Positions 1 through 64,000 of a stretch of DNA of 64,000 nucleotides are shown piece by piece. The translations under genes were made by a program, and so were the position numbers. Source of the DNA: a virus. How positions within the stretch are numbered: position 1 is the stretch's first letter; each line of letters starts with the position of its first letter. The notes beneath the pieces were generated by a model. That model saw only the letters and a list, made by a program, of their open reading frames with translations. It did no database searches and was not told the DNA's origin. The stretch is from positions 15,595 to 79,594 of IMG/VR virus record IMGVR_UViG_3300044726_000013. The stretch is one strand, 5' to 3'.

Positions 1-1
1 T

Positions 2-172
2 GACGGCAGCGTGTGGACCCAAGACATGACTGACGTTGAGAAGCTGGTGGCGCTGGGCATAGCCAGCGGGCTGGCCAGCTTCTGCGCGCCGCGTGACAAG
101 TGGGACCGGCTGCCCGGTGGCCTGCCCTACGTCAGGGTGGAAATCACAAGATTTGGTGTGAGCGTCAATTGA
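2..172 (+). CDS. 3' end of a hypothetical protein (truncated by the window edge)
   Basis: Open frame 2 (DGSVWTQDMTDVEKLVALG...LPGGLPYVRVE...VSVN*). Its TGA overlaps the ATG of the next gene. Confidence 0.6.
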   Translation, partial: DGSVWTQDMTDVEKLVALGIASGLASFCAPRDKWDRLPGGLPYVRVEITRFGVSVN

Positions 173-1686
173 TGGAAATTGTACTTGGCCCGCCCGGCAC
201 TGGCAAGACTACCTACCTACTCAACCAGATGGAGCAGGAACTTGGCCGGGGCCTGCGGCCTGAGCGCATAGGCTTTGTCAGCTTCACCCGGCGCGCCACG
301 CAAGAGGCCAAGGACCGGGCCAAGGCCAAGTTTGGGTTTGTCTCACACCAGTTGCCGTGGATGCGCACGCTGCACAGCCTGTGCTTCAGGGCACTGGGTA
401 TGGACAAGGCTGAAGTGCTTGAGGGCAAGAAGCTAAAGGAATTTGGTCTGCACATAGGCGCGCCCATCACCGGGTTTGTCTCACTGGATGAAGGCACCAC
501 CTTTGGCTTTCAGACAGGTGACCGCTGCCTATTCATGGATAACCTTGCGCGGGTGCAGTGCATACCGCTGCGCCAACAATATGATGCGGACCCTGACGGC
601 CTGACTTGGCGGGTGGTTGACCACTTCTCACGGGGGCTGGCTGAGTACAAGAGCGCGCACGGTCTAAAGGACTACACTGACATGCTTGCCCAGTTTGTTC
701 AGCAGGGCTGGTCAACCAAACTTGACGCCCTGTTTGTGGATGAGGCGCAAGACCTGAGCGCCCTGCAATGGCAGGTGGTCAGCGTGCTGGCCAGAGGCGT
801 TGGGCGCGTGGTGGTGGCCGGTGATGATGATCAGGCTATCTACCACTGGGCCGGGGCGGCGGTAGAGCATTTCATAGGGCTACAGGGCAGCACGGTGACC
901 GTGCTTGACCATAGCTGGCGCGTGCCGCCTGAGGTGCAGGCCGTGGCCAACAACATCATAGGCCGCGTCACCTACCGGCGTGACAAGAAGTGGAACCCGC
1001 GTGACGGCACCGGCAAGGTGGTGCGGGTGGGTACGCTGGATGAGGCTGACATTGACGTGGGTGAAGACACGCTGATCCTTGCCCGCAACACGTGCTTTCT
1101 GCGTGATGACGCCATGCGCCTGCTACAGGCCAGAGGCATACTGTACGAGTACAAGGGCGGCGTCAGCGTCAAGCAGTCACTGGTTGACGCCATTGTGGCG
1201 TGGGAGCGCCTGCGCCGTGGCGGTGAGGTGATGGTTGAGACTGCCGTCAAGATTTATGACGTGATGACGGCGGGCACCGGCTACCGGCGTGGCTTCAAGA
1301 AGCTGACCGCGTGGGCGGACCATGAGCAACTGGTTACCCTGCAAGACCTTAAGGAGGCAGGCGGTCTGCTGACTGACGCCCCTTGGCATCAGGCGCTGAC
1401 CCGCTTGACTGTGGATGAACGCATCTACATGCTCAAGGTCTTGCAGCACGGCCAGAAGCTGACAGAGCCCACCAAGATCAGGCTCAGCACCATTCACGGG
1501 GCCAAGGGCGCGCAGGCCGATCACGTCATTGTGTTGACTGACAGGGCGTGGCGCAGTTTCAAGGAGGGTGAACGCCTGCCTGATGATGAGGCCCGCACAT
1601 GGTATGTGGCGGTGACGCGGGCCAAGCACAAACTAACGATAGTTTCTGACCTTCTCACCTACCGGAGCAAGAATTACCCCATCTAA
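172..1686 (+). CDS. UvrD/Rep-like superfamily 1 DNA helicase
   Basis: Walker A GPPGTGKT, VDEAQD, AGDDDQAIY, SWRVP, STIHGAKGAQAD, YVAVTRAK. Start placed at ATG 172 (TGATG coupling). Confidence 0.92.
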   Translation: MEIVLGPPGTGKTTYLLNQMEQELGRGLRPERIGFVSFTRRATQEAKDRAKAKFGFVSHQLPWMRTLHSLCFRALGMDKAEVLEGKKLKEFGLHIGAPITGFVSLDEGTTFGFQTGDRCLFMDNLARVQCIPLRQQYDADPDGLTWRVVDHFSRGLAEYKSAHGLKDYTDMLAQFVQQGWSTKLDALFVDEAQDLSALQWQVVSVLARGVGRVVVAGDDDQAIYHWAGAAVEHFIGLQGSTVTVLDHSWRVPPEVQAVANNIIGRVTYRRDKKWNPRDGTGKVVRVGTLDEADIDVGEDTLILARNTCFLRDDAMRLLQARGILYEYKGGVSVKQSLVDAIVAWERLRRGGEVMVETAVKIYDVMTAGTGYRRGFKKLTAWADHEQLVTLQDLKEAGGLLTDAPWHQALTRLTVDERIYMLKVLQHGQKLTEPTKIRLSTIHGAKGAQADHVIVLTDRAWRSFKEGERLPDDEARTWYVAVTRAKHKLTIVSDLLTYRSKNYPI

Positions 1687-1691
1687 GGGGT

Positions 1692-1722
1692 GCTTTACAT
1701 TTGATGGAACGGAGTGTACAGC
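1692..1722 (+). promoter_or_regulatory. Putative sigma70-type promoter (GCTTTACA -35 box)
   Basis: Intergenic GCTTTACA-N17-TACAGC. The same box recurs about 12 times upstream of genes. Confidence 0.6.
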
Positions 1723-1769
1723 TAAGTGTCGAGCGGACACTTGACTGCAACAGTAAAAGGAAGACTAAA

Positions 1770-2183
1770 ATGGCTGTAACGCGTAAACGGATTGATGAGA
1801 ATGCCATCATCACCGTACTGGCTGAAGACAACCCCAAGCGTGAGGGCTCTGCCGCCCGCGCCCGGTTTGACCTGTACCGTGATGGCATGACCGTCAGGGA
1901 GGCCAAGGCCAATGGCCTGTGGGCCACTGACATTGCCTATGACAGCGACCCCGGCCGCAACTTCATCAGGCTGACAACGGCTGACGGTGAGGACGCCACC
2001 CCGGCACCCAAGGCCAAGAAGGCCAAGAGCGCCAAGAAGGTGGCCAAGAAGGTGGCCAAGAAGGTGGCCAAGAAGGTGGCCAAAAAGGCCGCCAAGAAGC
2101 GGGTCAAAAAGCAACCCGAGCCTGAGGTGGCAGTTGACCCTGAGGCTGAGGGAACTGAGACTGACGCCATGGCCGCTGAGTAA
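1770..2183 (+). CDS. NPK-domain protein with a histone-H1-like KKVA repeat tail (putative DNA-binding protein)
   Basis: NPKREGSAARARFDLYRDGMTV...DIAYD...FIRL, then AKKVAKKVAKKVAKK and an acidic end. AAGGAAG RBS before ATG 1770. Confidence 0.75.
   Translation: MAVTRKRIDENAIITVLAEDNPKREGSAARARFDLYRDGMTVREAKANGLWATDIAYDSDPGRNFIRLTTADGEDATPAPKAKKAKSAKKVAKKVAKKVAKKVAKKAAKKRVKKQPEPEVAVDPEAEGTETDAMAAE
2030..2099 (+). repeat. 12-bp coding tandem repeat (GCCAAGAAGGTG)n
   Basis: About four perfect copies plus degenerate ones, encoding AKKV. Confidence 0.9.
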
Positions 2184-2212
2184 AGCGGCGGCAACCGGGG
2201 GAGCCCTGAGGC

Positions 2213-3055
2213 ATGCGCGTTGAAGACATCTGGGTGTTCGCCCAAAAGCGGCACTACATCTACCTGAGACGCACAGCCGGGGCACCCCCGGAAACGTGGA
2301 CTGATGACCCCATTCTGAAGACCTACCGCTTCTGCAACATGTACCGTGAACTTGACACCGTGACCGATTGGTTGCGGGTCAACTGGCGTGAGCCGCACGC
2401 TGACCACCCTGACCTGTGGCACGCCTTTGTGGTGGCCCGGCACATCAACAACGTGCCCATGCTGACTGCGCTGGGCGGCATCACGCTGCCGTGGGACCCC
2501 GGCCATTTCATTGACGTGGGCATGGCCCGCAAGCAGGCTGGTGAGCGCGTCTGGTCTGCCGCCTACATCATTGGCACCCGCACGCCCGGTGACAAGTGCA
2601 TCTACATTGCCGATAACGTGCTGACGCCCATGTGGCGCAAGCGTGACAAGATCAGGCCGCAACAGGGTGACACGCTGACCAGTTGGCACATGCAGCTTGG
2701 CCTATGGTTCGGCATGGCCAGCTTCATGGCGGCGCAGGTGATTGCGGATATCAAGCACGCCACCCCGGCGCTGAAGAACGCTGGTGACTGGCACACCTTC
2801 TGCGCCAGCGGGCCGGGCAGCCGCCGTGGGCTCAACCGCATCTTTGAGCGTGACAAGAATGCGCCTTGGCGTGAAGATGACTTCAGGCTGAAGCTGCTGA
2901 GCCTGAGGCAGGAACTGGCACCCATGTTTGCCGCCAGCGGCTGGGCTATACCTGACGCGCAAGACGTGCAGAACATGCTGTGTGAGTTTGACAAGTACGA
3001 GCGCACCCGGCTGGGTGAGGGCAAACCCAAGCAACTGTTCAGAGGTGGATCATGA
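2213..3055 (+). CDS. aGPT-Pplase1 / '5-hmdU DNA kinase helical domain' family protein (thymine hypermodification)
   Basis: WTDDPILKTYRFCNMYRELD, FMAAQVIAD, GPGSRRGLNR and QNMLCEFDKY match the hallmark motifs of this family. Confidence 0.85.
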   Translation: MRVEDIWVFAQKRHYIYLRRTAGAPPETWTDDPILKTYRFCNMYRELDTVTDWLRVNWREPHADHPDLWHAFVVARHINNVPMLTALGGITLPWDPGHFIDVGMARKQAGERVWSAAYIIGTRTPGDKCIYIADNVLTPMWRKRDKIRPQQGDTLTSWHMQLGLWFGMASFMAAQVIADIKHATPALKNAGDWHTFCASGPGSRRGLNRIFERDKNAPWREDDFRLKLLSLRQELAPMFAASGWAIPDAQDVQNMLCEFDKYERTRLGEGKPKQLFRGGS

Positions 3056-3360
3056 CCCGCAGCAACACCACATGGCACGCACACAAGCTGTTCAAGCGTC
3101 GGTACAAGAAAAGGCCCAAGTGATTTTGCCCAAGTACGACTGGCACAGCGCAGATGATGATTATGAGCCGTTGCCCGTGCCGGGCATGGGTGCGTTCTGG
3201 TTTGGCGCGCTGGTGGGCGCGCTGATTGAGGCTGGGCTGATACTGGTATTCGCTTTCATCTTCTGGGTGCTGTGATGAATATGACGCCTGAGCGGTTGGG
3301 TGCCTATCTGGTGGCGGTGGTGGTGGTGCTGGCATTGCTGGTGTGGTTTGGAGTGATCTG

Positions 3361-3561
3361 ATGATGCCTGAGCGGTTGACGGATTGGTTTGACTGGCCCG
3401 GTGGCCCGGTGCCGCCCATGCCACCTGAGACGGCGGTGGTGGTGAAGTTCCGTGACGGGCTTGAGGGCCGGGCGCGCAAGGTCAAGAGCCTGCGGTGGGA
3501 TCACGTCAATAGCCCTGATGACGTGGTGGCCTACCGCTACTGGGTGAGGGTTGATGGCTGA
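3361..3561 (+). CDS. Small hypothetical protein
   Basis: WFDWPGGPVP...VKFRDG...LRWDH...DVVAYR, a motif pattern common in small phage proteins. Confidence 0.6.
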   Translation: MMPERLTDWFDWPGGPVPPMPPETAVVVKFRDGLEGRARKVKSLRWDHVNSPDDVVAYRYWVRVDG

Positions 3562-3784
3562 GGCTGAAGATGCTTCAGTGGAAGCGGCGCACACCAAGGC
3601 CACCCTTGAGGTGCTGAGGGCCGTCTGGACCATTGCCAAGCGGCATCAGGTCTGCGCCTCATGCCTGATGTTCAACGCCGCGTCACAGGTGAGGCTGGCG
3701 CTTGATGATGGTGACATAGACCACGGGCCGCCTGACATTGACGAAGAGTTTGAAATAGTGGGTGAATTTCGTACTGACCACTAA
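3554..3784 (+). CDS. Hypothetical protein
   Basis: Overlaps the upstream stop codon; CxxC motif and acidic tail. Confidence 0.55.
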   Translation: MAEAEDASVEAAHTKATLEVLRAVWTIAKRHQVCASCLMFNAASQVRLALDDGDIDHGPPDIDEEFEIVGEFRTDH

Positions 3785-3789
3785 ATATC

Positions 3790-3821
3790 GCTTTACAATC
3801 AGGCATGAAGGATGCTACTTA
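3790..3821 (+). promoter_or_regulatory. Putative promoter (GCTTTACA ... TGCTACTT)
   Basis: Repeated -35 box with a GCTA-type -10 element, intergenic. Confidence 0.65.
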
Positions 3822-3853
3822 GGGGACTCAACCAACCCCTCTGGAGCCAACCC

Positions 3854-4249
3854 ATGTTTGAACTTTTTAGCACTACCCTCTACCCCCACCTTGATGCCCG
3901 CACCGCCAACTGGGTCATCGCCTTTGATGAAGACGGGCGCTACTACGTAGACCACACGCCCGGCTCTGACTTCTGGGTGCCGGTGCCCTACGCCTACGCC
4001 ACCCGTGAGGGCGCTGAGGCTGGCATTGCCGCCATCAAGGCGTGGGAGGCCCCTGTGGCCGCTGGTGAAGACGTGCTGAGCCTTGAGGCCCTGCGCGCCA
4101 CGCCAGAGTGGGCGGCGCTGCTGACCCACGTGCACATGCGCCAAGCCATAGTGCCTGACCTGAGCGTGTTTGATTTCAACGTGGAAATCATGCCCGGTGC
4201 CTATGACCACTACCGCGCCATCACCCTTGCTGGCGCGCAAGTGCTGTAA
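3854..4249 (+). CDS. Hypothetical protein
   Basis: GGAG RBS before ATG 3854, directly downstream of a promoter box. Confidence 0.65.
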   Translation: MFELFSTTLYPHLDARTANWVIAFDEDGRYYVDHTPGSDFWVPVPYAYATREGAEAGIAAIKAWEAPVAAGEDVLSLEALRATPEWAALLTHVHMRQAIVPDLSVFDFNVEIMPGAYDHYRAITLAGAQVL

Positions 4250-4282
4250 CCATCAACCCTGAAACCAAGAAGGACCAAGACC

Positions 4283-4555
4283 ATGAATAACGACCGCCGC
4301 AAGAGCATCAGCAAGCTGCATGACGAACTTGACACGCTCAAGAGCGCGCTTGAGGATTTGCGTGACCAGATAGACACCCTGAAGGGTGAAGAGGAAGACG
4401 GCTTCAACAACCTGCCTGAGGGCCTGCAACAGGCTGAGCGTGGGCAGGCCATGGAAGAGGCCACCAACCAGCTTCAGACCGCCTATGACGCCGCTGACAG
4501 CGCCGTCAGCAGTCTGGATGAGGCCCTGACCGCCCTTGATGACGCGGGGGTCTGA
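4283..4555 (+). CDS. Conserved acidic coiled-coil phage protein
   Basis: MNNDRRK...EEEDGFNNLPEGLQQAERGQAMEEA; AGGA RBS. Confidence 0.75.
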   Translation: MNNDRRKSISKLHDELDTLKSALEDLRDQIDTLKGEEEDGFNNLPEGLQQAERGQAMEEATNQLQTAYDAADSAVSSLDEALTALDDAGV

Positions 4556-4556
4556 G

Positions 4557-4841
4557 ATGCGCAACGCCATGATCAACCCTGTGCCGAACCTGAACGGCAA
4601 CAGCAGTGAGAGCCTGCTGAAACAACTGGGTGGCGTGCTGACCGCCCTGCATGACCTTGAGAAGGCCATGCGGGGTGCCAGCGACTGCTACCACGGGCGC
4701 AACTTTCAGACCGTGAGGTTTAGCGTTGAGAGCCAACAGGCCGCCCAGCGGGCGTGGCATGAGCGCTTTGAGTGGCTGAGCCAGTTTGAGCGTGAGATTG
4801 AAGACATGAGGCTGGCAATCCAGCAGAAAGAAGGCATGTAA
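4557..4841 (+). CDS. Hypothetical protein
   Basis: Tightly packed ORF with TAATG coupling to the next gene. Confidence 0.65.
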   Translation: MRNAMINPVPNLNGNSSESLLKQLGGVLTALHDLEKAMRGASDCYHGRNFQTVRFSVESQQAAQRAWHERFEWLSQFEREIEDMRLAIQQKEGM

Positions 4842-5170
4842 TGTGGATTTGTTTCAACAACGCGTTTGTCAGCGTGGTACAAGACAGGGATAAGCCCGGC
4901 TACTTGCTGGTGCGCGCCCGGCGCAAGGCGCACCTGACCAAGCTGTTCCCCAAGGCCAAGATCACCGAGACACCCAAGCGTGACTACCGCTGGCGCGTCA
5001 GCGTGCCCCCCCTCTACATGGCCGATCTAGTGGCCAAGCACATCATAGGCATTGACTACGGCAACTTCAAAGACAGCGTGAAGGAAGACGCCCTGCATGA
5101 CATGTACAGCCTCTGGTGGGGTGACCATCACCGCTACCAGACCGACCGGCACCGGCAGAAGTGGGGGTGA
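4841..5170 (+). CDS. Conserved hypothetical phage protein
   Basis: MWICFNNAFVSVV...LLVRARR...DYRWR...IDYGNFK pattern. Confidence 0.75.
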   Translation: MWICFNNAFVSVVQDRDKPGYLLVRARRKAHLTKLFPKAKITETPKRDYRWRVSVPPLYMADLVAKHIIGIDYGNFKDSVKEDALHDMYSLWWGDHHRYQTDRHRQKWG

Positions 5171-5201
5171 GCGATTTTTCTTCAGCGGGGTCCATTTAGG
5201 T

Positions 5202-5233
5202 GCTTTACAGGGCCGTCGCATATGGGCTATACG
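5202..5233 (+). promoter_or_regulatory. Putative promoter (GCTTTACA-N18-TATACG)
   Basis: Repeated -35 box followed by GGCTATAC. Confidence 0.65.
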
Positions 5234-5280
5234 AGATGTACCGGGGCGCTGGTGCCCCGGCACATTTTGAGGTTTTCACC

Positions 5281-6894
5281 ATGACCACCACCAAAGTTTT
5301 TACCCCGTCACCTGAACAGGCCGTGTTTCTTGACTGGATTTCTAACGGCAAGGGCTCTTGCGTGCTTGAGGCGGTTGCCGGTGCGGGCAAGACCACCACG
5401 CTGCTTGAAGGCGTCAAGCGCATGCAGGGTGAGGTTTTTCTGGGTGCCTACAACACCAAGATGGCTGCTGAGTTGAAGCAGAAGCTGGCGGCCATGGGCC
5501 TGCCCAACAAGGGCGCTGACGGCAAGAACGCCGCCACGTTTCACTCTGCGGGCATGAGCGCCCTGCGCAGCGCCAACAAGGCCATTCAGGTCAATGACAA
5601 GAAGGTGCGTGATCTGGTTGACGGTCTGGTCAAGAGCCAGAGCGGCGTCTTTGCCGTGCGTGACGCGGCTGACGGTGAAATCACCGCCATCTGCCAGTTG
5701 GTCGGCCTTGCCAAGCAGACCGGCTTTGGCGTTGACAATCTGGTGCCCAACGTGAAGCCCGCCTACTGGGTTGAACTGATCAACCGCCATGACGTGGCTG
5801 ACCGTCTGCCCGATGATTACAACGTGGCTGATCTGGTGACCACCGCTGAGCGGGTGCTGGCGCTGAGCAACGCTGACCGTGACACCATTGATTTTGATGA
5901 CATGTGCTACCTGCCGCTGTTGCGCCGCCTGCGCTTTTGGCCCAAGGATTGGGTGCTGATTGATGAGGCGCAAGACACCAACGCCGTGCGCCGTGAGATT
6001 GCCCGCAAGATGCTGCGCCCGCATACCGGCCGCCTGATTGCCGTGGGTGATCCCCATCAGGCCATTTTTGGCTTCACGGGCGCTGATAACCAGAGCCTTG
6101 ATCTGATCCGCAAGCTGTTCAACGCCAGCACGCTGGCGCTGAGCGTTAGCTGGCGCTGCCCGTCTGCGGTGGTTGCGGTGGCGCGTGAGTACGTCAGCCA
6201 CATTCAGCCCGCGCCTACCGCGCCTGAGGGTGTGGTGCGCTCTGCCACCTACCGCCAGATGGTTGACACCATTCAGCCCGGTCAGGCGGTACTGTGCCGC
6301 ACCAATGCGCCGCTGATTGAATTGTGCTTCAGGTTGATCCGTGAAGGCAAGCCCGCCAAGATTGAGGGCCGGTCTATTGGTGACGGTCTGGTGGCGCTGG
6401 TTGGCCGCTGGAAGGTCAAGGGCCTTGATGCCTTTGAAGGCAAGCTGACCAAGTGGAACCTGCGTGAGACGGCCAAGCTGGCTGGCGCGCCCAAGGTTGA
6501 TGAGGCCAAGATTGCCCGCCATGAAGACAAGTACGCCACCATTCTGGTGCTGCTTGAGCGTGCCCGTGAGCGTGGTTTGCAGACGGTGGCTGAGATGCAG
6601 GCCATGGTGCAGGGCATGTTCTCTGACACGGCGCTTGAAGGCCAGACGGCCAATCTGGTGGTGCTGTCTAGCGTGCACAAGAGCAAGGGGTTGGAGTGGC
6701 CGGTGGTGCACATTCTGGGCCGTGGTGACATCATGCCCAGCCCGCGCGCCAAGCAAGATTGGCAGATCGAGCAGGAAATCAACCTCTGCTACGTGGCGGT
6801 GACTAGGGCGCAAGAGGTGCTGGTTGACGTGCCCATGCCTACCCCGGAAGACCTGAAGCCCACCCAGAAGCCGGTTGAGGGGGTGGCGGCATGA
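5281..6894 (+). CDS. Second UvrD-like SF1 helicase
   Basis: AVAGAGKTT, IDEAQD, VGDPHQAIFGFTGA, SWRCP, SSVHKSKGLEW, YVAVTRA. Confidence 0.92.
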   Translation: MTTTKVFTPSPEQAVFLDWISNGKGSCVLEAVAGAGKTTTLLEGVKRMQGEVFLGAYNTKMAAELKQKLAAMGLPNKGADGKNAATFHSAGMSALRSANKAIQVNDKKVRDLVDGLVKSQSGVFAVRDAADGEITAICQLVGLAKQTGFGVDNLVPNVKPAYWVELINRHDVADRLPDDYNVADLVTTAERVLALSNADRDTIDFDDMCYLPLLRRLRFWPKDWVLIDEAQDTNAVRREIARKMLRPHTGRLIAVGDPHQAIFGFTGADNQSLDLIRKLFNASTLALSVSWRCPSAVVAVAREYVSHIQPAPTAPEGVVRSATYRQMVDTIQPGQAVLCRTNAPLIELCFRLIREGKPAKIEGRSIGDGLVALVGRWKVKGLDAFEGKLTKWNLRETAKLAGAPKVDEAKIARHEDKYATILVLLERARERGLQTVAEMQAMVQGMFSDTALEGQTANLVVLSSVHKSKGLEWPVVHILGRGDIMPSPRAKQDWQIEQEINLCYVAVTRAQEVLVDVPMPTPEDLKPTQKPVEGVAA

Positions 6895-7060
6895 AAAGCA
6901 ACTTCACCTACGCCCAGAGCCAGAGGATGACCACCGCTGAGGTGGTCATTCTGCTGACCGTCAGCTTTGGCTGCTGGTTTACCGATCACCGGGCGGCGGC
7001 CATTGTGTTCTTGGCTTTGGCGGCGCTGTCACTGAACTGCCATTTCAGGAGAACCTACAA

Positions 7061-8071
7061 ATGAAAGCCCCCAAGCGCCAGCCGCTGCTGAGTGACATGC
7101 TACTACAGCAGACCCGCAGCCCCTACGACCCGCCGCGCCAGAGCATGCTGACGGCCAAGCGGTTTGACTTTGACGTGCCTGCCTCAGAGTTCGTGGGCAA
7201 GCTGCTGAACAAGACAGCCCGGCTGATCTTGCGTGAACAGGAGTTTGCCCGGCAGCCCTACCCGCAGACGTGGGTTGAACTTGACGCCAGCGCCTACAGC
7301 GCGGGCCTGATGGGCGCGGTTGAGGGCAACCCTGAGACGGCCGACACCAAGTTTGGCTTCCTGTATGACCGGGGCACGGTTCACGGCGGCACGGTCTATT
7401 GCGGCGCGGCCAGCAAGTGGGGCTGCAACTGGTCACCGTTCAAGATCATGCTGCACAAGCCCATGTCATTTGAGGATGAGATGGCGCTGGCCACCCAAAC
7501 GGGGCATTCCCGGTTGACCCTGCGCCAAGCCCTGATTGGCTACGCTGAACACATGCATGACCCATGGTGGCATAGCGATGAGGCCAAGAGCCTTGTGCGC
7601 AGCCACACCTACGTGCCCGCGCCCGGTCTGAGCATGGAACAGAACAGGGGCATCTTGCAACAGCATCAGGGCGTGCTGAAACAGGTGCTGGCCATGCTGC
7701 TGATCTTGACCCGACCGGGACGCCGCGTGCTGACCATCACTGATGAAGGCCACCAGCGCATGATATGGAAGGGCAAGAGCATAGTTCTGGCCAAGCACAG
7801 CGTGGTCAGGCTGCATATTGACCAGAGCGTGGCCATACGGCGGTTTATCAGCGGCGTGCATACAGGCTTGCACAGAAGGCTGCACGATGTCAGAGGTCAT
7901 TGGGCGCAGACGCGCCGCCACCAGAACGCCTGCACGCACGTGTGGGACCCGGTTGACGTTGACCACTACCGCTGCCTGCGGTGTGAGGCCAAGCGGTGGT
8001 GGCGCAAGAACCACAGCAGGGGCCTGCCTGAGGTGGGCACCATTGTTAAGGAATATGAGGTGAGCAAGTGA
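7061..8071 (+). CDS. Hypothetical protein with a C-terminal HxxRGH motif and Cys-containing loop
   Basis: LHDVRGHWAQ...C..CLRC...WWRKNHSRG; AGGAG RBS. Confidence 0.75.
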   Translation: MKAPKRQPLLSDMLLQQTRSPYDPPRQSMLTAKRFDFDVPASEFVGKLLNKTARLILREQEFARQPYPQTWVELDASAYSAGLMGAVEGNPETADTKFGFLYDRGTVHGGTVYCGAASKWGCNWSPFKIMLHKPMSFEDEMALATQTGHSRLTLRQALIGYAEHMHDPWWHSDEAKSLVRSHTYVPAPGLSMEQNRGILQQHQGVLKQVLAMLLILTRPGRRVLTITDEGHQRMIWKGKSIVLAKHSVVRLHIDQSVAIRRFISGVHTGLHRRLHDVRGHWAQTRRHQNACTHVWDPVDVDHYRCLRCEAKRWWRKNHSRGLPEVGTIVKEYEVSK

Positions 8072-8213
8072 AGGAGATTGAACTGTCACGTACACCCATC
8101 AAGCCTGACGTACTCATTGCATGGCTCAAGGAAGCCGGTAAGGGTGGCGTCACGCCCAAGGGCATGCGGCGGCTCTGCCTTGAGGCGGCACGCGCTCTGG
8201 AGGACGCTAAGCC

Positions 8214-8495
8214 ATGAAGCCCATCTGTCTGAAGTGCCAGCGGTTCTACCGGCCCAAGCACAACGGCTACGCCTTCATCGAGGGCATGCCGCTGGGCGCG
8301 TCACCGCCCGGCACCGAGTACCCTGAAGGCTGGGTGCCGTACAAGCTGTGGATTGGTGACCTGTGGCAGTGCAAGGGCTGCGGCCATGAGTTGGTGTCCG
8401 GCGTGGCGCGCCTGCCGCGCGCAGAGCATTATGAGCCAGACTTTGAAGAGAAGGTGAAAAGCTATGGACCCTTGGTTCAAATTAACGACTGCTGA
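8214..8495 (+). CDS. Small zinc-ribbon protein
   Basis: CLKC...CKGC; GGAGG RBS. Confidence 0.7.
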   Translation: MKPICLKCQRFYRPKHNGYAFIEGMPLGASPPGTEYPEGWVPYKLWIGDLWQCKGCGHELVSGVARLPRAEHYEPDFEEKVKSYGPLVQINDC

Positions 8496-8718
8496 GCGGC
8501 GGCGCGCTGAGCGGGCGGCGCACAAGTTCAGTGATGACATAGGCGGGCACGCCAGCAACTACCGCCAGACCGTGCCGCCCATGGTGCACACCAACATCAA
8601 GGATCACAGTGATGTGCGTGACGCCACAACCGAAAAACCGCTGGCACCAAAACCTGACCGATGTTAGGTTCAGGGGTAGCAGGGCCTGTAGGGGTACGGG
8701 AGTAACAGGCTCTGCAAC

Positions 8719-8761
8719 GGCGGCCCGTGGCATTGGCTGGTCACGGGCCGCCTGTTTATTT
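8719..8761 (+). terminator. Intrinsic terminator-like hairpin just upstream of the inositol synthase RBS
   Basis: GGCGGCCCGTG / CACGGGCCGCC 11-bp stem followed by TGTTTATTT. Confidence 0.65.
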
Positions 8762-8779
8762 CAACACAGTGAGGGTTTC

Positions 8780-9862
8780 ATGAGGAAAATACGCGTGGCC
8801 ATTGTGGGCGTGGGCAATTGCGCCAGCGCCCTGATCCAAGGGCTGGCTTACTACGGCCAGACATCTGACAACTACCCCAAGCCCGGCATGATCACACCCT
8901 TGCTGGGCGGCTACGGCCCGGCTGACATTGAGGTGGTCACCGCCTTTGATGTGGTAGACACCAAGGTGGGGTTGCCCATCAATCAGGCCATCTGGGCGCA
9001 ACCCAACAACACCACGGCAATAGTGGATAGCGTGCCTGAGTGCGGCAAGGTCTACCGTGGCCCCACGCTTGACGGTCTGGGCAAGTACCTGCGTGAGGTG
9101 GTGGGTGAAAGCACAGTAGAGCCGATTGACGTTGAAGACACGCTGGCGCTGCTGAATGTGGATGTTCTGGTCAGCTACCTGCCGGTGGGCTCTGATCTGG
9201 CGGCCCAGCACTATGCCGGGGCGGCGCTGCGCGCCAACACAGCATTCGTGAACTGCATGCCTGCGTTCATTGCCTCTGACCCTGAATGGGCCGCTGCCTT
9301 CAAGCGGGCGGGGGTGCCCATCATTGGGGATGACATCAAGTCACAGGTGGGGGCCACCATTGTGCACCGCACGCTGGTGCAGTTGCTGCGTGAGCGCGGC
9401 TATGTGCTGAGGCGCACCAGCCAGTTGAATGTGGGCGGCAATTCTGACTTCCTCAACATGCTTGAGCGCAGCCGCCTGACCAGCAAGAAGATCAGCAAGA
9501 CGCGGGCCGTCACCAGCATCATGGGCGTGGAACTGCCTGCTGAAGACGTGCACATTGGCCCGTCTGACTATGTGCCGTGGCTGGGTGACACCAAGGTGGC
9601 GCACATCAGGCTTGAGGCTGAGGGCTTTGGTGGCGCACCGTTGACCATGGACCTGAAGCTTGAGGTGGTTGACAGCCCCAACAGCGCGGGCGTGGTGATG
9701 GACGCCATACGCTGCGCCGCCGTGGCGCAGGACCGTGGGCAGGGCGGGCCGGTGGCGGCAGCCTGCGCTTGGTACATGAAAAGCCCGCCCGAACAGTGGG
9801 ATGATAGCGTGGCCAGTGATCTGCTTGATGAATGGCTGAGAGGGGATGATCTGACATGGTGA
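8780..9862 (+). CDS. ino1: Myo-inositol-1-phosphate (inositol-3-phosphate) synthase
   Basis: IRVAIVGVGNCASALIQG, VSYLPVGS, IIGDDIKSQVGATIVHR, QLNVGGNSDFLNM, SKKISKT, HIGPSDYVPWL, EVVDSPNSAG, YMKSPP. Start at ATG 8780 after GAGG. Confidence 0.95.
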   Translation: MRKIRVAIVGVGNCASALIQGLAYYGQTSDNYPKPGMITPLLGGYGPADIEVVTAFDVVDTKVGLPINQAIWAQPNNTTAIVDSVPECGKVYRGPTLDGLGKYLREVVGESTVEPIDVEDTLALLNVDVLVSYLPVGSDLAAQHYAGAALRANTAFVNCMPAFIASDPEWAAAFKRAGVPIIGDDIKSQVGATIVHRTLVQLLRERGYVLRRTSQLNVGGNSDFLNMLERSRLTSKKISKTRAVTSIMGVELPAEDVHIGPSDYVPWLGDTKVAHIRLEAEGFGGAPLTMDLKLEVVDSPNSAGVVMDAIRCAAVAQDRGQGGPVAAACAWYMKSPPEQWDDSVASDLLDEWLRGDDLTW

Positions 9863-10902
9863 GAGAATTTTCAACTGAGCAACACCGCAAGCACTTTGCT
9901 GAGTTCTGTAGGTGGGAGTTGGCCAGCGGTGGCCCAGACCCGCAACTGGCCATGGTGGCTTATATGGCCCGCCAGCAAGAGGTGAATGAAGAGGAGCAGT
10001 TGTGGCGGGCCTTCTGCTACATTGGCCCCTACAACGTGCCCTACGGTGAAGTGCTGTGGCGGCACTGGTCATACCGCGATCTGGCTGATGACGAGAAGGG
10101 CATCATAAAGGCGGGCCTGCGCAACTGGCTTGATGCCGCTTTCAACGCTGACAAGATCACCACCCGCATTGAGCGGCGCACGGTGCGGCGGGCCGATTGG
10201 CTGCATGAGTACCTGTTGGGTGCCCGGCGCTTCATCTGGCATGACTGGCCTGAGTTGGTGGATGAGTGCCTGAGCCTTCACCCGCACCAAGCCTATGAGG
10301 TGGCATGGCAGAAGGTCACGGCGCTGCCGCGCATAGGCCGCTACGCGGCAATCAAGCTGATTGAGTACCTGAGGCGCTATCAGGGGCTGATGGTCCTCAC
10401 GCCCGATATACGGCCCAAAGACGCATGGTCACCGCGCCATACGCTGGGCTACATCTGGCCAGACCGCAACCTTGGCAACCGTGACAACAGCCCTGAGGCG
10501 CTGACGGTGGCCAGCCAAGCCTGCATTGACGCGCTGACGCTGCTGAAGCATGACTACGATGTCACCATAGACATGTTTCAGCTTCAGGTGCTGCTGTGTG
10601 AGTACCGTGAAAGCTGGGAAAAGGGCAAGCAATACCCCGGCCGCTCACTAGATAGCGAACTGGGCTACGCCCGCAAGGCTGAACTTGACTGGGCCTACAA
10701 CAGCGGCATCTGGCGCGCCCGGCGTGACCTGTTCCCGCTACAGCATCTGGGTGAGCATCAGGGCTGGGAGGGGCCGCGCAAGCCGGTGGCCGGGTGCCTG
10801 CGTGACCACGGCTACACGTGGACTGACCTGAAGTATGACTTCATCAAAACCACTGATATGGATGAGCCTGTGATGTGGAGAGGGTCTGATGGCAGCCGGT
10901 GA
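9856..10902 (+). CDS. Amino acid:DNA transferase family (aGPT-Pplase2-like, HhH fold) 5-phosphomethyluracil transferase
   Basis: GGPDP, WRAFCYIGPY, LPRIGRYAAIKLIEYL, FQLQVLLCEYR and YPGRSLD resemble AADT motifs. Sits beside the hmU kinase and thymidylate synthase homologue, and overlaps the ino1 stop. Confidence 0.7.
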   Translation: MVREFSTEQHRKHFAEFCRWELASGGPDPQLAMVAYMARQQEVNEEEQLWRAFCYIGPYNVPYGEVLWRHWSYRDLADDEKGIIKAGLRNWLDAAFNADKITTRIERRTVRRADWLHEYLLGARRFIWHDWPELVDECLSLHPHQAYEVAWQKVTALPRIGRYAAIKLIEYLRRYQGLMVLTPDIRPKDAWSPRHTLGYIWPDRNLGNRDNSPEALTVASQACIDALTLLKHDYDVTIDMFQLQVLLCEYRESWEKGKQYPGRSLDSELGYARKAELDWAYNSGIWRARRDLFPLQHLGEHQGWEGPRKPVAGCLRDHGYTWTDLKYDFIKTTDMDEPVMWRGSDGSR

Positions 10903-11083
10903 CCGGGTTGAGGGTGAGACGTTGCACACGTACCTTGGGGATGGCGTCTACGCCAGCTTTGACGGCTACCAGATATGGCTGCGGGCCGACCGCTTTGGCA
11001 TAGAGCAAGCCGTGGCCGTTGAGCCTGAGGTGATGGCCCAACTGGTGATCTACGCCGCCAAGGTCTTTGGGGAAAAGCCATGA
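10889..11083 (+). CDS. Small conserved phage protein
   Basis: YLGDGVYASFDGYQIWL motif; overlaps both neighbours. Confidence 0.7.
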   Translation: MAAGDRVEGETLHTYLGDGVYASFDGYQIWLRADRFGIEQAVAVEPEVMAQLVIYAAKVFGEKP

Positions 11084-11517
11084 TGAAAATCTACCGCGTG
11101 GCAACAGACCTGATGCTGTCTGCCCGCACCCACACCCTGACCGATGACCAGTGCGTTGATCTGGTCAACAGGCATGAACTCACCGCCATCATCAACCTGT
11201 GGCACACGCCGGATCAGCGCGTGGCCAAGATGGTTGACTGGTATGAGTGCGTGCCGCTGCCTGACGGCCAGATCAGTGAGCGCATGGCCCACTGCCTTGA
11301 AACCTTGGCAGATGACGTGGCCGCTGAGGTGCGCAGGGGCGGCAGGGTGCTGATGCATTGTTGGGGCGGGCGCAACCGCTCAGGTTTGCTGGCGGCCTTG
11401 GTGCTGACCCGGCTGGAGCGTATAACCGGCAGCCAAGCCTATGACCGCGTGCGGGCCGTGCGGCGCGGCGCGCTGGTCAACCTGCACTTTGCCAACTACC
11501 TGAAGAGGCGGCCATGA
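11080..11517 (+). CDS. Cys-based (PTP/dual-specificity family) phosphatase
   Basis: VLMHCWGGRNRSG (HCX5R loop), with an upstream PLPD acid loop. Confidence 0.9.
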   Translation: MMKIYRVATDLMLSARTHTLTDDQCVDLVNRHELTAIINLWHTPDQRVAKMVDWYECVPLPDGQISERMAHCLETLADDVAAEVRRGGRVLMHCWGGRNRSGLLAALVLTRLERITGSQAYDRVRAVRRGALVNLHFANYLKRRP

Positions 11518-11927
11518 GCATTCCTGAAAAGCTACGTCAGGCATATCATAACGATCTGACTGACGTGCCCTTGCTGCTTGAGGCGGCTGATGAAATTGAC
11601 AAGTGGGACCGGCGTTGGTGCGTGGCTGTTAAGACGATAGCTGAGCGTGATGAAACCATCGAGCGGCTGACGGCAGAGCGCAACAAGCTGGAAGACATGT
11701 GGCGTGAGCGCCCCACCGGCACCCGCAACCAGCGTGAGCGCCAGCTTACCAAGCGGTTGGAAGACGCTGAGGCATTAGCTTTCACGCTGGCAACGCAGGT
11801 CAGGGCGGCTGAGGCCGTACTGGTGACCATTGAGAGCCGGGCCAGCGGCTACACCCATGGGGATGAACGGGTTGAAGCCACGTTCAGGGGCATAGCGGAA
11901 CTTGCCCGTAAGAAGGCGGCGTCATGA
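11514..11927 (+). CDS. Hypothetical coiled-coil protein
   Basis: ATGA overlaps at both ends; LLEAADEI motif. Confidence 0.65.
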   Translation: MSIPEKLRQAYHNDLTDVPLLLEAADEIDKWDRRWCVAVKTIAERDETIERLTAERNKLEDMWRERPTGTRNQRERQLTKRLEDAEALAFTLATQVRAAEAVLVTIESRASGYTHGDERVEATFRGIAELARKKAAS

Positions 11928-12487
11928 GCATTGTTCTGATCAGGGGCACGGGCGGCAGCGGCAAGACCTACATTGCCGAGCAGGTGATCAAGGCGCTGGG
12001 CGGCCTGAGCGCGGCCACCACGTTCACCATGGGGCCCAAAGACAAGACGGCGGGCTACATCTGGCGGGCTCCCCCGGTTACCATCATGGGGCGCTACGGC
12101 AACGCCTGCGGCGGCTGTGACACCATTGGCGGCTGGCCGGGGGGTCCAGATGATATCTGCAAGCGCATTGCCGTTGAGGCGTCACTGGGCCAGAGCGTGC
12201 TGTGGGAGGGCATTGCCGTCAGCAGCTACGGCCAGAAGCGGTTGCTGCTGATGCCGGGCCTGACGGTCATTCAGCTTGACACTTCACTTGAGGAATGCGT
12301 TAAGTCAATCTATGCGCGGCGCGCGGCCAAGGGCAATGCAAAGCCGCTTGACCTGTACCACACCGAGCGTAAGCATAAGGCGCTGTTTACGACCACGCGC
12401 AGCAACGCGGCGGCGGGCATTGCCACTGAGACGCACAGCCGTGAAACTGCATTGCCGCGCGTCATGGAATTACTTGGTTTAGTTTAG
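11924..12487 (+). CDS. P-loop kinase, probable 5-hydroxymethyluracil DNA kinase
   Basis: IRGTGGSGKT, GRYGNACGGCDTI, LWEG, LDTSLEECVKSIYARR, plus genomic context. Confidence 0.8.
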   Translation: MSIVLIRGTGGSGKTYIAEQVIKALGGLSAATTFTMGPKDKTAGYIWRAPPVTIMGRYGNACGGCDTIGGWPGGPDDICKRIAVEASLGQSVLWEGIAVSSYGQKRLLLMPGLTVIQLDTSLEECVKSIYARRAAKGNAKPLDLYHTERKHKALFTTTRSNAAAGIATETHSRETALPRVMELLGLV

Positions 12488-12628
12488 GGGAGATCATTTT
12501 GAGGGCGAACGGCCAGCCCAACAACGGTAAGTCACCTCCCTATCTCCCCGGCCCAGTGCGGCTTGCTTAGAGGGTCAAGGTGATGCGGCTAGGAAAGTGC
12601 ATACCTTTTTGGTTCAGAGCGTTGAGAG

Positions 12629-12668
12629 TGGCGGCGGGGCAGGCGAACCCCCCGCCGCCATTTTATTT
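12629..12668 (+). terminator. Intrinsic terminator-like hairpin just upstream of the dUMP hydroxymethylase RBS
   Basis: TGGCGGCGGGG / CCCCGCCGCCA stem followed by TTTTATTT. Confidence 0.7.
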
Positions 12669-12682
12669 GAGGGGAGTTTCAC

Positions 12683-13738
12683 ATGTTTACTATTCACGTC
12701 AGCAACGTCAACTACGCATGGCTTGACGCCATCAAGCTTATTCAGCAGTACGGCGTGCCAGAAGACAGCCGCGCGGGGCGCGTCAGCGTGATGCCCGGCC
12801 CGGTGACCACCATCTATAACCAGCCGCGCCAGAGGGTGCTGTTTGATGCTGTGCGTGACGCCAACCCGGTGTTTCACCTGCATGAGGCGCTGTGGATGCT
12901 GGCGGGGCGCAATGACGCTACGGGGCTAGATATATTCGTCTCAGATTTCAGCGCCCGGTTTGCTGAAGAGGATGGCCGCCAGCACGGGGCCTATGGCTAC
13001 CGCTGGCGCAACCACTTCACCAACGTGCGTGACTTTGCGGGCGTTGACATGGATCAGCTTGACGTGGTGGTTGACATGCTGGCGCGTGACCCCGGCACAC
13101 GGCAGGCGGTCATTGCAATGTGGGACGCTGAGGTTGACCTTGACCAGCCGCGCCTGAAGGATAAGCCCTGCAACACCCACATCTACCTGCGCCTGCGCAT
13201 CACGCCACGCACCGCTGGGGCTAGTGCCAGTGGGCTGATGGTGCAGGCTGACCTGCGTGAACTTGACATGGCCGTGATGTGCCGCAGCAATGACATCGTG
13301 TGGGGTTGCTACGGTGCCAACGCCGTGCACTTCAGCATCTTGCAGGAGTATCTGGCAGCGCGGATGGGCGTAGAGATGGGGCGGCTGACGCAGTTCAGCT
13401 TCAACTGGCACATGTACTCTGCCACCAAGCATCTGGCTGACATCGTGGGGGCTGAGGCGGGCATCATGGGCGGCTACCCCGGCACCGTGCCGCTGGTGAC
13501 AGACCCCCGCAGCTTTGACCGTGAGGTGCGCGCCTATGTGCAAGACCCCAGCCTTGCCACGCTGGGTGAATTTGATAACGAGTTTCTGACCCGCACGGCA
13601 TGGCCCATGTACATGGCCAACATTGAGCGCAAGGCGGGCAACACGGCCACGTCTGCCCTGACGTGGGCAGAAAGCATTCAGGCACCAGATTGGCGCAAGG
13701 CCACCATGGCGTGGCTAGAAAGGAAGATAAAGAAATGA
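12683..13738 (+). CDS. Thymidylate synthase homologue, probable dUMP hydroxymethylase
   Basis: RDANPVFHLHEALWMLAGRND, HGAYGYRWR, TRQAVIAMWD, DKPCN, CRSNDIVWGCYGANAVHF, NWHMY. The Asn in GANAV indicates dUMP rather than dCMP as substrate. Confidence 0.88.
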   Translation: MFTIHVSNVNYAWLDAIKLIQQYGVPEDSRAGRVSVMPGPVTTIYNQPRQRVLFDAVRDANPVFHLHEALWMLAGRNDATGLDIFVSDFSARFAEEDGRQHGAYGYRWRNHFTNVRDFAGVDMDQLDVVVDMLARDPGTRQAVIAMWDAEVDLDQPRLKDKPCNTHIYLRLRITPRTAGASASGLMVQADLRELDMAVMCRSNDIVWGCYGANAVHFSILQEYLAARMGVEMGRLTQFSFNWHMYSATKHLADIVGAEAGIMGGYPGTVPLVTDPRSFDREVRAYVQDPSLATLGEFDNEFLTRTAWPMYMANIERKAGNTATSALTWAESIQAPDWRKATMAWLERKIKK

Positions 13739-14034
13739 GCATCTTCAGGACGGTCAGAAAGATCAAGGACTGTGACACCTGCAACGGCAGCGGCCGGGTA
13801 CTTACCGACCCCGCCAAGGGCACTGAGGGGCCGTGTGATACCTGTGGCGGCGAGGGCCGGGTAGAGGTGCTGGTCAGGGCCAACCGGGCGGCGGTGCATC
13901 AGGCTGAGGTGGCTACCAAGCAGATGAACCCCGGCCCGGCGCGCAAGGCCGCCAAAGCCCGGCTTGCCGGTGTTGAGAAGGATGGTACTGTCAGTTCTGA
14001 TGACAGTAGAGGGTTTGTGAATGAAGACGAGTGA
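13735..14034 (+). CDS. DnaJ-type zinc-finger small protein
   Basis: CDTCNGSG and CDTCGGEG. Confidence 0.7.
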   Translation: MSIFRTVRKIKDCDTCNGSGRVLTDPAKGTEGPCDTCGGEGRVEVLVRANRAAVHQAEVATKQMNPGPARKAAKARLAGVEKDGTVSSDDSRGFVNEDE

Positions 14035-14572
14035 CACTGATTTTGTGACTGACTGCCTGATGTTTGCCGGGCGCATCAAGCGATACCACTCTTGGCCGGT
14101 GATCCAAAACCAGACGGTGGGTGAGCATTGCTGGCAGGTGGCGCTGATCTACCAGCAACTTTGGGGTGACATCCCCAGCCCGGTTGAGAAGTACATCAGG
14201 CTGCATGACGTGGCTGAACTTGTGCTGGGTGACATACCGTTCCCCGCCAAGGCCAACAACCCTGACCTGAAGGCGGCCTATGACGCGGCTGAGGGCCGGG
14301 CGCTGGCTGAGTTGGGCCTGTACGTGCCCACGCTGCACCCTGACGTGCGGCTCAAGGTCAAGATTTGCGACCTGCTTGAGATGATGTGCTTTGGCATGGT
14401 TGAGCGTGAACTGGGCAACACGCTGGCCCTGCCCATCATCATACGCACGCGTGAGGCGGCGCTGAAGCTGGTCAACAAAATAGATACAGAAGGTGAGCGC
14501 AACCGAATATATGCTTGGTCTGATCAACAGATTGAGCGGCACCACGCCGCGTTGGCACAGACAGAAGATTAA
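14021..14572 (+). CDS. HD-domain 5'-deoxynucleotidase (YfbR-like)
   Basis: IKRYH...QTVGEHC...LHDVAELVLGDIPFPAK...VKICD. Confidence 0.85.
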   Translation: MKTSDTDFVTDCLMFAGRIKRYHSWPVIQNQTVGEHCWQVALIYQQLWGDIPSPVEKYIRLHDVAELVLGDIPFPAKANNPDLKAAYDAAEGRALAELGLYVPTLHPDVRLKVKICDLLEMMCFGMVERELGNTLALPIIIRTREAALKLVNKIDTEGERNRIYAWSDQQIERHHAALAQTED

Positions 14573-14581
14573 GGAGTACTA

Positions 14582-15202
14582 ATGTTGGATAAAGTCAAGA
14601 CAATACTTGAGGAGCGGCCCGGCAAGCACGGTGAGTTTGCTGAGAACAGTCACGCTACTTGGGAAATCATGCGCGCTATGCAGCATGAGCGCAACTGGCC
14701 GACCATGACCGATCAACAGAAGCACGCCGTCTACATGGTGGCGCACAAGCTGGCGCGCATTGTCTGTGGTGACCCGGCTGAGCCTGACCACTGGGATGAC
14801 ATTGCCGGGTATGCCACGCTGGTGGCTGACCGTCTGCGCAAACCCGTGGTGCCCTATGACGGCACTGACGTGTACAGCGCGCTGGCTGTGGCGTGGCACG
14901 TGCCGCGTGAAGAGGCCAAGGCCCGCGTGCAGCAGATCATGCGCCAGCAAGCTGGCCAGCGCACTGAGGCCGCCGCCACCATGGCCAAAGACCTGTCAGG
15001 CAGGCCCACCAGCGCGCTTGAGGCGTTTGGGCGGTCACAGACACTACCCAAGGCGTCAGACGCGCCCCAGCGGCCCCAGCGGCCCGGCACGGGCACGCCT
15101 GAAGACGGTGGCCACCACGCTGATGTCAGCGCTGAAGAGCTGGCTGAAGAACTGCGGCGTGAACTTGAGGCTGATCTGGGCACGCGGCAACAGGGCGTGT
15201 GA
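14582..15202 (+). CDS. DUF6378-like nucleotide-modification-associated protein
   Basis: ILEERPGKHGEF...MVAHKLARIVCGD...DHWDDIAGYATL. Confidence 0.75.
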   Translation: MLDKVKTILEERPGKHGEFAENSHATWEIMRAMQHERNWPTMTDQQKHAVYMVAHKLARIVCGDPAEPDHWDDIAGYATLVADRLRKPVVPYDGTDVYSALAVAWHVPREEAKARVQQIMRQQAGQRTEAAATMAKDLSGRPTSALEAFGRSQTLPKASDAPQRPQRPGTGTPEDGGHHADVSAEELAEELRRELEADLGTRQQGV

Positions 15203-15205
15203 GCC

Positions 15206-17206
15206 TTGGCCAAAGCCAGACGCCATCAAGAGGGTCAGCTAGGCTTGTTCAAACCCGATAGCGACTGGCAGCCACCGGCCGAGTTGCCTGACCTGAGGGG
15301 CAGGCCGGTGGTGGCCCTAGATTGTGAAACCAAAGATCAGGGCCTGATGGACAAGAAGGGCTCAGGCTGGGCGCTTCTGAGAAGCGGCACCATCTGCGGT
15401 GTCAGTTGGGCGGCGGCGGGCAGTAGCGGCTACGCGCCCATGGCGCACCCTGACACGGCAGAGCCGCTGAACGTGATTGAGTGGGTCAGCGATCTGGTCA
15501 AGAGCGGCACCAAGCTGGTATTCCACAGTGCCGCCTATGACTATGGCTGGCTGACCCGGCTTGATGCCGACATGACCGGCGCTGACATCAATGACACGCT
15601 GGCCGCCTGCGTGCTGGTTGATGAAACGGAATACAGCTACGCCCTTGATGATTGCTGCAAGCGCATAGGCTTGCCGGGCAAAGACATGACCATGCTGCTC
15701 AAGGCCGTGGAGGCGTTTGGCAGCGACCCCAAGAAGGCGCGTGAGAACATCTGGCGGCTACCGGCCAAGTATGTTGCGCCCTACGCCATAGCCGACGCCG
15801 AGCAGACGCTGGCGCTGTGGCACGCCACGCAGCCGCTGCTGATTGAACAGAACCTGATGGCCGCCTATGAGACTGAGATGGGTCTGGTGCCCATGGTGGT
15901 GGCCATGCGGCGGCGGGGGATCAGGCTTGACCTACCCCGCATTGAGGCCCTGATCAAGGCGCTGGCGGTAGAACGTGACGCGGCACTGGCTGACGTGGGT
16001 GAACTCATGGAAATGCCCCGCCCCGCCAGCATGGATGAGATACGCAGCCCCAAGAACATGGAGAAGTGGTTCACCGTCAACAAGATCACTTTTCCTTACA
16101 CGGCCAAGGCACAGCAGGGCAGCTTCACCAAAGACTGGATGGAGAAGCATGAACACCCGCTGCCGCGTGCCTGTGCGCGGGCAGAACTGTATGAAGAGGC
16201 GGCGGCCAAGTTCGTCAACAACTACCTGTTGGGCTACCAGAGCAACGGGCGCATTCACGCGGAAATTCACCAGTACCGTGACACGACCGGGGGCACCCGC
16301 AGCCACCGCTTTAGCTACTCTGAGCCGCCGCTGCAACAGATGACCAGCCCCGACAAGCCGGGGCCGCTGGGTGCCATAGGCAAGGCCATCAGGGGGTGCT
16401 TCTTGCCTGAGCCCGGTGAGCGCTGGGTGGCGCTTGATTACTCTCAGCAGGAACCCCGGCTGACCGTGCACTTTGCCAGCAAGGTGGGTGCTGAGGGCGC
16501 TGAAGCGGCGGTGCAGCGGTACATAGACAAACCCGATACCGACTATCACGCCATGGTGGCAGAGATGACCGGCAGGCCCCGACCCATAGCCAAAATCCTC
16601 AACCTTGCCATGACCTACGGCAAGGGCAAGCGCAGTCTGGCTGAGGAACTGGGCGTCAGCCTGTCAGACGCTGAGGCCATACTGGCTGACTACCACGACC
16701 GGCTGCCGTTCATCAAAAGCCTAGAGGACAAGTGCAAGAACGCCGCCAGCCAGCGCGGCTACATCAGGCTGATAGACGGGGCGCGCATGCACTACCCGCA
16801 ATGGGAGGGTGGCTACGTTGACTGGGACCGGCGCGCTGACGCTGAGCGGCGCGGCAAGGTGCTGACGCCAACTGATCTGGCCACCGCGCAAGAGCGGCAG
16901 GCCGACCCCGACCACCCGTGGTCTGGCACAAGGCTGCGGCGGGCTGACACGCGCAAGGCGCTGAACAATCTGGTGCAGGGCAGCGCGGCCCGGCAGACCA
17001 AGCGGGCCATGCTGGCCATCTGGCAAGAGGGCATCATACCCATGGTGCAGTTGCATGACGAACTTGACATCAGCACCGCTGACCGGGCAGTGGCGCTGCG
17101 GGTACAGCAGATCATGGTTGAGACGACCCCGCTGGTGGTGCCTACCATTGTGGACCTTGAGGTTGGCCCCACGTGGGGTGAAGCAAAAGAGGAGTGGCAT
17201 GCCTAA
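15206..17206 (+). CDS. polA: Family A DNA polymerase with a 3'-5' exonuclease domain
   Basis: ALDCET (ExoI), YAIADAE (ExoIII), LDYSQQEPR (motif A), AKILNLAMTYG (motif B), QLHDEL (motif C). Confidence 0.95.
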   Translation: MAKARRHQEGQLGLFKPDSDWQPPAELPDLRGRPVVALDCETKDQGLMDKKGSGWALLRSGTICGVSWAAAGSSGYAPMAHPDTAEPLNVIEWVSDLVKSGTKLVFHSAAYDYGWLTRLDADMTGADINDTLAACVLVDETEYSYALDDCCKRIGLPGKDMTMLLKAVEAFGSDPKKARENIWRLPAKYVAPYAIADAEQTLALWHATQPLLIEQNLMAAYETEMGLVPMVVAMRRRGIRLDLPRIEALIKALAVERDAALADVGELMEMPRPASMDEIRSPKNMEKWFTVNKITFPYTAKAQQGSFTKDWMEKHEHPLPRACARAELYEEAAAKFVNNYLLGYQSNGRIHAEIHQYRDTTGGTRSHRFSYSEPPLQQMTSPDKPGPLGAIGKAIRGCFLPEPGERWVALDYSQQEPRLTVHFASKVGAEGAEAAVQRYIDKPDTDYHAMVAEMTGRPRPIAKILNLAMTYGKGKRSLAEELGVSLSDAEAILADYHDRLPFIKSLEDKCKNAASQRGYIRLIDGARMHYPQWEGGYVDWDRRADAERRGKVLTPTDLATAQERQADPDHPWSGTRLRRADTRKALNNLVQGSAARQTKRAMLAIWQEGIIPMVQLHDELDISTADRAVALRVQQIMVETTPLVVPTIVDLEVGPTWGEAKEEWHA

Positions 17207-17456
17207 GCATGTATTTCATTCACGCTGCCCGTGGTGTGAGGCGGTCAACACCCGCGCCAGCAACGCCGTGCCCGGTGAGGCCGTAGCACCCACTGACGGG
17301 GATGCTTCACTGTGCTTCTACTGTGGGGAATGGGCCATCTTTGATGGTGACCGACAGCGCAAGCCTACCGCTGCTGAGTTCATTGAGATTGGTGAAGACC
17401 CAGACTGCCAGAAGCTACGGGCAGCGTGGGCGCACCTTGAGGGTGGGCGGGGGTAA
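17199..17456 (+). CDS. Small zinc-finger protein
   Basis: CPWC...CFYCG; GAGGAG RBS. Confidence 0.65.
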   Translation: MPKHVFHSRCPWCEAVNTRASNAVPGEAVAPTDGDASLCFYCGEWAIFDGDRQRKPTAAEFIEIGEDPDCQKLRAAWAHLEGGRG

Positions 17457-17507
17457 AGGGATGCTATGATGCGGCATGTGAAACAACGCTGAAGGAGCAA
17501 CAATCAC

Positions 17508-17780
17508 ATGGCCGCTACCGTTACTGCCATCACCGCCCGGCGCGGGCTGCATGTCTCACTGGATGAACTGGTGGGCTTTGAGGGGGTCAAGCTGTTGGCC
17601 AAGCTGATCCAGCAGCACGTCAGAAAGCAGCACAGCACGGTCAAGGATTTGGCCCGTGCCGCCAACCTGACGCCCACCACGGTGTCACGCATCATGAGCC
17701 GGGAGACACGCAGCCCGCGCATGCTGACGTGCATCATGTTATTCAAGGCTCTGGGCTTCACCGCAGTGAGGTTTGAGTGA
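17508..17780 (+). CDS. XRE-type helix-turn-helix protein
   Basis: TVKDLARAANLTPTTVSRIMS...PRMLT; AAGGAG RBS. Confidence 0.75.
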   Translation: MAATVTAITARRGLHVSLDELVGFEGVKLLAKLIQQHVRKQHSTVKDLARAANLTPTTVSRIMSRETRSPRMLTCIMLFKALGFTAVRFE

Positions 17781-17958
17781 TGCCAGAAATGATGGCGATG
17801 CCAGAGGTGGAATTTCAACTGCGCCAGAACATAGCCACGCTTGAGGCCATGGTCACGCAGCTACGGGATGAGAACGCATGGCTGCGTGAACAGGTGGCCA
17901 AGGTGCTTGAGGAATTGATGGCTCACGTAGCTACGGGATGAGCAGTGAGGTTTGAATA

Positions 17959-18177
17959 ATGGATAAACTGACACCGCGTGAGCGGCAAATAGCGCACCTG
18001 ATCGCCCACGGCCACCGCAACAGGGCGGTGGCTGAGCAACTGGGCGTCACAACCGGCACCGTGAAGGTGCACGTCAACAACATCTATGCCAAGCTGGGCA
18101 TAGACAACCGCGTGACGCTGGTCAGGGCGTGGCTGTTGGCTGAGAAGGCTGTTGGCTGGCAGGATGCTGCTGAATGA
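17959..18177 (+). CDS. Stand-alone LuxR/GerE HTH regulator
   Basis: LTPRERQIAHLIAHGHRNRAVAEQLGVTTGTVKVHVNNIYAKLG. Confidence 0.9.
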   Translation: MDKLTPRERQIAHLIAHGHRNRAVAEQLGVTTGTVKVHVNNIYAKLGIDNRVTLVRAWLLAEKAVGWQDAAE

Positions 18178-18896
18178 TGCGGGATTTGTTCAGGCGTGAT
18201 GAGGTTGGCACCATCACGTTTCATTGCCTGCCTGAGTACATGGGCGTGATAGCACCGCCAATCAGGGCGGCTGACTTCTTGCCGGATTGGTACAAGAAGC
18301 TGCCAGCGATAGACCCTGATGTGTACGCGGTGAACAACCCGGCGCTGACCATCAAGCGGTGCATGCCGTTTCAGGACGCCATGACTGAGGGCTACATCTT
18401 GGTGACCCCGGCTGAGATAACCTTTGAGGTTGACGCGGCGGGCACCAGCGTGACGCATCACAGTGAGTTCCTGAAGGTGACACGCGTGATTGACGCGCAC
18501 CCAGCCTATCAGATCAAGGGCGCGCCGCGTGCCGCCAGCCGGGTAGCGCTGAAGTTCCTCATGCACTGGGTGGTCAAGACGCCGCCCGGCTGGTCAACCC
18601 TATTCATACCGCTGATCAATAGGGAACAGCCAGAGATTGAAATCTTCTCAGGGCTGGTTGACACTGACAGGTATGACGCGGTGGTCAACCTGCCGTTCTT
18701 TCTGAAGGTGACGGGCAAGACGTTCATATTGCCCAAGGGCACGCCCATCTGCCAGTTGATCCCCGTTAAGCGCAATGACTTCACCATGGTGGTGCGGGCG
18801 GCCACGCCTGATGAGACGCTGGCCAAGCAACGCATGAACTCGGTGCTAGACAGCGCGTTGGGCTGGTACAGGCAGCACATCAGGGCCAAGCGGTGA
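18174..18896 (+). CDS. DUF6065-like conserved phage protein (possible dUTPase-like beta-clip fold)
   Basis: LPDWYKKLP, TIKRCMPFQDAMTEGY, WVVKTPPGWSTLF, SGLVDTD, PKGTPICQLIP. Confidence 0.7.
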   Translation: MMRDLFRRDEVGTITFHCLPEYMGVIAPPIRAADFLPDWYKKLPAIDPDVYAVNNPALTIKRCMPFQDAMTEGYILVTPAEITFEVDAAGTSVTHHSEFLKVTRVIDAHPAYQIKGAPRAASRVALKFLMHWVVKTPPGWSTLFIPLINREQPEIEIFSGLVDTDRYDAVVNLPFFLKVTGKTFILPKGTPICQLIPVKRNDFTMVVRAATPDETLAKQRMNSVLDSALGWYRQHIRAKR

Positions 18897-18906
18897 GCCC
18901 GGCCCC

Positions 18907-18938
18907 AAAAGAAGAGGGCCCCCGCAGGGGCCCCTTTT
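18907..18938. terminator. Bidirectional intrinsic terminator between convergent genes
   Basis: A-rich flank, GGGCCCC-CGCA-GGGGCCC stem-loop, then TTTT. Confidence 0.7.
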
Positions 18939-19618
18939 CACTTGATGCTGATGTGGCCGTGGCGGGTGTCCCACCTGAAGTCTTCACGGGTCAGGCCCGC
19001 CAAGATGGCATCACCCACGGTCATGCCGTCAACGTAGCGGGCGTAGCGCTTGAAGGCCAAGCTGCCCTTGCGCTTGGGGTTGGCCACGATCAGCGTGATC
19101 ACCTGCCCGTCAGCGTACTCAGGGCGCGGGCCACGGTGGGCGCTGGCCTTGACGGTGACCTTGACCGCCTTGGCCTTGACCGGCTTGGCGGCTGGCGCGG
19201 CCTTGGCGGCCTTCTCAGGCTTGGCGTTGGCCATGGCCTTCTTGAACTGGGCCACCAGACCGGCACCGCCCTTGGCCACGCCCTTGGCGGCCTTCTTGGT
19301 GGTCACGGCCTTGAACTTGACCACGTTGCCGCTCAGGCTGTCAGCCAGCCCCTCAAGGCCGTTGCCCGTGCCCGCTACCGGCGCTTCAACGCCATGGGCG
19401 GCAAGGCCAGCCATGTCAGCGTTGAGCCCGGCAAGGCCGTTGCGCACCAGCTTGGTGCCGTCAAGCACCAGAGAATGGTCAGCCATGATCTTGGTCAGGC
19501 GGGCAACGCCCGTGGGCTTGTCATGGAAGCCCTTGATTTCTTTCAGCGGCAGCTTGAGTTCAGACACCGCGCGGTTGTAGGCCACGTTAAGCTGGGCCAG
19601 AGAAAGTTCGGTAAGCAT
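18938..19618 (-). CDS. Lys/Ala-rich protein with a C-terminal NPK domain
   Basis: ANPKRKGSLAFKRYARYVDGMTVGDAILAGLTREDFRWDTRHGHISIK. Has its own GCTTTACA promoter at 19702-19709. Confidence 0.8.
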   Translation of the reverse strand: MLTELSLAQLNVAYNRAVSELKLPLKEIKGFHDKPTGVARLTKIMADHSLVLDGTKLVRNGLAGLNADMAGLAAHGVEAPVAGTGNGLEGLADSLSGNVVKFKAVTTKKAAKGVAKGGAGLVAQFKKAMANAKPEKAAKAAPAAKPVKAKAVKVTVKASAHRGPRPEYADGQVITLIVANPKRKGSLAFKRYARYVDGMTVGDAILAGLTREDFRWDTRHGHISIK

Positions 19619-19773
19619 GGTTTTCACCCTATGGTTTTGTGGGCCGCAGCCCGGTTGGTGCTCAATGGCACAAACTCCTTTTTACGCTCGGCGCATTGCC
19701 TTGTAAAGCGAGAAATGGAAATTTGTGAAAATAATTGGCGGAGCCTACAATACGGCGGCCAGAAGGGGTAGCT

Positions 19774-20511
19774 ATGATTGACACCATAGTGGTTCTAGAC
19801 ACTGAGACGACCGGCCTGAGCCCAGAAACCGGGGCTGAGATATGTGAAGTGGCGTGGGTGAGCCTTGAACTTGAGGGTGCCCACTGGGTGTTTGGGCCGG
19901 GCAGCACGTTCTTCGTTGAAACTTTTGCGCCGTTTGACCCGGCCGCGCGGGCGGCCCACCACATCAACCCGGCGTGGTGCCAGCCCGGCGCGCCCAACTG
20001 CGCGCCACGCGGCATCATCATTGGCAGCATGAAGACCATGGAGCGGCCCGGCCAGATGCTGTACGCGGCGCACAACGCACCCTACGACCGGGCCTTTTTG
20101 CCTGAACTGAGCCTAGCGTGGATAGACACCTACCAGTGCGCCCGGCACCTGTGGCCTGACGCGCCCAAGTACAGCAACCAGACCCTGCGCTACTGGCTCA
20201 ACGCTGAGCCGCCTGAGCATCTGTTGGCCGGGCAGGCCGCTCACAGGGCGCTGTACGATGCCGCCTGCACGGCGGCGGTGTTGGTGCGCATGCTGGCGCT
20301 GAAATCCCCTACGGACCTTGTACGGCTCAGCAACACACCCATGCTGCTTGAGACGGTGAAGTTTGGCAAGCATGACGGCCAGCCGTGGTCTACGGTGCCG
20401 CACGGCTACCTGTCATGGATGGTGCGGGCCAGTGACATGTACACCAAAGACAAAGACATCAAGCACACAGTGGATCATTACCTTGGCCAAAGCACCAACG
20501 CCCTTGCCTGA
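19774..20511 (+). CDS. exoX: DEDDh 3'-5' exonuclease, exonuclease X-like
   Basis: LDTETTG, AHNAPYD, AHRALYD, and C-terminal FGKHDGQPWSTVPHGYLSW. Confidence 0.88.
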   Translation: MIDTIVVLDTETTGLSPETGAEICEVAWVSLELEGAHWVFGPGSTFFVETFAPFDPAARAAHHINPAWCQPGAPNCAPRGIIIGSMKTMERPGQMLYAAHNAPYDRAFLPELSLAWIDTYQCARHLWPDAPKYSNQTLRYWLNAEPPEHLLAGQAAHRALYDAACTAAVLVRMLALKSPTDLVRLSNTPMLLETVKFGKHDGQPWSTVPHGYLSWMVRASDMYTKDKDIKHTVDHYLGQSTNALA

Positions 20512-20830
20512 GACGGCACCCACCAGCCAGTATCTGGCGGACACCCTGAAGCGTGCCGGGTTCATGGAACTTGCGGCGCGTGCCGAGCGCAATGAGTTTC
20601 ATGACTACCTGTCAGCGCACGACCTGCCCGGCATGGAACTTGACATGGCGCTGGTGGCCATCATCAAAGACCCCACCTACAGCAACGAAAAGCGTGACAT
20701 AGCCAGCCGCATCCGCGCCCGCCACCATGACGGTGCCTTTGACGCCAGCAAGGCTGAGAGTGACGCGTGGATGGCCAGTGAAGACGGCAAGGCCACCTTC
20801 AACAGGCTGGTCAAAGACTTCAAGCCGTGA
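20504..20830 (+). CDS. Hypothetical protein
   Basis: TTG start overlapping the exonuclease stop; EFHDYLS...ESDAWMASEDG. Confidence 0.6.
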   Translation: MPETAPTSQYLADTLKRAGFMELAARAERNEFHDYLSAHDLPGMELDMALVAIIKDPTYSNEKRDIASRIRARHHDGAFDASKAESDAWMASEDGKATFNRLVKDFKP

Positions 20831-20912
20831 GCGCCATGATGTCTTTTGCCTTGGTCATCGGGTTCATAGTGACCGTCGGCATTGTATCACTGACGATCAT
20901 AGGGCTGCTACC

Positions 20913-21371
20913 GTGACCATTGCGGATGCCGGGCTGCGCAAGGTGGTGCAACATCACCTGCACAAGTCACAGGGCTGGCTGTGGACCCCGGTTGAGACGG
21001 CGGGCACCCGGCAGGGCGTGCCTGACACCCACTGGGCGCACATCCCCAGCTTCACCAGCGGCTGGGTTGAGCATAAGGCCACCCACGGCTGGGCGGTGAC
21101 GGTCAGGCCGCACCAGATAGCGTGGATTGACCTGCACATGCGGGCTGGCGTGCATTGCCTGATCATGGTCAGGGCCATGGGGGTCGGTAGCAGCCACGAC
21201 CGGGGAGACAGTCTTTGGGTCATTGACGGCGCGGCCATCAAGGCGCTGGCTGAAAAGGGGCTCAACGGCATCCCCGGTCTGGCCGTGCTGGGCCGCTGGT
21301 GTGGTGAGCCGCATGAATGGAACTGGCCTGCGGTGCAGCAACTGATGACCGGGCGGCAGCATGACCGATAG
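20913..21371 (+). CDS. VRR-NUC / Holliday-junction-resolvase-like PD-(D/E)xK nuclease
   Basis: VET...GVPD...WVEHK...VRPHQIAW...G pattern; GTG start at 20913. Confidence 0.75.
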   Translation: MTIADAGLRKVVQHHLHKSQGWLWTPVETAGTRQGVPDTHWAHIPSFTSGWVEHKATHGWAVTVRPHQIAWIDLHMRAGVHCLIMVRAMGVGSSHDRGDSLWVIDGAAIKALAEKGLNGIPGLAVLGRWCGEPHEWNWPAVQQLMTGRQHDR

Positions 21372-21740
21372 CTGGCCCGTGCGGTACTTCAAGGCCGGTG
21401 CGGCGCTGGCTGATGAGATGCTGGGGCGGCTCAAGAATTATAACGACCAGTACCGTCTAGAGGAGAAAACTATGGCAGACGGCGCTTCAAGCTGTGAGTT
21501 CTTTGTTGAGGGCGGCGGCAGCAAGGGCCGCTACCTGATGTACAACCCGCCTATCACGGGGGATGACATCACGTTTGACGATGGTGACACCTACACGGTG
21601 GTGCGCCGCAACGTTGATGTTCAAGACAACTTTGTGCGCATCACGATCAGGCGCAAAGACAGCGCATGAAGCGTTGGTTTGCTGGGTTACGTCCGCGCCC
21701 AGAGCCGGTAGGGCCTCCAACCCGTGACCGGCACCAAATG

Positions 21741-21766
21741 CAAAAGGCCGCCCGTAGGCGGCCTTG
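21741..21766. terminator. Terminator-like hairpin at the convergence of the + and - blocks
   Basis: AAAAGGCCGCC-CGTA-GGCGGCCTT. Confidence 0.6.
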
Positions 21767-21795
21767 CAGGGCACCGCGCCTTTAAGGCGCGGGGG

Positions 21796-21990
21796 TCAGG
21801 CGGTGAGCGCGGCCAGTGCGGCCAGCGTGTCACGCAGGCCACCGCGCTGCCAGTTCAGCGCATTGGCCAGACGCTCAGCGTGTTCACGGCAGATGGGCTT
21901 GGTGTTGGTGGTCAGCACGATCTGCGCCTCTATCTGCTTGGCGCGGGTGGTCAGTTCAGCGGCGGTGAGGTGGGCAAGAAAGTTGGTCAC
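21796..21990 (-). CDS. Small hypothetical early protein
   Basis: GGAG RBS and upstream GCTTTACA box at 22048-22055. Confidence 0.55.
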   Translation of the reverse strand: MTNFLAHLTAAELTTRAKQIEAQIVLTTNTKPICREHAERLANALNWQRGGLRDTLAALAALTA

Positions 21991-22249
21991 GGCAGGTCTC
22001 CAGAGGCATAAGCGCCTGTGATCCCTTTTGCCTGAAGACGACCCTGCTGTAAAGCCCTAAAATGGACCCAGACGCAAAAAAGGCCGCTGCACAGGTTGGT
22101 ACGGTTGCAGCGGCCAAAATTGGGGTGAGGCGGCAATCTAGGGGTAGGGTGGGCACTTGGCAATGCCCGCTGGGGCGTCAGGCAGCCCCGCCAGAGCGTT
22201 TTGTGGGGCTGGGTGGTGTCTGAGCCCACCCAAGCCCCTCAGACGCGCC

Positions 22250-22498
22250 CTAGACCAGCCTGAGGGCCGTGGGCGCTGGCGCTGGCAGGTCAGGGTCTGG
22301 CTCAGCGTGCATGTAGGCGCGGGCCAGCTTGCCGTCAGGCTTGCGTATGACGTAGGCCACCACGGTGGGGTAGGGGCCAAACATGTCACAGACAACCTCA
22401 GTCAGCACGTGGTAGGTGCCGTCAGCGGGCACGCCGTAGGCGGTGGTGATGTGACGCGGCCCGTCAACGCGGGTGAACTTCATGTTTTGATCAGTCAT
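22250..22498 (-). CDS. Small hypothetical early protein
   Basis: AAGG RBS and upstream GCTTTACA box at 22575-22582. Confidence 0.55.
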   Translation of the reverse strand: MTDQNMKFTRVDGPRHITTAYGVPADGTYHVLTEVVCDMFGPYPTVVAYVIRKPDGKLARAYMHAEPDPDLPAPAPTALRLV

Positions 22499-22759
22499 TT
22501 GGGTGCCTTTCAGATGGCGTTGAGGCGGGGCAGGGTTGCCCCGCCCCGCCCCCATAGACGGTAAAATCGTGTTGTGTAAAGCGAATTTTATGATGAGGCC
22601 CCCATGGCGTGCAGAAAGCGCACCAGATCAGCCTCAGCCTTGGCCACCGGGCGGCGGCGGCCCACCAGCCAGACGGTGGCCCAGCCGTCAGTGCTGGTGT
22701 AGACCCGGCCGTCAAGCATCTCAATCTTCAGGTGCTTAGACATGTGGTTCTCCAGAGGG

Positions 22760-22942
22760 TTACAGGTAGGCTACGGCACGCGCCACGGCGCGCAGCATGA
22801 TGAACTCCTTGCCCATCAGGCCGCGCACGCTGGTGCGCCAGTAGCCGGTGATCAGCTTGCGCACGGTGCCCACGGGCACGCCGTCACTGAATACGGTGTA
22901 GGTGTCAGGGGCAACTTTGCTGAAGGTGACGCGGCGGGGCAT
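22760..22942 (-). CDS. Small hypothetical early protein
   Basis: Downstream of a CCTTTACA box at 23003-23010. Confidence 0.5.
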   Translation of the reverse strand: MPRRVTFSKVAPDTYTVFSDGVPVGTVRKLITGYWRTSVRGLMGKEFIMLRAVARAVAYL

Positions 22943-22986
22943 GAAGGTGGGTCCAAAGGCAAAAGCGCCTTGGCATCCTTCTTACG

Positions 22987-23682
22987 CTAGGTCGCATACT
23001 GCTGTAAAGGACCTATTTGCACCCTACTCCATAATTCTTCAACGGCGGCGTGCCGGGCAGCCTCACGCTCAGGGTCACGCAGTGATGTCATCAGGTCATC
23101 AGGCTCATGGCCGTCAGCCTCACCAAACAGCCTGCGCATGGCGTTGCGGTACTTGGGGCCGCAGATGCGGTAATTCATCAGGGTGATGGTGGGGTCAATG
23201 CCTGCCATCCACACCAGACCGTTGTTGGTCTGGGCGTCAACCAGCGCCACGCGGGTGATGGCCATGGGCGCTATCACGTCATGGTAGGTGCAGTTGCCCA
23301 GACCCTTAAGGCTATCCTGCCAGTTGGTGGCATAGTTCATCAGGCGGCTGCGGTACCAGCGGGTGCGGGCCTTCATGGGCTTGCCAAGCGGGGCGTGCCC
23401 CTCTTGCTTGCGGCTGACCTGTTCAAGCCAGTCCTCATCCGGCGCAAGCCACCACGGGGCCAACAGGCCCACGTCAATCTCAAGCACCGCCAGCGCCTCA
23501 CCGGGCTTGGCGGCCTCGTGGGCGTAGTGCAGGGCGTAGGCGTTGGTCAGGTAGACGGCATCAGGGCAGCTTTCAACGCTGTGCTGCCAGTTGCCCTTGC
23601 GCTTGCCGCGCGGGCGCAGGCCGTTGGCCTTGATGTCAGGCAGGTGCCGGGCGGCGGTGCCGTGGTAGAGTTTGGGGCTCAT
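22987..23682 (-). CDS. Putative ADP-ribosyltransferase-fold protein (H-Y type, Tpt1/KptA-like N-terminus)
   Basis: LYHGTAARHLPDIKANGLRP...AVYLT...YALHYA...VLEID. Confidence 0.6.
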   Translation of the reverse strand: MSPKLYHGTAARHLPDIKANGLRPRGKRKGNWQHSVESCPDAVYLTNAYALHYAHEAAKPGEALAVLEIDVGLLAPWWLAPDEDWLEQVSRKQEGHAPLGKPMKARTRWYRSRLMNYATNWQDSLKGLGNCTYHDVIAPMAITRVALVDAQTNNGLVWMAGIDPTITLMNYRICGPKYRNAMRRLFGEADGHEPDDLMTSLRDPEREAARHAAVEELWSRVQIGPLQQYAT

Positions 23683-24801
23683 GACGCCACCGGGCGGGTC
23701 TGGTCAAGCGTAGCCTCAAAGGCCGCTTCACCGTGCTTCTGGCGCAGCCGCGCCAGCATCCAGTGGCTTGCGCCATAGTACGGGTGGCAATGCTGCCCCC
23801 AGCCGTCAGCAGGGCCGTTCAGCACGGCCCAGTAGGCGCGGGCATCTTTCTCAATCTCAGTCATCTTCATCTTCCTCTATGGCCAGCAAATCAGCAATGG
23901 CCTGTTGTTTGGTTTCACCGTAGCCATAGTGGCCGTCTTCCTCATAGCCGTCACGGCAGGCCATCCAGTCAAACTGGCGTATGGGTATGGGCGGGTAGAT
24001 CAGGGTGGCCACAATGGCCGCGTCACGCTTGCCCATTGTCACGCTCCTGAAGGGCCCGCAGCCACATGGTGATGGGGCTCAGGCTGACGTTGGTCTTCTT
24101 GCGGGCAGCGGCCAGCGTGGCGGCAAGGGCCCACTTGACGCGCTCGGCATTAGCAGCGCGCTGCTTGGCGTCATCCACCTTGATGATCATCACGCACCTT
24201 CTCGGCGCACGGCGTCTACCGCCCGGCGCACTTCATCAGCCTTGGCCAGCGTCTTGTCAGACAACAGGCCGCCATTGCCGCCCACCAGCTTACCGCCGAT
24301 CAGTTCACCGTGCATGTCAAACGCCACGGCGTCGGCCAGTTCAAGCGCCACGCGCAGCAGCGTCTGCATGCGGCTGGTCATCACGGCAACTCCTTGGCCA
24401 CGTGTGGGTGGGCAGGCACGCGCTTGGTGCTGCCGTCAGGCATCACCACCTCACCAGCGGTCAGGTCACGCGCAATCTCTTCAGCCAGCTTCTGGCTGGC
24501 CGTCACAGAGCGGCTGACGTAGCGGTGGTCACCGCTCTTCAGCACGCGGTAGACGCCGTACATGGTCATCACAGCCCCCGGCGCTTGAGTTCGGCCTTGA
24601 CGCCAGCAATCATGGCTGGGTTCATGGCATCGCCATTGGGCCGGTCAACCAGCAGCGTCAGCATCATGCGCAGGCGCTTCACGGTCAGGGTCTTGAGGTA
24701 GGCATAGTTCAGTCTTGGCTTTGGGCCGGACATGGGTAACCCCTTTTGGTTGGTGTTGAGCCCGGTCCTTTTACCCCAAGGTCGCGCTGGTGTAAAGCGA
24801 C

Positions 24802-25260
24802 CTACTCAAAGAAATTGGTCATCAGGCCGGTGTCACGGTCAGCCGCAGTGTGGTCAGCCGCACCCAGAACCGGGGGCTCCCCGGTAGCACCGTAGGTGAC
24901 CGGGTAGGTGGTGTTGAGGGCTTCACCGTTACGGTTGCGGCTGGTCACCATCAGCACGTCTTGGCGCTGGCTGTGTTCGCGCACGGGCACCTTCAGCATC
25001 TCAGGCTGGGTGCGCGGGTCAATGCGGGCCATCCATGCCTCACTGACAAAGCTGTAGCTGGCAATGCCCATGCCGTTGAGAACCTCCTTGATGATGGCGG
25101 CCCAATGCGCCTTCTCAGCCGGGTTGCGCCACGGCGGCGCTGGCCACTGCGCCAAGTCTTCACCGTCAGGTATCAGGATCACCGGGTCAACCTTGCCGCG
25201 CTCAGCCATGGCCAGCTTGGCGTAGACGCAGGCGGCGGCGTGCTGGGCTTTGAGGCTCAT
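24802..25260 (-). CDS. Hypothetical protein
   Basis: YSFVSEAWMA...RQDVLMV motif; ORF within the early block. Confidence 0.65.
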   Translation of the reverse strand: MSLKAQHAAACVYAKLAMAERGKVDPVILIPDGEDLAQWPAPPWRNPAEKAHWAAIIKEVLNGMGIASYSFVSEAWMARIDPRTQPEMLKVPVREHSQRQDVLMVTSRNRNGEALNTTYPVTYGATGEPPVLGAADHTAADRDTGLMTNFFE

Positions 25261-25356
25261 TGACTTGCCTTCCATATGATCAGGGTCAGCATGGCACCTA
25301 TGGCCAAGGCCCAGAGTATAGTTTCCACAACAGGGTGTAGTTTCACAGTATCATCC

Positions 25357-26283
25357 TCAGAGTTTGTAGAAAAGGCGGTGCAGTTCTTCCTCAGTGCGCC
25401 AGTTCACCTTGCTGGCCTTGACCGGCACCAGCTTGCCGTTGCTGAGGTGGCGCATGTGGCCGCGTCGCCAGTGCGCCACCGGGCTGGCATGGTGGCCGCC
25501 TCTGGCAGACGCCTTGGCGTAGGCGCGGCTCTGAAAGGCGCTGACGTAATCCTTGGTATGCACCACGTTGTGGGCGGGTATCTGGTGCCTGCCCTTCTTG
25601 GCGCGGGCGGCGTTCAGCTTGGCCGGGGCGGCCACGTGGGTGATGGGTATGGCGGCATCCGCAAGCAGGCGCAGCATGGTGACCAGCGGGTCAAGGCTGT
25701 TTGAGCCACGGTTGCGTTGCTCCAGTTCACTCTCAACGTGGCCACCGGGGTAGCGCATGTAGGCCGGGCTGACCAGCGTGTTGCCGGGCTTGGCGTTGAT
25801 GCTGACCATATCGTAGATCAGCACGGCATCACCCAGCTTGGGCTCAGCAATGCTGAGGCCGTAGAGTTCAACCACCAGCGTGTCTTCAGGGCGCGCGGGG
25901 TGCGGTGCCACAAGGTAGCCGTTGAAGCCGCCCTCCCAACTGGTGACGCCCAGCCAGCTTTCAAACGGGTGCGGCAGTTCGCCAGCCTCATACATGTGGC
26001 GGCTGGCAATGCTCTCACGCTTGATCACCGCGTTGGGGATGAAGCCAAAGTCAATCATGCGGCCATCAGCCACCACGTCTTTGATGACGTTGCGCAGGTA
26101 GGTCACGTCACGCTCTTCAGTGATGGCAAGCAATGGGTTGATGGCCAGCATGGCGTCACCAAGCACGGCGTTGCGGAACGCCTCAGCGCTCTTGATGGGC
26201 CAATCGGGCAGGTGCTGAAACAGCAAGCTGACCACTTCAGCGGCTTCACGTTGGGGCAGCAGGGGCATGGTGTCTTGGGTCAT
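25357..26283 (-). CDS. Hypothetical protein with a C-terminal HWRRGH motif
   Basis: HASPVAHWRRGHMRHLSNGKLVPVKASKV. Confidence 0.75.
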   Translation of the reverse strand: MTQDTMPLLPQREAAEVVSLLFQHLPDWPIKSAEAFRNAVLGDAMLAINPLLAITEERDVTYLRNVIKDVVADGRMIDFGFIPNAVIKRESIASRHMYEAGELPHPFESWLGVTSWEGGFNGYLVAPHPARPEDTLVVELYGLSIAEPKLGDAVLIYDMVSINAKPGNTLVSPAYMRYPGGHVESELEQRNRGSNSLDPLVTMLRLLADAAIPITHVAAPAKLNAARAKKGRHQIPAHNVVHTKDYVSAFQSRAYAKASARGGHHASPVAHWRRGHMRHLSNGKLVPVKASKVNWRTEEELHRLFYKL

Positions 26284-26530
26284 GCCCCTAGCTATAGCAT
26301 CCCTTAAGCGTCTGGTGAAGGGACCATGTTGCGGCGGGTGTTCTTCAGTTGGTGCATGCGCATTGCAAGGAACAGGTGCACCAGTTGCGCCACGTCAGCG
26401 TTTAGTTCGGCGCTGGTGTAGCCCGTGGTCTTGTAGCCGTGCAGGTTCTGCAACAGGGTCTGAATGACGGGCAGATCGTTCTTGGCACCGTCAAGCAGGT
26501 CAAACCATTCCATGTGGTTCAGGGCGCGGG

Positions 26531-26809
26531 TCATGGTGCGGTCTTTCTGGTGTTCCAGCGGGTGGCGGCGGCGTGCAGCAGGGTGGTTTCAAAGGCATCC
26601 CACGCGTGCTTGGTGTAGGGGTAGCGCGGCTGTGTGGCGCGTGTTGACATCTCAGCGCCGCATTCCCAGCACTCAACCTTGACCAGCCAGTCAGGGCTGT
26701 CCTGAACGTCTATCAGGCCGCTGATGTCAGCCCGGCCATGGCAGAACGGGCATGCGTCAAGCTGCGGCTGGTAGGCACCCAGCTTGGTCTTGGTGCCGTG
26801 CGCGGTCAT
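26531..26809 (-). CDS. Lar (restriction-alleviation)-like zinc-finger protein
   Basis: LDACPFCHG...VECWECGA...AATRWNTR. Confidence 0.7.
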   Translation of the reverse strand: MTAHGTKTKLGAYQPQLDACPFCHGRADISGLIDVQDSPDWLVKVECWECGAEMSTRATQPRYPYTKHAWDAFETTLLHAAATRWNTRKTAP

Positions 26810-26993
26810 GGTGCCTCACCCACGCAACAGCCGTTGGTCAGCACGGTGTGGGTCATCCACATCTGGTCAGGGCGCAGCCTGACCACGGCCACCCAGCCGC
26901 CTTTAAGCTTGACGGCGGTGGGTATGGTGTTGGGCAGGCCCAGCCGCAGGGCGGCGGCGGTGGCCGCAGCCTGCGTGGCGTAGATGGCGGCGC

Positions 26994-27293
26994 TCATGCC
27001 GCCACCACCTGTTCCTCAAAGCCGCACGCGGCCACCACGTAGGTGACGCCTTCAAAGATGAAGCGGTCACCCATCATGCTTGAGCGCAGGCCGTATTCCC
27101 TGCCATCAATGATGGGCAGCATGGCGCGCACGGTCACGGCGTCATGGTGATCAGGGTTGCCCGGCCGTGACCAAGAGCCGCTGATGTTCTGGGTATAGCG
27201 CCACGCAAACTCAAGCGCGTCGTAGGGGTCGGCGTAGGGGGTTTCAACAGAGGCCACGTGCACGGGGCCGTGGTAGACTTCTACGGTAGACAT
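26994..27293 (-). CDS. Conserved hypothetical protein
   Basis: ALEFAWRYTQNISGSWS...RSSMMGD; AGGAG RBS; promoter box at 27347-27354. Confidence 0.7.
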   Translation of the reverse strand: MSTVEVYHGPVHVASVETPYADPYDALEFAWRYTQNISGSWSRPGNPDHHDAVTVRAMLPIIDGREYGLRSSMMGDRFIFEGVTYVVAACGFEEQVVAA

Positions 27294-27390
27294 CAGGTAA
27301 CTCCTATCCAGTTGACAGGTCTACCCTAGCATCGTCTGGGGGCGCTTGTAAAGCGACTTTGCAAAAGTGTTGACGGCACTGGTGCCGTCA

Positions 27391-27807
27391 TCACTTTGCC
27401 GGGCGGCGCAGTTCAATCTCAGGGGTAGTGCTTTCAACCACAAAGCCAAAGTCTTCAAACAGGCCGGTCAGCCGCTGCGGGTCACAGTCAGGCTCATAAT
27501 TGCGGATGATGCTGGTGCATTCCATACCGTCAGCGTCTAGATCAGCCATCACGGTGGCCATCAGGCTGCGCATGTGGCCTTGGCCGCGCTTGGTGCGGTC
27601 CTGCACGTTGACGTAGACAATGCGGTGGGCCTCCCCGGACGCACCCAGCGCTAGGCTGATCAGGGCCGGGTCTACCTGATAGGTCTGGTGCGTCCGGGGC
27701 CCGGTGGGCTCAGCATGCGGCGTGACGGCCTGCGGCTGAGCGTCACCCGGCTGAGACAGGCTCTCAGGCGGGTGAAGGCGGGTACCATCGTGGGTAAAGG
27801 TGGCCAT
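27391..27807 (-). CDS. GNAT-family acetyltransferase-like protein
   Basis: Acetyl-CoA motif A RGQGHMRSLM...LD, and LFEDFGF. Confidence 0.6.
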   Translation of the reverse strand: MATFTHDGTRLHPPESLSQPGDAQPQAVTPHAEPTGPRTHQTYQVDPALISLALGASGEAHRIVYVNVQDRTKRGQGHMRSLMATVMADLDADGMECTSIIRNYEPDCDPQRLTGLFEDFGFVVESTTPEIELRRPAK

Positions 27808-27820
27808 GCCCCGGTATAGC

Positions 27821-28318
27821 CTATGCGGGCCGCCATGTCAGGTGCTGACGTGCGCCGTCCCACCGCAAGTCTTCACGGGTAATGCCACGGGCCAGCAACT
27901 CGGCCTCGGTAAGGCCGTCTTGGTAGAGCGCGTAGCGGCCATACGCCTTGCTGCCCTTCTGCTTGGGGTTGGGCACATGGCTGACCAGCACGCGGGCGGC
28001 CTTGGCGGCCCGTGCAACGGGGCTGCGTGGGCTGGGCTGGGCTGGCTTGGGCGGCTGCGGCTTGGGGTAGGGCTTGGGCTTCAGTTGGGCGCTGTCAGGG
28101 CACTTGGTCAGAACACCCTTCAGGCAGGCGGTGGCGATCATGGCGCGCAGATCAGTGCTGCGCTCAAGGCGTGACAGGGCGGCCTGTGGCGGCAGCTTGT
28201 GCTGAATGAGGATCACATCAAGCGGCACGCCGGGCGTGGGCAGGGGCAGTTGCAGGGCCTTGCAGACGGCCAGTTGGTCAGCCGGGCACAGGCGCGTAAA
28301 TGCGGCAGCGTCAATCAT
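27821..28318 (-). CDS. Protein with a C-terminal NPK domain
   Basis: PNPKQKGSKAYGRYALYQDGLTEAELLARGITREDLRWDGARQHL. Confidence 0.78.
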   Translation of the reverse strand: MIDAAAFTRLCPADQLAVCKALQLPLPTPGVPLDVILIQHKLPPQAALSRLERSTDLRAMIATACLKGVLTKCPDSAQLKPKPYPKPQPPKPAQPSPRSPVARAAKAARVLVSHVPNPKQKGSKAYGRYALYQDGLTEAELLARGITREDLRWDGARQHLTWRPA

Positions 28319-28411
28319 TTGGGGTTCAGCCTATCCAGAGGTGAGGGGGTAGCTTGCACCGGGATTTGCCCCGGCGCAAGCGGTATTTTGGTTTGTAACC
28401 GGGTACAAACG

Positions 28412-29338
28412 TCACGCCAGCCGCAGCTTGGTGGCGCTGGTGCCCACGGCGGTGCCAAGGTGCACCTTGTTGCCCGCAGCCATGCCCGCCTCACGCGCGC
28501 TCTGGCTGCCGCTGGTGGCCACGCGGGTGTTGCTGGCCTTGCGCAGCTTGCGGTCACCCCATTGCTCGGCAACCACGGCGTTCTTGACCACCATCAGGGC
28601 GGTGCCGCTGGTGGTGACCAGCGTCTCCGTATGCCTTGCCTTCAGCATTTCCCTGATACGGGTGCTGACGCGCGCGGTGTAGGCCAGCATGAAATCATTG
28701 CGGGTGCGGCGGTTGTTGACCCAGTTGGTGGCCTTGAAGGCGGCATAGCCACGGTCACCGGCACCCTCAATGACGCGCATCAGGTAGGTGGCCACCTCAA
28801 CGTCAGCCGGGAGGCCGAAGAAGATGATCTGCCCGGTGCCGGTCTTGTGGTAGACAATGCAGGCGCAGTAATCGGCAATGGCCTTGGCGCACCACTGGCT
28901 GGGGTGCGGCCGGGCGCGGTGCGCGCCGTGAATGCCGCTTTCACACTTTTCGGCTTTGATCTCAGTCTCAGATTGTTCAATGCCGTACTTGTCCATAAGC
29001 TGCCCGGCCTTTTCAGCGGCGGCCATGGCCTCTTCCTCGGTGCAGCCGTTTTCAACGGTCTTGCTCAGCAGGGCGCGTATGCGGTTGACGGCGGCGCTGC
29101 GGTTGGCGGTGGGCGCGGCAGCGGTGGCGGCGCTGAAGGTGCTTTCACCGGCCGGTATGGCAATGAAGCCGCGCTTCTCATCCCAGTGCAGGTCTTCACG
29201 CGTGCCACCGGCCCGCAGGTACTCACCGGGCGTCATGCCGTCACGGTAGAGGCTGAAGCGGTAGTGCGCCTTGCTGCCGGGCTTCTTGGGGTTGGGTACC
29301 AGCACGCGGATGCGCGCAACGGGTGATTTGAAAGACAT
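28412..29338 (-). CDS. N-terminal NPK domain fused to a DUF2786-like domain
   Basis: PNPKKPGSKAHYRFSLYRDGMTPGEYLRAGGTREDLHWDEKRGFI, then RIRALLSKT...TEEEAMAAAEKAGQLMDKYGI. Promoter box at 29413-29420. Confidence 0.82.
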   Translation of the reverse strand: MSFKSPVARIRVLVPNPKKPGSKAHYRFSLYRDGMTPGEYLRAGGTREDLHWDEKRGFIAIPAGESTFSAATAAAPTANRSAAVNRIRALLSKTVENGCTEEEAMAAAEKAGQLMDKYGIEQSETEIKAEKCESGIHGAHRARPHPSQWCAKAIADYCACIVYHKTGTGQIIFFGLPADVEVATYLMRVIEGAGDRGYAAFKATNWVNNRRTRNDFMLAYTARVSTRIREMLKARHTETLVTTSGTALMVVKNAVVAEQWGDRKLRKASNTRVATSGSQSAREAGMAAGNKVHLGTAVGTSATKLRLA

Positions 29339-29424
29339 GGTGGTTCTCCAGAGGTTGAAAAGGCGCAGCCGGGTGGCCGCGCCTTGAATGGTTTAGCACG
29401 ACCTCGTGCCCGTGTAAAGCGAGG

Positions 29425-29826
29425 TTATGTGCATTCAGCCTCAAGCGCGTCAAGCTGGGGCTGAATGGCGGCCATGATGGCTTCAGCAAGGGCGTTGACG
29501 CCGTAGTCAGCAATCACGTCATAGCCGTCATTGCCGTAGATCAGGCTGAAGGTGGCGGCCTGCTTGGGGTCACCGGGCAGGCCAATGGTCTGGGCGCGCA
29601 GGGTGTCTTCATCAGTGCTGGCAAGGGCGCACATGATTTCGTGGCGGTTCTGGCTCTTGCGCAGGCACCAGTCTTCACCGTCATTGATGCTGACCAGAAG
29701 GCCACGGCGCAGGCATTCATCAATCAGGTAGCCGCAGGCGCGGCTCTCAGTCTCAAGGCGCTTGGCAAGGTCAGCATGGCCAGCGGCGCGGGCACGTTCA
29801 GCGTAGGTGGTGAAGGCGGTTTTCAT
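29425..29826 (-). CDS. Hypothetical early protein
   Basis: SINDGEDW...STDED...LIYGNDGYDVIADY, a motif pattern common in phage proteins. Confidence 0.7.
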   Translation of the reverse strand: MKTAFTTYAERARAAGHADLAKRLETESRACGYLIDECLRRGLLVSINDGEDWCLRKSQNRHEIMCALASTDEDTLRAQTIGLPGDPKQAATFSLIYGNDGYDVIADYGVNALAEAIMAAIQPQLDALEAECT

Positions 29827-29977
29827 GGGTGTTGCTTTCTTTGGGTTCAGAGGGGTGACCGGGGACGCCGGGCACATCAGGTCGTTTACAACATGAAAGC
29901 GACTGCTGTCAACAGGGCCCTTGAAAGCGCATAAATATGCGCGCGTCACGTAGAAGGGGGTATGGGGTCAAACCATT

Positions 29978-30010
29978 TAGGCCAATAGTGACAATAGGCC
30001 AATAGTAACA
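29978..30010. repeat. Tandem direct repeat TAGGCCAATAGT(G/A)ACA x2 in the early/late divergent intergenic region
   Basis: Copies at 29978-29993 and 29995-30010, one mismatch. Confidence 0.85.
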
Positions 30011-30159
30011 GGACCTAAGTCATTGATTAAAAACGCGTGGGCGCGTATTGCGCAATACTCAGATTATTACGTCGTTATGTGTGTGCGCGTGTATGTAGGG
30101 TTGAGTATCGTTACGGTATGCAAACCCCGGTTGCAGTGCCCAAAACCCCGGTCTGGGCC

Positions 30160-30191
30160 ACTTTACAGGCTCACCGGCAGGGGCCTATACT
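30160..30191 (+). promoter_or_regulatory. Putative promoter for the small terminase gene (TTTACA-N18-TATACT), probably leaderless
   Basis: The -10 element ends 6 nt before ATG 30198 and there is no RBS. Confidence 0.6.
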
Positions 30192-30197
30192 CCGGCC

Positions 30198-30701
30198 ATG
30201 ACACGCCCTTACCCGCAGACTACGGTCTACCAGCCCCGGTGGGCAGAGGAAGATTACCGTAGACGCCCCAAGTCATTTGACCCCGAGATTGCGCTGCTGA
30301 TCATTGAGCGGATCAAGAACGGTGAGACGTTGAACGCGCTGTGCGCCAACAACCGTGACTACCCGCTGCCCGGCACGTTCGTTGAGTGGCTTGAGCAAGA
30401 GCCTGACATGATGGCCCGCTACCGCAGGGCCAAGAACATTCAGGCTGAGTTGCTGGTTGATGGCATGCTTGAAGACGGCAAGGCTGGCACGTGGGATGCC
30501 GCCACGCGGGTGGCGGCGGGCAAGACCTACGTTGAGAAGACTGACCCCGCCCGCTACGGGCCAAGGGCCACGGTGATCAACCAGCCCGTGCCTGAGGCTG
30601 AGCCCCAGTCAGACGCGGCCAAGGTCAGCGTCAAGGCCAAGGTCAATCAGATCGTTGAACGCATAGCAGCCCGCAAACGCAAGACAGAGGAAGCCAGCTA
30701 A
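30198..30701 (+). CDS. terS: Terminase small subunit
   Basis: IIERIKNGETLNALC...PGTFVEWL...YRRAK...PARYG (Sf6-like pattern); located upstream of TerL. Confidence 0.8.
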   Translation: MTRPYPQTTVYQPRWAEEDYRRRPKSFDPEIALLIIERIKNGETLNALCANNRDYPLPGTFVEWLEQEPDMMARYRRAKNIQAELLVDGMLEDGKAGTWDAATRVAAGKTYVEKTDPARYGPRATVINQPVPEAEPQSDAAKVSVKAKVNQIVERIAARKRKTEEAS

Positions 30702-31174
30702 TGGCCGCCACCCTACGCACCACCGCACGCAACATCCAGCGCTTTGAGCCGGTCTACCACGGCAAGGGCAAGCACGCCTACGGCATCAAGCGCATAGGCA
30801 ACGTCTACCGCGCCTACCGCTTGAACAGCGGCAGGTACACCGGCATGAGCGCCAAGAGCGCTGACCATGCCACCAAGGCGCTGGCGCTGGCTTGGTGCCA
30901 GACTGACTTTGGCTTGGCGCGGCCGGGCACCATTGCCCCCACGACCACCACGGCCAGCTTTGTGCAGCCCGCCATTGGGGCCACGGTGGCCGTGGCGGTG
31001 ACCAGCGCAGCCGGGCTGGTGGTGGGCCAGAACGTGACAATCGGCACGGGCGGCAAGTATGAGATCACAGCCATTGCGGGCCTGAGCATCACCTGCAAGA
31101 ACCTTGGCACGGGTGTGACCACTGGCGCTACCGTGCCAACGGCACAGGCGTTCACGGTGGTGGGTGCTTGGTGA
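30701..31174 (+). CDS. Hypothetical protein (basic N-terminus, beta-rich Thr/Val/Gly C-terminus; possibly virion-associated)
   Basis: TAATG coupling to terS. Confidence 0.65.
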   Translation: MAATLRTTARNIQRFEPVYHGKGKHAYGIKRIGNVYRAYRLNSGRYTGMSAKSADHATKALALAWCQTDFGLARPGTIAPTTTTASFVQPAIGATVAVAVTSAAGLVVGQNVTIGTGGKYEITAIAGLSITCKNLGTGVTTGATVPTAQAFTVVGAW

Positions 31175-31473
31175 ACCTGAAGCTGGTTGATGAGCCACAG
31201 CAGGGGCCAGAGCCCCCGGTTGAGCCGCCCCCGGTCTATGTGGTCAAGGTGGCCATCCTTACGCCCAAGGGCAGGCTGCTGGGGTGTCTTGAATGCCCGT
31301 GGTCAGGGCCCGGCACCATCGGTGATTTGTGCAACAACCTGATTGCGGTGAACAAGGAACGTGCAGACCTAGACCACTGCCGCATTGAAGTGAGGTGGGT
31401 GCGGCAGCGGCCACTACAGGATCACCCTGAGGCGGGTTCAGGCAGCAAGCAAATGAGCCTCAATCAAGGGTGA
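31168..31473 (+). CDS. Hypothetical protein
   Basis: Overlapping ORF continuing the operon. Confidence 0.5.
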   Translation: MVNLKLVDEPQQGPEPPVEPPPVYVVKVAILTPKGRLLGCLECPWSGPGTIGDLCNNLIAVNKERADLDHCRIEVRWVRQRPLQDHPEAGSGSKQMSLNQG

Positions 31474-31526
31474 TGGCGCTAAAGGCAAGCCTCTGGCCCA
31501 GCCCGGCTGCAAGGCCGGGCACCCAT

Positions 31527-31826
31527 TCAGACCGTGTGCAGCTTGAAGCCGGGCACGCCCGGCATCTTGAACCGGGTGACCTTGCGCTCTTCCCTGATAT
31601 CAGACCAGCCGCAGTAGATGCCAAGCGCCTTTTCCAGTGACAGCACAAGGCTGTGCACGTCTTGCGGGCACTCAACATCGTCGGGTGACCACGGCGTCAG
31701 GGGCCGCAGTTCACTGGCCTTGATCAAGGGCACGCCGTTGAGCGTGACCACAAAGCTGACGCGCAGGCTGTCAGTACCCTCGGCAGCATCAGGCATACGG
31801 TATAGTTTCAAGGTTGGCGTCTTCAT
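31527..31826 (-). CDS. Hypothetical protein, counter-oriented with its own promoter
   Basis: TTTACT-N18-TATACA on the - strand at about 31852-31881. Confidence 0.55.
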   Translation of the reverse strand: MKTPTLKLYRMPDAAEGTDSLRVSFVVTLNGVPLIKASELRPLTPWSPDDVECPQDVHSLVLSLEKALGIYCGWSDIREERKVTRFKMPGVPGFKLHTV

Positions 31827-32066
31827 CGGTTAACCCCCTAGTAATTGCTGATGTATAGCCTCCCATTGTCAAAAAAGTAAAGGACCCGACCGGCTCACCT
31901 AACGTAAATCATCACACATTGGTTGCAATCAGTAGCGTTGGACTGTAGTTTACCCACAGGGCTGTAATGGCTCCGGCCACCCCCGTGGCAGTACTTCCTA
32001 TCCAGAGGTTGACGCGGGGGTGGCTGTTTATCATTTACCTTTCTGAGGGGGTAAAAGGATTAATAC

Positions 32067-33494
32067 TTGAACGCCAACGTAGCCGTGGCGACGTTGCTTG
32101 CTGAAATGCCCGCTCATGAGCGGGAAATCTTTTTCATGGGCCTGAGCCCACAAGAGGCAGACTATCTGCTGTATGACTGGTCCTTCTGGGGCCGCCCATC
32201 ACAGCAAGAGCCGCCCGGTGAGTGGTCTGTGTGGCTGGCGCTGGCAGGCAGAGGTTACGGCAAGACCCGCATGGGCGCTGAGTGGGTGCGCGCCATGATG
32301 TGCGGTGACACGCCGTTGGCGCGCGGGCGCTGCGGGCACATGGCGCTGGTGGCTGAGACAGCGGCCGATGCCCGTGATGTCATGGTGCAGTCAAGCGGCG
32401 GCATACTGAAGTGCCATCCACCTGAGTTCAGACCCGTCTACACCCCCAGCCTGCGCAAGCTGACATGGCCCAACGGGGCCACGGCGCACACCTACAGTGC
32501 CGACGACCCTGAGCAACTGCGCGGGCCTGAGCATGAGGCTGCATGGTCAGATGAGTTGGCCAAGTGGCGCTATGCCCAAGAAACGTGGGACATGCTGCAA
32601 TTTGGCCTGCGCGTGGGCATCAACCCCCAGCAACTGGTGACCACGACCCCGCGCCCCATACCTGTCATCAAGGAATTACTTGAAGCCCCCGACACCTATA
32701 TTACGCGCGGCAGTACTTACGAAAACTATGAGAACCTGAGCCCGGCTTTCATCACCAAGATGGAGCGGCGCTATGAGGGCACGCGGCTGGGCAGGCAAGA
32801 ACTGCACGCTGAGGTGCTTGATGACGTGCCGGGCGCGCTCTGGACCCGGCGCATGCTTGAGACGCGCAGCGCAACCAACCCCATGGGGGCGGGCATGCGC
32901 AAGGGCGAGGACCTGCCAGACATGCTGCGGGTGACGGTGGGCGTTGACCCGTCTGGCACCCAAGGGGAACTCAACATGCGGCGCGTTGAGGCGCGCGGCG
33001 GTGACCATGATGATGAGGTGGGTGATGACATCGGCATTGTGGCGGCGGGCCTTGGTGAAGACGGCATGATCTACGTGCTGGATGACGCCACGGTGAACTG
33101 GGGCCCGGCTGATTGGGCGCGCCGCGTGGTGCAGACCTACAACAACCATGAGGCAGACATGATCGTGGGTGAGGCCAACTTTGGCGGGGCCATGGTTGAG
33201 CATACCATCCGCACCGTTGACAGGCGGGTGCCGTACCGCGCCGTGCACGCATCAAGGGGCAAGGCAGTGCGTGCAGAACCCATTGCGGCGTTGTATGAAC
33301 AGGGCCGCGTGCGCCACGTCTATGGCAAGCCGCTGAGCAAACTAGAGGATCAGATGATCTACATGACGCAGCGCGGCTATGAGGGGGCGGGCTCCCCGGA
33401 CAGGCTTGATGCAGCCGTGTGGGCCATCACTGACCTGATGTTTGGCAAGAGCGCCAGAGGCGGTGCCGTGAGCATGAAGGGAGGGCATCACTGA
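32067..33494 (+). CDS. terL: Terminase large subunit
   Basis: AGRGYGKTR, LRGPEHEAAWSDELA, VTTTPRP, GVDPS, SPDRLDA. Confidence 0.95.
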   Translation: MNANVAVATLLAEMPAHEREIFFMGLSPQEADYLLYDWSFWGRPSQQEPPGEWSVWLALAGRGYGKTRMGAEWVRAMMCGDTPLARGRCGHMALVAETAADARDVMVQSSGGILKCHPPEFRPVYTPSLRKLTWPNGATAHTYSADDPEQLRGPEHEAAWSDELAKWRYAQETWDMLQFGLRVGINPQQLVTTTPRPIPVIKELLEAPDTYITRGSTYENYENLSPAFITKMERRYEGTRLGRQELHAEVLDDVPGALWTRRMLETRSATNPMGAGMRKGEDLPDMLRVTVGVDPSGTQGELNMRRVEARGGDHDDEVGDDIGIVAAGLGEDGMIYVLDDATVNWGPADWARRVVQTYNNHEADMIVGEANFGGAMVEHTIRTVDRRVPYRAVHASRGKAVRAEPIAALYEQGRVRHVYGKPLSKLEDQMIYMTQRGYEGAGSPDRLDAAVWAITDLMFGKSARGGAVSMKGGHH

Positions 33495-35119
33495 TGGCCA
33501 AGACACCCTTGAAGGTGGTCAAGCCTGAGCCTGAGCCCACAACCAAGGGTGACGTTAAGGAGAAACACCCTGATCTGGCGCTGATCTGGGAAGATTGGCA
33601 AGAATGCCGTGACACCGTGGCCGGGGCCACCACGGTCAAGGCCAGAGCCGAAACCTACCTGCCCATGCCAAGCGGCTTCAAGGGCAGCACGCACCCCAAT
33701 GACATGTACGCAGCCTACAAGATGCGGGCGCAGTTCCCTGATCTGGTAGCGCCTACCATTCAGGGCATGCTGGGCATCATCCACCAATCAGAGGCGCACA
33801 TTGAGGGCCTTGAAGAGGGCAGCCCGCTGGCTGAGATGTGGGAAAACGCCACGCCAGACGGCCTGACGCTTGAGGCGTTGCACCGCAAGATCACTGAGGA
33901 AATCTTGACGGTTGGCCGGGTGGCCTTGCTGGTTGATCTGCCGCCTGAGGGCGGTGACCTGCCGTGGATTGCCTTCTACCGGGCTGAGAGCCTGATCAAC
34001 TGGTCTGAGAGCCGCAATTTCTTTGTGCTAGAAGAGGATTACCGGGTACGCAACGGCTATTCTTGGAACGGCAAGCAACGCTACCGGGTGCTTGAACTAG
34101 TAGACGAAATCTATCAGGTGCAGGTGCTGGCTGAAGACGGCACCCCGCTGACCAAGGATGATGACACCAGTGACCAAGACGTGGCTGAGGGCATTGCCAC
34201 CAGCGTGGTGGTGCCGCAGGCGCGCGGCGGTGAGGCGCTGGGTGAGATACCGCTGGTGATAGCGGGCAGCCGTGACCTGAGCCTGACGCCCGACCAGATA
34301 CCGCTCATTGGCGTGGTGCGCAGCGCCACGGCCATCTACAGGCTTGACGCTGATTACAGGCACCAGCTTTTCATGAGCGGGCAGGAGACCCTGTTCTACA
34401 TTGGGCTGGCGGCTGAAGACGTGCCTGAATACGTGGGCGCAGGCGTCGGCATCAGCATACCTGAGGGCGGTGACGCCAAGTATGTGGGCCCAAGCGGGGC
34501 GGGCATTGCCGCGCACAAGACAGCAATTGAGGATGAACGCGCCAATGCGGCTGAGGCAGGCTCACGCATGTTTGCGGTGGGTGACAAGAAGGCGGCTGAG
34601 AGCGGTGAGGCCCTACGCATACGGGCGCGGGCTGGTAGCGCCACCCTTATCAGCGTGGCGCAGACATCAGCGGCGGCGCTTGAGAAGGCGCTGCGCTACA
34701 GCGCATTGCTGGTGGGTGAAGACCCGGATGAGATCATAGTAAAGCCCAACCTTAGTTTCCTTGACAGTGACATGACCGCTGAAGAGGCCAACAAGATGAC
34801 AGAACTGTGGATGAACAAGGTCATCAGCTATGAAACCCTATACAACAACCTTCAGCGTGGCCGCATTACATCGGAGGAGAGAACCGCTGAGGAGGAACAA
34901 GAGTTGGTGGCTGAAGAGGAATCTGCGGCAATACCCGAGAGTGACGTGGCTACTGGGGGAACTGAAGTGCCGTTGGCTGTGGACCTGTCAGAGGGCACCG
35001 GCACAGATGAGTACGGCCCGGTAAGCCAAGCTGAGATTGATGAACTGTTTGCCCCTGAAGAGCCTGAGTTGCCCAACCCTGATGATATGCCGCCACCTGA
35101 AGGGACGCCCCAGCCATGA
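33494..35119 (+). CDS. Portal protein (DUF4055-like)
   Basis: Follows TerL; YLP...YAAYKMRAQF...GRVALLVD...AESLINW...AESGEALRIR; acidic tail. Confidence 0.85.
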   Translation: MAKTPLKVVKPEPEPTTKGDVKEKHPDLALIWEDWQECRDTVAGATTVKARAETYLPMPSGFKGSTHPNDMYAAYKMRAQFPDLVAPTIQGMLGIIHQSEAHIEGLEEGSPLAEMWENATPDGLTLEALHRKITEEILTVGRVALLVDLPPEGGDLPWIAFYRAESLINWSESRNFFVLEEDYRVRNGYSWNGKQRYRVLELVDEIYQVQVLAEDGTPLTKDDDTSDQDVAEGIATSVVVPQARGGEALGEIPLVIAGSRDLSLTPDQIPLIGVVRSATAIYRLDADYRHQLFMSGQETLFYIGLAAEDVPEYVGAGVGISIPEGGDAKYVGPSGAGIAAHKTAIEDERANAAEAGSRMFAVGDKKAAESGEALRIRARAGSATLISVAQTSAAALEKALRYSALLVGEDPDEIIVKPNLSFLDSDMTAEEANKMTELWMNKVISYETLYNNLQRGRITSEERTAEEEQELVAEEESAAIPESDVATGGTEVPLAVDLSEGTGTDEYGPVSQAEIDELFAPEEPELPNPDDMPPPEGTPQP

Positions 35120-35538
35120 GCATGCCCGGTGACTACCCGCTGGACCTCTACCACGGTGACAGCTACAACTGGCAGTTCAAGCTGTGGACTGATGAGGCCA
35201 AGACGCAGGCGCTTGACCTGACGGGCGTCACGGTCAAGGCTGAAATCCGTGACAAGCCCGCAGGGCTGGCCATCTACCCGCTGGACTGCACGGTGGCTCT
35301 GCCCAACGTGATTGAGGCCATTCTACCAGCCAACATGAGTGACACGCTGCCCATAGGCACTGATATGGTGTGGGATATTCAGCTAACCTACCCAAATGGC
35401 AGCGTGAACACCCTGTTGGCGGGCAAGGTGAGCGTTACCCAAGACGTTACCGACGCCGTTGACCCAACCACCCTGCCTGAGGCGCGCACCACGGTGAAGG
35501 TGATGCAGCCCCAGTTGGTGAGGGCACCACGCAGATGA
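35116..35538 (+). CDS. Virion structural protein, possible fibre adaptor (BppU-N/LtfC-like beta domain)
   Basis: LYHGDS...DLTGVTVKAEIR...WDIQLT...LLAGKVSV. Confidence 0.6.
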   Translation: MSMPGDYPLDLYHGDSYNWQFKLWTDEAKTQALDLTGVTVKAEIRDKPAGLAIYPLDCTVALPNVIEAILPANMSDTLPIGTDMVWDIQLTYPNGSVNTLLAGKVSVTQDVTDAVDPTTLPEARTTVKVMQPQLVRAPRR

Positions 35539-36890
35539 ACCAGATCATCACCGACTTGGTGGTCACGCTGGCTGAGGCCACCAGCGTTGACATCACGGTG
35601 CATCCGGGGCCGGTGATTGAGGTTGTGCAGCCTGCCGCCATCTATGTGGAGATTGGTGACATAGGCGGCCCGGTTGGTCCTCAGGGGGCGCAGGGCATAC
35701 CGGGGCCAGCGGGCCCGCAGGGCTTGCCCGGCACAGGCTTTGTGATCAAGGGCACCGTGCCCACTGAAGACGCGCTGCCCATAGCCCCGGCACCGCTTTA
35801 CATGGATGGCTGGGTCACAGAAGACACTGACCATCTGTGGGTGTGGAACGGCTCAACATGGGTAGACTGTGGTGACCTGAGCGGTCCCCCCGGCCCTACC
35901 GGCGCGCAGGGCAATACCGGGGAAACCGGCATTGAGGGCCCCATTGGCCCAGAGGGGCCGGGCGGGCCCATTGGCCATGAGGGCCCGCAAGGGCCGCAGG
36001 GCCTTCAAGGGGAAATTGGCTATCAGGGCCCCATTGGCCCGCAGGGCGCGGCTGGTCTGGGCGTCAACTTCAAGGGCACCGTGGCCAATAGCGGGGCGCT
36101 GCCGCCCACCGGCAACCAGCCCAATGACGGCTGGGTGACGCTTGACACGGGCTACACGTGGGTCTGGACCGGCACGGCGTGGATCAACGTGGGCATCATT
36201 CAGGGCCCGGTTGGCCCCATGGGGCCGCAGGGCATCAAGGGCGACCAAGGCCCGCAGGGCGTCACGGGCATACAGGGCAACCCCGGCGTGGATGGCGCAG
36301 AGGGGCCCGCAGGCGTGCCGGGCGCGCCGGGCAATCAGGGCAGTCAGGGCATACCGGGCGCGGCTGGCGCACAAGGCCCACCGGGCTCAACCGGGCCCAT
36401 TGGCCCTACCGGCGAGACCGGGCCCATGGGGCCTGTTGGCACCAATGATTACGCTGATCTGGTGAACGTGCCAGCCACGTTTCCACCGTCTGAGCATGCA
36501 CACTCACAAGATGAGGTGGCGGGCCTGCCTGAGGATCAGGCGGCGCAGAACGCGGCCATTGCCGCCAAGGTGCCTGAGGCCCCCCTAGACGGCCTTCAGT
36601 ATGCCCGCATGAGCGCCACATGGGTTGTGGTGGAGGCCAGCGGCGGCAGCGCCACCTACGTGGGTGATACGCCACCCGCAGACGCTGTGCCCGGCCAGTT
36701 CTGGTGGGAGAGTGACACCGGCAACCTGCTGATCTTCTATGACGACCTGAACGGCGCACCCCAGTGGGTGCCTGCCATGTCTAGCCTCACGCAACCGGGC
36801 GGCGGCGCGGTGGCCGGTGGCCGCATCACCATTGGCACCAGCCCGCCAGCAACCCCATCCATCAATGATGTCTGGATTGATACAACATGA
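35535..36890 (+). CDS. Collagen triple-helix fibre protein
   Basis: Three Gly-X-Y runs separated by repeated KGTV...LP...DGWVT.DT...WVW.G..W modules. Confidence 0.9.
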
Positions 36891-37120
36891 GTGACTTTGG
36901 TGAAGTAGGCAAGGTTTCCGTAGCAACGTCTTCAAACGGCGGCATGCCGGTGGAGTACTTTGCTGAGCGTATAGTGGAAAAGCTGATATTTGTTGGTGAA
37001 AATGCGCCTGAGCCCATCAAGGCGCAGGCGCTGGAATACCGTGAGCGCATGCTTGGCATTGTGTTGGCCGGGCTCAAACAGGCAATAACGTCAGACCGGG
37101 CCTATAGAAAGGGCATGTGA
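36887..37120 (+). CDS. Small conserved protein of the fibre cluster
   Basis: Coupled ORF; VATSSNGG...ENAPEPIKAQALEYR. Confidence 0.7.
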   Translation: MSDFGEVGKVSVATSSNGGMPVEYFAERIVEKLIFVGENAPEPIKAQALEYRERMLGIVLAGLKQAITSDRAYRKGM

Positions 37121-37121
37121 A

Positions 37122-37577
37122 ATGGCAATCGTTCAAGCAATGTGCAGCAGCTTCAAGGTAGACTTGCTGTGCGCACGCCATAATTTCCTGCTGTCAGGCG
37201 GCCACAGCTTCAAGATCGCGCTCTACACCAGCGCGTCTAACCTGTCTGCCGCAACAACAGCCTATGGCGGCGGCAGCGCCACCAATGAGGTGGCGGCGGG
37301 CGGCGGCTACACGGCAGGCGGCGTGGCGCTGACCCGCGTGGACCCGGTGGCGGCGGTGTCACCCATCACCACGGCCATCACCGACTTCTCAAATGACCCC
37401 ACGTGGTCAGGCAGCACCATCACGGCGCGCGGTGCGCTGGTCTATAACGACACGGCGGCGGGCAAGAACGCTTGCGTGACGCTTGACTTTGGTGCTGACA
37501 AGATATCCAGCGCAGGTGACTTCATTGTGCAGTTCCCCCCGCCTGACGGCACGCAGGCAGTCATCCGTATTGCCTGA
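37122..37577 (+). CDS. Virion structural protein (fibre-cluster associated)
   Basis: QAMCSSFKVDLL...FKIALYT...GYTAGG...TITARGALVYN...LDFGADK. Confidence 0.78.
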   Translation: MAIVQAMCSSFKVDLLCARHNFLLSGGHSFKIALYTSASNLSAATTAYGGGSATNEVAAGGGYTAGGVALTRVDPVAAVSPITTAITDFSNDPTWSGSTITARGALVYNDTAAGKNACVTLDFGADKISSAGDFIVQFPPPDGTQAVIRIA

Positions 37578-37583
37578 CACTAG

Positions 37584-39191
37584 ATGGCCGATGATGTCCG
37601 CCTATTTACCACGCCCGGCGCGGGTAGCCTGAATGTCCCGGCTGGTGTCACGCAGGCCAAGGTTGAGGCGTGGGGCGCAGGTGGTGGCGGGCAGGTGGCC
37701 ACTGCGCAAGAGGGCGGTGGTGGCGGCGGCGGCTATTGCGCTAACACTGTAACGGTCACACCGGGCCAGTTACTCTATTGGACAGTTGGCGCTGGCGGCG
37801 CGCCGGGTGTCAATGGTGGCGAAAGCCATGTTGGTGACGCTTCTTTACAAGTAAATTGCAATATTTCCGTTGCGGGTTTTGGTGGCAACGCTGGCAATGC
37901 TGTCAATGCCGGTGGTGGCGTTAGTCTTGGGCGCGGCGCTTGGAACACTGGCGTCACTGGCAACAACGGTGGCATGGGCCTTGCGCCGCAAGGCGGTGGC
38001 GGCACGCGCGGTGGTTCTGGCGGTGGTGGTTGCGGCGGCCCGGCTGGCGTAGGTAGCCCCGGCGCTGCGGGTGCCAGCGGTGCCAGCGGTGCTGGCGGCG
38101 GGGGCAATGGCAACACAACGGCGGGCGGTACATCGTCAGCCTCTGGCGTGGCTGGCAAGGTTGGCGGCAGTGACATTGACGGCGGTGCCGGTGGCAGTGG
38201 TGGTGGCGGCGGCGCGGCGGGTACAGGCGGTGCCGGTGGCGTGCCGGGTGGTGGTGCGGGTGGTGGTGGTAGCAGCGCCAATGCAGGCACGGGCGCGCGC
38301 GGTCAGGTCCGCATCACGTTCTATGAGCCAGCGGCCCCGGTCAGCGTCACGGTCAGCGCCACGGGCGTGGCGGCCACGGGCGCGGTGGGCACGGTCACTG
38401 TCAGCACGCCTGCCCCAGCGGTCAACGTCACCGTGCCGGTCACGGGCGTTGAGGCCACGGGCGCGGCTGGCTATGCCAGCGTCAGTGCTGGCACGGGCGT
38501 AAGCACAGGCGTCACGGGCGTAGCGGGCACAGGCGCGGTCGGCTCTGTCACGGCCACAGGCAAGCAGAACATCAGCACCACGGTGAGCGGCGTTGCAGCG
38601 GCGGGCGCAGTGGGCACGCCTATCGTCACAGCCAAGAGCAGCGTCACCACGGTGGTGTCAGGCGTTGAGGCCACGGGTGCCGTGGGCACGGCCACGGCGG
38701 GCACCAGCACCAACGCCAACGTTGCCGTCACGGGCGTGGCGGCCACGGGCGCAGTGGGCACGGCCACGGCCAAGGTGAACGCCAGCGTTGCAGCCACGGG
38801 CGTGGCGGCCACCGGGGCGGCGGGCTCGGCCACGGCCACCGGCAAGCAGAACGTCAGCACGGTGGTGAGCGGCGTTCAGGCGGCGGGCGCGGTAGGCTCT
38901 GTGGGCGTTGCCGTGGGCGGCGCGGCCAGTGCTGCGGTGACCGGCGTTGAGGCCACGGGCGCGGTCGGCTCTGTCAGCGTCACCGCCAAGGTGAACGCCA
39001 GTGCCGTGGTGAGCGGTGTACAGGCGGCCGGTTCTGTTGGTACAGTGAACGTGTCAACCCCTGTCACCCCAACTGGTCTGATAGCTGTTTGGAATGGCAG
39101 TGCTTGGGTCGGTAAGCCAGCCAAAGTATGGACAGGGGCCGCGTGGGTGCAGAAACCAGTCAAAGTATGGAACGGGGGCGCGTGGGCATGA
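37584..39191 (+). CDS. Glycine-rich / Val-Thr-Gly repeat fibre or adhesin protein
   Basis: VEAWGAGGGG glycine-rich domain followed by about ten V(S/T)GVxAxGAVG repeats. Confidence 0.82.
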   Translation: MADDVRLFTTPGAGSLNVPAGVTQAKVEAWGAGGGGQVATAQEGGGGGGGYCANTVTVTPGQLLYWTVGAGGAPGVNGGESHVGDASLQVNCNISVAGFGGNAGNAVNAGGGVSLGRGAWNTGVTGNNGGMGLAPQGGGGTRGGSGGGGCGGPAGVGSPGAAGASGASGAGGGGNGNTTAGGTSSASGVAGKVGGSDIDGGAGGSGGGGGAAGTGGAGGVPGGGAGGGGSSANAGTGARGQVRITFYEPAAPVSVTVSATGVAATGAVGTVTVSTPAPAVNVTVPVTGVEATGAAGYASVSAGTGVSTGVTGVAGTGAVGSVTATGKQNISTTVSGVAAAGAVGTPIVTAKSSVTTVVSGVEATGAVGTATAGTSTNANVAVTGVAATGAVGTATAKVNASVAATGVAATGAAGSATATGKQNVSTVVSGVQAAGAVGSVGVAVGGAASAAVTGVEATGAVGSVSVTAKVNASAVVSGVQAAGSVGTVNVSTPVTPTGLIAVWNGSAWVGKPAKVWTGAAWVQKPVKVWNGGAWA

Positions 39192-42100
39192 ATGGCCTTT
39201 GATTTCCCAACTAGCCCCGCTGAAAATCAGGAGTTCACGCCGCCCGGTGGCGTGACCTACATCTACAAGACCCCGCGCTGGCAGGTGAAGCCGCCCACCA
39301 ACGGCTCAGGCTCAGCACTTGATGCTGATCTACTGGACGGTCAGCACGGCAGTTACTATCTCAGCTACCTCAACCAGACGAACAAGCCGTCAGGGTATCC
39401 CCCGGCTACGCACACGCATGTTATAGGGGACATCACCAACCTTCAGATAAGCCTTGACGCCAAGGCACCGTTGGCCAGCCCCACCTTCAACGGCAAGGCT
39501 ACCACGGCGGCCAGCGCGGCCGGGGGCGCGGGCTTTGCCGTGCTGCCGGGCGCAGCACCCAGTGCGCCGGTCAACGGTGACATCTGGCTGACCACGCTTG
39601 GCCTGTACGTGCGCACCAATGGCGCAACCATGGGGCCGCTGGGGGTCGGTGGTGAGCCAGCCATAGCCTTGGGCACCGCTGCCCAGTACTGGCGCGGTGA
39701 CAAGAACTGGGCCACGCTTGACAAGGCGGCGGTCGGCCTTGGTAACGTTGACAATACTACCGACCTGAACAAGCCGCTCAGCACAGCCACCACCAGCGCC
39801 CTGAGTGGCAAGGAAAATACCATTGCCGGGGGCACCGGCACTCAGTACTGGACTGGCTTGAAGGCGTGGGCCACGCTTGACAAGGCCGCAGTGGGCCTTG
39901 GCAACGTTGATAACGTCAGTGACGCCAACAAGGCCATTAGCACGGCTACCCAGACGGCGCTGAACCTCAAGGCCACCTTGGCGGACCCCACCTTCACGGG
40001 TGACCCCAAGGCACCTACGCCGCTCACGGCTGATAACGACACCAGCATAGCCACCACGGCCTTTGTGCAGGCCAACATGGCGCTGAAGGCCAACGCCACG
40101 CACACGCATACCATTACCGATATCACCAGCCTGCAAACCAGTTTGGATGCCAAGGCCCCGCTGGCCAACCCCAGCTTCACCGGCAAGGTGACCACCCAGC
40201 TTAGCAGCACCACGGCGGCGGGCCTGATATTGCCCCATGGCGCGGCCCCCAGCGCGCCGGTCAACGGTGATATCTGGACCACTACCGTTGGCCTGTACGC
40301 GCGCATCAACGGCAGCACGGTTGGTCCCTACGGCGGCACGGGCAGCTTTGAGCCTATCATTGCGGGTGGCTTGGGCTCTCAATACTGGACCGGCCTGAAG
40401 ACGTGGGCAACGCTGGACAAGGCGGCTGTTGGCCTAGCGAATGTAGACAATATCAGTGACGCCAACAAGCCGGTCAGCACCGCCCAGCAAACCGCCCTGA
40501 ATGGTAAGGAAAACACCATTGCCGGTGGCACCAGTGCGCAGTATTGGACTGGCCTGAAGGCATGGGCAACGCTTGACAAGGCTGCGGTCGGCCTTGGTAA
40601 TGTTGAGAACACCACTGACCTGAACAAGCCGGTCAGCACGGCCACCACTACAGCGCTCAACCTGAAGGAAAACACGGCCAGCAAGAACGCCCTGAACGGC
40701 TACGCGGGCCTTGATGGCACTGGCAAGATACCAAGCACCCTGTTGCCAGCCTATGTTGACGACGTTATTGAGGTAGCGAACTATAGTTCACTGCCCTCTA
40801 CCGGCAGTACTGGCATCATCTATGTCACGCTGGATAACAACAAGACTTACCGCTGGTCAGGTCTGGCTTACGTTGAGATTTCATCCAGCCCCGGCAGCAC
40901 TGACGCGGTGCCTGAGGGCAGCATCAACCTGTACTTCACGGCTGCGCGGTCAATGGCCAACAGCCCGGTGCAGAGCGTGGCCACGCGCACGGGCGCGGTG
41001 GTCCTCACCAGCACAGATGTGGGCCTTGGCAACGTCACCAACACCAGCGACGCCAACAAGCCGGTCAGCACGGCACAGCAGACCGCCCTGAACCTGAAGG
41101 CCAACATTGCCAGCCCCACCTTCACGGGCAAGACCACCACCCAGCTTAGCAGCACGACCGAGGCCGGTCTGGCGCTACCTCACGGCGTTGCGCCCAGTGC
41201 CCCGGTCAACGGTGACATCTGGACGACCACAGTGGGGCTCTACGCCCGCATCAACGGCCAGACCGTTGGCCCCTATGGCGGCTCAGGCAGCTTTGAGCCC
41301 ATCATAGCGGGTGGCACTGCCGCCCAGTACTGGACCGGCCTGAAGACGTGGGCAACGCTTGACAAGGCCGCCGTAGGCTTGGCGAATGTGGATAACATTG
41401 CTGACGCCAACAAGCCGGTCAGCACTGCGCAGGCGGCGGCTGACGCGCTGCGCGTGCTGAAGGCCGGTGACACCATGTCAGGCGGCCTTAACTTTGGCAC
41501 CGCAGCGGCGGCGTCTGCCCAAGACCTGACCCGGCATCTGGCCCTGTACAGCACCACCTACGGGTGGAACGTCACGGCAAGCAGCCTCAACCACGTCACC
41601 AACACCGGGGCGGCCCACAATTTCTACGCGGGCGTCACGCTTGTGGGTACGCTTGGGCCCACCGTTGCCAATCTGCCGCTGGGCCTCACCACGTTGGCCC
41701 CCGCCGCCAATGACAGCACCACACGCGTGCCCACCACGGCGTGGGTGCAGGCTGAGATTGCCTCTGACATCACGGGCAAGGAAAACACCATTGCTGGCGG
41801 CACCAGCGGCCAGTATTGGACCGGCCTGAAGACGTGGGCGGCGCTTGACAAGACTGCCGTTGGTCTAGCGAACGTTGACAACACCACTGACGCCAACAAG
41901 CCCATCAGCACGGCCACCGCCACCGCCCTGAGCGGCAAGGAACCCACCATTGCAGGCGGCACCGTTGCCCAATACTGGCGCGGTGACAAGTCATGGCAGA
42001 ACCTGCCAGCGGGCGGAGAGCCGCCCATAGCATTGGGCACCACGCTGCAATACTGGCGCGGTGACAAGTCATGGCAAACACTGGACAAGACTGCGGTTGG

Positions 42101-43844
42101 CCTCGCTAACGTTGACAATACTTCTGATGTCAACAAGCCGGTCAGCACGGCGCAGGCGGCGGCTGACGCGCTGAAGCTGGCGCTGGCTGGCGGCACCATG
42201 AGCGGCATGCTCAGGATAAACACGGTAGATGGCGTCACCAGCCTGTTGCTGTCAGGCACCAGCAAGGGTATTCGGTTTGTACCCAGCGCCAGCTATTTTG
42301 CCATTGAGGGCGTGGATTACACGGGCGTGGGCTCATACCAGCCGCTGCGGTTGTACGGCACGGCCATCATTCTGGCAGCGGCCACCAGCGTACCAGCCAG
42401 CACCGCTACCGTGGCTGGCTTCAACACAGCCCATGGCGTTGCGCCCACCGCCCCGGTCAACGGGGATTTCTGGTCAACCACGACGGGCTTCTATGGGCGC
42501 GTCAACGGCGTCACCAAGGGTCCCTTTACGGATGACGCTGCTGTCACCGCTGCCGTAGCTACCAAGGAACCCGCCATTGCCATGGGCACCACCGCCCAGT
42601 ATTGGCGCGGTGACAAGTCTTGGCAGACGCTGGACAAGGCTGCGGTTGGCCTTGATCAGGTTGACAACACCAGCGATGCCAACAAGCCCGTCAGCAATGC
42701 CACCAGCGTTGCCCTGAACCTGAAGGCCAATCTGGCCAGCCCTGCGCTCACGGGCGTGCCTACAGCGCCAACGGCGGCAACAGGCACCAACACCACGCAA
42801 CTGGCCACCACGGCGTATGTGATGGCCCTCACAGGCACACCGCCAGTTGACGGGTCACCCGCTGACGGCACCACCGGCCTGAACACGATGATTGCGCCCG
42901 GCTGGTGGCAGAAACTGGTGGGGCCCAACAACACCAACAACCCTGCACCGGGTACTTACTGGTGGATACTGACCCTAGTCTACGTGCCCAATTACTATAC
43001 CCAGTACGCTTATCCCTATTACAGCAATGACGGCTTCGGCTTACTGCATCGTAGCTGCAACAACGGTGTCTGGGGGCCGTGGTCAGGTGAGGTGTCACCC
43101 GGCACGGTGGCGCATCTGGCCAGAGCAACAGCACCTGTTGGCTGGCTGAAGGCCAACGGCGCAGCCGTCAACCGCACCACCTACGCGGCGTTGTTTGCGG
43201 CCATAGGCACGGTCTATGGCGCGGGTGACGGCACCACCACCTTTTTGCTGCCCGACCTGCGCGGTGAGTTCATACGCGGCTTTGACGATGCCAGAGGCAT
43301 TGACAGCGGGCGCGCGTTCAACAGCGTCGTGCAGCTAGGCGGCGTTGAGAGCCACACCCACCCTATACTCGCTATTGCCACTGGCGGGCGGTCAGCGGGG
43401 CATACGCACACCACCGCCGTGTCTGGCACCACTGGCGGCGTCAGCGCCAACCACACGCACAGCTTCTCAGACACCAGCAGCGCCACCGGCAACGCCAGCG
43501 CCAACCACACACACGAACCATCCACCGTAGCCAATAGCTTCGCTACCAATCTGCCTACGGCTGGCACTGGCATAGCGATCACATCCAGTTCTTTTGCTAC
43601 GGCGTCTGTGGCTACGACCAGCGCATCTGGCGCGGCGCACACCCACACGGTAGCGGTGTCAGGCACGTCTGGCGGCAACAGCGTTGGCCACACGCACACC
43701 TTTGCTGACAATGCGTCAAGCAGCGGCACTGAGAGTGTAGACCACACCCACACCACACCGGCCACCAACACCGTAGCCAACACCGGGGGCATCACTGAGA
43801 CGCGCCCGCGCAACCTTGCTATGCTTGCATGCATCAAGTACTGA
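39192..43844 (+). CDS. Long fibre protein with a C-terminal tail-collar domain and HxH needle tip
   Basis: Repeats of QYWxGxKxWxxLDKxAVGLxNVDNxxDxNKPVSTA and APSAPVNGDIW; collar GWLKANGAAVNRTTYAALF...PDLRGEFIRG; terminal ETRPRNLAMLACIKY. Confidence 0.92.
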   Translation: MAFDFPTSPAENQEFTPPGGVTYIYKTPRWQVKPPTNGSGSALDADLLDGQHGSYYLSYLNQTNKPSGYPPATHTHVIGDITNLQISLDAKAPLASPTFNGKATTAASAAGGAGFAVLPGAAPSAPVNGDIWLTTLGLYVRTNGATMGPLGVGGEPAIALGTAAQYWRGDKNWATLDKAAVGLGNVDNTTDLNKPLSTATTSALSGKENTIAGGTGTQYWTGLKAWATLDKAAVGLGNVDNVSDANKAISTATQTALNLKATLADPTFTGDPKAPTPLTADNDTSIATTAFVQANMALKANATHTHTITDITSLQTSLDAKAPLANPSFTGKVTTQLSSTTAAGLILPHGAAPSAPVNGDIWTTTVGLYARINGSTVGPYGGTGSFEPIIAGGLGSQYWTGLKTWATLDKAAVGLANVDNISDANKPVSTAQQTALNGKENTIAGGTSAQYWTGLKAWATLDKAAVGLGNVENTTDLNKPVSTATTTALNLKENTASKNALNGYAGLDGTGKIPSTLLPAYVDDVIEVANYSSLPSTGSTGIIYVTLDNNKTYRWSGLAYVEISSSPGSTDAVPEGSINLYFTAARSMANSPVQSVATRTGAVVLTSTDVGLGNVTNTSDANKPVSTAQQTALNLKANIASPTFTGKTTTQLSSTTEAGLALPHGVAPSAPVNGDIWTTTVGLYARINGQTVGPYGGSGSFEPIIAGGTAAQYWTGLKTWATLDKAAVGLANVDNIADANKPVSTAQAAADALRVLKAGDTMSGGLNFGTAAAASAQDLTRHLALYSTTYGWNVTASSLNHVTNTGAAHNFYAGVTLVGTLGPTVANLPLGLTTLAPAANDSTTRVPTTAWVQAEIASDITGKENTIAGGTSGQYWTGLKTWAALDKTAVGLANVDNTTDANKPISTATATALSGKEPTIAGGTVAQYWRGDKSWQNLPAGGEPPIALGTTLQYWRGDKSWQTLDKTAVGLANVDNTSDVNKPVSTAQAAADALKLALAGGTMSGMLRINTVDGVTSLLLSGTSKGIRFVPSASYFAIEGVDYTGVGSYQPLRLYGTAIILAAATSVPASTATVAGFNTAHGVAPTAPVNGDFWSTTTGFYGRVNGVTKGPFTDDAAVTAAVATKEPAIAMGTTAQYWRGDKSWQTLDKAAVGLDQVDNTSDANKPVSNATSVALNLKANLASPALTGVPTAPTAATGTNTTQLATTAYVMALTGTPPVDGSPADGTTGLNTMIAPGWWQKLVGPNNTNNPAPGTYWWILTLVYVPNYYTQYAYPYYSNDGFGLLHRSCNNGVWGPWSGEVSPGTVAHLARATAPVGWLKANGAAVNRTTYAALFAAIGTVYGAGDGTTTFLLPDLRGEFIRGFDDARGIDSGRAFNSVVQLGGVESHTHPILAIATGGRSAGHTHTTAVSGTTGGVSANHTHSFSDTSSATGNASANHTHEPSTVANSFATNLPTAGTGIAITSSSFATASVATTSASGAAHTHTVAVSGTSGGNSVGHTHTFADNASSSGTESVDHTHTTPATNTVANTGGITETRPRNLAMLACIKY

Positions 43845-43854
43845 GGGAACTGAC

Positions 43855-44175
43855 ATGGCCAACCCCCCAATTGTTTATCACTACCACCACACCACGGGCG
43901 TTTATCTCAACGCCAGCAGTGAAGCCGACCCTGACCCCATGGATGAGGGCAAATGGCTCTACCCGGCTGACACCACCACCAAGGTGCCGCCCAACGTACC
44001 CAACCCCAAGACGCAGCACGCGGTGTTTGCAGACGGGGCGTGGGCAGTACAAACCATACCGCCACCACCAAAACCAACGCATGCCGAGAACGTTGCCAAC
44101 GCGCCCAAGAACCGGCTAGTACGCGGGCCGCAAATTTCTGACGTTCTGACGGGTCAAACCGTAGATAGGGGATAA
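43855..44175 (+). CDS. Tail fibre assembly (Tfa-like) protein
   Basis: VYHYHHTTGVYL...ADPDP...WLYPADTTTKVPP...AVFADGAW, directly after the fibre gene. Confidence 0.75.
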   Translation: MANPPIVYHYHHTTGVYLNASSEADPDPMDEGKWLYPADTTTKVPPNVPNPKTQHAVFADGAWAVQTIPPPPKPTHAENVANAPKNRLVRGPQISDVLTGQTVDRG

Positions 44176-44178
44176 ACC

Positions 44179-44523
44179 ATGACAAGTCTTAATATCGTGC
44201 AGGCCGCTTCTGACCCTGACTTCTACACAAGGGTGAGTTTCCTTGCCGTGAAGACGGCGCAGAACGTGGCATCTGAAGACCCCGGCGCGGCCAATCACCT
44301 TGCCCGCGTGGACTATGCCAACCGGGTGTTCAGGGGCGATGACAATGCGGCGCTTCTGGCGCAGCACGTGGCCACCAACCCGGCCATAGGTGCGGCGCTT
44401 GAGGCCGGTGCCACCGTGCCAGACGGCGACATTGAGTTTGCGCTGGCCAGCATCTGGGATGCCCGCGCCACCGCCTTCTACGTGCCGCCACGCGAGCCGA
44501 CACCCGCAGCCACCGCTGAGTAA
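44179..44523 (+). CDS. Hypothetical fibre-associated protein
   Basis: Packed ORF ending DGDIEFALASIW. Confidence 0.65.
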   Translation: MTSLNIVQAASDPDFYTRVSFLAVKTAQNVASEDPGAANHLARVDYANRVFRGDDNAALLAQHVATNPAIGAALEAGATVPDGDIEFALASIWDARATAFYVPPREPTPAATAE

Positions 44524-44529
44524 ACTGCC

Positions 44530-47124
44530 ATGGCCAAGCGTCTGGGCAAGAAGCTGCATATGAGCCGTGGGGCAACCCACGCCCGCATGCAGTTTCAGGA
44601 AGCCAAGCACAAGCGTGATGTCAGCGGCAAGTTTGCTGACATGCCGGGCAGCGTTGTGCCGGGCCTTGACGGCAACGTTGCTGACATAGCGCCCGCAATG
44701 CAGCCAGCCACCAAGGCTGACTGGATGGCAGGTGCCAAGACCAGCAAGGTGACGGGTGATGACCTGATCAAGCTGCACGTCACCAGCAACCCCAAGAAGG
44801 CGGGCAGCGCGGCGGCTGAGCGCTTTGCCAAATACACCGACGGCATGAGCGTGGCTGACTACCGCAAGGCCGGGGGCACCGCTGAAGACTTGGCTTGGGA
44901 CCGCAAGCGCGGCTTTGTCAGCTTTCACACGCCAGACACCTACCACAGCATCAGCACCAACGGGGCCTCCCCGGTCAGTCAGATCAACCACCAGACCGCC
45001 ACTGGGCGGCTGGCCAACATCAAGGCGCAGGCTGAGGCCAAGGCAGGCGTGACCACTGAGGCGGTGAAGCCACCCCCACCTGACGTGCCCATGAAGGCGT
45101 CTGGTGAGCCGCCTGAGCCACCGCCGCCGCCCAAGCCGGTAGAAGCGGCCCCTAAACCCGCCGCTGCGGCCCCAGCCAGCCCCGCCAGCGCGTCTGCGGC
45201 CCCCAAGGCACCTGAGACACCCGCCGCGCCCAAACCCGCGCCCACGGGCACGCCTGAGGCCGCTGTGGTGGCCAAGCCGCCTGAGGTGGGCGTGGTTGAG
45301 CCTGCGGCAGCCCCCAAGATTGAGCCAAGCACCAAGGTTGGCTTCTACAAGAAGGGGGTGACGCCGGATGAGACAACCACGCTGAACGGCGTTGAGTTGA
45401 AGCCGTGGACCCCGCCCAAAGACAATGCGGGCTGGGCCAAGGTTGACGGGCAGAACCCAGATATCGGTGAGACACCGCTGAATGCCAAGGGCAAGCGGCC
45501 GGGCGCTGGCGTGCTGATCACTGAGCCTGACGGCAGGGTTTGGCTGGTCAAGCCCACCAAGGGTTATGGCGGCTATGAGTACACATTCCCCAAGGGTGGC
45601 CAAGACCCCGGTGAGGGCCTGTCACTGCAAGCCACCGCCATCAAGGAAGCGTATGAAGAAAGCGGCCTGAAGGTGCGCATCACTGGCGTGGCCGGTGACT
45701 TTGAGGGTGACACCAGCGTGGCGCGCTACTACCACGCGGTGCGTGAGGACGGTAGGCCCGCAGATCATGGCTGGGAGAGTGAAGCCGTTGTGCTGGTGCC
45801 CAAGGACCAGCTTGACCTGTACTTGAACAAGAGCCGTGACAAGAGCATTGCCACACAGCACCTGAAGCCTGAGCCCAAGCCCGCTGGCGCGCCGCCTGCC
45901 GCGCCTGCGCCCAAGCCTGCTGAAGGCCCAACCGTGGCACCCAGCGGTCTACCGCCGCAGATGCCCAATGACCACCGCTTCAAGATTGAAGACGTGGTGG
46001 ACATGCCCGCCCACAAGATGGTTGATGAGGGTGACGCGGGTCTGGAGTGGGAGTACAAGAAAGAATATCACCAGTACGGTGGCGATAACTGGGTCAAGAG
46101 CGTGGGCGGCACCCGCATCACAGACCAAGCTGACTTCAACAAGAAGTATAAGGATGCCCCGCTCACTTATCTGACCAATGATCAATACGATAACCTTGGC
46201 TACACCAGCGTCAACACCAAGAAGTTGCCCACGTTCAACGAGATTGCGCCGGGCCTGATACAGCGCAACCGTGACCCCAAGGCTATCAGGGACCGCATGT
46301 TCAACGGTGTGACCACGCCGCCTATTGTGCTGAAGCACGGCAACACCTACCGCCTGATGGCAGGCCAGAGCCGCATTTGGACCGGCCTGTCTGCGGGCAT
46401 CAGGGTGCCGGTCAAGGTCATAGACGTGACGCCCGGTGCAGCCAAGCCAGTGGTGGGCAAGGGCAAGTTCACTGAGGCTGACATTGTGGGTGACAAGGTA
46501 GTCACTTCAATGTTCAGGGAAAAATTCACCACCCGCATGAACAAGCTGCCTGAGAAGTTTGTCAGTGCGGCCATAAAGGATGGTAAGCCTCACCTCTACG
46601 GCAGCTACAAAGGTGCCACAGACGCACCGCACATGAAGATGAGCGGCACGTCAAAGGCCCCGGTGGCTTATTATGCCATCAAGGAAAAGCACACAGCCTT
46701 CTTTGAAGACATGAACAGCAAGTCGGGCAAGGCTCTGAAGGGCAATGGCTACACTGACGCGGAGGTAGAGGAATATCACTTGGGCAACATTGCCCATGAA
46801 CTGGGCCATCAAATGGATTATATCAACCGCACCAAGGTGCCGGGTAAATTTCAGATGACGGGTGGGTCAAAAGACCCTGAGTTCATGACCAAGGCTGAGA
46901 AGATACGGAAGAGATATGTCACAACGCCCAACCAGACCGATCAAGAGAAGTGGGCCACCTATTTCACGTCTGATCAAGAGATGTGGGCGGCGGGCACCGA
47001 GGTGGTGATGATGGGCGGGCGCAGGGGCGTCAGCAGCAAGAACAGCTTGCTGGGCAAATTGATGCATGAAGAGGGCTTGGTTGATTGGATGACTGCCCAT
47101 TACAAGAGTAGGGGTGCGCTGTGA
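44530..47124 (+). CDS. Multidomain putative virion effector: HKRDxxGKF motif, NPK domain, Nudix hydrolase, ParB-like segment and zincin HExxH domain
   Basis: KHKRDVSGKF; NPKKAGSAAAERFAKYTDGMSV; FPKGGQDPGE...KEAYEESGL; PPIVLKHGNTYRLMAGQSR; IAHELGHQMD...QEMWA. Confidence 0.8.
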   Translation: MAKRLGKKLHMSRGATHARMQFQEAKHKRDVSGKFADMPGSVVPGLDGNVADIAPAMQPATKADWMAGAKTSKVTGDDLIKLHVTSNPKKAGSAAAERFAKYTDGMSVADYRKAGGTAEDLAWDRKRGFVSFHTPDTYHSISTNGASPVSQINHQTATGRLANIKAQAEAKAGVTTEAVKPPPPDVPMKASGEPPEPPPPPKPVEAAPKPAAAAPASPASASAAPKAPETPAAPKPAPTGTPEAAVVAKPPEVGVVEPAAAPKIEPSTKVGFYKKGVTPDETTTLNGVELKPWTPPKDNAGWAKVDGQNPDIGETPLNAKGKRPGAGVLITEPDGRVWLVKPTKGYGGYEYTFPKGGQDPGEGLSLQATAIKEAYEESGLKVRITGVAGDFEGDTSVARYYHAVREDGRPADHGWESEAVVLVPKDQLDLYLNKSRDKSIATQHLKPEPKPAGAPPAAPAPKPAEGPTVAPSGLPPQMPNDHRFKIEDVVDMPAHKMVDEGDAGLEWEYKKEYHQYGGDNWVKSVGGTRITDQADFNKKYKDAPLTYLTNDQYDNLGYTSVNTKKLPTFNEIAPGLIQRNRDPKAIRDRMFNGVTTPPIVLKHGNTYRLMAGQSRIWTGLSAGIRVPVKVIDVTPGAAKPVVGKGKFTEADIVGDKVVTSMFREKFTTRMNKLPEKFVSAAIKDGKPHLYGSYKGATDAPHMKMSGTSKAPVAYYAIKEKHTAFFEDMNSKSGKALKGNGYTDAEVEEYHLGNIAHELGHQMDYINRTKVPGKFQMTGGSKDPEFMTKAEKIRKRYVTTPNQTDQEKWATYFTSDQEMWAAGTEVVMMGGRRGVSSKNSLLGKLMHEEGLVDWMTAHYKSRGAL

Positions 47125-47351
47125 CAACGTTTGTGCATGTGATCAGCCTGACTGCAACGCTGTACCCGGTGCTGACCCAGAATGAAAACATTCTGGGCGA
47201 CGGTGAGATGACGCGTGATGAATTGGAGGCCATGCTGCCTGAGGGTGAGCGGCTGAGTGAGGGGCATTACGAAATCAGTGATGACGGCGTGGCCCGGTGG
47301 GTGGGCTTTGATCTGCCGCCACCCGCTGATGAGGCGGATGAGGCGTTCTGA
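47121..47351 (+). CDS. Small acidic protein
   Basis: GTGA/TGATG overlaps with both large neighbours. Confidence 0.6.
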   Translation: MTTFVHVISLTATLYPVLTQNENILGDGEMTRDELEAMLPEGERLSEGHYEISDDGVARWVGFDLPPPADEADEAF

Positions 47352-50260
47352 TGCCCGCTGGTCTGAAGCTGAAGACAGCTAAGATATCCAAGGGTGCCCA
47401 CGGCATCAAGATCAAGTGGGACATGAACAAGCACAAGCGTGACAGCTTGACTGGTCGGTTCACGTTCAAGCCCGGCACTGAAGAGTTCAAGTCTGAGCCG
47501 TTCGGCCCCGGCAAGACCGGCAACATCAAGGGCACAGATGTCATCAAGCTGCACGTCACCAGCAACCCAAAGAAGCCGGGTAGCAAGGCCAATACTGACT
47601 TTGAGAATTACAAGGATGACATGACGGTTGCTGAGTTCAGGGCGGCAGTCGGCAGCAACGTCAAGGCCAATGAGCATCTGACCTATGACACCAAGAAGGG
47701 CTTCATCACCATTCATGACCCGGCCACGCTGCCCGCCAAGCCGCTGGCCCAGCCTGAGCCGCCGCCCCCGCCCAAGCTGACCATGGCCGAGTATGCCATC
47801 ACCAGCAAGACCAAGAACCTGCAACCGCACGACAAGATCAAATTGCTGGCGGGTGAGAACCCCAAGAAGGCGGGCAGCAAGTCTGCGGCCCTATTCTCAA
47901 ACTATAAGGATGAGATGACCGTTGGTGAGTTCCACGCGGCCATTGGCAACAAGAAGGCCAGTCAGGAAACGTTGCTCTACGACCTCAAGAAAGGCTTCAT
48001 CAGCGTGCACAACGGCGCTGATCTGGCTGACATGCAGAGCGGCAAGCTGAGCCCCGGCAAGCTGGCGGCGCACATGCAGACGGGTGACAAGGGCCTTGGC
48101 GTGGTCAGCAAGAACCCGTTCACCCCCGGCACCAAGAATTATCAGGACTTTGAAGACGCCGCCTTTGACCAAGGGCTGACCACGCAGGCCAAGGTGACAG
48201 CCAGCGTTGACCCGGCCACGGGTGCGCCCAAGCCCAAGTCACTGGCTGATCTGACAGATGATGACGTGGTGGTGAGCCAGTACGGCACTGAATACACCGC
48301 GTCGATGATGAAGGCCAACACTGACCCACTCTTCAAGAAACAGGTGGATGACAGTCTGGCGTCTGGCAAATGGACCGTCAAGCCCAAGCCGCCTGCCCTT
48401 ATGGATACTGACAAGGTATCTGTGAAGGGCGGCACCATGATCAGCAGCACCAAGTACACCGTGGCCGAGTACAAGGCCATCACCGGCATGACTGACAGTC
48501 AGGTGCAAAGCGCCCTGAGCGCTGGCAAGCTGCACCTGCACCCGCCGGAAGCCCCGGTCACCACCATGAAGCAAGGGCCGTCTGTGACCGCGCCCACGCC
48601 CGCGCCCGCGCCCACGCCCGCGCCCACGCCCACGCCTGCGCCCAAGGTGCTGCCCAAGCAGAGCGTTGAAGATGACACCGTGGTTCAGACCATGGGCGGC
48701 ACGGTCTACACGGCGGCTGAGTACAAGGCTAAATGGAAGAGCAACGGTCTGTCAGATGAAGAGGTAATCCATAAACTCAACAACAATATCGCCAGCGGCA
48801 CGCTGGTGGTCAAGGCCAAGAGCAAGTTTGCTGACAATGACGTGGTTGAGACGTACTTTGGGAATAAATACACCATAGCCCAACTGAAGGCCAAGTATCC
48901 ACATCACACTGATAATGATATTCAGGAGCAGCTTGACAACGGTGACCTGATATTTGTGGCTAAGCAGCCCCCACCGCCACCCCCAGCGGCCAAGACACCC
49001 ACGCTTGATGCCTTGGATGATGATGATGTCATCGTCAATTCAATGGGCGTGGTCATGATGTCAGCGGGCGGGGCCAAGAAACTGGAGACAGCATCAAAGA
49101 CTGCCGTTGAAGATGCGCTTGCCAGTGGTAACTGGAAGAAAGAAGGGCCCGCCAAGGTGCCCGGCATTGAGAAGCTGTCACAGATCACCAAGTCTGAGTG
49201 GGACAACTATGACGTTGCCACCATTACGGCGGCCAACCCCTACCCGGCAAACTCTGAGGCGTGGATCAAGTTCAAGAAGATACACAACACCTCAAGCGGT
49301 CTGCAAAGCATGAGTGTGACGAAATACATGTCATCCACCACCAATGTGGGCACGCAAGAGGCGGTGCTTGATAAGATGGTGGCTGACGGTCACGTCAAAT
49401 TCGTCACGCCCGCGCAGAAGAAAGCCGTGCAGGCGCAGAAGGCCCTGCTTCAGCAACAGGCCGCTGCTGAGGCCACCAAGAAGGCGGCTGCCACCGCCGC
49501 CGCGCAGAAGACCAAGTGGAATGCGCATTTCCAAGTGGTGAAAGAAAAGTCCATAACCCAGTTCACTGATGACCCCAAGTGGGGCACCGTGCCGGGCAAC
49601 ATGCTGCCCAGCCAAGTCAAGCAGAGCGGTATGGTGGCCGTCAAGGATATCATGGGCCTGAAGTACCACAGCAATGGCAAATATCCGGGTGTGGGCTGGT
49701 ACACTGACGGTGGCTACAGCGCCGCCAATGAAACGATGCGCAACCCCAAGCTGGGCCATGCCCATTTGAACAGTGAGCAGAAGGGCCACGTCAAGGAACT
49801 TGACAGCTTGATGTCTGAAACCAAAGAAGACGTGGTGATGTGGCGCGGTATTAGCGAAAGCAGTGACACGGTGCCTACTGCTGAGGCGCAGGGCAACATG
49901 AACAACATGCCACCGCCGTTTGAGTTTGTTGACGGCGGCTATGCCAGCATGAGTTTCAACCCACGGGTGTCTGACAACTTCAAGGGTTATTCCACCACGC
50001 ACGGTGACGGCGGCAGTACCTATTCAATGACGGGCAAGCGCCGCACGCTGTTCAAGATGCGCATACCCAAGGGCAGCAAGGCAGCCTTTGTGGGGCGCAA
50101 GCACTCAGCAGGGTTAGCCATGGAAGATGAGGCTGAGGTGATCACCGCACGCGGCACGCGTTTCAAGTACATCAGCACCACGCGTGATGTGGATTTCTAT
50201 GGTGCCAAGTATGACATCATTGAATTGGAAATTGTGAACCATGCTGGCGGCAATATCTGA
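47351..50260 (+). CDS. Multidomain putative virion effector: HKRDxxxGRF motif, NPK repeats and a C-terminal VIP2/Alt-like ADP-ribosyltransferase
   Basis: YTDGGYSAANETMR, MWRG, GYASMSF, and EDEAEVITARGTRF (R-S-ExE). Confidence 0.85.
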   Translation: MPAGLKLKTAKISKGAHGIKIKWDMNKHKRDSLTGRFTFKPGTEEFKSEPFGPGKTGNIKGTDVIKLHVTSNPKKPGSKANTDFENYKDDMTVAEFRAAVGSNVKANEHLTYDTKKGFITIHDPATLPAKPLAQPEPPPPPKLTMAEYAITSKTKNLQPHDKIKLLAGENPKKAGSKSAALFSNYKDEMTVGEFHAAIGNKKASQETLLYDLKKGFISVHNGADLADMQSGKLSPGKLAAHMQTGDKGLGVVSKNPFTPGTKNYQDFEDAAFDQGLTTQAKVTASVDPATGAPKPKSLADLTDDDVVVSQYGTEYTASMMKANTDPLFKKQVDDSLASGKWTVKPKPPALMDTDKVSVKGGTMISSTKYTVAEYKAITGMTDSQVQSALSAGKLHLHPPEAPVTTMKQGPSVTAPTPAPAPTPAPTPTPAPKVLPKQSVEDDTVVQTMGGTVYTAAEYKAKWKSNGLSDEEVIHKLNNNIASGTLVVKAKSKFADNDVVETYFGNKYTIAQLKAKYPHHTDNDIQEQLDNGDLIFVAKQPPPPPPAAKTPTLDALDDDDVIVNSMGVVMMSAGGAKKLETASKTAVEDALASGNWKKEGPAKVPGIEKLSQITKSEWDNYDVATITAANPYPANSEAWIKFKKIHNTSSGLQSMSVTKYMSSTTNVGTQEAVLDKMVADGHVKFVTPAQKKAVQAQKALLQQQAAAEATKKAAATAAAQKTKWNAHFQVVKEKSITQFTDDPKWGTVPGNMLPSQVKQSGMVAVKDIMGLKYHSNGKYPGVGWYTDGGYSAANETMRNPKLGHAHLNSEQKGHVKELDSLMSETKEDVVMWRGISESSDTVPTAEAQGNMNNMPPPFEFVDGGYASMSFNPRVSDNFKGYSTTHGDGGSTYSMTGKRRTLFKMRIPKGSKAAFVGRKHSAGLAMEDEAEVITARGTRFKYISTTRDVDFYGAKYDIIELEIVNHAGGNI

Positions 50261-50294
50261 AGGATGGTATGATCAGATATGAAAGGATAGCCTC

Positions 50295-50522
50295 ATGGCC
50301 AAAGAACCCAAGTACGTCTACACCCCACCCGCGCCGCCAAAGCCGCTGCCGCCCAATGATGAACCGGCAGAGCCGCCAGATTATTACCCCGGCCAAGAGC
50401 GCTTTGGTGACTGGAACCTCAGCAACATCATACCCATTGACCCCGGTGAAGAACTGGTCAATGACGACCCTGAGGGTGACCCCAACAAGATTGCGCAGTA
50501 CGGGACCAAAAAGCCCAAGTAA
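50295..50522 (+). CDS. Small Pro/acidic protein
   Basis: AAGGA RBS before ATG 50295. Confidence 0.6.
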   Translation: MAKEPKYVYTPPAPPKPLPPNDEPAEPPDYYPGQERFGDWNLSNIIPIDPGEELVNDDPEGDPNKIAQYGTKKPK

Positions 50523-50593
50523 AATACCCTCTAGGCAAAGCGCGGGGGGCAGCGTATGCTTCCGCGCGTTGCTTTGATTGAGGGAGACAATAC

Positions 50594-50815
50594 ATGGGCG
50601 ACCCAGAGCCAGAGATTGTTGAAGACAACAGCCTGCCCCGCGCGCCGCTGTCAAAGCCCACCCCACCGCCGCCGCCGTCTGATGAAGAGGAGATTGTTGA
50701 AGACAACAGTCTGCCCCGGCCGCCGCTTGAAAAGAAGCCTGACCCCAACCCGGTACCGGCACAGCCCGTGCCCGGTGAGGCTGACACCGCTGATGAAGAC
50801 CCTGATGCGGCATAA
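50594..50815 (+). CDS. Small Pro/acidic protein with a duplicated EIVEDNSLPR motif
   Basis: GGGAG RBS; internal repeat. Confidence 0.6.
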   Translation: MGDPEPEIVEDNSLPRAPLSKPTPPPPPSDEEEIVEDNSLPRPPLEKKPDPNPVPAQPVPGEADTADEDPDAA

Positions 50816-50827
50816 GGGAGTTTAGCG

Positions 50828-51658
50828 TTGCGTGCGGTCATAGACAAGGCAGAAGACCTGCCTGAGGCATTCAAGTCTGAGTACGTTGAGAAGGACGGCA
50901 AGTTCTATCTTGACCTAGACAGCACCATCAACACCCACACCAGCATCATGCCGCTGAGCATTGCGCTGACCAATCTCAAGAAGGAAAAGAAGACCCTTCA
51001 GGACAAGATTGTGGTGCTTGAGGCCAAGACCACTGGTCTGCCGGATGACTTTGACCCGGCCAAGTATGCTGACACGGTGGCAGAACTTGAGACGCTGAAA
51101 AAAGACCCAGACCGTGACAAAGACGCTGAATTAAAGCTTCAGAAAGAACGTGAGCGCTATGAGCAGCGCCTGCGTGACGCTGAGGCCAAGCGTGTGGCCG
51201 ACCTCAAGGCCAAAGACGCTGAGATCACAGAACGTGACACCCTCATTCATGAGACGCTGGTTGACGGCGGCTTGACTGAGGCGCTGGTCAAGCACGGCGT
51301 TGCCAAGGAGTTCATGGGTGCTACCCGTGCGCTTCTGCGCGGGGCCGTGAAAGTGCAGAAGGGTGATGATGGCAAGCGCCACGCCGTAGTCAACACTGAC
51401 CTTGGTGACGTTGACATTGATCACTTTGTGGAGAACTGGTCTAAGTCAGATGATGGCAAACCATTCGTGGTACAGGCAAAGGGGTCTGGTGGCCACGGGT
51501 CGGGTAATGGACGTGGCTCTGAGATCAACCCGTGGGTGAAGGAAACCTTCAACCTCACGGCGCAGGGCCAGATCATCAAATCTGACAAAGACAAGGCACG
51601 CCGTTTCATGAAGAGCGCAGGCCGCTCCACCCATGAAATTGAAGTAGCGCTTGCATAG
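50828..51658 (+). CDS. Capsid scaffolding protein
   Basis: LPEAFKSEYVEKDGKFYL, coiled coil, terminal NPWVKETFNLTAQG; precedes the major capsid gene. Confidence 0.85.
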   Translation: MRAVIDKAEDLPEAFKSEYVEKDGKFYLDLDSTINTHTSIMPLSIALTNLKKEKKTLQDKIVVLEAKTTGLPDDFDPAKYADTVAELETLKKDPDRDKDAELKLQKERERYEQRLRDAEAKRVADLKAKDAEITERDTLIHETLVDGGLTEALVKHGVAKEFMGATRALLRGAVKVQKGDDGKRHAVVNTDLGDVDIDHFVENWSKSDDGKPFVVQAKGSGGHGSGNGRGSEINPWVKETFNLTAQGQIIKSDKDKARRFMKSAGRSTHEIEVALA

Positions 51659-51815
51659 GGTCTGCCGCGTAACCACGGGCAGCCTTGTTACCCCAACCAT
51701 AGGTCCCCCAGCCGCCGCGTAAGCACGGGCGCTGGCCAAGGCCCGCCCCAACCCACGGTTAATCAACTGGGTTAGGTTCATGTTCACTCATGCGCCATCT
51801 CAAGGAGATTGACCT

Positions 51816-52769
51816 ATGGCCGCTACCAAAATTGCCGACGTTATTGTGCCGTCGGTCTTCAACCCCTACGTTGTTGAGAAGAGCGCCGAACTTTCAGCGT
51901 TCTTCACCTCAGGCGTTATTCAGACCGTCGGTGAACTGAACGTGTTCGGCATGAAGGGTGGCACTACTGTTGCCATGCCGTTCTGGAAGGACCTGACCGG
52001 CCAAGAAGAAATTCTGTCTGACGTTGTGCCGCTGGGCGTGGACAAGATCACCACCGGCCAAGACATTGCCGTGCTGCATGCACGCGGCAAGGCGTGGGGC
52101 GTCAATGATCTGGCAGAAGCCCTGTCAGGTGATGACCCCATGGAGCAGATCGGCGCGCTGGTGGGTGACTTCTGGCAGCGCCGCTGGCAGGCACTGCTGA
52201 TCAGCACCCTGCAAGGCGTCTTTGCCAGCGCAGCCATGAGCGGCAACGTGCATGACATCAGCGCCGCCGCCGCGCCTGACAACATCATCAGCGCCAACAC
52301 CATTGTTGACGCCATGTACAAGCTGGGTGATGCCAGCCAGCGCCTGACGGCGTTTGCCATGCACAGCGCCACGGTGGCCGTGCTGGTCAAGCAGCAGTTG
52401 ATTGACTTCCAGCTTGACAGCGAGGGCAAGCCCACGCTGCCGTACTACATGGGCAAGCGCGTCATTGAAGATGACGGCATGCCGGTCAACGCGGGCGTCT
52501 ACACCAGCTACCTGTTTGGTGCCGGGGCAATCGGCTACGCAGACGGCGGCGCGCCCACCCCAACTGAGACTGACCGTGACAGCCTTGCCGGTGAAGACAT
52601 CTTGATCAACAGGCGTCACTTTGTCATGCACCCGCGCGGCGTGGCGTGGATTGGCGTGGCAACCGGCGTCAGCCCCACCAACGCTGAACTGGCCATTGGC
52701 ACCAACTGGAACCGGCGCTACGGCAACAAGAACATCAGGATTGTGCAGTTCAAGCACAAGATTGTCTGA
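51816..52769 (+). CDS. Major capsid protein
   Basis: TKIADVIVPSVFNPY, MPFWKDL, RGKAWGVNDLA...GDDPM, RRHFVMHPRG, SPTNAELA...NW. Confidence 0.92.
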   Translation: MAATKIADVIVPSVFNPYVVEKSAELSAFFTSGVIQTVGELNVFGMKGGTTVAMPFWKDLTGQEEILSDVVPLGVDKITTGQDIAVLHARGKAWGVNDLAEALSGDDPMEQIGALVGDFWQRRWQALLISTLQGVFASAAMSGNVHDISAAAAPDNIISANTIVDAMYKLGDASQRLTAFAMHSATVAVLVKQQLIDFQLDSEGKPTLPYYMGKRVIEDDGMPVNAGVYTSYLFGAGAIGYADGGAPTPTETDRDSLAGEDILINRRHFVMHPRGVAWIGVATGVSPTNAELAIGTNWNRRYGNKNIRIVQFKHKIV

Positions 52770-52840
52770 GCCGGCGCGTTATGGCTTTGGGCGGGGGTGA
52801 CCCCGCCCGCCTGACAACATCTTAGAAAGGAGTACCCGTC

Positions 52841-53443
52841 ATGGGTCTGTCAGCATTCAGCCGCGCGCGTGTCTCACTGTTGCCTGAAATGGAACTTGAG
52901 GCCAAGCGCTTTGAAGAGTGGAACGCCGCCCACCAGAAGAGTTTTCGTGACCTTGATGACATTCATGACGGCCTGTCATCTGACAAGCGGCTTGATGCCA
53001 TCCGCAAGGCCGCTGAGAAGGGCAACAAGGCCATTGGTGAGAAGGTGGTGGCCGGTCTTCAGGAAAACGTAGAAGGCACTGAAGACAGCATCGACCAGAA
53101 GATGCGTGAAGACCATGTGCGTGACATGGTCGGCCGCCGCCACGTGGTTGAGCCGCAGGGTGAGCCGCAGAGCATCACTGAGCGCCTGCATGAGCGCATC
53201 CCCACCGGGGCTACCGCGTCTGAGGCGCTGATCAAGAAGACTGACGTGCTGGGGCTTGGCCCCACCAAAGAAGAGGTCGATGCCGCGCAAGCTGAGCAGG
53301 AACCATGGGCACCGCCTGAAGATGAACCCACTCCTCCCGCGTCTTCAGGCGGTGAACCTGTGGCCAAGAAGGCTGCTGAGCCCGCCGCCGCAGACAAGAC
53401 GGACAAGAAGGCCGCGCCGCCCCCCGACCCCAAGAAGAAATAA
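52841..53443 (+). CDS. Hypothetical head-associated protein
   Basis: AAGGAG RBS; MGLSAFSRAR start; lies between the capsid and adaptor genes. Confidence 0.7.
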   Translation: MGLSAFSRARVSLLPEMELEAKRFEEWNAAHQKSFRDLDDIHDGLSSDKRLDAIRKAAEKGNKAIGEKVVAGLQENVEGTEDSIDQKMREDHVRDMVGRRHVVEPQGEPQSITERLHERIPTGATASEALIKKTDVLGLGPTKEEVDAAQAEQEPWAPPEDEPTPPASSGGEPVAKKAAEPAAADKTDKKAAPPPDPKKK

Positions 53444-53454
53444 CGGGGGCAGCT

Positions 53455-53949
53455 TTGGCTCACTACGGTTCTGAGAGTGGCTTTGAGGCATACTGCCTCA
53501 GGTTGGGCTACACCGTGTCACCCGGTGAAGTTGACCCCGCGTTGGAGCGCGCCACCGCCTACCTTGACGGCCACTACGGGGTCCGCTACCCCGGTGTGCC
53601 AACCGGGGGCTATTCTCAGGAACTAGGGTGGCCTCGTACTGGTGTTACTGATTGCCGTGGCTACCCGGTCCCCTCAGACGTGGTGCCCATGGAAATTGAG
53701 TACGCCACCTATGAGGCCACCCGCCGTGAACTGACCACACCGGGCGGTCTGCACCCTGACGTGGTTGAGGGGCAGATCAAGAAGAGCGTCAGCGTTGAAG
53801 GCGCTGTCTCAGTGACCTACGCTGACCCGCAGGGCGGCGCTGTGGCGTCACAGCAGCCCGTGGTGACCCAGATTGACCAGATGCTGGCGTGCCTGCTTGG
53901 CGGGGCTGTCAGTGGCCGTACCGTGACCAAGTGGCTGGCGCGCACATGA
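53455..53949 (+). CDS. Head-tail adaptor (DnaT-like family)
   Basis: ALERATAYLD...QELGWPR...VPMEIEYATYEA...SVTY. Confidence 0.8.
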   Translation: MAHYGSESGFEAYCLRLGYTVSPGEVDPALERATAYLDGHYGVRYPGVPTGGYSQELGWPRTGVTDCRGYPVPSDVVPMEIEYATYEATRRELTTPGGLHPDVVEGQIKKSVSVEGAVSVTYADPQGGAVASQQPVVTQIDQMLACLLGGAVSGRTVTKWLART

Positions 53950-54323
53950 GTGACGCATTCTACCAAGAGATGGTAGGCATTGCCGGTGACCTGATCACCG
54001 AGTACCAGCAAGGCGTCATTGCGCTTGAGCGGCGCACGCAGCCACCAGCCACGCCGCCAGAGTGGGACCCGCCGCCATCTGAGGTTGCCCAATACCCGGT
54101 GGTGGGCGTGGTGCGCAATGTGGACCGCCGCTTTGTTGACGGCACGCTGGTGATGGCCACTGACCGCATGGCCACCCTGCCCGCGCGCAGCCTGCCCGCA
54201 GGCATTGTGCCGCAGATGACGGATGTGCTGTACATTGACGGTGAGCCGACCACCGTCAAGAAGGTGATACGAGTGCCTGAGGCGGGCATCATCATAGTCT
54301 ACAAGCTGATATTGGGGAGTTGA
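53946..54323 (+). CDS. Head closure / head-tail joining protein
   Basis: Position; FVDGTLVMATDR motif. Confidence 0.7.
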   Translation: MSDAFYQEMVGIAGDLITEYQQGVIALERRTQPPATPPEWDPPPSEVAQYPVVGVVRNVDRRFVDGTLVMATDRMATLPARSLPAGIVPQMTDVLYIDGEPTTVKKVIRVPEAGIIIVYKLILGS

Positions 54324-55391
54324 ATGGCAATCCCCACATCACTGCAAGAATTGTTGGACCAGATGGAGCCAAGGGTGCAGCAAGCATTCCTTGACGCTAT
54401 TGCTGACATCAGTGATGAAACCACCATTGCGGCGCTTGAGAAAGCAATCGCCACCGGCAACATTGAGCATGCGCTGAGCGTGCTGAACCTAGACCCGGCC
54501 ATCTTTGCGCAGGTGGCTGATGAGGTGAGCGACATCTACAAGTACGCCGCCGTGCTGACCGCTGAGGCGGCGCGGGCCACCATCAACCCCATGACCGGCA
54601 GCCGCGTCATCTTCAGGTTCAATGTGCGGTCTCCCCCGGCTGAGCAGTGGCTGCGTGAAGAAAGTTCACGGCTGGTGGTGGGCCTGAGCAAGACCGCCCG
54701 CACCACGGTGCGCCAGACCCTTTCAGATGGCATTGCAGTGGGTCAGGGGCCGCGCACAACGGCCCTAGACATAGTGGGGCGCATATCTGCCACCACGGGC
54801 CGCAGAGAAGGCGGTACGGTCGGCCTGACGCCCAGCTTTGCCAAGTATGTGCACAACGCCAAGATTGAACTGCTGAGCGGTGACCCGGCCATGCTGGCCA
54901 ACTACCTGACGCGCATCAGGCGGGATAAGCGCTTTGACGCCAAGGTGCACCGGGCGCTGGCCAGCGGCAAGCCGCTGTTGGCGGCTGACGTGGCCAAGAT
55001 GGTGGGCAAATATTCAGACAGCCTGCTGAAGCTGCGTGGTGAGAACATAGCCCGCACTGAGACGCTGCTGAGCCTGCACGCGGGGCAGGCTGAGGCCATC
55101 CGTCAGATGATTGCCGCTGGCAAGGTGCATGAAGATGACGTGACCAAGATATGGCGCACCAACCGTGACGGCCGGGAACGCCGTTCACACTACATTCTGC
55201 ACGGCAAGAAGCGGCCCTACGCGCTGCCGTTCATCAGCCCTGAGACGGGTGCCAAGATGATGCACCCCGGTGACCGTGAGCATGGCGCGTTCCCTGAAGA
55301 TGTGATCAACTGCCGCTGCCACGCAGAATACAAGATCGACTACATTGGTGCCGCCGTGCGCATGCAGCGCAGAGCGGGGGTGACGCCATGA
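54324..55391 (+). CDS. MuF / SPP1 gp7-like head morphogenesis protein
   Basis: IARTET, KIWRTNRDGRERRSH, HPGD...INCRC. Confidence 0.88.
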   Translation: MAIPTSLQELLDQMEPRVQQAFLDAIADISDETTIAALEKAIATGNIEHALSVLNLDPAIFAQVADEVSDIYKYAAVLTAEAARATINPMTGSRVIFRFNVRSPPAEQWLREESSRLVVGLSKTARTTVRQTLSDGIAVGQGPRTTALDIVGRISATTGRREGGTVGLTPSFAKYVHNAKIELLSGDPAMLANYLTRIRRDKRFDAKVHRALASGKPLLAADVAKMVGKYSDSLLKLRGENIARTETLLSLHAGQAEAIRQMIAAGKVHEDDVTKIWRTNRDGRERRSHYILHGKKRPYALPFISPETGAKMMHPGDREHGAFPEDVINCRCHAEYKIDYIGAAVRMQRRAGVTP

Positions 55392-55867
55392 GCAGCGATT
55401 TCACCGCCAGCATTGAAGCATGGGCGCTTGAGACGCAGGCGTTCATTGAGGCCATCATCAAAGAAAGCACGCAAGAGGTGGTGCGCCTGATGAAGGTGCC
55501 GGTCAGCGGTGGCGGCAACATGCCTGTTGACACCAGCTTCTTGCAGAACAGCTTGGTGGGCGTAGAGGGCACCGTCATACCGCCCATGGACCCCGCCAAG
55601 AAGGGCAATGGCCAGCCGCCTGAGATAGGCAACGCCACGGCGGTTGAGGCCCTGATAGCCAGTTGGGAGCCGGGCAAGAGCATGTCATTTGGCTTTATCG
55701 CTATCTATGCGGCGCGCCAGAATTACGGCTTCACCGGCACTGACAGCCTTGGCCGCAACTACAACCAGCCGGGCAGGCACTTTGTGGAATTGGCCGTGCA
55801 GCAATGGCCAACAATAGTGGAGAATAACCAGAGGCGACTAGCGGCAACGCTGGTCTATTCACACTGA
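55388..55867 (+). CDS. HK97 gp10-like tail completion protein
   Basis: MPVDTSFLQNS...YAARQNYG...FVELAVQQW. Confidence 0.75.
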   Translation: MSSDFTASIEAWALETQAFIEAIIKESTQEVVRLMKVPVSGGGNMPVDTSFLQNSLVGVEGTVIPPMDPAKKGNGQPPEIGNATAVEALIASWEPGKSMSFGFIAIYAARQNYGFTGTDSLGRNYNQPGRHFVELAVQQWPTIVENNQRRLAATLVYSH

Positions 55868-56307
55868 TGGTGGCGCTGTACCCAGAGGCTAGGATACTTG
55901 AAGCGCTCATGCAGGCCCTGAGTGAATGGCAACTGTCTGAGGGTGTGAACAACTGGCCGGTGGTGTGGTCAAACGTCAAATATCCGCCTGAAGGTCAGCC
56001 CAAGGCGGCGCAATACGTGGTAGTGACTTTCTCACCGGGCACGCCGCAACAGGTGGTCATTGATGGCTTTGAAGAAAACAAGCACATGGGCATTCTGGGC
56101 GTCAGCATCATGACCGTGCTGAACGGCGGTGAGTTCAAGCCGCAGGAAATTGGTGGTTCACTTGCCCAGTTCTTTCACGGGCAGGTGCTTGCCTCAGGCA
56201 GCACTCAGGTGCGCATCACCGCGCGCCCACGGGTGGCCGGGGGTTATGTTGACGGCGACCGCTGGCGCACGCCAGTGACTGTGCCGTTTGAGACGGTGGC
56301 AGTATAG
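55867..56307 (+). CDS. Tail terminator protein
   Basis: Position before the tail tube genes; VVWSN...GILGVSI...PVTVPF. Confidence 0.7.
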   Translation: MVALYPEARILEALMQALSEWQLSEGVNNWPVVWSNVKYPPEGQPKAAQYVVVTFSPGTPQQVVIDGFEENKHMGILGVSIMTVLNGGEFKPQEIGGSLAQFFHGQVLASGSTQVRITARPRVAGGYVDGDRWRTPVTVPFETVAV

Positions 56308-56326
56308 GTAAGAAAGGACCCAAACC

Positions 56327-56806
56327 ATGGCTCTTTACCCAGTTGCCGGTTGCAAACTCTACATCAGCAATGCGGCATTCCCAGAACAACCAGATGACGT
56401 TGACAGCGCAGACTTTACCGGCGTGGTCTGGACCGAAGTCAAGAAGTGGACCCAGATGGGCACCTTTGGTGACAGTTCACAACTGATCACCACTGATCTG
56501 ATTGGTGAAGGCCGCACCAAGAAGCAGAAGGGCACCAAGAATGCCGGGTCAATGGCCAACGTCTTTGCCTTTGACAGCACTGATGCTGGTCAGATCAAAG
56601 TCATCGCGGCGGCGGCCAGCTACAACAACTACGCTTTCAAGGTGGAGTTGAATGACAAGGCCGGGGCTCAGGTCAACAACAGCATCAGGGAGTTCTACGG
56701 GCTGGTGATGACGGCGCAGCAAGTAGGCGGCGGGGCCAATACCGTGCAGACCCTGAACGCCACTGTTGAGATCAACAGCAACATCGTTTCTATTGCAGCG
56801 GCATAA
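56327..56806 (+). CDS. Major tail tube protein, copy 1
   Basis: GTFGDSSQLI...GRTKKQKGTKNAGSM...DAGQ...YAFKVELND. Confidence 0.85.
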   Translation: MALYPVAGCKLYISNAAFPEQPDDVDSADFTGVVWTEVKKWTQMGTFGDSSQLITTDLIGEGRTKKQKGTKNAGSMANVFAFDSTDAGQIKVIAAAASYNNYAFKVELNDKAGAQVNNSIREFYGLVMTAQQVGGGANTVQTLNATVEINSNIVSIAAA

Positions 56807-56830
56807 GGGCCGTAGAAAGGTAGACCCCCC

Positions 56831-57304
56831 ATGGCACTTTACCCGGTTGCTGGTTGCAAGTTCTGGGTCAGCACCAACCCATTCGCTGAACTGCCCATTG
56901 ACGCGGTGGCGGCTGACTTTGGCTCAGTCTCATGGATTGAGGTGAAGAAATGGACCCAGATGGGCACCTTTGGTGACAGTAGTCAGTTGATCAATACTGA
57001 CCTGATCGGTGAGGGGCGCACCAAGAAACAGAAGGGCACCAAGAACGCTGGCAGCATGGCCAACGTGTTTGCCAACGACGCCACAGACCCCGGCCAGCAG
57101 AAGCTGCTGGCGGCCAGCCAGAGTTACAGCAGCTACGCCTTCAAGGTGGAGTTGAATGACAAGGTGACCACCGTCAACAGCACCCGGCTGATGTACGGTC
57201 TGGTGATGACGGCGCAGAGCGTGGGCGGCGGGGCTAACACCGTGCAGACATTCAATGCTACAGTGGAGATCAACAGCAATATTGTAGCCACCGCGCCTTC
57301 ATGA
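56831..57304 (+). CDS. Major tail tube protein, copy 2 (tandem paralogue)
   Basis: Core motifs nearly identical to the preceding gene. Confidence 0.85.
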   Translation: MALYPVAGCKFWVSTNPFAELPIDAVAADFGSVSWIEVKKWTQMGTFGDSSQLINTDLIGEGRTKKQKGTKNAGSMANVFANDATDPGQQKLLAASQSYSSYAFKVELNDKVTTVNSTRLMYGLVMTAQSVGGGANTVQTFNATVEINSNIVATAPS

Positions 57305-57762
57305 GAAAGCGCGGTAAATCTGAGGGAGAAGCAGTAGTGAACGATGTGTCTGGGTTTGACCTGTCAAGCTATGACGCCTTGCAAGAGGCGCAAGAGGCAG
57401 GTGTTGAAATTGAAATACGCGACCCTAACGGCAAGAAGCTGGGCATCACCATCAAGGTGGCCGGGCCTGACAGCACGCGCCAGCGCAAGGCCATAGAGAA
57501 GATGGCTGCTGAACGGCTGGCGTCTGATGACCCCACCCCGCTGAGCCCGCAGGAATTGTTTGACCGGCAGACGCGCGGGCTGGCATTTGCCACGTTAAGC
57601 TGGAATGAGTTCAAGCTTGACGGCAGCATCTATGCGTTGACTGAAGACAGTGCGTACAAACTCTACAGCCGCTTTCCATTCATACGTGATCAAGTGGCAG
57701 AAAAGGCGGGCAGACGCTCAGCTTTTTTCGGGCCCTTGAATACAGATGCAAGTACGCCATAG
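57301..57762 (+). CDS. Tail assembly chaperone (gpG-like)
   Basis: GITIKVAGPDS...LYSRFPFIRDQV...AFF; lies between the tube and tape measure genes. Confidence 0.85.
   Translation: MRKRGKSEGEAVVNDVSGFDLSSYDALQEAQEAGVEIEIRDPNGKKLGITIKVAGPDSTRQRKAIEKMAAERLASDDPTPLSPQELFDRQTRGLAFATLSWNEFKLDGSIYALTEDSAYKLYSRFPFIRDQVAEKAGRRSAFFGPLNTDASTP
57723..57729 (+). other. -1 programmed ribosomal frameshift slippery site T TTT TTC
   Basis: In-frame X XXY YYZ heptamer. The -1 frame is open from 57729 to 58121. Confidence 0.8.
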
Positions 57763-58121
57763 AGGAGTGGGTTGCCGGGCGCAGGCCGGTATTTCCTGAA
57801 CTAGCTGACCACATCTTTGGCTACTTCTTGGAGTTGTGTTGGACGCGGCGGCCCGGCTTTGCGGGGCCGCTACCACTTGAATACCAAGAGATTGAGGCGT
57901 GGGGCCGCCTGACCCGGCGCACGCTGGGGCAGCTAGAATTGAAGCTATTGTTGGAAATGGACACAGCTTACGTGCGTGCGCTCAGTGAAAAGAGCAAAGA
58001 CGAGGGTAATAACCCCGACATCATTGATGTTGAAGAACAGGGCCTGACGCCTGATTTGTTTGACGCCCTGTTTGTTGCCAACAACAATGACAACGTGCTG
58101 AGGAGCGCGCCTGATGGCTGA
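57729..58121 (+). CDS. Tail assembly chaperone frameshift extension (gpGT-like)
   Basis: -1 frame RALEYRCK...PLEYQEIEAWGRLT...ELKLLLEMD. Confidence 0.75.
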   Translation, partial: RALEYRCKYAIEEWVAGRRPVFPELADHIFGYFLELCWTRRPGFAGPLPLEYQEIEAWGRLTRRTLGQLELKLLLEMDTAYVRALSEKSKDEGNNPDIIDVEEQGLTPDLFDALFVANNNDNVLRSAPDG

Positions 58122-61100
58122 ACTTGGCGTAACCATCAACACCAGCACCATACCGGCGTCGCTTGACAACCTCAAGGCGGTAATCCCGGTTGCGGCGCAG
58201 GTTGAAACTGCCGTCACCAAGATGACGGAGACCACCACCCGGCAGCTTCAGCAACAAGCCACGGCGGCCAGTGAGTACGGCCAGAAGATGCAGGACGCCA
58301 TGCAGCGCCAGAGCATGGGCGGGGCCAGCGTTGGTGGCATTGACATCAGCAAGATGCAGGCGGCCATGCCCGGCATTGAGAAGCTGGGGCGTGAACTAGA
58401 CAGCCTGCGCATGAAGTATGTGCCGCTGGCCGCTGCTGAGGCCCAGCACGCAGCGGCGCTTGATGAGATAAACCGGGCGCACATGCTGGGCGCGCTGAGC
58501 GCGGCTGAGATGACGCAAGCCATAGACAAGCAGACCGCTGCGCTGGCCCGGCAGCGCGCTGCGGCTGGCGGTGCTGGCGGTGGTGCTGGCGGCGCGGCCA
58601 ACCAGAACCAGCGCATGATGCAGACCAACATGATGTACCAGTTTCAGGACATCGCGGTCACCGCAGCCATGGGCATGAGCCCGGCCATGATTGCCCTGCA
58701 ACAGGGCAGTCAGATGGCCATGAATTTCAGCGGGGCCGGGGGCATCGGCGCGGGCCTGAAGGGCATGGCCAGCGGCCTGATGGGCATGCTGAGCCCCATG
58801 ACGCTGCTGCCCATGCTGATCGTTGGCGTGGGCGCGGCCATGTACCAGTGGCTGAGCGGCAGCGGTGAGAAGGTCAAGACGCTTGATGAGAGTATAAAGG
58901 ACCACACCAAGAGCGTTGACGCCATGGCCAAGATGTACGGCGTGGCGACGGCCAGCGCGGCTGATTTTGGCAAGGTGGCCGCAATCACTGCGGCTGAGGC
59001 CCGCAAGAATAAGGAAGATATGGGGCTGAAGAGCCGCAACGCGGGCTATGAGCTATTTGGCGTACCCACAGACAAAAACGCATTTTTCAAATGGGACCAG
59101 TTTCAAGAGGGGCCATTTGGTTCAGGCGGCGGCGGTACCAAGCCCACCTTTGAGGTAGACAAGCAGTTCAAGGATTTTGAGGCCCAGATCAAGGCCCTGC
59201 AACAGGGCGTCAAGATGGGCCGCCCTGACTGGGATACCTTTGTCAATCAGGTTGACGCCATAGGCGACCAGAGCCCGCGCCTGCGCATGGTTGCAGACAT
59301 CATTCTGCTGCTGGCCAAGAACGGCGCTGAGGCAAACGCCGCTCTCAGCATGACTTACGAAAAGCTGCTGGCCATCGCCAAGGTTGACCAAGACTTGCAG
59401 ATAGCCCGCAGCAATGCCCGCACCGACGATGAGCGCGTTGACGCTGCCAGAGATATTGCTGAGTGGGAAAACCGTGCCGCCAAAGGCGTCAGTGAAGCTG
59501 CGCGTGATGCGGCCATCAGGCTGGCCATTGAAAAAGAGCAGGCCAACATCGCCCGTGAGCGGCGTGATTTTCTGGACGGTCAGCAGAAAGCTATGAATGA
59601 TCTCATAGCTAAGGAACAGCTTGAAGTTGACATCCTAGGTGAGGGCACCACTGAGCAGAAGGTGAAGCGCGCGGCTTTTGAGAAGATAGCCGAAATTCAA
59701 GAAAAGATGCGTTTGGCCAGCGCTGATGAACTTTGGCAATACGAAGAAATGATCAAACGTGTAAAGGAGTGGGCTGAAGCATACCTTGGTCTGGCCAAGA
59801 TACAGGACGATTTTAATCGGGGCATGAAAGAAGCGGGCTTTCAGGCTGAACTAAACGCCATGAATGCGCGCACCAACGCTGAGCGCATTGCGGCGGCGGC
59901 TGACGTGGCCGGGGCGGGCAAGCCGCAGGGTGCTGACACTGACCAAGAGGTTGACCACGCGCGCAGGCGCACCGCCGCCCAGATTGAAAAGGAGATGGCT
60001 GATGCCACGCGGTCACGGCATGAGGCGCTGGAAGATTTAATCAGATCATCCCAGCTTGAACTTGAACTGATTGGCAAGACCAACTCTGAGCAGCAAGCCC
60101 TGCGCAAAGAATATGAACTGGTCTTGGCGCTAAAAAAGGATGCGGCTGAGCGCGGCATTGAGGTGGCGCAGTCAGAACTTGACCTGATCCATCAACAGGT
60201 TGAGGCGTGGAAACTGCTGAATGAGGAAATAACCCGCAAGAAGCTGATTGAAGACTTGGCCTTTGAGCGCTCAGTGATGAACATGAGCGCTGAAGAGGCC
60301 GCCATAGCCCGTAAGCTGCGCGGCACCGGCATTGGCATGGATGACCCCATTGCTGATGAGATACGCAGCCAGAACCGTGAAACTGAAATACGTGAGTTTG
60401 CCCGTGGCACCGCCAAAGACTTCTTGGGCAGCTTTGCTGACGTATTGACTGAGGGCGGCGATGACATGGGTGAGCGGCTGGTTGAGGCCATGGTGGGGGC
60501 CGCCAACCGCACCTTGGACAAGATACTAGACCGGCTGCTTGATGACCTGATCAACACGCTGCTGTTTGGGCAGGGCGGCGCAGGCGGTGGCGGGGGTGAT
60601 AGTGGCGGTGGGTTGCTGGGCGGCATTGCGGACCTGATCTTTGGCAAGAAGGGTGGTGGTGGCGGTGGCGGCGGCAGCGGTGATAGCAGCGTCGTGTCTG
60701 ATCTGGTGGGCAGCATCAAGACAGGTCTGGGCGGTGATAGCGGCGGCATGGTCAGCACTGGCGGCGGTGGCGGCGGCTCAATTTCTACCGGCGCTGTGGC
60801 GCAACAGGTGTGGACCCACTTCAAGAATGAGGGCCTGCCAGATTTCCAAGTGGCGGCCATCATGGGCCACGTGCAGGCTGAAAGCGGCTTCAGGCCCGGC
60901 GTGGCTGGTGACGCGGGGGCGGCTCTGGGTCTGTTTCAATGGAATGACCGCGCCGCCGCCATGAAGGCGTTTGTGGGGTCTGATTGGAAGACTGACGTGC
61001 AGGGCCAGCTAGATTTTGCCTCACATGAATTGCATGGCAGTGAAAGCACGGCGTGGGGCGCGCTGCGCGGCTCAAGCAACCTGCGCGGGGCCACAGGGGC

Positions 61101-61926
61101 GTTTGGCGGCTTTGAACGGGCGCAAGGCTTCTCATGGGACAACCCTGAGAACATCCACAACTGGCGTGGCCGCTACGGCAACGCGCAGGCTGCATTCAAG
61201 CAGTACGGCGGCAGCGGTGATGACCATACCGCAGCCACAGAAGACATGACCAGAGCCACGGTCAAGGCCACTGAGGCCACAACCAAGACCACAAGCGCAA
61301 TGACTGACGCTGCGCGGGCCACCAAATCAGCGGCAGACAGCGTGGGTGACATGAGCGGCAGCGCGGCCAAGGCGGCTGAGGCGCTGACCAAGTTCCCAGC
61401 CGCGCCTGCGGCACCGGGCGGCGGTGGCGGCGGTGGTATTCTCAGCCAGTTGTTAGGGGGCCTGTTTGGCGGCGGTGCAAGCCACGCTGAGATGTGGGAG
61501 ATTTCACCGGCCGCCACGGCGGCCATTGAGGGTGGTTCTGGCGGCTTGTACCACAGCGGCAACGTGGGCATCAGCAGCCGCGTCTCACGTCACTTTGCCA
61601 GCATGGCACCATGGCGCGATGCCGTGCGCCTGCACGGTGGCAACATGTTTGCGGCTGATGAATACCCGGCCGTGCTGCGGCAGGGTGAGCCGGTGTTTCC
61701 GTCTATGGCGGCGGCGCAGGCCACGCTGGGTGGCAAGATGTTCGTCAACGTGCACAACTACGCTGGCGTCAACGTCAAGACCAAGCAGACCGAGGGCAAT
61801 GAGGGCGTCACTATGGACCTCATACTTGACCGCATGCAGGCCAGTAACATTGACCAGCGCGGCTCAGCAACCAACAATGCCATGCGCGGCAAGTTCGGTC
61901 TGCAAGAGCGCATGAAGATGAGGTGA
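58114..61926 (+). CDS. Tape measure protein with a phage tail lysozyme domain
   Basis: YQFQDIAV...IALQQGSQ, long helical region, AAIMGHVQAESG...GLFQW...QLDFASHEL. Confidence 0.92.
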   Translation: MAELGVTINTSTIPASLDNLKAVIPVAAQVETAVTKMTETTTRQLQQQATAASEYGQKMQDAMQRQSMGGASVGGIDISKMQAAMPGIEKLGRELDSLRMKYVPLAAAEAQHAAALDEINRAHMLGALSAAEMTQAIDKQTAALARQRAAAGGAGGGAGGAANQNQRMMQTNMMYQFQDIAVTAAMGMSPAMIALQQGSQMAMNFSGAGGIGAGLKGMASGLMGMLSPMTLLPMLIVGVGAAMYQWLSGSGEKVKTLDESIKDHTKSVDAMAKMYGVATASAADFGKVAAITAAEARKNKEDMGLKSRNAGYELFGVPTDKNAFFKWDQFQEGPFGSGGGGTKPTFEVDKQFKDFEAQIKALQQGVKMGRPDWDTFVNQVDAIGDQSPRLRMVADIILLLAKNGAEANAALSMTYEKLLAIAKVDQDLQIARSNARTDDERVDAARDIAEWENRAAKGVSEAARDAAIRLAIEKEQANIARERRDFLDGQQKAMNDLIAKEQLEVDILGEGTTEQKVKRAAFEKIAEIQEKMRLASADELWQYEEMIKRVKEWAEAYLGLAKIQDDFNRGMKEAGFQAELNAMNARTNAERIAAAADVAGAGKPQGADTDQEVDHARRRTAAQIEKEMADATRSRHEALEDLIRSSQLELELIGKTNSEQQALRKEYELVLALKKDAAERGIEVAQSELDLIHQQVEAWKLLNEEITRKKLIEDLAFERSVMNMSAEEAAIARKLRGTGIGMDDPIADEIRSQNRETEIREFARGTAKDFLGSFADVLTEGGDDMGERLVEAMVGAANRTLDKILDRLLDDLINTLLFGQGGAGGGGGDSGGGLLGGIADLIFGKKGGGGGGGGSGDSSVVSDLVGSIKTGLGGDSGGMVSTGGGGGGSISTGAVAQQVWTHFKNEGLPDFQVAAIMGHVQAESGFRPGVAGDAGAALGLFQWNDRAAAMKAFVGSDWKTDVQGQLDFASHELHGSESTAWGALRGSSNLRGATGAFGGFERAQGFSWDNPENIHNWRGRYGNAQAAFKQYGGSGDDHTAATEDMTRATVKATEATTKTTSAMTDAARATKSAADSVGDMSGSAAKAAEALTKFPAAPAAPGGGGGGGILSQLLGGLFGGGASHAEMWEISPAATAAIEGGSGGLYHSGNVGISSRVSRHFASMAPWRDAVRLHGGNMFAADEYPAVLRQGEPVFPSMAAAQATLGGKMFVNVHNYAGVNVKTKQTEGNEGVTMDLILDRMQASNIDQRGSATNNAMRGKFGLQERMKMR

Positions 61927-61930
61927 GCCC

Positions 61931-62872
61931 ATGCCGCAACTCTGGCCCACCAGCCTGCCTCAGCAGTTTCACGCAGACGGCTACCAAGACAGCTTTGCTG
62001 ACAACCGCCTGACCACCAACCCTGAACTGGGCCCGGCGCTGATCCGCTCACGCACCAGTAGCATGCCGCGCAAGCTGGGCGGCGTGATGCACATGAGCAA
62101 GGCGCAACTGATCGCGCTGCGCTACTTCTGGCGCACCAGCACGCTTGAGGGCAAACTGCCGTTCAACTTCCCTGACCCTGTGTTCGGCTACGGCTGGCGG
62201 CGCAACTGGCTGCCCAACAGCAGCAACGCGGGCGCGGTGATTGGCAACCCCGGCACGCTGCCCACAAGCTGGTCTGGCGCGGGTGTGCAGAACGGCATCA
62301 ACAAGAGCGTGATTGGCATAGGTGTTGAAGACGGCTACCAGTATGTGGACCTGCGCTACAGCGGCGTGCCCACTGGCACCGCAGGCAGTTGGAACGTGGC
62401 TGAGATACTGTTCCACCCTGCGGCGCTGACAGCCGCCAGCAACCAATCATGGACCGCCAGCCTGCACGCCCGGCTGATTGGCGGCTCAATTGACAACGTT
62501 TCACATGTCAGGATAGTGCAGTATGACAACCCCGTGACGACCAGCCAAGCCATCAACTTCAAGGACCTGCTGGATACTGACCTGCTGAAGGACCAGCGTT
62601 ACCAGCAAACGCTGAAAATGCCTGCGGCGGGGGTCAACGGCACGTGGATGCGTTTTCAGGTTTACGGCATGGTGGGCACGTCAATTGACCTGACCATCAG
62701 GCTGGCCGCGCCGCAGCTTGAGCGCCATGACAAGGCCACCGCCTACATGCAGACGCCCAATGACGCCAACCCCATTGCCCGGTTTGCTGCCGGTGGCTCA
62801 CCGCCCCAGCCCAGCCACTTGGGCGGTGACCGCTGGGCGGTGATGATGGAGTTGGAGATATTTGAACTATGA
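61931..62872 (+). CDS. Distal tail protein with an inserted beta-rich (putative carbohydrate-binding) domain
   Basis: WPTSLPQ...GPALIRSR...FW...GKLPFNFPDP, then an insert (RNWLPNS...APQLE...ATAY), then C-terminal WAVMMELE. Confidence 0.75.
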   Translation: MPQLWPTSLPQQFHADGYQDSFADNRLTTNPELGPALIRSRTSSMPRKLGGVMHMSKAQLIALRYFWRTSTLEGKLPFNFPDPVFGYGWRRNWLPNSSNAGAVIGNPGTLPTSWSGAGVQNGINKSVIGIGVEDGYQYVDLRYSGVPTGTAGSWNVAEILFHPAALTAASNQSWTASLHARLIGGSIDNVSHVRIVQYDNPVTTSQAINFKDLLDTDLLKDQRYQQTLKMPAAGVNGTWMRFQVYGMVGTSIDLTIRLAAPQLERHDKATAYMQTPNDANPIARFAAGGSPPQPSHLGGDRWAVMMELEIFEL

Positions 62873-63381
62873 GCAAGTCAACCGTCAGCCTGAACTTCAG
62901 GACTCAACTATACATGCAGGAAAGTGATGAGGTGCCAATCGCTCTACTTATCATGCGGCACCCAGACACCAATGAAGTGCTGTACCTGAGCGGTGACAAT
63001 ACCAAGGTGCTGGACACTGAGCCTGAACTGGTCTGGGGCACCATCAGCCGGGGCAAGACCTACACCTACAAGCCCATGAGCCTGCGCCTGCCCACAGATG
63101 TGGCTGACCGGCCTCCCCGGATGCACCTGATGATAGAAAACGTCACCGGCACCATGGTGGCGTGGTGCGCCAGCATGATACAGCGCGGCACCGTTGACAT
63201 TGACATCGTGACGGCCACCCAGCCTGATCTGGTGCAGATACCGTTCCCCATTATGGACATCAGGGGCTACACCCGCAACTCTGACATCATCACGTTTGAG
63301 GTGGGCCTTGACGCGGCTGAAGATGAGCCCATCCCCGCTGGTCTTTTCACCCCTGCGGGGTTCCCCGGTATGTTTGCATGA
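62869..63381 (+). CDS. Minor tail protein (DUF1833 / gpL-like)
   Basis: Position; SRGKTY...LPTD...LMIENV...EPIPAGLFTPAGFPGMF. Confidence 0.75.
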   Translation: MSKSTVSLNFRTQLYMQESDEVPIALLIMRHPDTNEVLYLSGDNTKVLDTEPELVWGTISRGKTYTYKPMSLRLPTDVADRPPRMHLMIENVTGTMVAWCASMIQRGTVDIDIVTATQPDLVQIPFPIMDIRGYTRNSDIITFEVGLDAAEDEPIPAGLFTPAGFPGMFA

Positions 63382-63791
63382 AGCCAGCGCTGACAGCCCG
63401 TGACTTTGAGCATTACGTGGGCATACCGTGGCAAGACGGCGGGCGCACGCACGCGGGCACAGATTGCTGGGGGCTGGCGCGGCTGGTCTACCGTGAGATG
63501 CTGGGCATAGAACTGCCCGCCTATAGTGAGGACTACACCACCGCCCTTGACCGCATCATCATCAGGCGGCTGATTGACAACAAGCCCGATTACTGGCTCA
63601 GGGTCGCTGAGCCTGACGTGGGTGACGGCGTGGTGTTTCACGTGGGCACGCGCGCTCACGTTGGTGTAGTAGTGGGCAATGGGCGCATGCTGCACATTGA
63701 CCGTTCTGGGGCGGTGATTGAAAGCTACGAAAGCCTGCGCTTCAGCACTCAGATAGACGGGTTCTACCGCTACAATGATGAAGCCGCTTGA
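63378..63791 (+). CDS. NlpC/P60 tail-associated peptidase (gpK-like)
   Basis: YVGIPWQDGGR...DCWGL...HVGVVVG...MLH. Confidence 0.9.
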   Translation: MKPALTARDFEHYVGIPWQDGGRTHAGTDCWGLARLVYREMLGIELPAYSEDYTTALDRIIIRRLIDNKPDYWLRVAEPDVGDGVVFHVGTRAHVGVVVGNGRMLHIDRSGAVIESYESLRFSTQIDGFYRYNDEAA

Positions 63792-64000
63792 GCCGCGCAC
63801 AGGTGAAATCTATGGCCCTGACACCATGGTCAGGTTCTTCCTGTTCAAGCACGCGCTTCAGGGTGACCGCCATGTCTGTGAGGTGCCAGCGGGCCTGAGC
63901 ATAGCTGAGGCGCTTGACCTGAGCATTGAAGACAGCGGCTGGCGTGAGCGCTACCGGCACAGCTTCACCATCTTTCTGCAAGACGGCAGCTTGGTGCCAG
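63775..64000 (+). CDS. 5' part of a probable tail tip / host-specificity protein (truncated by the window edge)
   Basis: Open frame from ATG 63775 (MMKPLEPRTGEIY...VPAGLSIAEAL) to the window end, following the NlpC/P60 gene. Confidence 0.6.
   Translation, partial: MMKPLEPRTGEIYGPDTMVRFFLFKHALQGDRHVCEVPAGLSIAEALDLSIEDSGWRERYRHSFTIFLQDGSLVP

Follow-up and report, generated by a model that had tools for sequence, protein, structure and literature searches.

The window, that is, the whole stretch of 64,000 nucleotides analysed here, comprises bases 15595-79594 of a phage genome of 79.6 kb (79,594 bp). Seven clear copies of a module of about 55-60 residues, the NPK domain, with the signature NPK-x2-GS ... 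Y-x-DGMTV ... WD ... GFI, are distributed over six open reading frames of this genome (Table 1). The reuse of the domain in six genes, put forward in the original prediction, is directly visible as the motif in the translations of all six frames, and profile searches agree. The whole genome was scanned twice with six-frame HMM searches: a profile built from the genome's own copies gave seven significant copies (i-E 2e-30 to 4e-26), and a profile built from the NPK segments of 200 relatives gave the same number (i-E about 1.5e-20 to 6e-28). With either profile, no additional copy was detected in the 15.6 kb beyond the window. Two "degenerate" copies that had also been claimed for the ADP-ribosyltransferase (ART) protein, at about 48100 and 49230-49400, scored 5.1 and 1.6 bits (i-E 1.8 and 23) and lack statistical support; they may be relics. 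The five repeats of about 48 residues in the same protein were considered as relatives of the NPK domain and ruled out (hhalign probability 1.8%).

Table 1. NPK-bearing proteins, NPK domain copies and hypermodification genes, in window positions; i-E values are those of the relatives' profile.
Feature	Position	Strand	Description
Small NPK protein	1770..2183	+	NPK, then basic KKVA-repeat tail, acidic end
NPK protein	18938..19618	-	N-terminal helical motif, Ala/Lys-rich linker, C-terminal NPK
NPK protein	27821..28318	-	Pro/Lys-rich linker, C-terminal NPK
NPK-DUF2786-DUF7168 fusion	28412..29338	-	N-terminal NPK; Pfam E 3.8e-13 and 2.6e-18; phrog_421
Nudix protein, 864 aa	44530..47124	+	Basic leader, NPK, Pro/Ala linker, NUDIX (E 1.3e-12), C-terminal HELGH motif
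ADP-ribosyltransferase protein, 969 aa	47351..50260	+	Two tandem NPK, five repeats, C-terminal ART
NPK copy 1	1794-1985	+	i-E 7e-25
NPK copy 2	18941-19117	-	i-E 3e-25
NPK copy 3	27824-28006	-	i-E 1.5e-20
NPK copy 4	29144-29329	-	i-E 2e-27
NPK copy 5	44752-44937	+	i-E 6e-28
NPK copy 6	47528-47725	+	i-E 2.7e-26; tandem with copy 7
NPK copy 7	47822-48019	+	i-E 4.8e-23
PF18723 protein	2213..3055	+	Pfam E 5.4e-36, positions 4-278 of 281 in profile
P-loop kinase	11924..12487	+	PaMx11 gp49 by tblastn: 31.7% identity, 189 aa, E 4.9e-21
Divergent thymidylate-synthase-family protein	12683..13738	+	Pfam PF00303 E 4.5e-18

The longest frame of the small NPK gene opens at a TTG codon at 1701, but translation more likely begins at the ATG at 1770; the KKVA tail noticed earlier is present in the translation of its product. 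The N-terminal helical motif of the 18938..19618 product (LSLAQL..YN...KGF.DK...R) is common to 35 other NPK proteins. The fusions described beforehand as DUF2786-like, Nudix and ART matched DUF2786 and DUF7168, NUDIX, and ADPrib_exo_Tox, the last over the C-terminal domain of the ART protein (Pfam, E 7e-9). The Nudix gene lies in a head-gene block, where it neighbours genes for portal, fibres, scaffold and the major head protein. In the translations, both the Nudix and the ART proteins carry an N-terminal motif, KHKRD..G(K/R)F; this motif, rather than the NPK domain, could be the true packaging signal of the two virion enzymes.

The gene directly downstream of the first NPK frame, expected to be a hypermodification gene, begins 30 nt past it and encodes a PF18723 protein. 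This family is named HMUDK_hel in Pfam, while its GenBank relatives are annotated as aGPT-Pplase clade 1 proteins of the Yua gp14 / PaMx11 gp50 type; PF18723 is a marker gene for thymidine hypermodification cassettes. According to Table 1 of PMC8989533, PaMx11 gp49, the match of the P-loop kinase, is an experimentally shown 5-hmdU DNA kinase. The product of 12683..13738 scores far under the NCBIfam ThyA cut-offs and has 37-38% full-length identity with Yua gp17, PaMx11 gp51 and PhiJL001 gp24; it is likely a dUMP hydroxymethylase.

The NPK family, its conservation and predicted fold

A total of 4,531 cluster representatives match the NPK profile at E<=1e-3, all of them unnamed and metagenomic, with "hypothetical protein" as their source name. 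The Atlas clusters nearest to the NPK domain are 78-90% viral. Over the domain in the six window proteins, Pfam gave no match even at E<=1, and PHROGs and NCBIfam gave nothing. When 149 NPK relatives were searched against Pfam, partner domains matched, but the NPK domain itself never did. That the domain belongs to no named family therefore holds for Pfam-A, NCBIfam and PHROGs: NPK is a real, previously unnamed domain of a large, mostly viral family. In most cases the domain is carried by a small protein that has no fused enzyme; the fused partners include ADP-ribosyltransferase, Nudix, pyrimidine-dimer DNA glycosylase, Rho_N, HTH_23 and PHD fingers. Among cultured phages, PhiJL001 carries the domain in its protein gp18. 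Metagenome assemblies also hold eukaryote-like PHD-finger proteins bearing two NPK copies.

The consensus first read from the window agrees with the column frequencies across 200 relatives. In these, N, P, Y and the WD aspartate are invariant (100%), K is found in 98%, F/Y in 98%, S/T in 96%, G in 95%, and M and T each in 92%. Several signature columns are 92-100% identical, whereas the relatives share a mere 35-60% identity elsewhere. Because these columns are so strongly conserved among otherwise diverged relatives, a specific ligand site is indicated. The domain is only weakly basic on the whole (median net charge +2, range -6 to +9), which counts against a DNA-binding reading. The 40 residues N-terminal to it have a median K/R/A/P content of 47.5%, and such Lys/Ala/Pro-rich flanks, together with the fusion partners, fit nucleic-acid work.

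An AlphaFold2 model was built on the copy at 29144-29329, from the DUF2786/DUF7168 fusion (pLDDT 84.6; core above 90). It predicts three helices with a strand on either side: an N-terminal strand at 10-12, helices at 23-28, 37-43 and 47-56, and one short strand at 59-60 after helix 3. The helices form a three-helix core with the helix 2-turn-helix 3 arrangement of winged-helix domains. In this topology, the NPK(K/R)xGS loop caps helix 1, the DGMTV turn follows, then helices 2 and 3, and the GFI strand closes the module. The top structural match, the PriA WH domain, is weak (Z 5.4, rmsd 5.9, 71 aligned), and many winged-helix regulators match at Z 3.2-3.8, with MarR, Fur and Z-alpha at about 3.5. 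Winged-helix-type domains account for almost all of the structural neighbours, and several RiPP recognition elements, cullin/APC2 WH-B and the MCM C-terminal WH are also among them. Foldseek returned zero matches to the model at E<=0.001. No HU-type chain was among the listed neighbours, and the model does not have the HU fold. The winged-helix-like prediction is compatible with a nucleic-acid-targeting module and is not proof of one; winged-helix folds serve protein and peptide binding as well.

Compared with winged helix-turn-helix domains (PriA WH, the MarR/Fur type, Z-alpha and the DpnI-type 6mA-sensing wH), the NPK model has the same compact three-helix core with flanking strands. It differs in having no sequence similarity to them, a best Z of only 5.4 and an acidic helix 3. 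Moreover, its putative second wing strand is N-terminal in the model and does not come from a hairpin after helix 3. If the model is correct, this suggests a variant wing. To our knowledge, no named winged-helix family has a loop like NPK(K/R)xGS. Some winged-helix domains are known to sense modified bases (PMC11037411).

Another explanation is that the ligand of the domain is a small phosphorylated molecule (such as a nucleotide, NAD/ADP-ribose or the phosphomethyl-uracil intermediate), with a role as a sensor or in substrate channelling. The invariant NPK(K/R)xGS loop at the N-terminus of helix 1 resembles a phosphate-binding helix cap, and two fusion partners, ADP-ribosyltransferase and Nudix, use NAD/ADP-ribose. 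The 55-residue three-helix model, however, has no obvious pocket, the carriers are mostly small and enzyme-free, and sequence and structure searches gave no likeness to known nucleotide-binding folds, so that we regard this explanation as very improbable.

Helix 3, which holds the place of the usual recognition helix, has conserved Asp/Glu and Trp where basic or polar residues would be usual, and this counts against a simple reader of DNA. The same acidic helix and the low net charge are in keeping with a protein-protein docking module for one conserved modification or replication protein, such as aGPT-Pplase clade 1, the kinase or the polymerase, or for a capsid or portal component, by which proteins would be gathered at a "modification factory" or at the head. 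The RiPP recognition elements, cullin/APC2 WH-B and MCM WH among the structural neighbours belong to folds that often bind proteins or peptides. Against docking, the NPK-bearing partners include early proteins, replication proteins and head proteins, and what these most simply have in common is DNA; the Lys/Ala/Pro-rich tails, the DNA glycosylase and the PHD fingers also point toward nucleic acid or chromatin. Docking appears unlikely on the whole, and gene order bears on it further, as described below.

Association with thymidine hypermodification genes

Enrichment of the domain in genomes encoding dUMP hydroxymethylase or 5-hmdU DNA kinase (HMUDK) had been proposed as a check of the original prediction, and the outcome was strongly positive. 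PF18723 was present in 9 of 10 complete NPK-bearing records and in 15 of all 26 long NPK-bearing viral records; because similarity to the query was the basis of their retrieval, these records are related at this gene neighbourhood. As a background, 95 of 50,697 GenBank phage records match the window's PF18723 protein by tblastn, M6, Yua, PaMx11 and PhiW-14 among them. All 15 of the PF18723-positive records have an NPK gene upstream of, and co-oriented with, PF18723, and in 11 IMG/VR records it is within about 820 nt; in PhiJL001, gp18 and gp19 (PF18723) overlap, in the same order as in the window. A divergent thymidylate-synthase-like gene was found in 14 of 16 NPK-bearing records. In the PF18723-negative records, the NPK gene is situated about 2 kb upstream of such a gene, and is immediately followed by genes for a 296-aa unknown protein, a P-loop kinase-like protein and the thymidylate-synthase-like protein.

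Strict adjacency of the NPK gene to PF18723 in many lineages would also be expected of docking onto the PF18723 protein. One clade, however, has NPK without PF18723; therefore, PF18723 is not a universal partner of the domain.

Neither the NPK domain (0/17) nor the thymidylate-synthase-like gene (0/17) was found in 17 records with a terminase 43-55% identical to that of the window; the comparison of NPK-bearing with similar-terminase records gave a Fisher p of 1.5e-7, a value that ignores shared ancestry and cassette co-transfer. Four complete records with both NPK and PF18723 have a terminase without detectable similarity to the window's; thus, the link crosses lineages. The NPK domain is nearly restricted to phages in which hydroxymethyluracil-derived bases take the place of thymine, and, from co-occurrence and gene order, it is rated here as a new, uncharacterised accessory domain of thymidine-hypermodifying phages.

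The reverse association fails, with NPK present in only 17 of 46 PF18723 records. Yua and PaMx11 are without the domain, and M6, ViI, PhiW-14 and SP10 gave no tblastn match to two NPK queries. In vitro, the kinase and aGPT-Pplase2 suffice for amino-acid transfer (PMC8989533). Because these pathways proceed in vitro without NPK and many cassette phages lack it, the domain is at most an optional accessory.

Such a distribution could also arise if the domain were a generic fold, a non-specific nucleoid-associated or linker module functionally unrelated to modification and co-inherited with the cassette by mosaic transfer. Phage modules travel as blocks, most PF18723 phages manage without NPK, and retrieval by query similarity yields related gene neighbourhoods. 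This explanation is nevertheless quite improbable in our judgement: the position and strand of NPK relative to the cassette are kept in records with unrelated terminases, it is missing together with the thymidylate-synthase-like gene from all the similar-terminase phages, and its signature columns are nearly invariant despite divergence elsewhere.

Proposed function

The interpretation in the original prediction is supported in part. Since the family is nearly confined to thymine-replacing phages, the NPK domain probably tethers proteins to this unusual DNA, the binding being putative. DNA is taken as the shared partner because it is the single component that replication, modification and the filled capsid all have. 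The interpretation preferred here, to which we give even chances, is that NPK is an accessory module of the cassette that binds phage DNA and localises its fusion partners there. One copy belongs to the small basic protein at the cassette head, whose gene precedes those for aGPT-Pplase clade 1, 5-hmdU DNA kinase and the protein resembling dUMP hydroxymethylase; the other copies have been grafted onto different proteins. The conserved Lys/Arg and the Gly-Ser helix cap may contact the DNA backbone, aided by the flanking Lys/Ala/Pro-rich linkers. The domain would thereby place small architectural proteins and the DUF2786/DUF7168 early protein on phage DNA, and likewise the Nudix/HExxH and ADP-ribosyltransferase proteins, which could then be packaged and injected with the genome.

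A more specific reading, which we hold to be rather unlikely, is that NPK serves specifically to read thymine hypermodified by way of hydroxymethyluracil, as a module for recognition of "self-DNA" that has also been recruited beside PHD fingers in eukaryote-like chromatin proteins. Such a reader might load the ADP-ribosyltransferase and Nudix protein for co-injection, coat DNA against modification-dependent nucleases, or guide modification enzymes. Its absence from most PF18723 phages, like the acidic helix 3, counts against a simple form of this reading.

Comparison with known systems

Three systems offer functional parallels to a DNA-tethering NPK domain. TF1, an HU-family protein that binds hmU DNA preferentially, is encoded by the hmU phage SPO1 and is the functional precedent for a small basic architectural protein binding the modified DNA of its own phage. 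TF1, however, has the HU fold and is a single dedicated protein, whereas NPK has another predicted fold and is portable, with many partners. The J-DNA-binding domain of trypanosome JBP1 reads base J, a hypermodified hydroxymethyluracil, and so directs an enzyme to DNA with this modification. In contrast to NPK, it comes from a eukaryote, is larger and consists of helices only, and it is absent among the structural neighbours of the NPK model. The capsid-targeting sequence of T4 Alt and the MuF/SPP1 gp7-type domains are N-terminal and bring ADP-ribosyltransferases or other enzymes into the capsid for co-injection. In likeness to these, the ART and Nudix proteins of the window are encoded in the head-gene block with NPK near their N-termini; in contrast, there is no homology, and NPK also occurs in early and replication proteins, which would need no capsid targeting.

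Thymidine hypermodification cassettes comprise 5-HMUDK, aGPT-Pplase 1 and 2 and dUMP hydroxymethylase (PMC5889632, PMC8989533). In the window, as in PhiJL001 and numerous metagenomic phages, the cassette has an NPK gene at its head; Yua and PaMx11 have none. The text-searched parts of PMC8989533 and PMC11472151 and full-text literature searches yielded no mention of the NPK domain and no reader protein of hypermodified DNA tied to these cassettes. The hypermodification pathways are known enzyme by enzyme, and NPK is a large unnamed family linked to their cassettes genomically. If it binds modified DNA, the domain would represent a new class of base-modification reader that could serve as an affinity reagent for hmU-type bases. 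Binding would also explain how effector enzymes enter the capsid or how DNA is shielded, and provide a connection to the eukaryote-like PHD-finger proteins in which the domain recurs. Should DNA binding prove absent, the domain is still a useful marker for hypermodifying phages in metagenomes.

Extent and architecture of the NPK family

The NPK domain, a module of about 55-60 residues, is a real, new and strongly conserved domain for which a winged-helix-like model was obtained. It is matched by no model in Pfam, PHROG or NCBIfam, and no description was found in the literature searched. When 1.84 billion cluster representatives were searched with a profile, 4,531 proteins passed E<=1e-3, of which 1,476 also passed E<=1e-10. 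Every named relative is a "hypothetical protein", the sources are all metagenomic, and in the nearest ESM-Atlas clusters 78-90% of the members are viral. When three different copies or relatives were compared by tblastn with 50,697 GenBank phage records, the sole match was gp18 of PhiJL001, a marine alphaproteobacterial phage; the same protein was the only significant match to NPK in a viral structure library.

Of 187 relatives, 117 have the domain at the C-terminus, 22 at the N-terminus and 48 in an internal position; 23 proteins contain at least two copies. The 40 residues preceding the domain are rich in K, R, A and P (median 47.5% in the relatives). An N-terminal helical motif of about 45 aa (L..L...YN...KKF.DK...R), followed by a linker and then the NPK domain, is common to one window protein and at least 35 relatives, and this combination defines a common two-module protein type. 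In our reading, the motif resembles the two-helix Rho_N/SAP type; Pfam Rho_N was reached by one relative only. PhiJL001 gp18 also shows the motif by eye.

An ADP-ribosyltransferase (ART) partner was found by Pfam in 11 of 149 relatives, and further partner domains include Nudix, DUF2786/DUF7168, pyrimidine-dimer DNA glycosylase, HTH_23 and PHD fingers. Five proteins from ENA/JGI metagenome assemblies (P0022, P0048, P0194, P0200 and P0202) have two NPK domains alongside PHD fingers and Glu/Lys-rich coiled stretches, and one relative also has an AAA ATPase domain. The PHD-finger/NPK proteins look eukaryotic.

Copies of the domain in the viral genome

The 79,594-bp viral record has a G+C content of about 61%, and the window covers its bases 15595-79594. 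The motif described in six open reading frames by the original prediction is directly visible on translation. When a profile of the seven obvious copies was run over all six reading frames of the complete genome, it returned exactly those seven (i-E 2e-30 to 4e-26). Since such a scan is circular, a second profile was derived from relatives in the databases (200 domain segments), with the window proteins excluded; the same seven copies were recovered from the six-frame whole genome (i-E 1.5e-20 to 2.7e-26). The degenerate copies that had also been proposed in the ART protein could not be upheld: they scored 5.1 and 1.6 bits, non-significant in both profile scans. The proposed consensus agrees with the column frequencies of the relatives: no variation occurs at N, P, Y or the D of "WD", and conservation exceeds 90% at K, G, S/T, M, T and F/Y.

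In a domain tree of 82 sequences and 66 columns, each NPK copy of the window is matched by orthologues of its own in related contigs, and the copy in the Nudix protein clusters with the two in the ART protein in a group of 17 rows (support 93/100). By these groupings, the copies in this genome are old paralogues rather than recent duplications.

Positions of the NPK genes and other features, in window coordinates unless another record is named
Feature	Position	Remarks
NPK protein	1770-2183 (+)	
NPK protein	18938-19618 (-)	with N-terminal helical motif
NPK protein	27821-28318 (-)	
NPK protein	28412-29338 (-)	DUF2786 fusion
NPK protein, Nudix	44530-47124 (+)	864 aa
NPK protein, ART	47351-50260 (+)	two copies
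Proposed degenerate copies	about 48100; 49230-49400	in ART protein
PF18723 protein	2213-3055 (+)	next ORF after first NPK gene; Pfam E 5e-36
Myo-inositol-1-phosphate-synthase-like gene	8609-9862	PF01658 E 5e-35
348-aa ORF	9856-10902	without family match; no solved relative by sequence
Dual-specificity/CX5R phosphatase	11080-11517	
5-hmdU DNA kinase homologue	11924-12487	homologue of PaMx11 gp49
Divergent thymidylate-synthase-family protein	12683-13738	37-38% identical to hydroxymethylase-type proteins of Yua, PaMx11 and PhiJL001
UvrD/Rep-type helicase genes	100-1686; 5200-6894	
KHKRD leaders	44530-44640; 47351-47470	Nudix and ART proteins
HELGH motif	46800-46850	after Nudix domain
48-aa repeats	48245-49150	ART protein, residues about 300-600
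Fibre-like protein	39192-43844	1,550 aa
L257, NPK-headed cassette	3065-5919 of G025:C1:25000-34000	296-aa without family, 338-aa P-loop kinase-like, 261-aa thymidylate-synthase-like

The modification cassette in the window

The PF18723 protein (Pfam name "HMUDK_hel"; relatives are called aGPT-Pplase clade 1 by GenBank annotators) corresponds to gp14 of Yua and gp50 of PaMx11, two model thymidine-hypermodifying phages, and has no solved relative by sequence. PaMx11 gp49, the counterpart of the putative kinase, has been shown experimentally to be a 5-hmdU DNA kinase (PMC8989533). An HD nucleotidase-like gene also lies alongside the cassette genes, and PaMx11 gp46 (aGPT-Pplase2) had no tblastn match in this genome. 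The PF18723 protein, the gp49 homologue, the hydroxymethylase-like gene and their neighbours show that this phage carries a thymidine hypermodification cassette. From its gene content, the cluster at 8609-13738 may specify an undescribed, possibly inositol-derived, thymine hypermodification. The two UvrD/Rep-type helicase genes are separate within one early or replication block.

Association of NPK with hypermodification genes

NPK is linked tightly and in a position-specific manner to pyrimidine hydroxymethylation/hypermodification cassettes. The 80 best domain-encoding IMG/VR loci yielded 26 searched records of at least 34 kb (a 27th, L005, was left out). The enrichment with modification genes anticipated by the original prediction was found: PF18723 occurs in 15 of the 26 domain-bearing records, and 9 of the 10 records with a completeness of at least 90% have it. 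All association counts given here rest on similarity-retrieved records in which fragments may hide genes. For comparison, the window PF18723 protein matches 95 of the 50,697 GenBank phage records by tblastn. In each of these 15 records an NPK gene precedes PF18723 on the same strand, only 33-816 nt away in 11 of them, and an identical order is seen in PhiJL001 gp18/gp19 and in the window.

Nine of the 11 PF18723-negative records form a separate group, and four searched members (G007, G015, G019 and G025) have a terminase about 42% identical to that of the window. In this group a single small NPK gene precedes a divergent thymidylate-synthase-like gene by about 2 kb. In one complete member, the gene for an SNF2 helicase is followed by those for NPK (87 aa), an unknown protein of 296 aa, a P-loop kinase-like protein and, last, the thymidylate-synthase-like protein. 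To judge from these genes, the cassette at locus L257 may represent a different pyrimidine modification pathway.

A thymidylate-synthase-like gene was present in 14 of 16 tested domain-bearing records, the remaining two being 43-54% complete fragments. The control consisted of 17 long records whose large terminases are 43-55% identical to that of the window, the distance of several domain-positive records; neither the NPK domain (0/17) nor a thymidylate-synthase-family gene (0/17) was detected in them (Fisher p = 1.5e-7, uncorrected for kinship). Moreover, in four complete records with both the domain and PF18723, the terminase has no detectable similarity to that of the window; thus, the association extends beyond a single head lineage.

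The reverse association is weaker. NPK is carried by 17 of 46 long PF18723-bearing records, 12 of them strongly, and is absent from Yua and PaMx11. Thus, NPK is an optional accessory of hypermodification cassettes and not a core part.

Predicted fold

Residues 1-71 of the DUF2786 fusion were modelled by AlphaFold2 from a 58-sequence alignment, with a mean pLDDT of 84.6 and a core above 90. The model consists of a strand (10-12), the NPK..GS loop, three helices (23-28, 37-43 and 47-56) and a strand (59-60). Foldseek gave no match in the PDB at E<=0.001, and comparison of the NPK sequence with solved structures gave chance-level matches only. An exhaustive structural aligner retrieved winged-helix-type domains only, all at low Z: the PriA WH (Z 5.4), RiPP recognition elements (about Z 4), and MarR, Fur, MecI and Z-alpha (about Z 3.5). 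These weak neighbours suggest a small winged-helix-like module, whose membership of the superfamily is weakly supported.

Possible function of NPK

That NPK tethers proteins to DNA is, in our estimate, an evenly balanced proposition. DNA is inferred as the partner because it is the sole thing common to the early, replication-module and head-internal proteins, and because a role with nucleic acids would suit both the basic flanking linkers and the partner domains. The main rival explanation, in which NPK is a protein-docking module, is considered unlikely. Against DNA tethering, however, stand the modest net charge of NPK, the weak fold matches, and conserved acidic residues in helix 3, which would be unusual for a classical recognition helix. 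It may be speculated that an acidic helix 3 suits amine-bearing modified bases. Even if DNA tethering is accepted, a true preference for modified DNA, as the original prediction had proposed, seems doubtful. Tethering could serve co-packaging of both large enzymes (Nudix and ART), architectural coating, or aid to modification enzymes that bind DNA weakly; a Kd for DNA of about 278 uM is given for PaMx11 gp46 (PMC11472151).

The Nudix and ART proteins are encoded between the portal/fibre genes and the scaffold/major head genes. Against a role of NPK as the packaging tether, a second N-terminal motif common to both virion enzymes may be the real packaging signal. This motif, KHKRD-x2-3-G(K/R)F, lies in the basic leader with which both proteins start, ahead of NPK, and is possibly a capsid-targeting or processing signal.

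The ART protein contains five repeats of about 48 aa (D-D-x-V-V..G..YT.AEYKA....SG.L.V) with Pro-rich linkers between them; they have no family match and were ruled out as NPK relatives (hhalign probability 1.8%). The HELGH motif of the Nudix protein is of the zincin type (HExxH), and no Pfam peptidase family was found at this region. The fibre-like protein has many internal repeats, and multiple stretches of it match several PHROG tail-fibre families.

Follow-up and report, generated by a model that had tools for sequence, protein, structure and literature searches.

A candidate thymidine-hypermodification operon that includes myo-inositol-3-phosphate synthase and a cysteine-based phosphatase in a soil and sediment phage

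Introduction

The gp46–gp55 cluster of Pseudomonas phage PaMx11, whose enzyme activities have been published, comprises a transferase (gp46, PUGT/ADDT), an FAD lyase (gp47), an acetyltransferase (gp48), 5-HMUDK (gp49), gp50, a thymidylate synthase-like (TS-like) enzyme (gp51), an HD protein (gp52) and Pol (gp55); gp49 is a proven 5-hmdU DNA kinase (PMC8989533, Table 1). In Salmonella phage ViI, gp247 is a serine:DNA transferase: a free amino acid is O-linked to 5-hmU as an ether, and a PLP decarboxylase then acts to give 5-NeOmdU. Base J (glucosyl-5-hmU) of kinetoplastids and phage glucosyl-hmC and glucosyl-hmU are 5-hydroxymethylpyrimidines bearing a polyhydroxylated C6 group; there, glycosyltransferases and UDP-sugars generate an acetal.

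Here we analyze a 64,000-nucleotide stretch of DNA from a soil and sediment phage (the window), in which the region 8780–13738 is probably an operon for thymidine hypermodification like those of PaMx11, M6 and ViI, joined to a new donor branch. While the underlying type of pathway is already known, the proposed involvement of Ino1 and a phosphatase in thymine hypermodification is new: no paper describing this association was found in the literature.

Results

Organization of the locus

The genes of the region form a chain with overlaps of 4–14 nt, according to the ORF coordinates. Their products include Ino1 (full length), a divergent homologue of ADDT/PUGT, a phosphatase of the CX5R type, the P-loop 5-hmdU DNA kinase and a TS homologue of the uracil type; all five genes are located where the initial annotation had placed them (Table 1). 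The gene order is common to the window and PaMx11 gp46–gp55, and the family A polymerase closes the module as in PaMx11. The window differs by the absence of the FAD lyase and the acetyltransferase, and by the presence of Ino1 upstream and of the phosphatase downstream of ADDT. Ino1 and the phosphatase had been assigned to the tailoring slot; this collinearity agrees with that assignment, the phosphatase lying in the slot itself and the transferase gene being immediately preceded by Ino1.

Table 1. Features of the hypermodification region and its surroundings (window coordinates)
Feature	Position	Strand	Evidence
HMUDK_hel helical-domain protein of 5-hmdU DNA kinase	2213..3055	+	PF18723 5.4e-36
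Ino1/MIPS, myo-inositol-3-phosphate synthase	8780..9862	+	PF01658, TIGR03450, 1GR0 alignment
Divergent amino-acid:DNA transferase (ADDT / aGPT-Pplase2 / PUGT fold)	9856..10902	+	hhalign, AF2 + Foldseek
64-aa ORF between transferase and phosphatase	10889..11083	+	phrog_11545 2.4e-4
Cys-based CX5R phosphatase, small DUSP fold	11080..11517	+	PF00782 40.9 bits
137-aa ORF, possibly coiled coil, uncertain coding	11514..11927	+	weak DUF6468 match
P-loop subunit of 5-hmdU DNA kinase	11924..12487	+	Walker A; homology to PaMx11 gp49
Thymidylate-synthase-family enzyme, inferred dUMP hydroxymethylase	12683..13738	+	PF00303, phrog_5131
HD-domain 5'-deoxynucleotidase-like protein	14021..14572	+	PF12917 1.8e-9
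Family A DNA polymerase	15206..17206	+	PF00476 2.3e-37

An assembly artefact at the junctions was rejected, the Ino1/ADDT junction being bridged in contigs from four other studies (soil, groundwater, sediment) and the ADDT/phosphatase junction in three of these four contig sets. As for the two small ORFs, the 64-aa one has 86% identical counterparts in L009 and L010, the closest relatives; an 81% match to the 137-aa one was found in L018 only, and a GC3-based gene call favoured an ORF on the opposite strand.

Ino1 and the transferase

Ino1 starts with an ATG preceded by a ribosome-binding site (GAGGG) and is apparently intact, as previously proposed: it matches PF01658 (4e-35, 120.6 bits) and aligns end to end, without gaps, with Mycobacterium tuberculosis Ino1 (1GR0; 415 bits, residues 3–354). 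In an alignment of 18 Ino1 sequences from phages, 58 columns do not vary. The protein scores 448.7 bits against TIGR03450, below the equivalog cut-off of 638, and 218 bits against 6K96, a five-membered cyclitol-phosphate synthase; judged by sequence, it is much nearer genuine MIPS than other cyclitol-phosphate synthases. The overlap with the transferase gene lies within ATGGTGA, which contains both the Ino1 stop codon and the ATG of the next gene, and the two genes are predicted to be translationally coupled.

The transferase, the genome's only ADDT, is so divergent compared with its PaMx11 counterpart that Pfam misses it: it has no match of its own at E<=0.01 and reaches 14.9 bits against PF18724, a domain carried by relatives at 45–65% identity. 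Its proposed kinship with ADDT proteins is nevertheless well founded. Indeed, hhalign aligned it with PaMx11 gp46, ViI gp247, Cr30 gp123 and Wooper gp3 (probability 99.2%, E 8e-20, 283 columns), its AF2 model (pLDDT 95.9) has 8Z2N (PaMx11 gp46/PUGT, the top match) and 8Z2M as top Foldseek matches, and its invariant C248 aligns with Cys247, the proposed catalytic residue of PUGT. The residues aligned with the PUGT glycine contacts Asp24, Lys150 and Trp146 are Asp28, Lys167 and Tyr163, respectively; the window ADDT may therefore accept an amino-acid-like donor.

Kinase, thymidylate-synthase homologue and downstream genes

The P-loop protein (Walker A, GTGGSGKT) is 31.7% identical to PaMx11 gp49 (YP_009196302) over 97% of its length. 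It had been annotated as a P-loop kinase and proposed for comparison with HMUDK; the homology to 5-HMUDK supports the assignment, but the helical partner, which is 33.6% identical to PaMx11 gp50 over its full length, had been missed. In many related loci the HMUDK_hel gene directly follows the P-loop gene, whereas the two are 9 kb apart in the window, another difference from PaMx11; the window kinase is split. The TS homologue (PF00303, 4.5e-18, 65.8 bits; phrog_5131, 1.5e-81) is 38% identical to PaMx11 gp51, retains the catalytic Cys (PCN) and has a uracil-type Asn at the position of the Asp found in cytosine-specific MilA, in keeping with the dUMP-type specificity first attributed to it. The HD protein, 30% identical to PaMx11 gp52, is probably involved in dTMP exclusion. 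As initially noted for the window, PLP, radical-SAM (rSAM) and glycosyltransferase families were not found among the genome's larger ORFs, nor was any other candidate donor or tailoring gene found in the genome.

The phosphatase follows the ADDT clade

The phosphatase is a DSPc protein with the predicted HCX5R signature (HCWGGRNRSG), within which the family motif CxxGRNRS is conserved; its AF2 model (pLDDT 96.7) has a DUSP fold (TM ~0.8). No specific likeness to inositol phosphatases was seen, and the protein looks like a generic small DUSP. It is a near-constant partner of the window's ADDT clade: of 61 non-redundant viral loci, 59 have it directly downstream of the transferase, and a number of loci encode the two as a fusion (L021/L022, L047/L049/L099, P0022, P0023, P0028, P0031, P0032 and P0036). 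It tracks the ADDT clade, not Ino1. Note that some loci carry both HAD and DSP phosphatases, which a single-phosphatase scheme does not account for.

Lipid synthesis offers a chemical parallel: CDP-DAG reacts with glycerol-3-P or inositol-3-P to give PGP or PIP, then PG or PI, i.e. a polyol-phosphate hydroxyl meets an activated electrophile and a dedicated phosphatase subsequently removes the phosphate, the substrates being lipids instead of DNA. PTPMT1, which dephosphorylates PGP in mitochondria, belongs to the DSPs, and its CxxGRxRS loop resembles the CxxGRNRS of the window enzyme; no sequence relation to the lipid-pathway phosphatase was detected beyond the P-loop motif.

Ino1 recurs beside ADDT genes

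Ino1 is rare overall (19 of 50,697 deposited phage records). The best 80 of 292 viral matches were reduced to 58 non-redundant loci, a sample that is biased because the matches kept were those most similar to the query alignment. Among these 58 loci, Ino1 sits beside an ADDT in 40: both the window's ADDT clade and the phosphatase adjoin it in 35, making the ino1–ADDT–CX5R synteny survey suggested at the outset strongly positive, and a canonical ADDT with a mini-HAD phosphatase is nearby in five. Nine others have 7-deazaguanine DNA-modification genes next to Ino1, and four have neither kind of gene nearby. Some phosphatase (DSP, HAD or mini-HAD) was present in every viral Ino1 context examined. 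The Ino1–ADDT linkage persists despite changes in gene order, gene insertions and ADDT divergence to 30% identity, and also when the source of hmU switches from the TS-like enzyme to Tet/JBP.

Conversely, only about half of the loci anchored on ADDT contain Ino1. It is absent from three complete phage genomes that carry ADDT and the phosphatase, one of which (82 kb) shares the window's synteny and has a 56% identical ADDT; the ADDT–phosphatase module can therefore do without Ino1. In some relatives, an FkbM-type O-methyltransferase, an rSAM/SPASM enzyme or a HAD phosphatase is inserted between Ino1 and ADDT, which suggests tailored variants of the modification. In the PDB, the rSAM enzyme matches by sequence only BtrN, a cyclitol dehydrogenase, and does so weakly (E 0.003).

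Discussion

That Ino1 feeds a cyclitol onto thymine within a hypermodification operon is the best explanation of these data, and one we hold to be probable. To judge from characterised homologues, the TS-like enzyme would make 5-hm-dUMP, so that the DNA would be replicated with 5-hmU; the split kinase (11924–12487 and 2213–3055) would phosphorylate 5-hmU in DNA to 5-PmdU, the chemistry up to this point presumably being that of PaMx11; and ADDT would flip the base out, activate it via Cys248, expel the phosphate and add a nucleophile. Gene linkage suggests the remaining steps: Ino1 would supply the nucleophile by converting glucose-6-phosphate to myo-inositol-3-phosphate, ADDT would attach inositol-3-phosphate or inositol to the phosphorylated 5-hmU, a cyclitol hydroxyl attacking in the manner of the ViI serine hydroxyl to yield an ether-linked cyclitol, and the phosphatase would take off a phosphate. 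As a rough guess, its target might be the phosphate of a DNA-bound cyclitol phosphate; free inositol-3-phosphate, before transfer, and unreacted 5-PmdU are both rather doubtful targets. ViI is thus a precedent for an O-linked cyclitol, although the window has a cyclitol-phosphate synthase and a phosphatase in place of the PLP enzyme. The predicted nucleoside would equal that of base J in mass; in contrast to base J, the DNA side would be phosphate-activated, the donor unactivated and the product an ether to a carbocycle. The joining of Ino1 and the phosphatase to the known thymine pathway hence suggests that the phage makes an undescribed cyclitol-bearing DNA base. Of the cyclitol-installing pathway proposed in the initial annotation, the ADDT, the kinase and the gene linkage hold; the behaviour of the phosphatase, which follows the ADDT clade, and the complete genomes devoid of Ino1 speak against it.

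These last observations would fit a scheme in which ADDT transfers a host metabolite (amino acid, polyamine or glycerol-3-phosphate), the phosphatase is an eraser (5-PmdU to 5-hmU) or trims a host phospho-metabolite, and Ino1 is an auxiliary metabolic gene sharing the early operon. Minimal clusters (Tet/JBP, ParB, ADDT, DSP, kinase) without a donor gene and the chemical conservation of the PUGT glycine-contact positions point the same way. We nonetheless regard this scheme as unlikely: it explains neither why the 40 Ino1 genes abut ADDT in unrelated phage types and varied gene orders, nor the start/stop overlap, nor the insertion of O-methyltransferase, HAD or rSAM genes exactly between Ino1 and ADDT. 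It is still less probable that Ino1 feeds the modification to give something other than a simple inositol ether, i.e. a phosphodiester via inositol-3-phosphate, or a cyclitol that host enzymes further oxidise, methylate or aminate. The FkbM and rSAM/SPASM genes adjoining Ino1 in relatives, the BtrN match and the five-membered product of 6K96, a second solved relative of the window's Ino1, argue for such a product; however, the window itself has no such tailoring genes, the constant phosphatase would have nothing to act on if a phosphodiester were formed, and Ino1 scores 415 bits against true MIPS versus 218 for the five-membered cyclitol-phosphate synthase.

Finally, Ino1 and the phosphatase could be unrelated to DNA chemistry and alter, for instance, the cell envelope or the inositol pools of the host, their clustering reflecting a shared early/nucleotide-metabolism region. 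Stenotrophomonas phages do carry Ino1 among 7-deazaguanine genes without ADDT, and the four loci mentioned above (from the best 80 of 292 matches) have no modification gene nearby. Yet Ino1 directly adjoins a group-transfer enzyme, recurrently in distinct lineages, and its other contexts, too, are gene clusters for DNA base modification rather than for general metabolism, which makes this reading very improbable. To return to the preferred cyclitol-base proposal, the cultured Caulobacter phage Cr30, a T4-like myovirus, brings together ADDT, Ino1, a kinase and a phosphatase of the mini-HAD type independently of the window's lineage and makes the proposal testable.

Organisation of the cluster and of its source genome

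The cluster lies in a 79.6-kb viral record judged 97% complete, of which the window covers bases 15595-79594 (~61% G+C). As established from ORF coordinates and family scans, it forms a run of plus-strand genes in which neighbours are joined via overlaps of 4-14 nt (see the table), and its order matches that of the experimentally characterised PaMx11 gp46-gp55 cluster: transferase, tailoring genes, kinase, helical protein, thymidylate synthase (TS)-like enzyme, HD protein and polymerase. The arrangement is not an assembly artefact, because independent contigs span the junctions: that between Ino1 and the transferase is spanned by contigs from four other studies (soil, groundwater, sediment), and that between the transferase and the phosphatase in three of those four as well. 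A contig joint omitting 9154-10573 was present in two runs, its flanking sides measuring just 21 nt. Megablast of 8000-15000 against deposited phages returned no match, and the nearest polymerases are at most 37% identical.

Table. Genes of the candidate modification cluster and its associated genes (window coordinates)
Feature	Position	Strand	Remarks
HMUDK helical-domain protein	2213-3055		PF18723
Ino1	8780-9862	+	ATG start, GAGGG ribosome-binding site
ADDT (amino-acid:DNA transferase) homologue, 348 aa	9856-10902	+	ATG overlapping the Ino1 stop in ATGGTGA
64-aa ORF	between transferase and phosphatase	+	
DSPc phosphatase	11080-11517	+	motif HCWGGRNRSG
137-aa ORF	between phosphatase and P-loop gene	+	
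P-loop kinase protein	11924-12487	+	Walker A GTGGSGKT
Thymidylate-synthase homologue	12683-13738	+	PF00303
HD-domain nucleotidase-like protein, then DUF6378 protein, then family A polymerase	downstream of the TS homologue	+	

Two regions outside the cluster proper may be mentioned here. At 7061-8071 the window encodes a 336-aa protein that is conserved in relatives upstream of the cluster and has no Pfam match; its language-model features resemble those of AcrVA2-like anti-CRISPR clusters (score 0.96), which we treat as a lead only. Upstream of the window, at L006:12922-14610 and L006:11927-12811 (locus L006), an AEP-type primase domain of the kind found in TOTE conflict systems and a Pam3 gp34-like protein are encoded just upstream of the replication module.

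The transferase belongs to a divergent ADDT clade

The initial annotation had described the product of the second gene as AADT-like. Profile homology, fold and the catalytic cysteine uphold this description, whereas the direct family search stays below threshold: against PF18724 the protein scores 14.9 bits (E 6e-4), under the gathering threshold of 26.2 bits, and a Pfam scan gave nothing at E ≤ 0.01. Homologues in the database number 125, and many of them, at 45-65% identity, carry PF18724; relatives in this identity range pass the threshold, as does the variant at locus L072. When a profile built from 43 sequences was compared by hhalign with PaMx11 gp46, ViI gp247, Cr30 gp123 and Wooper gp3, the match extended over 283 columns with a probability of 99.2% (E 8.3e-20). 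The AF2 model (pLDDT 95.9) shows the all-helical two-bundle fold of PUGT (PaMx11 gp46), which is related to HhH glycosylases. Indeed, the PUGT structures 8Z2N/8Z2M occupy Foldseek ranks 1-3 (probability 1.0, TM 0.46-0.57) and are followed by EndoIII and Ogg HhH glycosylases.

At the residue level, C248 is invariant in the 43 sequences and aligns with PUGT Cys247, the proposed catalytic nucleophile. E106, D266 and E268 are likewise invariant, and K167 and D28 nearly so. Conservation does not extend to the metal ligands of PUGT: opposite Glu243 and Thr244, we read Q244 and V245 in the alignment. The protein, which is the only ADDT of the genome, is thus assigned from sequence and model to a divergent ADDT subfamily, and is predicted to transfer a nucleophile onto phosphorylated 5-hmdU (5-PmdU). 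An amino-acid-like donor is possible, because the positions touching glycine in PUGT are chemically conserved in this protein.

The enzymes predicted to prepare the acceptor base

The P-loop protein had been proposed to be the 5-hmdU DNA kinase (5-HMUDK), and this identification is strengthened on three counts: the Walker A motif, 31.7% identity to PaMx11 gp49 (YP_009196302) across 97% of the protein, gp49 being an experimentally shown 5-hmdU DNA kinase (PMC8989533), and the presence elsewhere in the window of its PF18723 partner (124.8 bits, E 5.4e-36), the helical domain being encoded here as a separate protein. The P-loop and helical genes stand side by side in many relatives; in this genome the helical gene lies beyond the interval first delineated. 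No Pfam kinase family matched the P-loop protein. Its PHROG/RefSeq label, small terminase, is ruled out by the homology to the proven kinase, and a true Sf6-type small terminase sits elsewhere in the genome. In RefSeq and PHROGs, the name 'terminase small subunit' is widely and wrongly given to 5-hmdU DNA kinases (L136:4486-5055, L002:10054-10599 and phrog_800); PaMx11 gp49 itself bears it, and it is found in several Pseudomonas and Rhodoferax phages.

The TS homologue is of the dUMP type, as initially annotated: it matches PF00303 (65.8 bits), is 38% identical to PaMx11 gp51, keeps the catalytic Cys of the PCN motif and has the uracil-specifying Asn facing the Asp of the cytosine-specific MilA. 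That it is a dUMP hydroxymethylase, and not a methylase, we infer from the kinase and the ADDT encoded in the same cluster.

Ino1 and the phosphatase

A full-length myo-inositol phosphate synthase is confirmed by a gap-free alignment with M. tuberculosis Ino1 (1GR0, 414.9 bits; residues 3-354 on 15-366) and by a PF01658 score far above the cut-off (120.6 against 27 bits). Aligned with 17 other phage Ino1 sequences, the protein has 58 invariant columns in common with them, and it scores 218 bits with Ari2, a five-membered cyclitol-phosphate synthase. Against TIGR03450 it reaches 448.7 bits, under the NCBIfam equivalog cut-off of 638 bits, and its product is therefore inferred, not assured; the protein represents a diverged viral branch of MIPS.

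The phosphatase matches PF00782 (40.9 bits, cut-off 33.5) and has an HCX5R(S/T) loop whose CxxGRNRS segment is conserved across the family, and its fold resembles those of DUSP5, DUSP14 and DUSP28 (TM ~0.8). Neither the PDB sequence matches nor the top 50 fold matches revealed any likeness to PTP-like phytases, PTEN/myotubularin or PFA-DSPs: they consist of generic small DUSPs and archaeal PTPs, which give no pointer to the substrate. Complex prediction for the ADDT and the phosphatase scored 0.00, a value that counts neither for nor against their pairing.

Ino1 and the phosphatase in relation to the ADDT clade

Ino1 is encoded by 292 viral contigs and by 19 of the 50,697 deposited phage genomes. 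We examined the best 80 of the 292 contigs, a sample biased toward query-like sequences, which gave 58 non-redundant loci. The joint occurrence of ino1, AADT and CX5R genes anticipated by the initial annotation was found in this sample: Ino1 adjoins this ADDT clade and the phosphatase in 35 of the 58 loci (best 80 of 292), a canonical ADDT together with a 120-aa DxDGV-motif protein, read as a mini-HAD phosphatase, in five, the mini-HAD only in five, genes for FolE, QueC, DpdA and QueE in nine, and none of these genes in four.

Among the 19 deposited genomes, Caulobacter phage Cr30 encodes four such proteins inside 6 kb: an ADDT (PF18724, 1.3e-52), Ino1, a mini-HAD and a kinase of the Ploopntkinase3 type. 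In this T4-like phage (L002:1706-10599, gp129-gp114) the canonical ADDT is gp123, gp122 is weakly TAGT-like and gp121 is Ino1; gp118 is the mini-HAD, gp114 a Ploopntkinase3-like 'terminase small subunit', and gp129 contains a weak Tet/JBP-like match. All of them bear either a wrong name or the label hypothetical in the annotation. In Ralstonia phage RP13, Ino1 adjoins a mini-HAD, and weak matches of ADDT and kinase type occur a few kb upstream of it. In Stenotrophomonas Menderavirus phages, Ino1 and a mini-HAD lie within a 7-deazaguanine cluster, and no ADDT was found in these phages. In Stenotrophomonas phage Moby (L001:6207-11621), Ino1 is placed between FolE and QueC/DpdA/QueE together with a mini-HAD-like protein of 123 aa that has a DxDGV motif and no Pfam match, likewise at L105, L130 and L132; this position is inside a 7-deazaguanine DNA-modification cluster, the genome has no ADDT, and these two proteins may decorate a deazaguanine.

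The converse survey was anchored on the transferase: an IMG/VR scan yielded 50 loci whose transferases share 26-87% identity with that of the window, and reduction at 90% identity, with loci from a second scan added, gave 61 transferase clusters. A CX5R phosphatase is encoded 0-760 bp downstream in 59 of the 61, and the two enzymes form a single polypeptide at L021/L022 and L047/L049/L099 and in six database proteins. In roughly half of the loci anchored on the ADDT, the gene immediately upstream is Ino1; its presence is clustered on the transferase tree, requiring at least four gains or losses and eight most parsimoniously. Three complete genomes have the ADDT and the phosphatase and Ino1 nowhere, which shows that the phosphatase belongs with the transferase and not with Ino1. 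One of them, a relative of 82 kb, keeps the same synteny but has a radical-SAM gene at the Ino1 position. In the Ino1-less loci, the search for other donor-synthesis genes beside the ADDT and phosphatase returned just terminase, DnaB, a Dam-like methylase, a beta-helix protein and unknowns.

In the surveyed loci, hmU is supplied either by a TS-like enzyme or by Tet/JBP with ParB. Two phages with Tet/JBP, ADDT and kinase, Microbacterium phage Kozie and Gordonia phage Wooper, are not models for this variant, because both DSP and Ino1 are absent from them. Relatives may have one further gene separating Ino1 from the transferase, for an O-methyltransferase of the FkbM family, a HAD phosphatase or a radical-SAM/SPASM enzyme; by sequence, the radical-SAM enzyme matches nothing in the PDB except, weakly, the cyclitol dehydrogenase BtrN. 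These accessory genes suggest a family of tailored variants. Examples next to the ADDT are found at L015:9087-10016, L031:9206-9910 and L051:9423-9986 (radical-SAM/SPASM, FkbM-family O-methyltransferase, HAD phosphatase).

A candidate cyclitol modification of thymine

Judged by the characterised enzymes to which its proteins are homologous (PMC8989533, PMC11472151), the pathway would run as far as 5-PmdU. As to the group then placed on the base, the absence of PLP and radical-SAM enzymes and glycosyltransferases first noticed in the window extends to the cluster, the upstream 15.6 kb and 41 further ORFs, in which methyltransferases and HAD proteins were not found either. Among the scanned ORFs, the genome thus offers no candidate donor or tailoring gene other than those for Ino1 and the phosphatase. 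From the linkage of the genes, we consider it reasonably probable that Ino1 supplies the group placed on thymine. The likeliest form would be an ether via a cyclitol hydroxyl, as with serine in ViI, and the phosphatase would take the phosphate off after transfer. Its substrate could be a DNA-bound cyclitol phosphate; it could also be free inositol-3-phosphate or unreacted 5-PmdU.

A broader proposal, which we put forward tentatively and with somewhat less than even confidence, is that phages own a modular cyclitol donor unit (Ino1 and a phosphatase, optionally with an O-methyltransferase or radical-SAM enzyme) serving at least two base-modification systems: inositol- or methyl-inositol-ether thymines made via the dedicated ADDT-CX5R phosphatase pair, and possibly decorated 7-deazaguanines in DpdA-type clusters.

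To our knowledge, all characterised thymidine hypermodifications have an amino acid or a polyamine as their starting material, and a literature search found no paper tying inositol or Ino1 to ADDT enzymes or to phage DNA hypermodification. A DNA base bearing a cyclitol would add a new chemical class to the natural nucleobases, and a modular unit would provide the first carbocyclic polyol DNA bases. The cyclitol base would equal base J in mass and follow a different logic, the DNA being activated and not the donor. It would bear on restriction and CRISPR evasion, on how such DNA is sequenced and handled with enzymes, and on enzymatic tools for labelling DNA at specific sites. The idea is testable at once, since the cultured phage Cr30, whose Caulobacter host is a laboratory organism, carries ADDT, Ino1, phosphatase and kinase. 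Regardless of the chemistry, a large ADDT clade has been missed by Pfam, its near-constant phosphatase partner is not known to have been described, and most viral ino1 genes in the surveyed loci, usually called auxiliary metabolic genes, sit in DNA-modification clusters.

Other features of the genome

A pooled Pfam scan identified large virion-region proteins with NUDIX and ADP-ribosyltransferase domains at 44530-50260 of the window. Finally, the trinucleotide composition of the whole genome is strongly biased: TCG and CGA occur at 0.24 of expectation, TCC at 0.32 and GGA at 0.42, and TCA and TGA are enriched about 2-fold. This bias could reflect restriction avoidance or the sequence context of a thymine modification.
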